From positions 1-33,418 of the forward strand of contig CALSCP010002169.1 in assembly GCA_943704425.1 (NCBI GenBank): a stretch of 33,418 nucleotides of DNA. The letters are read 5' to 3'. Source of the DNA: Ministeria vibrans ATCC 50519. Lineage: Eukaryota; Protista; Filasterea. The position numbers were made by a program, and so were the translations under genes. A model generated the notes under the pieces. The model was not told the origin of the DNA. It ran no database searches and was given only the letters and a program-made list of their open reading frames with translations. Positions 1 through 33,418 of this stretch are shown here, piece by piece (positions within the stretch are counted from its first letter, which is position 1; each line of letters begins with the position of its first letter).

Positions 1-118
1 ACTGGGTGGTTCAGTTTGTTCGTCCCACTCAGAAAACGGGAGAGAGAGAGAGAGAGAGAAGTAAGAAACAAAGCGAGGAAAAAAAGCAAAGTGAGAGACT
101 TGACACTGATTAACCGAC

Positions 119-738
119 CTTGCTTCTTGGTTTGATAAGGCGCCCGTTTGACTTCGTACAAAACTGCAAAGATGGTCACGTAGTGTGCGTCATTAAGATT
201 GGCCAGTGGTGTAAACGAGAGCGGAATCCTCTTTTTGCGCGGTGAGATTGGCTCGGCACTGAACGAGCGCTGAGATGCAAAGAATTGTGAGGTGAGTAGG
301 GGGTGTCGTCGAGAGTGCGTTGTCCTCTTACCAGATAGTCGGGGCTGTTGTTGACATACTCTTCCTTCCCAGTCCGACCACACCACCGCTGAAAAAAAAG
401 CCGCGAGAAAGAAGCGAGAGAAAGGAGCGAAATGCGTCAAAAATCAATAGAGAGCTACCGATGAGGCGAGGCGTACTGTGAGATGCATCAGAGGGAACGC
501 GGTGCTTTCGAGGAAAAGAGCACATTGGTTCAGTTCAGGTTCTTGGCTGTCGGCTGCCTCGACCACTCTAACTCCAGGCCCACTCAGCGCGATATGGTCC
601 TGTGGATCGAATCAGACTCGCACCACAAAAACACACACCACAAAGACACACACCACAAAGATACACACACACACACCAAAAACACACACACACACACCAC
701 AAAGACACACACACACACACCACAAAGACACACACAAA

Positions 739-778
<40 letters not shown>

Positions 779-1240
779 ACAAAGACACACACGCACGCAC
801 ACACTCACACACAAACGCTTTTTGTCTCTGATTTTCGTACGCCCAACTGAAGATTGTTGCTACAGTGCACCGCCAGCGAACCTGTGACAAGCATGCCAAT
901 ACGGTCAGCCAGACTCGCATCGCCTTGAAGACTGGCGCCTGAAGGAAATGTGCCAGAATGAAGAAAATTAACGGTTGAGCGACTGTTCTGAGAGATTTTG
1001 AGCGCGGTATGGGAGCCAAAAGCGTACATCTCAGCTCGAAGCGAATGCTATGAATAGTGTCTTTCCATTCAAGGGCAAAGCGACGCAGGACGGTTCCCTA
1101 CAGCGCGAAAGGTGATTCGTGTTTCGGACGCGATCGGGCAAGACGGGTGCGGAGCGTACCTTGACCATGCAGCGGTCTAGCGTCTGCTCGGGGATCAGCT
1201 CGCGCATCAGCACGGTCGGTAGGCCAGTGGGCATAGCCAT
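119..1240 (-). CDS. POT1: POT1-like telomere ssDNA-binding OB-fold protein, 5' part; continues beyond the left edge
   Basis: Hand-spliced exons 1240-1160, 1097-1028, 938-841, 599-477, 388-332 and 269-119 all have GT-AG introns with consistent phase. Exon 6 encodes FTPLANLNDAHYVTIFAVLYEVKRAPYQTKK, resembling the start of POT1 OB1 (human [30 protein letters not shown], from memory). Only the start of OB1 is visible. Confidence 0.6.
622..812. repeat. Compound (CA)n / CACCACAAAGA microsatellite inside POT1-like intron 3 (840-600)
   Basis: Directly visible; it explains the spurious HTHT/CVCV ORFs in the track. Confidence 0.95.
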
Positions 1241-1547
1241 CACAAAGGAATTTAAGCCTTGAGATGTGAAGGATATTGAAAGAATTATGAATAGGAAAAA
1301 AAGAAGTGAAAAGTGAAAAGTTTAACTCAAATTTATCACAATTTATCACAATTTAATTGTGTGAATTGTGAAAATGAACTTTGAGAGACTGAAACTGTCT
1401 GAATATGACACATTGACACGTCTAAATTCTAAAAACTAAATGTAGCGTCTTTGAGACTTGGCAGGTCGAGACACTTGTGCAACAGTGGCCGTTAATTTAT
1501 CAGTTATCCCAACACACGACTCTTCTTTTGTAACAAATACAGCACAA

Positions 1548-2517
1548 TCACAGCTTCTTTTCAAGAATATAGGCATCTGCGGGATCAATTCGACGATAGT
1601 AGTCTTTCTGGAGAGAGACAAGAGAAGAAGAAGAAGACACACACAAAGTGATAGAGAGGGACAAACAAAGTGATAGAGAGAGAGAGGGACAAACACATTG
1701 ATAAAGAGAGAAAAGACAAACAAAGCGAAAGAGAGAGGAGGAGGGGAGAAAAAACGAGGTGGGAGAGAATGGGTAAGAGGCGATGATAGTGCGTCGAAAA
1801 ATTCCCTTACGACTGTCTCTGTGACTTCGAAACCGAAACTCTTGTAGAACTGTAGAGCATCCTCGTTGTTGACTTGTACGTGGAGATACACCGAAGTGAC
1901 TGTTGGCTCAGCAGCACACTGCTTCAAAACATGCTTTAACATGAATGCACCTTCACAAAGAGAGCGTGTGAGTGAGACACATTGGACAAACGAGCGCTCC
2001 TCACCAATTCCCAATCTCCGATATGCAGCAAGGCATCCCAGAGTCATAATGTAGCATCGTTGCAGCTGTGGCGGAGTTGATTTGGAAGCGAGCGGCGCGC
2101 TGTCGGCGTCTGCTGGCGCAGGAGCCGTCTCGAGGCGACAACACACTGCGCCAACCACAATATCGTTGTAGTACGCTGCGGGAGAAGAAGGAATCGGGGG
2201 CACGCATCAGAGGCACATGGGCATAGCGAGGGCCACAGTGGCAGTGGCGCGGCGGGAGAGTGGTGCGGAAGGGGCGCCAAAAGAGAAAAAAAACGTGAAG
2301 CGAATGGGACACTAAATTCTCATGTGGTAGCGCACGCAACCGTTCGATCCTTACCCAAGCGAGCCCATTCACCGGCATTCTGGACGTCGCGGTAGAATTT
2401 TTCGTGGTAGGGAACGGGAAAGATGGACGCATTGATGACTCGAAGTTGCTGGACATTGTGGACGTGGATAGGGCCCATTTCGACACGCACTGACTTGCTG
2501 CCGACCTTTGCCATCAT
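1548..2517 (-). CDS. NAA50: N-alpha-acetyltransferase 50 (NatE catalytic subunit, GNAT fold)
   Basis: Exons 2517-2355, 2175-2005, 1950-1811 and 1607-1548 give ...IFPVPYHEKFY...AYYNDIVVGAVCCR...YIMTLGCLAAYRRLGIG...YLHVQVNNEDALQFYKSFGFE...YYRRIDPADAYILEKKL*, closely matching NAA50/San motifs. Intron 2 uses an AAG acceptor. Confidence 0.96.
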
Positions 2518-2826
2518 GTAACGCTAAGAGAGAAAGGAAAGAAAGAAAAAAAAAAATGTGTCTATATTAGTGAATAGTCTACAATTAGACGATCAGCTTA
2601 TTTACGATTCGTTTGGGAGAGTGTTGGGAGAAATACAATCTTTTCCAAAAAGCAACAATTCCTTCCTCTCAACAGATTATCCTTTGTGCCTAAATTGTGC
2701 GCACTTTATCAGCAATACAAAAGACTCGAAAAATCTTATTATTGTAATAATATTATAATAAAAAATATTTTAATAATAATAAATATAATAATAAAAAATA
2801 ATTAATAATATTATTTTACATAATCC

Positions 2827-5800
2827 CTACAGATGCATCGAATCGTAACGAAAATCACTCTGATCGAAAGCAATTGCCTCAGGCTCCACCTCGTCAATCC
2901 AGCAGTTGGCATCGGCATAATCAAAACCACCGATGCTGTCGAAGGAGCGTGTGATATTAGACTCACTAACCACAGTGCGTCGTGACACCATGGACGAGTG
3001 TGAGCCGGGCGAGCCGGGCGTGACGAGACGATAGAAGGAGTCTGGGCTGGCCGACGTACTCCCAACGGTGTGTTTTCTCAAAAGACTGCGACTAGGGCGT
3101 CGCGGATGGCTCATCGGCGAGCTCATCGGCGAGTCCAATCGCTCGTCGATGATCACCTGGTCCATCTGCTCACACATGTCAAGCATGGTGATGCCACTCT
3201 CGGGCAAGAAGTACTCGTCGTCCAAAGAATTCTTGGCAGAACGTTTCTGTATGACGCAAAGGGGTGCACACACACATAAAAAAAAAAGAAAAAAAAAGAT
3301 AAGTAAACAATGCATAAATTAGGTAGAAACGTACGGGTTTGTTTTTGGTGCGAATAGCCTTCTCGCGAATAATATCGTTCTTGGCGTCTTTTGACTTGGA
3401 CTTTGAGGATTTGGTTGCAGGAGTGGCAGAGGAGCGGGTGAGGCGGGAGGAGAGAGCAGAGCGCACGCGCTCGGTAGTACAGTAGCCAATGACAAGGACA
3501 ACCGCCTGGGCAATACTTGCGGCGCAGAACATGTAGTCGGCGGCGGGTGAATTCCAAACGGAGGTGAGAAGGCCAAAAATCCACGAGAGACCCAGTGCGC
3601 ACGAGAGGGAGATGAACAGTTTCGCCGAAGTGTGCGACTGTTGGTTTCCTGAGATGCTCTTCTGGATGTGCGAGCGACGGTGACTCAACAGACGGTAGAC
3701 CATGAGGCAGACAATGGTCAGGTTCCAGGCCATGATAAGGGCAAGGGGGGCGATGACCGCCGCATACACACCCGTACTGCTTGACAGGTAGCAAAAGCCA
3801 CTGGCGCTCTTGGTGTACGCCGTGAGGCCATTGACGTCACTGACGATGGACACCACGGCCGTGTAGATGGCCACCACCAGAATGGGTGTAAGCGCAGCAA
3901 AGAGGGTGAGACGACGCGCCAGTTTGCGCAGGTGTGCGTCCATCTTGACAAGCATTGAAAAGACCAGATAGCCATAGCATGCAAGTAGAAGAAACAGAAC
4001 CAGGGTGAAGTAGTGCAACAGAAGACCCGTCACAAAGCATGCCGCATCCCCAAATGATGTCGCAGCCGCAAGGTCCACAACAAAGACCACCTGCTGCAGC
4101 ACCTGGACGCTACAGATGAACATGAGAACGCGGGTGGGAGCAGTGCGGAATGTCTTGGGCAACGTGATGAAGACAATGATGACGGCCAGGGAGCCAACGA
4201 GTGTAGCGAACACGGCAATATACGATGTGACCATTGCGGCAGTAGAACGAGACACGGTTGTCGATGGATCCAGGAGCACGGCAAAGTTGGTCGTGTGCGA
4301 ACAGGCGCACGTCACAGCCACCGCCGAGCGACTCTGCACTGTACATCCTTCGCCACTCCACGACACACTCGCAAAGTCCCAGTACACACACCGCACGCGC
4401 GACACCTCGGCGGCCGTCAGACTGCCACTCAATTCAACCGTGATCTCAAGAGGATCCGCTGCACCCGCAAACGACACACTCTCGTCGGCAAACCCCACCG
4501 ACGTAACCGACGACACAAGCATACCCGTCGTCGCTGTGCCCGCAGCGTCGCTCGACAGCAGCGACGCCTTTGCAATTTTTGCAATGTGCACCTGCGTGCA
4601 CGCCGACAGCGTGCCCAGGTAGGTCGCAAGCGACGACGGAACGCGAATGGACGACCCACTCGCCGAGAGAGTTGCATCGCTCAGCGACGCAGACGGTCCC
4701 CGCCGAGTCGTCGCATTGAACTTGCCACCCTGCGACGACTGAGTTGCGCTCGTCACTGTCGCACACGACTGAGTCGCGTCCAGGATGCTACGCGCAACGC
4801 GTTCGACAACCCGTCCGGGCGCAGTCACATTCTTCGCGGTGGCAACAGTGTGTGCCGCGCCAGCCGCTGGCGCATCCATTGCCTCTTCCACCGTGTTGAA
4901 CATGTTGTTCTGTACAGTCGACGAGGTGCCCGCGAATGCGGTTGCGGCTGTTGCATCGATACTTTCCAGAACGGAGTTGACAATGGACGAGTTGGATGCG
5001 GCAGCCGGCACTGCCATCACTGTGGCCAACGACTCGCTGGCACTCTCAACAGCAGGCTGGGATGCGGACGCAATTTGTGCATTGCTCGTGGAAAGAATGC
5101 TCTCAATGGTCACGCAAGTGTAGCCATCCACACCATTAACACACGCGAGTGCCTCGCCACAAGGACTGGACGCACACTCGTCAATGTCCGACTCACACAG
5201 TGTCGATGTGTAACCAGACACGCACGCGCACAAAAAGCCGTTGACTCCGTCAATGCAACTGGCGCCATTCTGGCACGGAGCAGATGCACACTCGTCAATG
5301 TCGTTGTCGCACAGCGTGCCGTCAAAACCGCCCGCACAGGTGCAAGTGAATCCGTCAACTCCATCAACACAAGTGGCGCTGTTCTGACAAGGGACAGAAG
5401 CACACTCGTCAATGTTGTTCTGGCATTTGTCTCCGCTGTAGCCAGCGGCACACGAGCATGTGTAGCCGTTGACATCATCGATGCAGGAGGCACCATTCTC
5501 GCATGGGCTTGACGCACATTCGTCGATATCATTGTCACACATAGTGCCGTCGTAGCCAGAGACGCACGCACACGTGAAGCCGTTGACTGCGTCGGTGCAA
5601 GTTGCGCCGTTCTCGCATGGATTGGACGCACACTCGTTGATGTTGGTCTGGCACTCAACGCCATTGTAGCCAAGAGCACATGTGCAGGTGTAGCCGTCGA
5701 CTCCGTCGGTGCACGAGGCGCCATTCTGACAGGGAGCAGACGCGCACTCGTCGATGTTGTTGTTACACAGCGTGCCATCGTATCCGGCTGTACAGGCGCA

Positions 5801-7068
5801 AAGGAAGCCGTCGACAGCGTCCACACAGGTGGCGCTGTTCTGGCATGGGCTCGAAGCGCACTCATCTACGTCATTCTGGCAGAAATTGCCTGAATATCCG
5901 GGTGAACAGGCGCAAGTGAAATAGCGGAAGAATACGTCATCAAAGACCATGTTGGGTCCAAAATGACCGAGACCGCCGACAAAGTCTTCGTTGTTGGAGG
6001 GGTACTCGAACACGCCCGACTCATTGGATTGGCGGTGCTCGATGTATCTCAGCGCCGGGTGGATGTAGGCATTGGTGACACCGAAAATGTGGTAATCTTC
6101 GGTGGAGATGGAATGTTGCGCGAGTGCGTACGAGCCAGGCGGGAGCACAAGGGGCTCGATGCTTCGGTAGCGGAAGGTGTTCAGTGCAAACGACTGGCTC
6201 GTGTCGGCGACGATGGTGACGTTGCGAAGGAGCGTTTGGTCGCTGTTGCGCCAAAGACCGACCGTGTGAGAGATGTTGAATCCGTTGGCGCCCAAATCGA
6301 GCGCACCCAGCCATCGCACGGTGAGCGACTCGCTGGTGGTAAACGAGTAGCCAAAGGTCACATTGGTCGAGACAAGGCCGCTGTAGGTGCCGCCGGGGAT
6401 CTTGAAGGCGGGACTGTACGCTGAGGAAAAAAAAAGGGAACACGAGTGAGAAAATGTTGTCTTCTGACGTGGCTTTCGCATTCGGTTTCCGAATTTGTCT
6501 TAAAAGACTCCTTTGAAGGCAAAGCGACACCAGGCGCACGGAATGGGGCATAATAAGGGATGGGTTCACATATGCGGGGTTGCACGATGCGTTTCATGCG
6601 GCCGTTTGTCAGTTTAGTTTGGCTAACGAAAGGGTGCGATTGACGTCATAGAATGAAGGTGTTCCCGAAAAAACGAGCACGAGACGCAGCCAGCGAGAAG
6701 GAGACTAGGATAGGGGTTGCATCGTAGGGGAAGGTGCAGGGGTGGCGAGGGCAGCGGTGGGGTGTGTGGCCTGTGGGTGGAGAAACAAAGTCAACAGATT
6801 CTTCAGGTCAGTACGTACAGGAGCAAGTCGAGTTGTTCGTGCACGGCGACGTCAGACACGACGGATCAAGCTGTGTCTCGCATGAATCGCCTGAGTAGCC
6901 CGCTGCGCACTGGCAGAAGGCGTATTCGCCTGGTGCCGAGTGCAACGCATTCGTCGTGACGGAAATGCACGTCGCACCGTTGAGGCACGTGATATCGTTG
7001 CACGTTGTCCCTGCAACTTGTTGTGTACCAACTGCCAACAGTACACCGAGTGCCAAAAGGGCGAGCAT
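2827..7068 (-). CDS. Adhesion GPCR (about 1,251 aa): signal peptide, 8 complete plus 1 truncated EGF repeats (EGF2 split by a DUF4082-like insert), GAIN/GPS, 7TM, Ser-rich tail
   Basis: Exons 7068-6819, 6420-3335 and 3246-2827 (phase 1, then phase 0). Signal peptide MLALLALGVLLAVG. GPS motif CVYWDFASVSWSGEGC...CACSHTTNFAVLL. Seven hydrophobic segments with family-B-like motifs (C..TGLLLHYFTL, FCYLS, LGLSWIFG). The track's start at 7086 is TTG; the first ATG is at 7068. Confidence 0.92.
4271..4395 (-). other. GPS autoproteolysis motif and Stachel-like peptide (CSHT/TNFAVLL)
   Basis: C-x2-W...W...GC...C-x-C-x-H-x-T-x-F-A-V-L pattern immediately before TM1. Confidence 0.88.
5915..6420 (-). other. 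DUF4082-like insert (type A) between Cys3 and Cys4 of EGF2 of the adhesion GPCR
   Basis: SCLTSPCTNNSTC-[170 aa: FGYSF...WLGALDLGANGFNISHTVGLW...FRYRSIEPLVLPPGSY...EYP...GHFGPN]-CACSPGYSGNFC. Family assignment is from motif recall. Confidence 0.75.
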
Positions 7069-7333
7069 TGTGAAATATTTTGCCAATTTTGGGGTTTAAC
7101 TATTTTTTTTTCGAATTCTTCCAAAACGATCTTGGAGTTTCTTGACTATTTAATTTTCACAATTTTTCTTTTATGACCACACATGACAAACAAGTATCAG
7201 GTCTAGATTCGCAAGTAAGTAGACATCATGAGCCATGAGCGTGTGCGCGCCACTTTATTCGACTTTGTCGAGTCTTGGCCATTCGTTCCGCCTTTTGATG
7301 ACGCTGTGCAATCTCAGTGACATCCTGGATGAC

Positions 7334-7341
7334 NNNNNNNN
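7334..7341. other. Assembly gap (8 N)
   Basis: N run. The ABCG gene to its right lacks its 5' part, so the real gap is probably much longer than 8 nt. Confidence 0.97.
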
Positions 7342-7379
7342 TCTCTCTCTCTTTGTCGTTGTCCTTGTTTCTGTTTTAG

Positions 7380-8329
7380 GGTCTGCGCAGTCGACAGGCT
7401 CTATTGTTTCTCACAATCATCTTTATGACGGTCGGCTCATCCCAGATGATTGGTCCCCGTAAGAGACTTAGCACACATATATACACGCTCATTCTCACTC
7501 TCAATCAAACTGATACATACTCACTCACATCCAATCGAAAGCTCATACTCACTCATTCATTCCACTTCCATTATATCACCAGTGGTTGAGGATCGTATGT
7601 TCTTCAACCGTGAGCGCGCCAGTGCCTCCTACCAAGTGTCTGCCTACTACTTCTCGATGATCCTCTTCGAAATGCCCTACATGCTACTCAAGGGTCTCCT
7701 CTGGTCCATTGTGCTCTACTGGGGCGTTGGCTTCAACGAGGATCCGCCAGCCTTCTTCATCTTTGCCTTTGTCACAATGGTCTTGGCCGATCTCGGTGGC
7801 GCACTCGCTCAAGTCAGTCACGCACACATGCACACACACATACATAATAATAAATATTAAACAATTCTCTTCTCCTATGTATATTTAGTTTTTCGCGGCC
7901 GCCTTTGCAAAGACCGACACCGCGACTGCTGCCATGACGACCATTCCGCTCGTCTTTCTCATATTCTCCGGCTTCTTCATTCCCTTTCCCTCCATTCCCA
8001 AGCCTTGGCTCTTTGCCTACTACACTAGCTACGCCAACTACGCCATGGCCGCCTATCTCATCAACGAGGTCACCAACAACCCCAACACCTACTTTACCCA
8101 GTCCACGCTGTGCATCGGCAACTCCTACGCTTGTCCCTCCGACACCTCCTCTTGTCAGACCGTCGCCTCTGTCCTCACCCCCGACGCCTTTCTCCAGTCT
8201 CTTGGCATGCCTATCACCGGCTTCTTTGCCAATCGCTTCGCTAACATTCTCATGCTCTGTATTCTCTGGCTGCTTTTCCGCGCTTCCGCTTACTTTGCCC
8301 TTCGTTACATCCGTCACTCCACCCACTGA
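7380..8329 (+). CDS. ABCG/White-PDR family ABC transporter, C-terminal ABC2 membrane domain only (5' part lost in the gap)
   Basis: Exons 7380-7458, 7583-7812 and 7889-8329 give ...EDRMFFNRERASASYQVSAYY...EMPY...YWGVGF...FLIFSGFFIPFPSIPKPWLFAYYTSYANYAMAAYLINE..., which are typical ABCG transmembrane-domain motifs. No nucleotide-binding domain is present in the window. Confidence 0.9.
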
Positions 8330-8468
8330 TTTTTATTTTTCTGTTGTTTCATTCGTTGTTTTCAATGTACTTCAACTTATCAATTAAGTTCAATTTTCTC
8401 TCTATCCATCACCTTTGTTTCTCCCTCCTCTATCTCTCTCTTTCACACACACTTGGCTTTCTCAATCA

Positions 8469-11400
8469 TCACAAAAATTCATCATTCGTAAAGTCGAATT
8501 TGAAGGACGGCTCGTCGTCGTCAACCTCGTCATCACGTGGCGCGAGCGGATCCGGATCAGAGTCGACGGCACTGCTGCCCACCGGGAGCATCCCGTCACC
8601 CGCACTCTGTTGAAAGTTGTCGTCGGTCGGTGGTTTCTTCAGGATTGATTTGGACGGTTCGCGGTTGAGCGTCACCGGCACACTTGGCTTGTCGCGAGTC
8701 TCGTCAATGAGCTGCGCGCGCGTTCTCAGCTGCAGCGTGCCCCGTCGTATCACCGAGGGACTTTTGCCGCGCGGCGAGCCATGCATTGTCATCTTACTGA
8801 TCGTCGTGGTTGCTGCTGCGGGAGGTGGAGGCACCGTGCGCACGTTCACAGGTGACATGGCCTTGGGCTCGGGCATTGTGGTGGGCATGTCGTACAAGTC
8901 CATTGGCGGCGAGTTTTTCGACGCGGGCGCGACTGCTGTGGACATGGCAGCACCACCACTTTTGCCCTTACGCCCGTGTCCCCACGAGCCCGTGTTGTGG
9001 CTCACCGACTCGTACATACCTTCACCTTCCTCGCGCGAACCCACATTGGCACTGGTCGCGGGCACCTCTTGCTCCACCGACGCGTGCATCGTGTACGGGT
9101 CCTGCGTCTCATACAAATTTCGTGAAGGCTCCACTGCCGGCGGCGTCAACGTGTGGCTGTCACGCGCCCGTGTATCCTCTTCACGACGACGCTCCTGCTC
9201 CACACGTTCAGTTCTTTCACGCTCCGCTCGCTTGCGTTCCGCCAGCTCCCGCTCTGCGCGTTCCCGTTCAGCTCGCTCCCGTTCTCTTTCAGTTAGCTCA
9301 CGCTCAGCGCGTTCCTGCTCCGCTCGCTCCCGTTCTCTTTCAGTTCGCTCACGCTCAGCGCGTTCCTGCTCTGCTCGCTCACGCTCCACTTCGCGCTGCT
9401 TACTCTCCTGTTGATCCAACTCAAGTTGCTTCAGTCGTGTCTCCTCCCATGACGATCCCATTGACTGCTCAATCGAGGGCGGTCGTTGGCGCGACGACTC
9501 TGGCGCATACCCAAACAGCCCACCGCTGCCCGTCGCTGCTGCACCTCCGCTGCTGTAGCGGTCCTCGGGCCGTCCCACCATAGCCATCTCCGCTCCGCTG
9601 TGATGGTTTCCGCTTTGACCACTATACCCCATCTCCGCTCCCGACAGCGAAAACAACTCGGCAATCTTCTCTGAGACGCGCTCGCGCTCTCGCATCACCT
9701 CCATGTACTCACGCGAGCCGGGAGTCAGCTGGAACAAACGTCGGTCCAGCGCAGTCTTGTCGTCGCGCAGTTGTCGCACCCGTCGGCGGAACTCCATCTC
9801 TTCGCGCGACGCACCGCCACTCGCCGCCGACATGGGTCGGTCCGTCGACTCGCTCGTCGTCGCCTGACCAATCGTAAATGCCAGCTGCGTCGCCGGAGCA
9901 CCCGCATCGGCTGCACGCGTCAACGCCGACGTCGTCTGCGGGCGTCCCAGTCCCACGTGCATCTCTGTGCGCGGCAGTGCCTCCATCTGCATCTCGAGCG
10001 TGTCCAAATGACGGATCTTGCCGCGTCGGTCGCGTCGACGTCGTGACACCACAAAAAGCACCAGAATCAGTAATATACACACAATGCACACGGCAAGGAC
10101 AATCCACAGCACGGAGGGAGTCCCAGACGAGCCATTCTGCCCCCCGAGCGTCGGGTTGTTGGGATCCTCAATGATCGCATACATCCCAAAGGTGGTCGTC
10201 GACGTGGCGCGACGACGACCCACCGCATTGGGATCGAAGCACGCCGTCGCATTGCCTGCGCTGCCCACGTCCACCGTCACCCCCCCCAGAATCTGCCAGT
10301 TGTCCGACGTGTCGTCCGTTGCGCGTGCCAGCACCAGATTGAGCCCTGTCAGCGACGACGGCACACAAAAGGTGAGGCACACTTCGCCGTCAATAGGCTG
10401 CCCAAAAGGCACAAAGCCCACGACAGTGCCGGTGCCGGCGGTCGTTGCAAGCGCCGACAGACTCGGCTGGCCCGACAACGGCAGCTCAATCACTCCAATA
10501 GTTGATGTGCTCGCAATCGAACCCGACACCAGACGCACTCCGTTACACCCGTCGGTCGCATCAAGATACAGAGCACCCGCTGCGCCACCCGCCACCGTCA
10601 ACTCCTTCCCAACGGCACACACACCGTCGTCTCGCGTGCCGCCACCCTCACAGCCCCGATAGCGGATACGTCCCGCCAAACACAACGCACACGACGCACA
10701 CACCGACGCACCCGTCACTGGGCCGTACGTGCCCGCGTCACACTGCGTGCAGGTTGCGCCGCCCGACGGGCCCTTGTAGCCCACATTGCACAGGGCACAC
10801 GTTGCACCCGCATAGCCCGCCGCGCACACACAACTAAACGAATCGAGTTCGTTGGTGCAGCCGCCACCATTCGCGCACGGCGACGACACACACTCGTTCA
10901 CCTCGCTGGCACACTCGACACCCGTAAATCCCGACGCACACGTGCACGTGTAGCCGGCAACCCCGTCCACACATGTGGCGCCATTCGAACACGGACTCGA
11001 CGCACACTCGTCCGTGTTGGTCGCGCACGTCGCATCCTCATAGCCCGCGACACAGGCACACGTGTACGTCGCAACACCGTCCACACAAGTCGCACCATTT
11101 TGACATGCATGGCCGGGGCACTCGTCGCTGTTCGTCGCACAGTCGCCTCCTTCAAAGCCATCTGCACACGTACACGTAAAACCGTCTACCGTGTCCGTAC
11201 ACGTCGCGCCATTCGAACACGGACTCGACGCACACTCGTCCATCTCAGAGGCACACAGTGCGCCGGTAAAGCCCGATGCACACACACACGAAAAGCCATT
11301 CACAGCGTCCGTGCAAGTCGCGCCATTTGCACACGGACTCGACGCACATTCGTCCGTGTCCGTGCCACAGTCACTGCCTTCAAACCCCGACGCACACGCG

Positions 11401-14400
11401 CACGAGTAGCCATTCACGGCGTCCGTACACGTCGCGCCATTTGTACACGGACTCGAGGCACACTCGTCAATGTTCTCGGCACACGTCGCTCCCGAGTAGC
11501 CCGCGGCGCACACACACGCGGCACTCGTCGTAAAAACACAAGTTGCCCCATTCGAACACTGGCTCGGGTTCGACACGCACGTGTCCACCAGCGTACACGT
11601 TTCACCACCAAAGCCAACGGTGCACGCACACGTAAAGCCCGCCGCACCACCCGTCTGCTCGGAACACACACCGTTGTTGGCGCACGGCGACGACGCGCAC
11701 TCATCGACGTTCGCCTCGCACTGCGTTCCCGTGCGCCCTGATACACACGCGCACGAAAAGCCGCCGACATTGTTGGAGCAGGTGCCGCCATTGGCACACG
11801 GTGTTGAGGCACACTCGTCAACGTCCGAGTCGCACAGCGTGCCCGCAAAGCCCACGGCACAGTCGCAGCTGAAACCATCGGTGGCATCAGTACACGTCGC
11901 ACCGTTGGAGCAGGGACTCGACACACACTCATCCTCATTCGACTCGCATACGACCCCCGTAAATCCGCTTGCGCACGTGCACACAAACTCGTCAACACTG
12001 GTTCCCTCAGCACACGAGCCACCATTCAAGCAGGGACTCGAGTCGCACTCGGCAACTTCCGCCGTGCACGTTGCACCGGTATAGCCGGCAGCACACACAC
12101 ACGAGAAGCCATCGACTGCGTCGCTGCAAGTGGCGCCATTCAGACAAGGCGACGACACGCACTCGTCCACATTAGCAGCGCACGTTTCCCCGCTGAACCC
12201 CGACGCACACACACACGTGAACGACGCCGTCCCAAAACCATGGCTGCAAGTTGCCCCGTTGCCACACGGCGACGACGTACACTCATCAAAGTCCTGGGTG
12301 CAGTCTGTACCGGCGAATCCAGCGGGACACACACAGACAAAGGCGTTCGCAGTGGGCGTCGTGCATGTTGATGCAGTCGAGCACGGACTCGACGCGCACT
12401 CGTCAATGTCGGACTCACAACGTGGCCCAGTAAAACCCGACGCACACACACAACTAAATAGATTGACCGTCGCTGCCTCGTTGACGCACGTCGCACCATT
12501 GCCACACGGGCTCGACGTGCACTCGTCAAAGTCCTGCGCGCATGTCTCGCCAGAGTAGCCGGTGGCACACGTGCATACAAACTGACCCAGTGCGCCTTCG
12601 GCACACGTACCTGCATTCTCACACGGCATCGACGCACACTCGTCCATGTCCGACGCACACAGATCGCCCGTGTTGCCCGCCACGCAGGCACAGGTAAAGC
12701 CATCTACTCCATCCTCACAAGTGGCGCCATTCAAACAGGGCGTCGACACACACTCGTCAATATTCTCCTCACACGTGTCACCCGAAAACCCCGAGGCACA
12801 CGCACACGCAAACGCAAACGGCTGTGCCGCCTGCGTCGTGCAACTCGCCCCATTGTCACACGGACTCGACGCGCACTCATCGACGTCCGACTCGCATGTG
12901 ACACCAGTGTAGCCAGCGGAACACGTACAGGCGAAGCCATCAATGAGCGACTCGACACACGAACCGCCATTGGCACACGGCTGCGAAGTACACTCGTCAA
13001 TGTCCGTCTGACACTTGGATCCCGTGTAGCCCGCAGCACACACACAGTTGACCACGGGCGGTGCACCCTCCACGCATGACGCCCCATTCAGACACGGATT
13101 CGAGCTACACTCGTCAAAGTCCGACTCGCAAAAGTGACCCGTGTAGCCCGGCTTGCATAGACACAAGTGTGATCCGGGCTGCGCCGTATTCTCCAGACAA
13201 AACCCACCATTGGAACAGGGCGACGACGCACACTCAATCGTCTCCGACTCACACACAGGACCCGTAAAGCCCACTGGACAATCACATGTGTAGCCGCCGC
13301 TGACACCATTGAAACACACGGCACCCGGTGAAACACACGGCGAAGAAGCACACTGCAAGTAAAATTTTAATGCAATAATAACTCGAAAAAAGAAAAAGAA
13401 AATTAAAACACACACACACACACATACACACACAACAATTCACGTACCTCGTCAATGTCAGTTTCACACGAATCCCCGGTATATCCAATAACGCAGGTAC
13501 ACACAAAAAAGCCAATGGATCCCTCGGAGCACGTCGCACCATTGTCACAGGGAAACGACGCACACTCGTCCACATCCGACTCGCAGTGGTCGCCCGTGTA
13601 GCCCGACACGCACAAACACACAAAGAGATTCGATGACGTGCCTTGAGTGCACGTCGCGCCGTTGGAGCAGGGGCTGGACGCACACTCGTCAATGTCTGTC
13701 TGACAGTCGACACCAAAGAACCCATCGGCACAGTCACAGGTGTAAACATCAATTGCGTCCGTGCACGTTGCACCATTGGCACACGGCGCCGACGCACACT
13801 CGTCAATGTCCGACGCGCAATCATCACCGGTGTAACCGGCCACACACGCACACGTATAGCCATTAACCGCGTCCGTGCAGGTGCCACCGTTGGCGCACGG
13901 AAGCGAAGCGCATTCGTCAATGTTCGACTCGCACACAACACCCCCATAGCCGGCGACACAGTCGCACGCGTAGCTTGCCGCGCCGTCGACACATGTCGCA
14001 CCGTTGAGACAAGGTTGCGAGAGACACTCGTCCTCGTTCGATTCACACTCGCTGCCAGTGAACCCCGTGGGACACAGACAAGTGTGTATGGCGGGCACAC
14101 CTGGCCCATGTCCAATGCGCAAGACGGGACGATGGTTGACATTGGTCTGGGGCAACGCCGACATGCTACACACTGGACCGCTCGAGGCGTCATCGCTGTA
14201 GCGCACACGCTGGCGTACAAAGCCCAGTGACACGGTGGTGGTCACACGCGAACTGGTGCCGGTTGCAGAGTCCTCGTGGCACGAACCAATCAGCAAATTC
14301 GACGACCCATCCCACCAAAGAGGCTGCGAAAAACCAATAGTTGTCCACCCAAGCTGCGGTGTATACGATCCACGATGCACCTCAATGGCACCCATCTCGT

Positions 14401-14737
14401 CGACAAACCCCTCCGTCAGATTCGCCACTGTCGAACTCTGCCACACACGCAGCTGCAAGTCCTCAATAGTCGAGCCCAACTCGGTCACAAGCATTTGAAT
14501 AGCGCCAATGCGCGCCCCCGCACTCAAACCAATTCCTGCAAGCTCACTGCCCAACACCAGCATCTGGTCGCGATACTTGAGCTCCGCCCGTCGCAACATA
14601 GTAAAGTCCACCGAATTGACGGTCACGCCCGGCGTAAGCTCGGCAAACGACAGCGTCGACACATCCGGCGGAACCACACACGATCCGCCGTTCAAACACG
14701 GTGAGCTGGCGCACTATAAATCAAAATAGTAATGATA

Positions 14738-14775
<38 letters not shown>

Positions 14776-17700
14776 AATACAAACGATTATATTGCGTATT
14801 AATATCATTCATAATAGTTTTTTTTTCAAATTACCTCATCGATATCTGTCTCACATTCGGTGCCTCCAAATCCATCGGCACACTGACACGAGTAAGATGC
14901 AACCTGGTCAAAACATGTAGCGCCGTTGGTGCAGGGACTCGAGAGACACTCGTCCACATTGGACTCGCACAGGGCACCAGTGAAGCCCTCGGCACAAGTA
15001 CATGTAAACATGCCCACTTCGTCGACACAGGTCGCACCATTGGTGCACGGCTGACTGGAACACTCGGTAATTTCGTCGGCACACGTCACGCCGGTGAAGC
15101 CTTCGGCACAGGTGCACACAAATGAGACAATCCCGTCGGTACACGAGGCACCATTGGCACAGGCGTCAACACAATCGTCGACGTTGGTCTCGCAGTTTAC
15201 GCCGGAGAAGCCCACGCGACACAGGCATTGGTACACATCGGCGCTAGACGGTGGTTCAAAACATGTGCCTTGGTTGAAACACGGTGACGAGGCGCACTCG
15301 GCAATATTCGATTCACAATTGACACCGGTAAAACCTGCTATGCAGGTGCAGTCGTAGCCCATGCCGCCGGCCCCGGAGCCTTGCAGGACACACGTTGCGC
15401 CGTTGGCGCAGGGTGTCGAGTCGCACTCGTCGAGAGACGTCTCACACAGAGTGCCCGTGCGCAAGTCAGCACATGTACAGGTAAACTCTCCCGGGGTCAT
15501 GCTGTTGGTACAGGTGCTGCCGCTCTGGCATGGTTGTGCCGCACACTCGTCAATGTCAAACTGACAGTTGATTCCATTGAAGCCTGTCGCACACACACAT
15601 TCAAAAGAGGCAATGCCGTCAATGCACGACGCACCATTCAGACAGGGCGTGGCGGCACAGTCGTCCACGTTCGTCTCGCAATTGACTCCCGTAAATCCAG
15701 GGGCACAGCGGCACGCAAATGAGTCAATTACCGACTTGCCCAGCTCCACTTGGACGTTGGGACCAAAGCGACCCCACGTCGCGGAAGATGAACTGTACAC
15801 ACAACCAATAGAGCCGGTGGGATCCGGGAACTCAATGGAACTGCCCACATTGGTGTTGCACAGGAGTCGCTGGCTGAAGGCAACTTGGTCGACAAACGAC
15901 GCTTGGTCCGCCTCGAAGACATACAAATCTTGGGTTCCAGTACCCGCATACAGTGCCGCCAGTGCGTACTCGGTCGATGGCGCAAGCGAGACAGGCGAGC
16001 CCAGCGAGAGCCATCGAAACCCATTGGCGCCCACAGGGCTCGCTGTGGTCACAGTGCCCGATGCCATGAGAGAGCCATCGGACAGGCGCCACAGACCAAC
16101 CGAGTGCGAAGCGGCAAGGCCATCTGAATTGAGATCGTAGAATCCAAGCGCGGTCACACTGGTCACGGTGGTCGCATCCGTAGTAAAGGTCCATCCCGCA
16201 ATGGCATTGCCTCCCGCGCCCGTATTGACACCGCTCGACGGATTGAAGGTGAATGTCTCGAGCAACGCTGTGGGTGGGAAAAGACCATCGGAGCACACGG
16301 CACCATTGGTGCAGGGTGAACTCGTACACTCGTCAATGTCCGACTCACACTGAACTCCCGTGTAACCCGCATCACAGGTACACTCGAAAAAGTTCGATTG
16401 TGACCCCTGACTACATGTCGCGCCATTGGCACACGGGTTCGACGCGCACTCGTCCACGTCCGCACTACAGTCTTCATCTGTGAACCCCGCCGGGCACGCA
16501 CACTCCCACAAATCAGGCGCACTTCCCTGCGAGCAAACTCCTCCATTGGTGCAGGGTGATGAGACGCACTAAAATGATTAAAATAATATAAAAATTAATA
16601 ATAATAATAATTATTATTATTATTATAATAATAATATTATTATTATTAATTTTTTATTATTATTATTATTATTTTAAATAATAATAATAATTATTATTAT
16701 TATTATTATATTTTCGTGATTATTATTATTTTTTTTTGCTTTGTTACCTCATCAATGTCAGTAGCACAACTATCGCCTGTAAAACCAGCAGGACAATCAC
16801 ACACCCACAGATCCATGGAGTTCCCTTGCGAGCAGGTTCCACCGTTGGTGCAGGGACTCGACATACACTCGTCCAAGTCCGACTCGCACGCGTCGCCTGT
16901 GGTCCCCGCAGCACACACACAGGACCATTTTGAGTTGAAGACGGCAACATTGACAAACGAAATGACGCACGAGGCACCATTGGCACACGGATTTGACTCG
17001 CACGCATCAAAATTCTCACAGTGCGTGCCGGTGAACTCGTTCAAACAGCTGCACTCGTAACTATCCACACCATCACTGCACGTTCCGCCATTCTCACACG
17101 GCAACGAAGCGCACTCGTCAATCTCCGTCTCGCAGTCCACACCGGTGTAACCGCTCTGGCAAATACACTCATACAAATCGGGCAAATTGCCCTGGGTGCA
17201 TGTAGCGCCGTTGCGACAGGGAGTCGAGTCGCACTCGACAATGTCCATCTCACATGCGACGCCAGTAAATCCAGGAGGGCAAGAACAATCCCACAAATCA
17301 GCCTGACTACCCTCAAAACAGACGCCGCCATTGGTGCATGGCGACGACGCACACTCGTCAATATCCGACTCGCATTGCTCGCCGGTAAACCCATCAACAC
17401 AGTCACACTCAAAAAAGTTTGGCGTGTTTCCCTGTGCGCACGTTCCGCCATTGCTGCAAGGTGACGACACACACTCGTCCACGTCTGTGCCACACGCTGC
17501 ATCAGTAAACCCCGCAGCGCACATGCAACTGTAATCATTGGCGCCGTCCACACACGTTCCGCCGTTGGTGCACGGCGACGAAGCACACTCGTCGTCGTTT
17601 GCTTCGCATTGTATACCACTAAATCCATCTGCACACGTACATCCAAAACCATCAACTTGGTCGGCACACGTAGCACCATTGGAGCATGGCAAGGACTCAC

Positions 17701-18526
17701 ACTAGGAGGAAACAATGATAATGTAACTGTCAGAAAACGATCGATCATAAATTTCGCGCACAAAACTCACCTCGTCCACATCAGATTCGCAAATGGCCCC
17801 AGTGAATCCCGAATGACAGGCACACGTAAAACCATCAACAGCGTCGGTGCATGTTGCGGCATTGGCACATGGCAACGAAGCACACTCGTCCACGTCCGAT
17901 TCGCACTGAGTACCCGTGAAACCCGACGCACAGTCGCACGTCCAAAGATCGGGCGATGACCCTTGAGTGCAAGTGGCGCCGTTGGAGCACGGCAACGAAG
18001 CACACTCGTCAATGTCGGACTCACACATATCACCGGTAAACCCGGCGGGACAGGCACAGGACCAGGCTGTGTTGAAGGGTGTCGTGGTAGCGATGGGCGA
18101 CAGCGTACAACTTCCACCATTGTTGCAGGGCGACGACTCACAACCGTCAAACGTTTCGCATTGGGTCCCAACAAACTCGGACACACATGTGCACATGTAG
18201 CCATCGACTGTGTCCGTACACGTGCCACCATTCAGACAGGGCACAGACACACACTCGTCAATGTCCGACTCGCACAGGATACCGGTAAACCCACTTGTGC
18301 ATGCACACTGGAACTGATCCACTCCCACCTGAGGCTCGCTGCACGTTCCACCATTAGAGCAAGGAGAAGACTCGCACTAAGCAAAGTACAAAAAATGAGA
18401 TTCTGAGAAGAATTCGAAGCAGAACATGATAATAATATTATTATTATTATCAGAAAATAGGGATAATTTAATGACACTCAAGGAAACTATCAAGTTCGTA
18501 TCAGCTTGTGTAAACTTTTCACTTCA

Positions 18527-18599
<73 letters not shown>

Positions 18600-21500
18600 T
18601 TTCTCTTTCTTTTCTTATTTTTTTGCATTAGCATACCTCGTTAATGTCAACCTCACACCCAATTCCGGTGTAGCCTGCGGGACAAATGCAATAGAACAGA
18701 CCAAATTCCTCCGTACCAAACGCATACTTAAAGTTGGGGCCAAAATATCCTGCGTCATTGGTCGTCATGAGCGTGTAGGTGCACGCGAGAGAACCGTCAT
18801 GGGGATCGGGGAAGACCAAGTTGGAGGAAGGCACATTGACGGAGGTGCACTCGACCTTGTTCACAAAGCTAATATCATCCGTCGCCGCCTGCACCGAGCT
18901 AGTGGTCGCCACGGCACGATCCGCAAGGCCTCCGGAGGAAAACAGCGCAGCAATCACATAGGTGGTACCCACCTCGAGGGTAACGTTGGCAGTCAATTCA
19001 CTGTAGCGAAAATGGTCCTCAAGAGCGTGGGCTGTACCACCAGATACTGTTACCGACACCACCAGGGTGCCCGAGTCGGTCCACACGCCAATTTCATGCG
19101 AGGCAGCAAGACCGTCGTCAAGATGATCAAACAGACCCAAATCAGTGAGACGCACGCCCACCGAGCTTGGTGTAAACGTCCATCCAAGCAGACGATTCTC
19201 GGGGGTGTTGGCGGGTGCCTCACTAAAGACAAATGACTCGACGGCAAGGAAGGGGCCACGTTGACCCGAGTCGCATGTGCCTCCATTTGCACAGGGACTG
19301 CTGTAGCAACCAGTGATGAGCGACTGGCACAAGGTGCCCGTGTATTCAATGCCACAGTCGCACGTGAATCCATCCACTGCGTCCTGGCAGGCGCCACCAT
19401 TCTGGCAGGGCGACGACGCGCATTCGTTCTGGTCGTTATCACACCGTAATCCAACAAACCCATCGACACAGGCGCACTCAAAGTAGTTGGGCTGCGACCC
19501 TTGCGAACAGGTGGCGCCGTTCTCACATGGAGAACTCGCACACTCGTCAATATCTACCTCACATTGTGTCCCAGTAAATCCACTCGCACACGTACACGCG
19601 TACACATTAGCATTTGGTTCGGTACACAATGCACCATTGCTACACGGTGACGAAGCGCACTAAGACACAGAATAAGAATAATTAATAAAAAAAAACGCAT
19701 TGAGAACATTTGGCGCAAACAAAGTAAAATTTGTTTTGCTTTTTTGTTTTGGGAAATTTTTTGTGCGTACTTCGTCAATGTCAACTTCACAGTGAGTAGA
19801 GGTAAAGCCAGGGAGACAGGTGCACGAATAGCCATCAATGGCCTCGAGACACACACCGCCATTGGCACAGGGACTGGAGGCGCACTCGTTTACTTCGGTG
19901 GAACAAATTGTGTCGGTGTAGCCCGAGGGGCACGCGCAGGTAAACCCATCGACTGCGTCGGTGCATGTGCCACCGTTGACACACGGTAGGGACACACACT
20001 CGTTGTCGTCGTCGGTGCACAAGGTGTTGCTAAAGCCCGATGCGCAGGTGCACGTGAAGCTGTCCACACCGTCAACGCATGTGGCACCGTTGACACAAGG
20101 ACTGGAGTCACACTCGTCGAGTTCCGACTCGCACAACGTATTGGTGTATCCCGACTCACATGTACATTGAAATCCATCAATGTCATCGACACAGGTAGCC
20201 CCGTTGGCGCATGGTGACGAAGCGCACTCGTCGATGTTGGTCTCGCAGATGGAGCCAGTGAATCCGTCGAGGCACACGCATGCATAGAGACCAAAACCGT
20301 GCACACACACACCATTATTAACGCACGGCGACGAGGCACACTCATCAATGTCCGACTCGCACAAAGTCCCGCTGAATCCAAGCGCGCACACACACGAAAA
20401 TTCATCGGGGGACGCGCCAGACTGAGAGCAAGTCGCACCATTGACACAAGGGCTGCTTGAGCACTCGTCAATGTCCGACTCACACAGCGTCCCAACAAAG
20501 CCCAAAGAACAATCGCAGGTGTAGCCAGCAATTTGGTCGTTACAGGTACCACCATTGCTACAGGGCAACGATGCACACTCGTCAATGTCCGACTGGCACT
20601 GAATGCCAGCGTAGCCAGCTGCACACTGACACACAAATCCGTTGACCTGGTCGACACAGGTGGCGCCGTTCATGCATGGTGTCGAATTGCACTCGGCCGT
20701 ATTGGTAGCGCACACACTCCCGGCAAAACCATCCACACATGTGCAGGTGAATTCATTGTCGCTGTCGACGCATGTGCCGCCATTCTGGCAGGGGTTGCTC
20801 GAACACTCGTCAATGTTTGTTTCGCACGCTACGCCCGTGAACCCGGCGTGACAGATGCAAGTGTGCAACCCAACGCCGTCCACACATGTGGCACTGTTGG
20901 CACACGGTGCTGAGAGACAATCGTTAATGTTTGTCTCGCAGGTGACGCCGGTAAAGCCTGACGGACAATCGCACTCAAAAGCGTCGGGCATATTGGCTGT
21001 CACGCCAAACTGCACAACAGGTCGCAAATTGGGGCCGGACGCGCCAAATGCAACCATATTACATGCGGTAGGAGAGACATCGTCACTATTTTTGAGGGCC
21101 TGAGCTCGAAACGCAACATTGACATCGACAGTGATGGGCGAATCGACGCCTGTAGTGGCAGACTCGTGACACAGTGACACGAGCAGATTGGAGGTACCGT
21201 CCCACACAATGAGCGTGCTGAAATCAAGCTGTGTCCAGCCTAGCTGGGGCGTCACCGTGCCCGTGTATACCTGGGTGGCCGTCGTGTCGTCTACAAAGCC
21301 AGCGCTAAGCTCGGCAATGGTCGTGGCGAGGATGCCCATGTTAAAGTTGGGCACAGTTGAGCCGACACCCGTCACAAAAAAAGAGAGCGAGCCAAGACGG
21401 TCGCCACTTGCAAGGCCAAAGGCAGTGAGTTCGCTGGCGAGCACAAGCAACTGACTGCGGTGCTTTAGAAGCGACCTCTTGAAAGGCGAAAAGTCCGCAA

Positions 21501-24127
21501 TGGACACTTGGAAGGCACCCGTGACCACAGTAATATTGCCTGCGTCGCGCACCGATTGCGCACAGGTACCACCATTGGAGCACGGACTGCTTCCACACTC
21601 ATCAATGTCCACCGAGCACAAGGTACCGGTGAAACCGGGCGCACACTGACACGCGAAGGAGCCAACGGTATTCTCGACACAGGTGGCGCCTGTGGACGCT
21701 GCACACGGCTGTGAGGCGCACTCGTCAATGTCCGACTCGCATTGTGCGCCAGTGTAGCCCGAGGGACATGAGCAAAGGAAAGATTCGTCGACATTAGAGC
21801 ATGTGGCGGTGTTCACGCACGGCGACGAATGACATGCGTCGTGAAGCGTCTCGCAGCTCACACCCGTGTAGCCGGCGGCACAGGTGCACACAAATGTACC
21901 GGCTGAGTCGACGCACGAGCCCCCATTGGCACACGGGTTGGAGAGGCATTCGTTGGTGATTGTTTCGCACGCGCTGCCCGTCGTGCCGGCAACACAGGCA
22001 CACGAGTAAGCGTTGACACCGTCGAGACAAGTGGCGCCGTTCACGCACGGGGTTGAGGTGCAGTCATCGAGATTGCTCTCGCAATCGGACCCGGTAAAGC
22101 CCGTGAGACACGTGCAAGTGTACGCGTCGGGAGCGGCAACGGAGGAGCCAAGACGGAGCACGGGACGAATCTTGGGGTCGCTTGCTGCAAAGGCAGACAT
22201 GGTGCACGCGTCGAGTTGAGCGTCGTCGGAAAAGCGCAAAGCCTGCGCGGTGTACCCGACGTTGATGTCGATGGTCACGGCCGTGTCGGCGCTGGACGAG
22301 GCGGACGAATGGCACATGCTAATGACAATGTTGGAAGCGCCATCCCAGACAAACGACGAGGAAAAGTCAAAGTCGAACCAGCCGAGCGTGGGTACAAAAG
22401 GTCCCTGATACACCGGCTGTGCACTTCCTTCGTTGACAAAGCCCGCGTCGAGGGTGCTCAGGGACGTAGCAAGCAACGTGATGGTGAAGGTGTCGATGGA
22501 TGCACCCACCTGTGTCACGTCGAACGAGAGGGTGCTCAGGGCGTCGTTGGGCTGCACATTGAGCGCGAGCAGCTCGCTTGCAAGCACCAGAATTTGCTGA
22601 CGGTTCTTGAGCGACGAGCGTTTAAACGGCGAAAAGTCTGTGTTGGATATCTGGAAGGTGCCCGTCTTGACTTCGTATTGAACAGATGCAGTAAGGGGCA
22701 CCGAGCACGGCGCGCCATTGAGACAGGGACTCGACGCACACTCGTCAATGTCCGACTCACATTGCAGGCCAGTGTAGCCCGCGACACACGTACACGTGAA
22801 CTTGTCAATACCATTGAGACAAGTGCCTGCGTTGCGACAGGGTTGCGACGCACACTGGTCGACTTGGGATTCGCAGCGGTCACCAACAAAGTCGGGTGGG
22901 CACAGACAGGAGAAGGTGGTGACGGTGCCGACGCAGGTAGCGCCGTTGAGGCACGGCTGCGACACACACGCGTTAAGAGCGGTCTCGCAGTACTCGCCGG
23001 TAAACTCGGAAGAGCAAGTGCACACAAAGGAATTGGATGTGGGTGTCGAGCAAGTTCCATTGTTGGTGCAGGGCGACGATGCACACTCATCGACATCCGT
23101 CTCGCACAACACACCGGTGTAGCCAGCGTTGCAAAGACACGCATAGAGATTGTTGATCTTGCTAATAAAACCCAACTGAACGACAGGACGCAGGTTGGTG
23201 GCGCTAGGTGAAAGTGCCGGCAGGGAACAGGCGGCGTCACCGAGCTGGTCGCTGAGACCGACGGCATGAGCGCGAAACGCAATGGGCACGTCGATGGAGA
23301 CTGCCGTGTCGGTACCCATAGCGGGGTCTTCATGGCACGTACTAATAAGAATGTTGGAGGTGCCGTCCCAGGTGAATGTGGTGCCGAAGAGAATTTTGCT
23401 ATAGCCGGCAGTGAGGGTGGGTGTGTAGGCAGCCGGGCCGTATACCTCGAGGGCGGCCGAGTCGTCGATGAAGCCGCCAGAGAGGTCGCTTGTCGTGGTG
23501 TGCATGATGCGCACAGACAAAGAGGCAAGCGAGCTGCCAATGGAGCCGTCGATGGCATAGCCGATCGAGTTGAAATCCGTCAGGGCACCCACACCTTTGG
23601 TCGTGAGTTCGCTGGCTCGAATGAGAATCTGATCACGAACGCGCAACGACGATCGTTTGAAGGGCGAGAAGTCTGTCGAGGCGGTGACGGCCGAGCCAAT
23701 CGTGACAAGCCCCTGCCCAATCGAAAGGAACGAGCAGGTGGCGCCGTTGACGCAGGGCGACGAGAGACATTCATCGACGTCCTCAAGGCATTGTGCGCCT
23801 GTGCGCCCTGCGATGCACTGACAGGTGTACGAGGCGCCGCCGTCCACGCACGTCCCTCCCACTGCGCATGGCGAGCTATCGCAGGCTGAACAAACGCGTG
23901 AGGCGCAATGTAAGTGAATTGGAGCAAAAATAAAGGCGAGAGAGGGAGAACGGAGAACAAGAAAAAAAAAGTGCTTTTTTTGGAAATCTCTCCTCAAACT
24001 GACCGACAGTCAAGTTTGTACGATTGCAGCGAGACGTACCTTGAGCATCTGCGGCGCCGGGCCCCAGCGCAACGACCCCCACAAGCACAGCAAGCAGGAT
24101 CCCTCGGCAAAACAGGCCGTTTCGCAT
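8469..24127 (-). CDS. Giant type-I membrane protein (about 4,889 aa): signal peptide, about 76 Notch-type EGF repeats (six split by large inserts), Cys-rich TNFR/GCC-like unit, ZU5-like domain, one TM, about 525-aa cytoplasmic tail
   Basis: Exons 24127-24040, 23885-19771, 19659-18637, 18376-17771, 17701-16748, 16568-14835, 14713-13448 and 13352-8469 sum to 14,670 nt, with GT-AG introns and frame kept. Signal peptide [28 protein letters not shown]. Repeats follow [36 protein letters not shown] (hand count 76). [24 protein letters not shown] (about 10047-10112) is followed by SRRRRDRR. Confidence 0.9.
9271..9372. repeat. 51-bp tandem duplication within the E/R-rich helical segment of the giant receptor's tail
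   Basis: GCTCGCTCCCGTTCTCTTTCAGTT(A/C)GCTCACGCTCAGCGCGTTCCTGCTC occurs at 9271 and 9322. Confidence 0.85.
10165..10620 (-). other. Juxtamembrane ZU5-like domain
   Basis: GGAAGAL...VRLVSGSI...[19 protein letters not shown]...LVL...W..L...TTFGMYAI resembles the ZU5 pattern (GG.l...l.ip.gal...vv...P.g..f...v.l...W...hFs.fa). Recognised by pattern only. Confidence 0.55.
14081..14677 (-). other. Type-B (WDGxSN) insert no. 4, between EGF Cys3 and Cys4 (199 aa)
   Basis: [21 protein letters not shown]...[24 protein letters not shown]...C...RPVLRIG. Confidence 0.85.
14738..14774. repeat. Poly(A) run (poly-T on the transcribed strand) in intron 6 of the giant gene
   Basis: Directly visible. Confidence 0.9.
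15714..16292 (-). other. Type-A (DUF4082-like) insert between EGF Cys3 and Cys4 (193 aa)
   Basis: AGWTF...[23 protein letters not shown]...FRW..L..PVSL...Y...FP...GRFGPN. Confidence 0.8.
16575..16730. repeat. (AAT)n/(ATT)n low-complexity tract filling intron 5 of the giant gene
   Basis: Directly visible; the tract is almost pure A/T. Confidence 0.9.
18527..18597. repeat. (ATT)n microsatellite in intron 3 of the giant gene
   Basis: Directly visible. Confidence 0.95.
18691..19272 (-). other. Type-A (DUF4082-like) insert between EGF Cys3 and Cys4 (194 aa)
   Basis: LGWTF...[29 protein letters not shown]...FRY..L...VTL..G..YVI...FP...GYFGPNF. Confidence 0.82.
20974..21561 (-). other. Type-B (WDGxSN) insert no. 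3 (196 aa)
   Basis: [23 protein letters not shown]...GWTQLDF...[14 protein letters not shown]...C...RPVVQFG. Confidence 0.85.
22117..22704 (-). other. Type-B (WDGxSN) insert no. 2 (196 aa)
   Basis: [23 protein letters not shown]...GWFDFDF...[15 protein letters not shown]...C...RPVLRLG. Confidence 0.85.
23140..23733 (-). other. Type-B (WDGxSN) insert no. 1 (198 aa)
   Basis: [23 protein letters not shown]...GY..I.F...[16 protein letters not shown]...C...RPVVQLG. Confidence 0.85.
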
Positions 24128-24662
24128 TCTCTCTCTCTTTTTTTTTTTTTTTTTTTTTTTTTTGCTTCGCGAAGCACTTTCTGCAAGGCAATTTCGTGTA
24201 TGTGCATTCGCAAGAGCCCTTATTATGGGCGTACTCTGGACCGGTTGAGTCGGTGCTGCCGCTGCGCCCTCATTGGCTTTCCACGAGGGACTCGTCAACC
24301 CTTTTGCGCCCAAAATGTCTCTCCTTCTCCTTTTCCCTCGCGCCTCTACGCCTCCTCCCTTCCAGCCACCCCCGCGCGCCTTCTTTATGCCTCACACCTT
24401 CCCTCTGCTCCTACTCTTGCTGGCATCTTGAACGCCATTTTTTGACGTTTTTTTTTTTTCATTTTGCTCTCATTCATTGTGTCGTTTCTTACGACCCGCG
24501 CTCTCTGCACACGACATCTACTAGAGATGCAAATCCTCTAATCTGAACCCCACTGTGTGGTGCTGTTCAGTTTTTACGCATAAATGAGACGTGAAACGCT
24601 CTTTTTTTTTTTTTTTTTTTCGCTCCGCTCATCACGTTTTCTGCCAATTCGTCCTCCATTAG

Positions 24663-26719
<2,057 letters not shown>

Positions 26720-27189
26720 CGTGTGTACTATCCAGATGCTGAGAGAGAGGGAGAGAGCGTGTGTGCGAGTGAGTGCGAGTGTGCCCGTGTGATTGAGAGA
26801 ATGGCTCCAAACAACAAAAAAAAACCCACAAGAAAATGGAATAATAAGGAACAGCGCGAAAACGAAATGCGCAAAAATTGTGTAACACAAAAGTGAGACG
26901 AAAATGGAGAGGAGAAAAAAAATAACTGTAATTGTTTTTTTCTTTTACTGTCCATTGGAAAGAAAATGAAAATTGTTTTTTATTATTGCCACAAAAATAT
27001 AATTGAGACCATTCAGAACAGATAGAAATTCAAAAAGTGAAAACTGAAAAAGAGGGAGAAAGAAACAAGTGATAGAGAGAAGAGAGAGAGAGAGAGTGTG
27101 TGTGTGTGTGTGTGTACTACTAGCCAACAATTACAATATGAAAAATGTCTGCCCTGTCCCACCCATTCATTTCCATTCCTTGACTTCCT

Positions 27190-27528
27190 TTATGAGGGCT
27201 GACTCGTAGCCTGCACCTGCAGAATCGCATTGACCAGATTCTGCACTGCGAGGATGGTTGAGCCGTCGTTTTGACCTGTGATGACATTTCCGTCCACAAC
27301 TACGTGAACTCGGTCCGGTCGTGCCGCTAAATCATTATAATAATTAGTATGATAATGATTTTGGTTACGTCTATTAGTTATTTTGATTTTGGGTTACCGC
27401 AGAAAGTGCCCATGTTTTGTTTGATAAAGTCTTCAAGGACAAGCTCTTGGGTCTTGAATCGCTCGTGGCGCACTTCTTCCATAATAGAGGGCTGAAAAGT
27501 GAAGAAAAAAAAAAAGGATAAGGCACAA

Positions 27529-27574
<46 letters not shown>

Positions 27575-28298
27575 GGGTTCTAACCCCTGTCAGAGAGTAA
27601 TCATGAAGAATCCATTTGTCTGTGGCTTTGCCGGCCAGTCGGGCCGCGGCAAGAGCAGCAACACCATACCCAATGGCACAAACGAGCTCTACACAAGGCA
27701 AGGCAAAAAGAAAAGTAAAAAAAGGAGCGGATACAGGTGAGAGAAGTGGGAGACAGGAGAGGAGACGCAATAAAAGACACAATATACCAACACCATTTCG
27801 TACTGTCTGCTTTGAGAAACTCTTGCACGAGTCGCCCAAGAGAAACGTTCTTTGCTAAGTCGGTCAATGCTCTACGCACAAAAAGGGTTGGCGGAGAGAA
27901 AGGCAAAGCAGAGAGAGAAGCGGTCGTCTCTGGAGGGTACCCATAGCCTGAGGGAAAGAGGAGCGCTGAGAAGTCGCTCGCCTCAACGCTGTCAATTGCT
28001 GCAGGGATTGATGTCGCCTTGGACTGGAATTCGGTGAGCCATCTTCGACTGCCTGAGTTCTGGTTGAGAAAAGGTTGAAAACGACAAAATCAGTGTGGCA
28101 AAAAAAAAAAAAGCCCTCTCTGTGCAACGCAAAGGCATTGTTTGAGGATACCGAATCAACAAACTCAGGCTTGACAGCATTTGGGGTGGCAATGGTCACT
28201 TTGAAGGCGGCGGCGGCCAGAGTAAACGCATGAATAAACGAGTTGGTGCTGGTGGCCCTGGCCGAGCACACGATCAGGCACCGGGGTTCCGTTGTCAT
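27190..28298 (-). CDS. GATD1: GATD1/PDDC1-type DJ-1/PfpI superfamily protein
   Basis: Exons 28298-28152, 28059-27941, 27871-27804, 27688-27585, 27491-27398 and 27326-27190 keep consistent phases. The product CLIVCS...SFIHAFTLAAAAF...ATP...EFVD...RWLTEF...ALLFPSGYGALTDLA...VCAIGYGVAAL...W...YSLTGPS..E.VR...LVLEDFIK...VHVVVDGNVITGQNDGST..AVQNL follows human GATD1 along its length (from memory). Confidence 0.85.
27531..27572. repeat. (TG)n microsatellite in GATD1 intron 4
   Basis: Directly visible. Confidence 0.95.
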
Positions 28299-28484
28299 GT
28301 CGACGATCTGCTATGCACGGCTGTAGCTCAATCAAGTGCGTCACAGCCTGAAAACGGAGAAAAGGCTGAATAATTTTAAATTTTTAACATGATAATAATA
28401 ATAGTTATAACATATTATTGTAATTTGTATGTCTCTCACTGTCGCGTGAGTTGCACAGTCTGACAGTCTCACTCATTTTTGTCA

Positions 28485-30276
28485 ATGAAACCCCACCACG
28501 GGGGGCTTGCTATCGCAGCCGCCTGCCTACTTGTGTGGATCTTTTTCGCTTCATCAGGAAATAACCGTAAGGGCTCAAGTGATCACTGAGAATCGGCTCA
28601 CGCTCAACTTTGCAGCGCCACTGCCGGCCGCTGTGTGCCCACTGGCCTCCGGGGATGCCCCTGGACGCGTCATTGCCAACTACGATGATAGACCGTTGCT
28701 TCTTTTGGGGGCTCTTGGCGCAACGAGCGTTGCGCTGGTGCAGCGCATTTGCAGCGGACGCCAAACCTGTTCCGTTGTGCTTGTGAGCGACTTTGGCGAC
28801 TGGATGGGCGATCACCAGGCGGCCTACTGGCGAAACCACGACTACCTGGTGCACACGCTGGCCAAGTCCTACCCGGGATTTCGTTTGCGCATTGAAAATG
28901 TACCGCTGTGTGCCAAACGCTCTGCGGCCGACACACTTGCGCGCCTTCTTGACGAAATCCAGTTTGCACGCATCGTCGTAGTCGACGAGTGGGAGACGCA
29001 CGAGGACGACTGGAAGCGTGATCACGTTCGTTTTCGTCCCGAGCGTCCCACTCGCGTCGAGTGTGTCGATTCCGTGCTCAGTGCGCTGGAGGCACACCGC
29101 GATGGGTTTGTCTATGTGCGCTCCTCGCCTGGCGTCAGTGTCCTGGAGGATCCCTGGGAGTCGCACGTTGTAGTGGACGCGGTCAATGACTGGCACACAC
29201 GGCGGGCGCTTGACGCGAGGGTTGTCACAGCAAGCGCCCCTGTCTGGGGTCTGTGGACAGCGGTTGCAGATCCAGTGGGCACAGTGGTGTCCGCAGACGA
29301 CGTGGCTGCGGCTGCACACCGTTTGACGCTGGTAGACACGCTTCTTGAAGAAGGTTGCCTCCATGTGCGTGTCTCAGCAGTGGGCAACTATGCCGAATTG
29401 TCCAGCCAGGTGGCGGCTTGGCGTGCGCTTGTGGACGAGCGTGAGCGCGCGCGACGCCAGTCTACCGATCCCTGGCGCCAGGTTGTCTTTACATCGTACT
29501 TTACCACCAAGGAAGACCCGCAACGGGCGGTGCGAGGACGACAGCAAGCCAACCGCTACGAGTACATGGCTGCGTGGTACGAGTCCCTTGTGGCCCTTGA
29601 CATGCGTGGAGTGATCTTTCACGACGGTCTGCGCTCCGGCTTCATTGAGAGCGTGTCGCGCGTCGGTGGCGACAAGGTGCGCTTCCATCGCGTTGGCTCT
29701 CTCGCACATGGCCGCATGGCCAACTTTTCGCTGAATGATGTGCGCTTTTTCCACTATCTCGACTATTTGGTGGACCATCCGGAGATTGAGCGAGCATTCC
29801 TGACCGACATTTCCGATGTACGCTTCCAACGCAGCCCCTTTGAGCTCATGGACATTCTGCAGCACACGGACGACACTGCCGAAAGCGACGCACTACATTC
29901 CCAGCAGCGCCTCTATGTAGGACGTGACATTGCCTTCTTCGACTCCATCCACGCCATTGGCTGGCTCCAACCGCGTCTTGCCCTATGCTTTCCCCCCCAC
30001 ACACTGCCTCCCGGCACCCTCCCTGCCGTCATACACCTCCAGCACGTCTACAACGCCGGTATCCTGGGTGCCCCCCGTCTGCCCCTTATTCGCCTCCTCA
30101 CCGCCCTCACCGCCCTTCTTCAGCTCACTCCACGACACGCTAACTGCAACATGGCCGTCGTCAACGTCGTCCTCCATCGCTACTTTGACGATGCCATCTT
30201 CACAGGGTTCCCCCTCTCCTCTCTCTTCATGCACTATCAGGTCGATCCACGCGGCGTCTACCTCGTCCACAAATAA
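28485..30276 (+). CDS. Type-II membrane, putative GT-A-fold glycosyltransferase (about 580 aa) with a degenerate Rossmann/epimerase-like N-terminal half
   Basis: Exon 28485-28566 (MKPHHGGLAIAAACLLVWIFFASSG, signal anchor) splices through a 49-nt GT-AG intron into the long ORF at 28616. The C-terminal half has FTSYF...DPQR, IFHDGL, SLNDVRF, FLTDISDV..QRSPF (DxxD motif), YNAGILG, NCNMAVVN and a terminal HK. Confidence 0.65.
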
Positions 30277-30318
30277 CGTCTTACTTTTTATACACCATTG
30301 TACATTTTTGCTGTCCTG

Positions 30319-30337
30319 TTACTTTTTCTAAATATAC

Positions 30338-30374
<37 letters not shown>

Positions 30375-31625
30375 AGAGTAACTGATACTTAAATTTCCGT
30401 TTGCAAACCTTTCGTGACCGTGAACTGAGCGTGAAGTCGGCATCTTCATCTACTTTGCGCTTCCTTTTGGAGGGTTGTTTTGGCTTTTTAGCGGTGGTTG
30501 GGACGGAGGTTGGTTGTGGGGGCTGTTGAGGTGGAAGTGAAAGAGGCGCGGAGGGGAGTGGAGGAGGAGGTACTAAGTGGGAGAGGGAAAGGGAAGAAGA
30601 GGGAAGGGGACGGGAGGAGGAGGGGATTGGAGGGTGTTCGATGATGGAGCGGAGAGGGGGATCGGACGAGGAGCGATGGAAGAGAAGTAGTGAATGAATG
30701 AGTGGCGTTGTTGTGGTTAGAGAGGTTGTGGTCCCGGAAAGAACAATTTTAATGTGGGCAGTGGAGGCGTTGCAGGCAATGTTGGAGAGTGCGATGAGGG
30801 TGTCTGTTGGAGGGGAGGACGGGGCCGTGGGGTGCATGGAGACGAGCTGTGCGTTGAAATGGTTGAAGAGAGTGCTACCAGCGCGAAGAAGAAACTAAAA
30901 AAGTGAGAAGAAGAATACATAATAAAATAATGTTTATGATTATTCTAATAAAGTGTCTGACCCACCTGAACTTTCCATCCGACGAGAGGGACGGATGTTG
31001 AGATTGAGAGAGTGCCTCTGAACCAAAGGACGCCATCCTGGACCCACTCGCTGACATTCTGATAGTTGTGTGTGCAAGGAACAGCGGCAGGAGAAGGTGG
31101 TGGCAAGCGTCCAGCTGGTGGGAGAGACACAGGTGTATCGATGGGTGTTGGAGGGGCAGACGAAAGGTTTGCTTGAAGCCGAGGTTGTGCTTGTGCTTGT
31201 GCTTGTGCTTGTGCTTGTGCTTGTGCTTGTGCTTGTGCTTGTGCTTGTGCTTGTGCTTGTTCTTGTGCCTGTGCCTGTGTCTGTGCCTGCTGTCGGTGCT
31301 GTTGGTAGAAGGGAGCAGCCTGTGGCTCAGTGGACCGTCCCGAGTCGTCTTTGTGAAACTGTTGCATGAGCAGCTTTTGGTGTCGCTGCAGTTGGAAGAG
31401 TCTCGCCTGGCGCAGCGTCTCATTGTGATCTGCATCTGGATGCGCTGGTGCGTGTTGGGCAAGCGCAGGTGCTGGTGCTGGTGCTGGTGCTGGAGCAGGC
31501 GCGGCAAATGGTGGCAATGGTTGGGCTGGCGGGAAGGGCGCCAAAGACAGGGGCGACTCGCCGACTTCGCGAAGCAACGAGTCCAGGTCAAAGTCATCTG
31601 GCCCGTCAAAAGGGCCCATTGCCAT
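30319..31625 (-). CDS. Uncharacterised protein: acidic N-terminus, PA/QA repeats, CBM2-like segment, Pro/Ser-rich region, basic NLS-like C-terminus
   Basis: Exons 31625-30966 and 30894-30409 join in phase 0. The gene ends either by read-through to the stop at 30373 or through a GT-AG intron to a 9-nt last exon at 30327-30319 (KK*). Confidence 0.6.
30342..30372. repeat. (TG)n microsatellite
   Basis: Directly visible; probably intronic in the minus-strand gene. Confidence 0.95.
31185..31275. repeat. (GCTTGT)n hexanucleotide repeat encoding poly-(QA) on the minus strand
   Basis: Directly visible. Confidence 0.95.
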
Positions 31626-31948
31626 GGTGTCCGAGAGATTGCCTCAAATTAATTTGTGATCATGAGACAAATTAGTCGATATACGACTAATTATATTATT
31701 ATGAACTCCCCGTCGGATATCCAACAAATTAATCAATTGTGGGTTGAACTGCTGTCGCCTGTCGGGCTGTGGCTGTTTGTTCTGATAGCATTCAGCAAAC
31801 CAACTTCTTTTGTCTCCCTTCAAGGTCACCCTTCAGTGTGAACTCCACGTGAACTCCCAATATTCTTAAACATCCCAAAATAAGTCTACTTGTCACTCGA
31901 GAGTCGAGACAGTCATCTTCTAACTTCTTTATCTTTCTTAAACGCGCC

Positions 31949-33418
31949 ATGTGCACCCTTGCGTGGATTCTCGTAGCGGTACTTGCGCTCTCAAGCCCCA
32001 GCGCCGGCGCTGCTTGCGCTTGTGGCAACGGAGGAACGAGCATTGCCGAACCGGATTCCAATGAGTGCATGTGCCACTGCGCTGCCGGATTCACAGGAGA
32101 CACCTGTGCACAGACCATTTCCGAGTCGTGCAGCTCCAATCCTTGCATGAACAATGCTCCATGTAAGACAGACCAAAAGAAGTCAAAAAAAATTTTTCTC
32201 TCGAGTTTGTCTTCGCGGTCTCTTTCTCGCTTGCTTTGTGGCCTACTGGGCCATTGTTCGACCCGAAACACCTGTTTCGCGCAAAAGGGGTCGAGTACTA
32301 TCCAACCTCCACTTTATCGCGAGCGGAACTTCCACCAATATCATTGTTTGCTGCCGTCACCTCTGCTTGCTTGCGCAGGGCGCCAATGCGTGTGGCGGCG
32401 GTGCTTTCCCCCCCGGCGCACTTTGTGCAGTGTCTGCCATCCGTATGGGCGCTCACACGGGGCCACCTTCGGCTCACGCACAGCGATAATTGTTTTATTG
32501 ACGTCACCAAGGCGTATCTTATTCTCACCTCGCGTCTATTCATTCCTCAGGCTCTGGACTCGGCATTGGCGATTTCACGGGTGGCACCAACTCAACAAAC
32601 TTTGCGAAGCACACCGTTGGACTTCGCTTCAAGACGACGGAATCAATTGTTGTCACTCATTTGGGCAGTCATGACTTCCTCGGCTCGGGTCTCCTCACGG
32701 ACCGAACGGTCGGTCTGTGGGACTCGGGCGGTAACCTTCTTGCCAGCACAGTTCTCGAGGCTGGGGCAGGCGCTCCGCTGCGGGGCGGCTACCGTCTCAA
32801 GAAACTCGCGAACAGCATTACCCTCAAGGCGAATAAGGAGTTCTCCATTGGTCAGCGTAGCGCCACCACCTACCAGTACAAGTGGCAGCTCGAGCGACTC
32901 ATAACACACCCTTCCGTCCTGTGGGTGGGAGCCCGTGTTAGCACTCAGACCACCTTCGCCAACCCGACAGACGACAGCTACAACTATTTTGGCCGTCTCA
33001 CCGCCACGTTTGTCGTCGCCGGCGACACCTATGGCACCTACGTGTGCGACTGTCCGTCGGGGTACACGGGCAGCCAGTGCGACGTCAACATTAACCCGTG
33101 CGGCTCGAGCCCATGTGAGAATGGTGCCTCCTGCATCGATGATGTCAACGGCTACACATGCTCGTGTGCCGCTGGCTACAGCGGAGACAAATGCCAAAAC
33201 GACATTGACGAGTGTGCTTCTGTTCCCTGTCAGAACAGCGCCACTTGTGTTGATGGAGTTGACGGATTCACTTGCTCCTGTACAGCCGGATACGATGGCA
33301 CGCTGTGTAACAACAACATCGACGAGTGCGCGTCTGCTCCCTGTCAGAATGGCGCCTCGTGCACCGACGGAGTCGACGGCTACACCTGCACATGTGCTCT
33401 TGGCTACAATGGCGTTGA
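31949..33418 (+). CDS. EGF-repeat surface protein, paralog of the left adhesion GPCR (5' part; runs off the right edge; second exon absent from the ORF track)
   Basis: Exon 31949-32162 holds the signal peptide, EGF1 and half of EGF2. A phase-1 intron spans 32163-32550. The open exon from 32551 reads C-[164-aa DUF4082-like insert: TVGLRF...VTHLGSHDFLGSGLLTDRTVGLWDSGGNLLAS...GYR..L...ITL...FANP...FG]-CDCPSGYTGSQC, followed by three more EGF repeats. Confidence 0.85.

What the first reader, a model, noticed from the sequence alone, without database searches (positions are those of the whole stretch)
2827..33418. Candidate new system: EGF-scaffold receptors displaying bacterial-like domains inserted at one fixed site (Cys3-Cys4)
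Seen in sequence: three genes contain eight EGF repeats whose roughly 8-aa Cys3-Cys4 loop is replaced by 164-199 aa, while all six EGF cysteines stay intact on either side. The inserts lie at 5915-6420, 14081-14677, 15714-16292, 18691-19272, 20974-21561, 22117-22704, 23140-23733 and 32553-33044. Two apparently unrelated insert families (four copies each) use the same site, in two receptor classes (7TM adhesion GPCR and single-pass). Established: laminin L4 domains are inserted between Cys3 and Cys4 of laminin-type LE modules, so the topology is viable. I do not know of it in Notch-type calcium-binding EGF arrays. Inference: the EGF rod acts as a stalk presenting interchangeable binding heads, for example for prey, glycan or surface recognition.
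Basis: partly seen in the sequence, partly recalled or inferred. Interest (0 to 1): 0.9.

Follow-up and report, generated by a model that had tools for sequence, protein, structure and literature searches.

The report
Beta-sandwich domains nested inside EGF modules
Three surface-receptor genes of an unidentified marine protist carry eight ordinary EGF modules that each hold a whole bacterial-type beta-sandwich domain in one loop; this copies the laminin design with different parts and recurs across the genome.

Summary
All eight inserts are in frame at the stated coordinates, between Cys3 and Cys4 of otherwise canonical six-cysteine Notch-type EGF modules.

- **Loop lengths.** Among 84 EGFs in the window the loop is 7-16 aa in 78 and 193-199 aa in six. 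Two more inserts are separated from their N-half by an intron.
- **Transcripts.** Spliced transcript contigs carry three of the inserts (14081-14677, 15714-16292, 18691-19272) while neighbouring GT-AG introns are removed, so these inserts are exonic.
- **Family A** is Pfam DUF4082.
- **Family B** has no Pfam or NCBIfam model. Its relatives are tandem modules of Bacteroidota T9SS surface proteins, and those are never EGF-flanked.
- **A versus B.** They show no sequence relation, but their AlphaFold models hit the same top ten PDB chains (PHR domains, CBM and lectin-like modules, phage receptor-binding proteins; Z 9-11).
- **Whole genome.** At least 32 A and 20 B copies exist. All 50 that I examined have EGF halves around them.
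- **Further families.** Two more families (C, D) use the same site, and one environmental protein from another organism also carries nested D.

The closest known design is laminin/perlecan L4 inside LE modules. A binding-head function is inferred, not shown.

The scan had already found this architecture on other contigs of this genome (s1-761900, s1-768286).

The parts
6967..7068 (-). Adhesion-GPCR gene, first exon: start codon at 7068, signal peptide, then the C1-C3 half of the split EGF (C-x4-C-x5-C), ending at 6967. The donor site was not resolved.
   Evidence: sequence only, no RNA laid here
5915..6420 (-). Insert A1 (family A, DUF4082-like). It begins right after an AG acceptor and is followed by the C4-x-C5-x8-C6 half.
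   Evidence: It scores E 5.8e-26 against a profile of 25 other genomic copies. It has no direct Pfam hit.
3182..5914 (-). Rest of the adhesion GPCR: C-half of the split EGF, six EGFs, a Ser/Ala-rich stalk, the GPS motif and seven transmembrane helices.
   Evidence: EGF E 2.8e-40, GPS E 2.1e-11, 7tm_2 E 2.4e-10
8472..24127 (-). Giant single-pass receptor gene. Signal-peptide exon 24041-24127, then at least seven exons with 76 EGFs, one transmembrane segment and a cytoplasmic tail in exon 8472-13439.
   Evidence: Three of its introns are confirmed by spliced contigs.
23140..23733 (-). Insert B1 (family B), nested between Cys3 and Cys4.
22117..22704 (-). Insert B2 (family B). It is the first sequence of the modelled alignment A3.
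20974..21561 (-). Insert B3 (family B).
18691..19272 (-). Insert A3 (DUF4082). Its host EGF ends at an intron.
   Evidence: PF13313, E 4.3e-7, 30.4 bits against a cut-off of 28.4. It is covered by overlapping transcript contigs 18640-18946 and 18935-19349.
15714..16292 (-). Insert A2 (DUF4082). It is the first sequence of the modelled alignment A4.
   Evidence: PF13313, E 4.2e-9, 36.9 bits. It lies inside spliced contig piece 14835-16568 with no gaps. Model.
14081..14677 (-). Insert B4 (family B). Its host EGF starts right after an intron.
   Evidence: It lies inside spliced contig piece 13448-14713 with no gaps.
14714..14834 (-). Intron (121 nt, GT..AG) after D-I-D-E, before Cys1 of the host EGF of B4.
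16569..16747 (-). Intron (179 nt, GT..AG) at the same EGF position.
17702..17770 (-). Intron (69 nt, GT..AG) at the same EGF position.
31949..32164 (+). Third gene, first exon: signal peptide, one small EGF-like unit, then the C1-C3 half (32129-32164). The donor site was not resolved.
   Evidence: sequence only
32553..33044 (+). Insert A4 (DUF4082). It starts right after an AG acceptor.
   Evidence: PF13313, E 1.1e-7, 32.4 bits; E 1.5e-18 against the independent profile
33045..33418 (+). C-half of the split EGF and further EGFs of the third gene, cut by the contig end. About 90% identical in DNA to EGFs of the adhesion GPCR (5236-5881).

Best explanation
These are nested-domain EGF modules. 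A complete beta-sandwich of about 165-200 aa is inserted at the tip of the main EGF hairpin, between Cys3 and Cys4, in otherwise canonical Notch/coagulation-type EGF modules. These modules sit in the ectodomains of an adhesion GPCR, a 76-EGF single-pass receptor and a third gene that is cut by the contig end.

**Shown**
- The inserts are exonic and transcribed (three of eight tested).
- All six host cysteines are invariant, and the aromatic two residues before Cys4 is kept.
- Family A is DUF4082.
- Family B belongs to a very large unnamed family. Its other members seen here are tandem modules of Bacteroidota T9SS surface proteins, without EGF flanks.
- Both families are predicted with high confidence as the same PHR/CBM-like jelly roll.
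- The design is genome-wide and uses at least four insert families.

**Inferred**
- The EGF halves re-join under the sandwich, so the EGF rod stays continuous and the sandwich projects sideways, as laminin L4 does from the LE rod.
- Each family entered an EGF once or a few times, probably from bacteria, and then spread by duplication of the whole split-EGF-plus-insert cassette.
- The heads are ligand-binding modules (glycan, particle or cell surface) that feed adhesion or signalling receptors.
For: **Site and frame**
- Positions and frames.
- Pfam EGF matches profile positions 1-16 in N-halves and 17-31 in C-halves.
- In PDB profile searches the N-half aligns to residues 1-20 and the C-half to residues 20-37 of 40-aa Notch1 EGF peptides.
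- All six host cysteines are invariant in 18 B and 25 A cassettes.
- F or Y stands at C4-2 in 39 of 43 cassettes.

**RNA**
- Contigs of runs X1 and X2 join 13448-14713 | 14835-16568 | 16748-17355 and 17563-17701 | 17771-18374 at GT-AG introns, and run straight through the inserts.
- Run X7 is colinear with the DNA.

**Identity of the inserts**
- DUF4082 scores above Pfam's cut-off for A2, A3 and A4.
- The protein atlas gives a DUF4082 cluster at 0.94.
- The B profile finds 4464 representative proteins. The top 150 contain no EGF pattern. Two of the four top-150 proteins scanned against Pfam carry Ig_7, and one of them also Por_Secre_tail.
- All 41 hits of the B-only search lack EGF domains in their Pfam annotation; most carry Por_Secre_tail and related domains, and the named ones are bacterial.
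- None of the 80 best metagenome loci has EGF halves.

**Fold**
- Model confidence is mean pLDDT 83 (B) and 88 (A), with about 90-97 in most of the sandwich.
- Both models have the same top-ten PDB neighbours at Z 7.3-10.8.

**Census**
-.
- Eukaryotic B copies cluster on a tree (two label changes, 0 of 500 shuffles as low), and one origin is not ruled out.
Against: - No coordinates of the models were available, so disulfide geometry and contact between the EGF halves were not checked. pLDDT of the halves is only 50-66 in the B model and 58-87 in the A model.
- RNA was laid on 6 kb only, so five of the eight inserts rest on open frames and conservation.
- No binding was tested. Fold neighbours at Z 9-11 are only a little above the usual best Z of 7-8, and they include non-binding PHR and capsid proteins.
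- Laminin L4, the closest analogue, has no known ligand (PMC5338690).
- The direction and number of transfers from bacteria are not resolved. The tree is a quick one, rooted at the midpoint, and one copy (L011) sits weakly among bacterial rows.
Confidence: 0.75

Rival explanations
1. The inserts are real and nested but are structural elements (spacers, kinks or glycosylation platforms of the EGF rod), not ligand-binding heads.
For: Laminin L4 and LF have the same kind of fold and position, and no ligand has been found for them (PMC5338690). The fold neighbours here include PHR domains and capsid proteins that are not lectins.
Against: - Both families come from bacterial surface-protein contexts.
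- Motifs such as R-x-Q-x-L and W-D-G-x-S-N are shared between eukaryotic and bacterial B copies, which suggests a conserved site.
- At least four different families at one site fit diversification of specificity better than a spacer role.
Confidence: 0.18
2. The flanking half-motifs are not one co-folded EGF. They are truncated EGF remnants on either side of an ordinary inter-EGF domain.
For: pLDDT of the halves is moderate.
Against: - The halves are exactly complementary: EGF profile positions 1-16 and 17-31, and chain residues 1-20 and 20-37.
- All six cysteines are invariant in 43 cassettes.
- Half an EGF would leave unpaired cysteines, since the pairing is 1-3, 2-4, 5-6.
- DSSP marks short strands at Cys3 and at Cys4 in both models, as in the EGF hairpin.
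Confidence: 0.04
3. The inserts are removed before the mature protein (cryptic introns, intein-like excision) or are assembly or contamination artefacts.
For: Five of the eight inserts were not covered by the single RNA lay.
Against: - Spliced contigs keep three inserts while removing adjacent introns.
- All 50 genomic copies are open and conserved at protein level.
- The stretch is held by runs of three studies.
- The host genes have spliceosomal introns and eukaryotic neighbours, namely a DEAD-box helicase and a GNAT acetyltransferase.
Confidence: 0.03

Closest known systems
Laminin alpha/gamma and perlecan L4 (domain IV, Pfam Laminin_B) inserted in LE modules
   Same: [quoted passage not shown] The disulfide logic around the site is the same (1-3, 2-4).
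   Different: - The host here is the six-cysteine Notch/coagulation-type EGF, not the eight-cysteine LE.
- The inserts are DUF4082 and an unnamed family with bacterial relatives, not Laminin_B. There is no Pfam hit, and no laminin among the 50 best structural neighbours.
- Several families use the site, with dozens of copies per genome.
- The hosts are membrane receptors, including an adhesion GPCR, not basement-membrane proteins.
Pfam DUF4082 (PF13313) in bacterial secreted and surface proteins
   Same: Family A matches the model above its gathering score.
   Different: In this genome the domain is nested inside EGF modules in all 30 copies examined. I did not examine its bacterial contexts. 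Only two papers mention the family, and neither addresses its function.
Unnamed repeat of Bacteroidota T9SS cargo proteins (with Ig_7/CHU_C and Por_Secre_tail)
   Same: Family B aligns over nearly its full length at 27-40% identity and shares motifs.
   Different: The bacterial copies are tandem, free-standing modules without cysteine-rich flanks. The eukaryotic copies are always inside an EGF.
PHR domains (MYCBP2, BTBD2) and CBM/lectin-like jelly rolls, phage receptor-binding proteins
   Same: They are the best structural neighbours of both models: Z 7.9-10.8 for the PHR domains, 131-139 residues aligned.
   Different: There is no sequence match to Pfam PHR. The resemblance is of fold only and does not assign a function.

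Membership tests
Laminin/perlecan L4-in-LE nested module | Globular domain inserted between Cys3 and Cys4 of the EGF-type module | tested here: met
   definition from PMC5338690
Laminin/perlecan L4-in-LE nested module | Host is an eight-cysteine LE module (Pfam Laminin_EGF) | tested here: not met
   The hosts have six cysteines. Pfam gives EGF/hEGF/EGF_CA only. PDB matches are Notch, Delta and factors VII/IX/X, none laminin.
Laminin/perlecan L4-in-LE nested module | Insert is a Laminin_B (L4) domain | tested here: not met
   There is no PF00052 hit at E up to 0.01, and none for the A1 and A4 inserts at E up to 1. No laminin chain is in the top 50 of either structural search.
Pfam DUF4082 (family A) | Score above the gathering cut-off of 28.4 bits | tested here: met
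   A2 36.9 bits, A3 30.4, A4 32.4. A1 has no direct hit but scores E 5.8e-26 against an independent profile of 25 genomic copies.
Calcium-binding EGF (EGF_CA) | Six cysteines and the D-x-[DN]-E-C start | tested here: met
   The cysteines are invariant and the consensus is D-I-D-E-C in alignment A3. The A4 consensus shows only a partial D-x-C before Cys1. Three host EGFs follow D-[IV]-D-E introns.
Calcium-binding EGF (EGF_CA) | C3-x-[DN]-x4-[FY]-x-C4 loop (hydroxylation and calcium site) | tested here: not met
   The loop is replaced by 175-216 aa. Only the aromatic at C4-2 (39 of 43) and D/N at C4-4 (30 of 43) remain. Calcium binding cannot be judged.
Adhesion GPCR (gene at 3182-7068) | GPS motif next to a secretin-type 7TM domain | tested here: met
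   GPS E 2.1e-11 at residues 697-736; 7tm_2 E 2.4e-10 at residues 751-981. The full GAIN fold was not tested.
Notch receptor (gene at 8472-24127) | LNR, NOD/NODP and ankyrin repeats | tested here: not met
   No Pfam family was found in the 743 C-terminal residues. It is an EGF array with one transmembrane segment only.
PHR domain (Pfam PF08005) | Sequence match to the PHR model | tested here: not met
   There is no Pfam hit. Only fold similarity (Z 7.9-10.8) and a weak atlas lead at 0.89 exist.

The most novel reading that the evidence does not exclude
A protist lineage has turned one permissive EGF loop into a general socket. It has repeatedly captured bacterial surface-binding beta-sandwich domains (at least four families, more than 60 copies) and plugged them into the Cys3-Cys4 hairpin of EGF rods. 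This would build a diversified receptor repertoire, including adhesion GPCRs, for recognising bacteria, prey or substrates.
Probability: 0.3. Interest if true: 0.8.

Novelty: new variant of a known kind. Interest (0 to 1): 0.62.

Why it matters
- **A general insertion site.** The Cys3-Cys4 hairpin tip, known as an insertion site only in laminin-type LE modules, also accepts whole domains in ordinary EGFs. One genome has exploited this at scale with several domain families.
- **A first eukaryotic context for two domains.** DUF4082 and a very large unnamed bacterial surface-protein domain now have a eukaryotic receptor context.
- **Testable candidates.** The genes provide ligand-binding heads for an adhesion GPCR in a unicellular relative of animals.
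- **A natural template.** The design shows how to graft binding domains onto EGF rods.
- **A possible transfer case.** If the bacterial origin holds, this is domain-level gene transfer followed by expansion inside a eukaryotic scaffold.

Tried and rejected
- **Homologue search with EGF flanks.** It was swamped by Notch, Crumbs and fibropellin and said nothing about the insert. It did bring in P0151 and P0179 by accident.
- **Homologue search with the DUF4082 insert alone.** No hit at E 0.001. The tool needs shared 5-mers and a fixed length range, so the blank means little.
- **Protein atlas for B.** The best score was 0.79, which is only a lead.
- **NCBIfam.** No model matched A, B, C, D or the bacterial B proteins.
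- **hhalign of A against B.** No relation was found.
- **PDB sequence profiles.** Only the EGF halves matched.
- **Foldseek.** Only weak matches, TM up to 0.47. VIA-align gave the usable ranking.
- **Literature.** No report of nested domains in classical EGFs. The 'split EGF' terms mostly matched EGFP.
- **Joined gene models.** Everything was done exon by exon.
- **Organism.** It was not identified, because run and organism names were coded.
- **Complex prediction.** Not used, since no claim of protein-protein binding is made.
Full report
**1. What the window holds**

The window (33,418 bp, contig C2169 of a 29.7-Mb assembly in 2,860 contigs) is eukaryotic. It has GT-AG introns, a DEAD-box helicase gene and a GNAT acetyltransferase gene, and three EGF-rich genes.

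- **Gene 1** (minus strand, 3182-7068) is an adhesion GPCR. Pfam finds six EGFs, a GPS motif (E 2.1e-11) and a secretin-type 7TM domain (E 2.4e-10).
- **Gene 2** (minus strand, 8472-24127) has a signal-peptide exon, at least seven further exons with 76 EGFs, one hydrophobic transmembrane segment and a long cytoplasmic tail. No Pfam family matches its last 743 residues, so it is not Notch.
- **Gene 3** (plus strand, from 31949) runs off the contig end.

**2. The observation**

Six lie in one exon with both EGF halves. Upstream stands C-x4-C-x5-C, mostly preceded by the D-I-D-E linker of calcium-binding EGFs. Downstream stands C-x-C-x8-C.

The other two (5915-6420 and 32553-33044) begin exactly after an AG acceptor. 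Their C1-C3 half lies in an upstream exon right behind a signal peptide. Those two introns are inferred from sequence only.

A census of the 84 EGFs in the window gives a bimodal Cys3-Cys4 loop. It is 7-16 aa (mode 8) in 78 modules and 193-199 aa in six, with nothing between.

**3. The halves are the two halves of one EGF**

- Pfam's EGF model matches positions 1-16 in N-halves and 17-31 in C-halves.
- Profiles of the cassettes match residues 1-20 and 20-37 of single 40-aa Notch1 EGF peptides in the PDB. They also match factor VII, IX and X EGFs, but no laminin.
- Across 18 B and 25 A cassettes from the whole genome, all six host cysteines are invariant.
- The aromatic two residues before Cys4 is F or Y in 39 of 43 cassettes. 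From established knowledge of cbEGF pairs, this residue packs against the preceding module.

**4. The inserts are in the mRNA**

I could lay reads on one 6-kb stretch (13350-19349). Contigs of runs X1 and X2 are spliced:

- 13448-14713 | 14835-16568 | 16748-17355 in one record;
- 17563-17701 | 17771-18374 in another.

They have no gaps or differences across inserts 14081-14677 and 15714-16292. Overlapping contigs cover 18691-19272.

The removed pieces are canonical GT..AG introns placed after D-[IV]-D-E and before Cys1. Run X7 is colinear with the genome through those introns, so it is DNA.

The other five rest on open frames and protein-level conservation.

**5. What the inserts are**

*Family A* (5915-6418, 15714-16292, 18691-19272 and 32553-33044) is Pfam DUF4082.
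- A2, A3 and A4 score above the gathering score.
- A1 matches an independent profile of 25 other genomic copies at E 5.8e-26.
- The protein atlas agrees, with a DUF4082 cluster at 0.94.

*Family B* (23140-23733, 22117-22704, 20974-21561 and 14081-14677) has no Pfam or NCBIfam model.
- A profile search of 1.84 billion representative proteins finds 4464 relatives.
- The best 150 are long multi-copy proteins with no EGF pattern and about 1.5% cysteine.
- Of four top-150 proteins scanned against Pfam, two carry Ig_7 (CHU_C-associated), and one of them also carries the T9SS sorting domain Por_Secre_tail. That combination is typical of Bacteroidota surface proteins.
- A B-only homologue search gave 41 hits, none with an EGF domain; most carry Por_Secre_tail and related domains, and the named ones are bacterial.
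- None of the 80 best metagenome loci has EGF half-motifs around the domain.

**6. Fold**

AlphaFold2 models of whole cassettes, built on own-genome alignments, reach mean pLDDT 83 (B) and 88 (A). Most of the sandwich scores about 90-97, and the EGF halves 50-87.

An all-against-PDB structural search gives both models the same ten best chains:
- PHR domains of MYCBP2 and BTBD2;
- the lectin-like domain of Cwp84;
- the CBM of an acetyl-xylan esterase;
- a polyvinyl-alcohol esterase;
- tail-tip and baseplate proteins of phages Bxb1 and phi812;
- a cyanophage and a chlorovirus capsid protein.

Z is 7.3-10.8 over 131-161 residues.

Profile-profile comparison of A with B finds nothing (probability 0.3%). 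So the two families are unrelated in sequence but share one jelly-roll fold.

Model coordinates are not returned by the tool. I therefore could not measure disulfide distances or the contact between the halves. DSSP does mark short strands at Cys3 and at Cys4 in both models, as expected for the EGF hairpin.

**7. Size of the phenomenon**

Six-frame searches of the genome find at least 20 B and 32 A copies on about 20 contigs. Of the 50 I examined:
- 44 have both EGF halves in the same open frame, with loops of 175-216 aa (one partial parse gave 142);
- the other six have the downstream half only, like the two intron-split cases in the window.

Two more families turned up by accident.
- **Family C.** Protein P0151 (ENA metagenome scaffold) is 100% identical to contig C894 of this genome. 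That gene carries inserts of 132-136 aa with two cysteines, nested at the same site. Six copies were parsed as nested, and the profile finds seven strong copies there plus weaker ones elsewhere.
- **Family D.** Protein P0179 (JGI metagenome 3300071654) comes from another organism, since its EGFs are at most about 60% identical to anything here. It carries two nested inserts of about 210 aa. Three or four copies at 23-33% identity lie in this genome, and the two I read on contig C320 are also nested.
- Neither C nor D has a Pfam or NCBIfam model.

**8. Origin**

On a quick maximum-likelihood tree of 18 eukaryotic and 70 bacterial B domains, the eukaryotic copies are strongly clustered (two label changes; 0 of 500 shuffles as low). 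The four window copies sit in a nine-member clade with SH-aLRT support of 99. Well-supported branches do not exclude a single origin.

The root and the direction of transfer are not established. Bacterial origin is inferred from the huge bacterial spread against one or two eukaryotes.

**9. Comparison with what is known**

The only described parallel I could find is laminin/perlecan L4. [quoted passage not shown]

Here the site and the kind of fold are the same, but three things differ:
- the host module is a six-cysteine Notch-type EGF;
- the insert families are different;
- the protein class is different (membrane receptors).

DUF4082 occurs in only two papers of the library, neither about its function. 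Four further full-text searches found no report of domains nested in classical EGFs.

**10. Verdict**

The architecture is real, transcribed, non-random and genome-wide. I rate it a new variant of a known kind, namely the laminin L4-in-LE design.

The 'binding head on a stalk' mechanism is plausible from fold and bacterial context, but it is untested. A purely structural role is the main rival.

The scan had already reported the same architecture on other contigs of this genome (s1-761900, followed up; s1-768286). This window adds the following:
- the DUF4082 identity of family A;
- the shared fold of A and B;
- RNA proof for three inserts;
- the genome census;
- families C and D;
- a second organism;
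- the adhesion-GPCR host.

Noticed in passing
L051 (G000:C894:36959-46958), nested inserts at L051:2737-3219, 3694-4170, 4645-5118, 5593-6072, 6550-7026, 8443-8913: A third insert family (C, 132-136 aa, two conserved cysteines, no Pfam or NCBIfam model) is nested at Cys3-Cys4 in a 40-EGF gene of the same genome. The protein is public as an unannotated ENA metagenome prediction (P0151, scaffold SCHR19-1_SAMN09406036_METAG-scaffold_390).
   Followed up: partly
L057 (G000:C320:19800-26600), L057:3457-4143 and 1093-1770 (minus); L059 (JGI 3300071654, Ga0620614_010355) 2487-6773: A fourth family (D, about 205 aa, ending in a [IV]-D-[DN]-hydrophobic strand) is nested in EGFs of this genome. It is also nested in P0179, a protein of a different, environmental organism (inserts 23-33% identical).
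   Followed up: partly
window 33108-33418 (+) versus 5236-5881 (-): EGF-coding DNA of the third gene is about 90% identical to EGFs of the adhesion GPCR 27 kb away, in inverted orientation. Their DUF4082 heads are strongly diverged. This suggests gene conversion or a recent partial duplication limited to the EGF part.
   Followed up: partly
window 13448-13800, 14835-14993 and other pieces (runs X5, X6): Runs labelled as a different organism (B, another study) hold identical pieces that start exactly at exon boundaries. They look like transcripts of this organism in another sample, or a mislabelled or mixed culture.
   Followed up: no
alignment A3 columns for C153 and C189 of the first sequence (inside family B inserts, e.g. 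window 22117-22704): Two cysteines inside the B sandwich are invariant in all 18 eukaryotic copies, and R57 and R202 are invariant too. A probable internal disulfide and a conserved basic site.
   Followed up: no
L057:2143-2364 and L026 (G000:C320): A run of N (assembly gap or withheld stretch) lies inside an EGF of the C320 gene. Copy counts on that contig may be slightly off.
   Followed up: no
window 24797-26305 (+) and 1439-2203 (-): The neighbouring genes are ordinary eukaryotic ones: a DEAD-box helicase (DEAD E 6e-47, Helicase_C E 6.5e-33) and a GNAT acetyltransferase (E 1.3e-8).
   Followed up: yes
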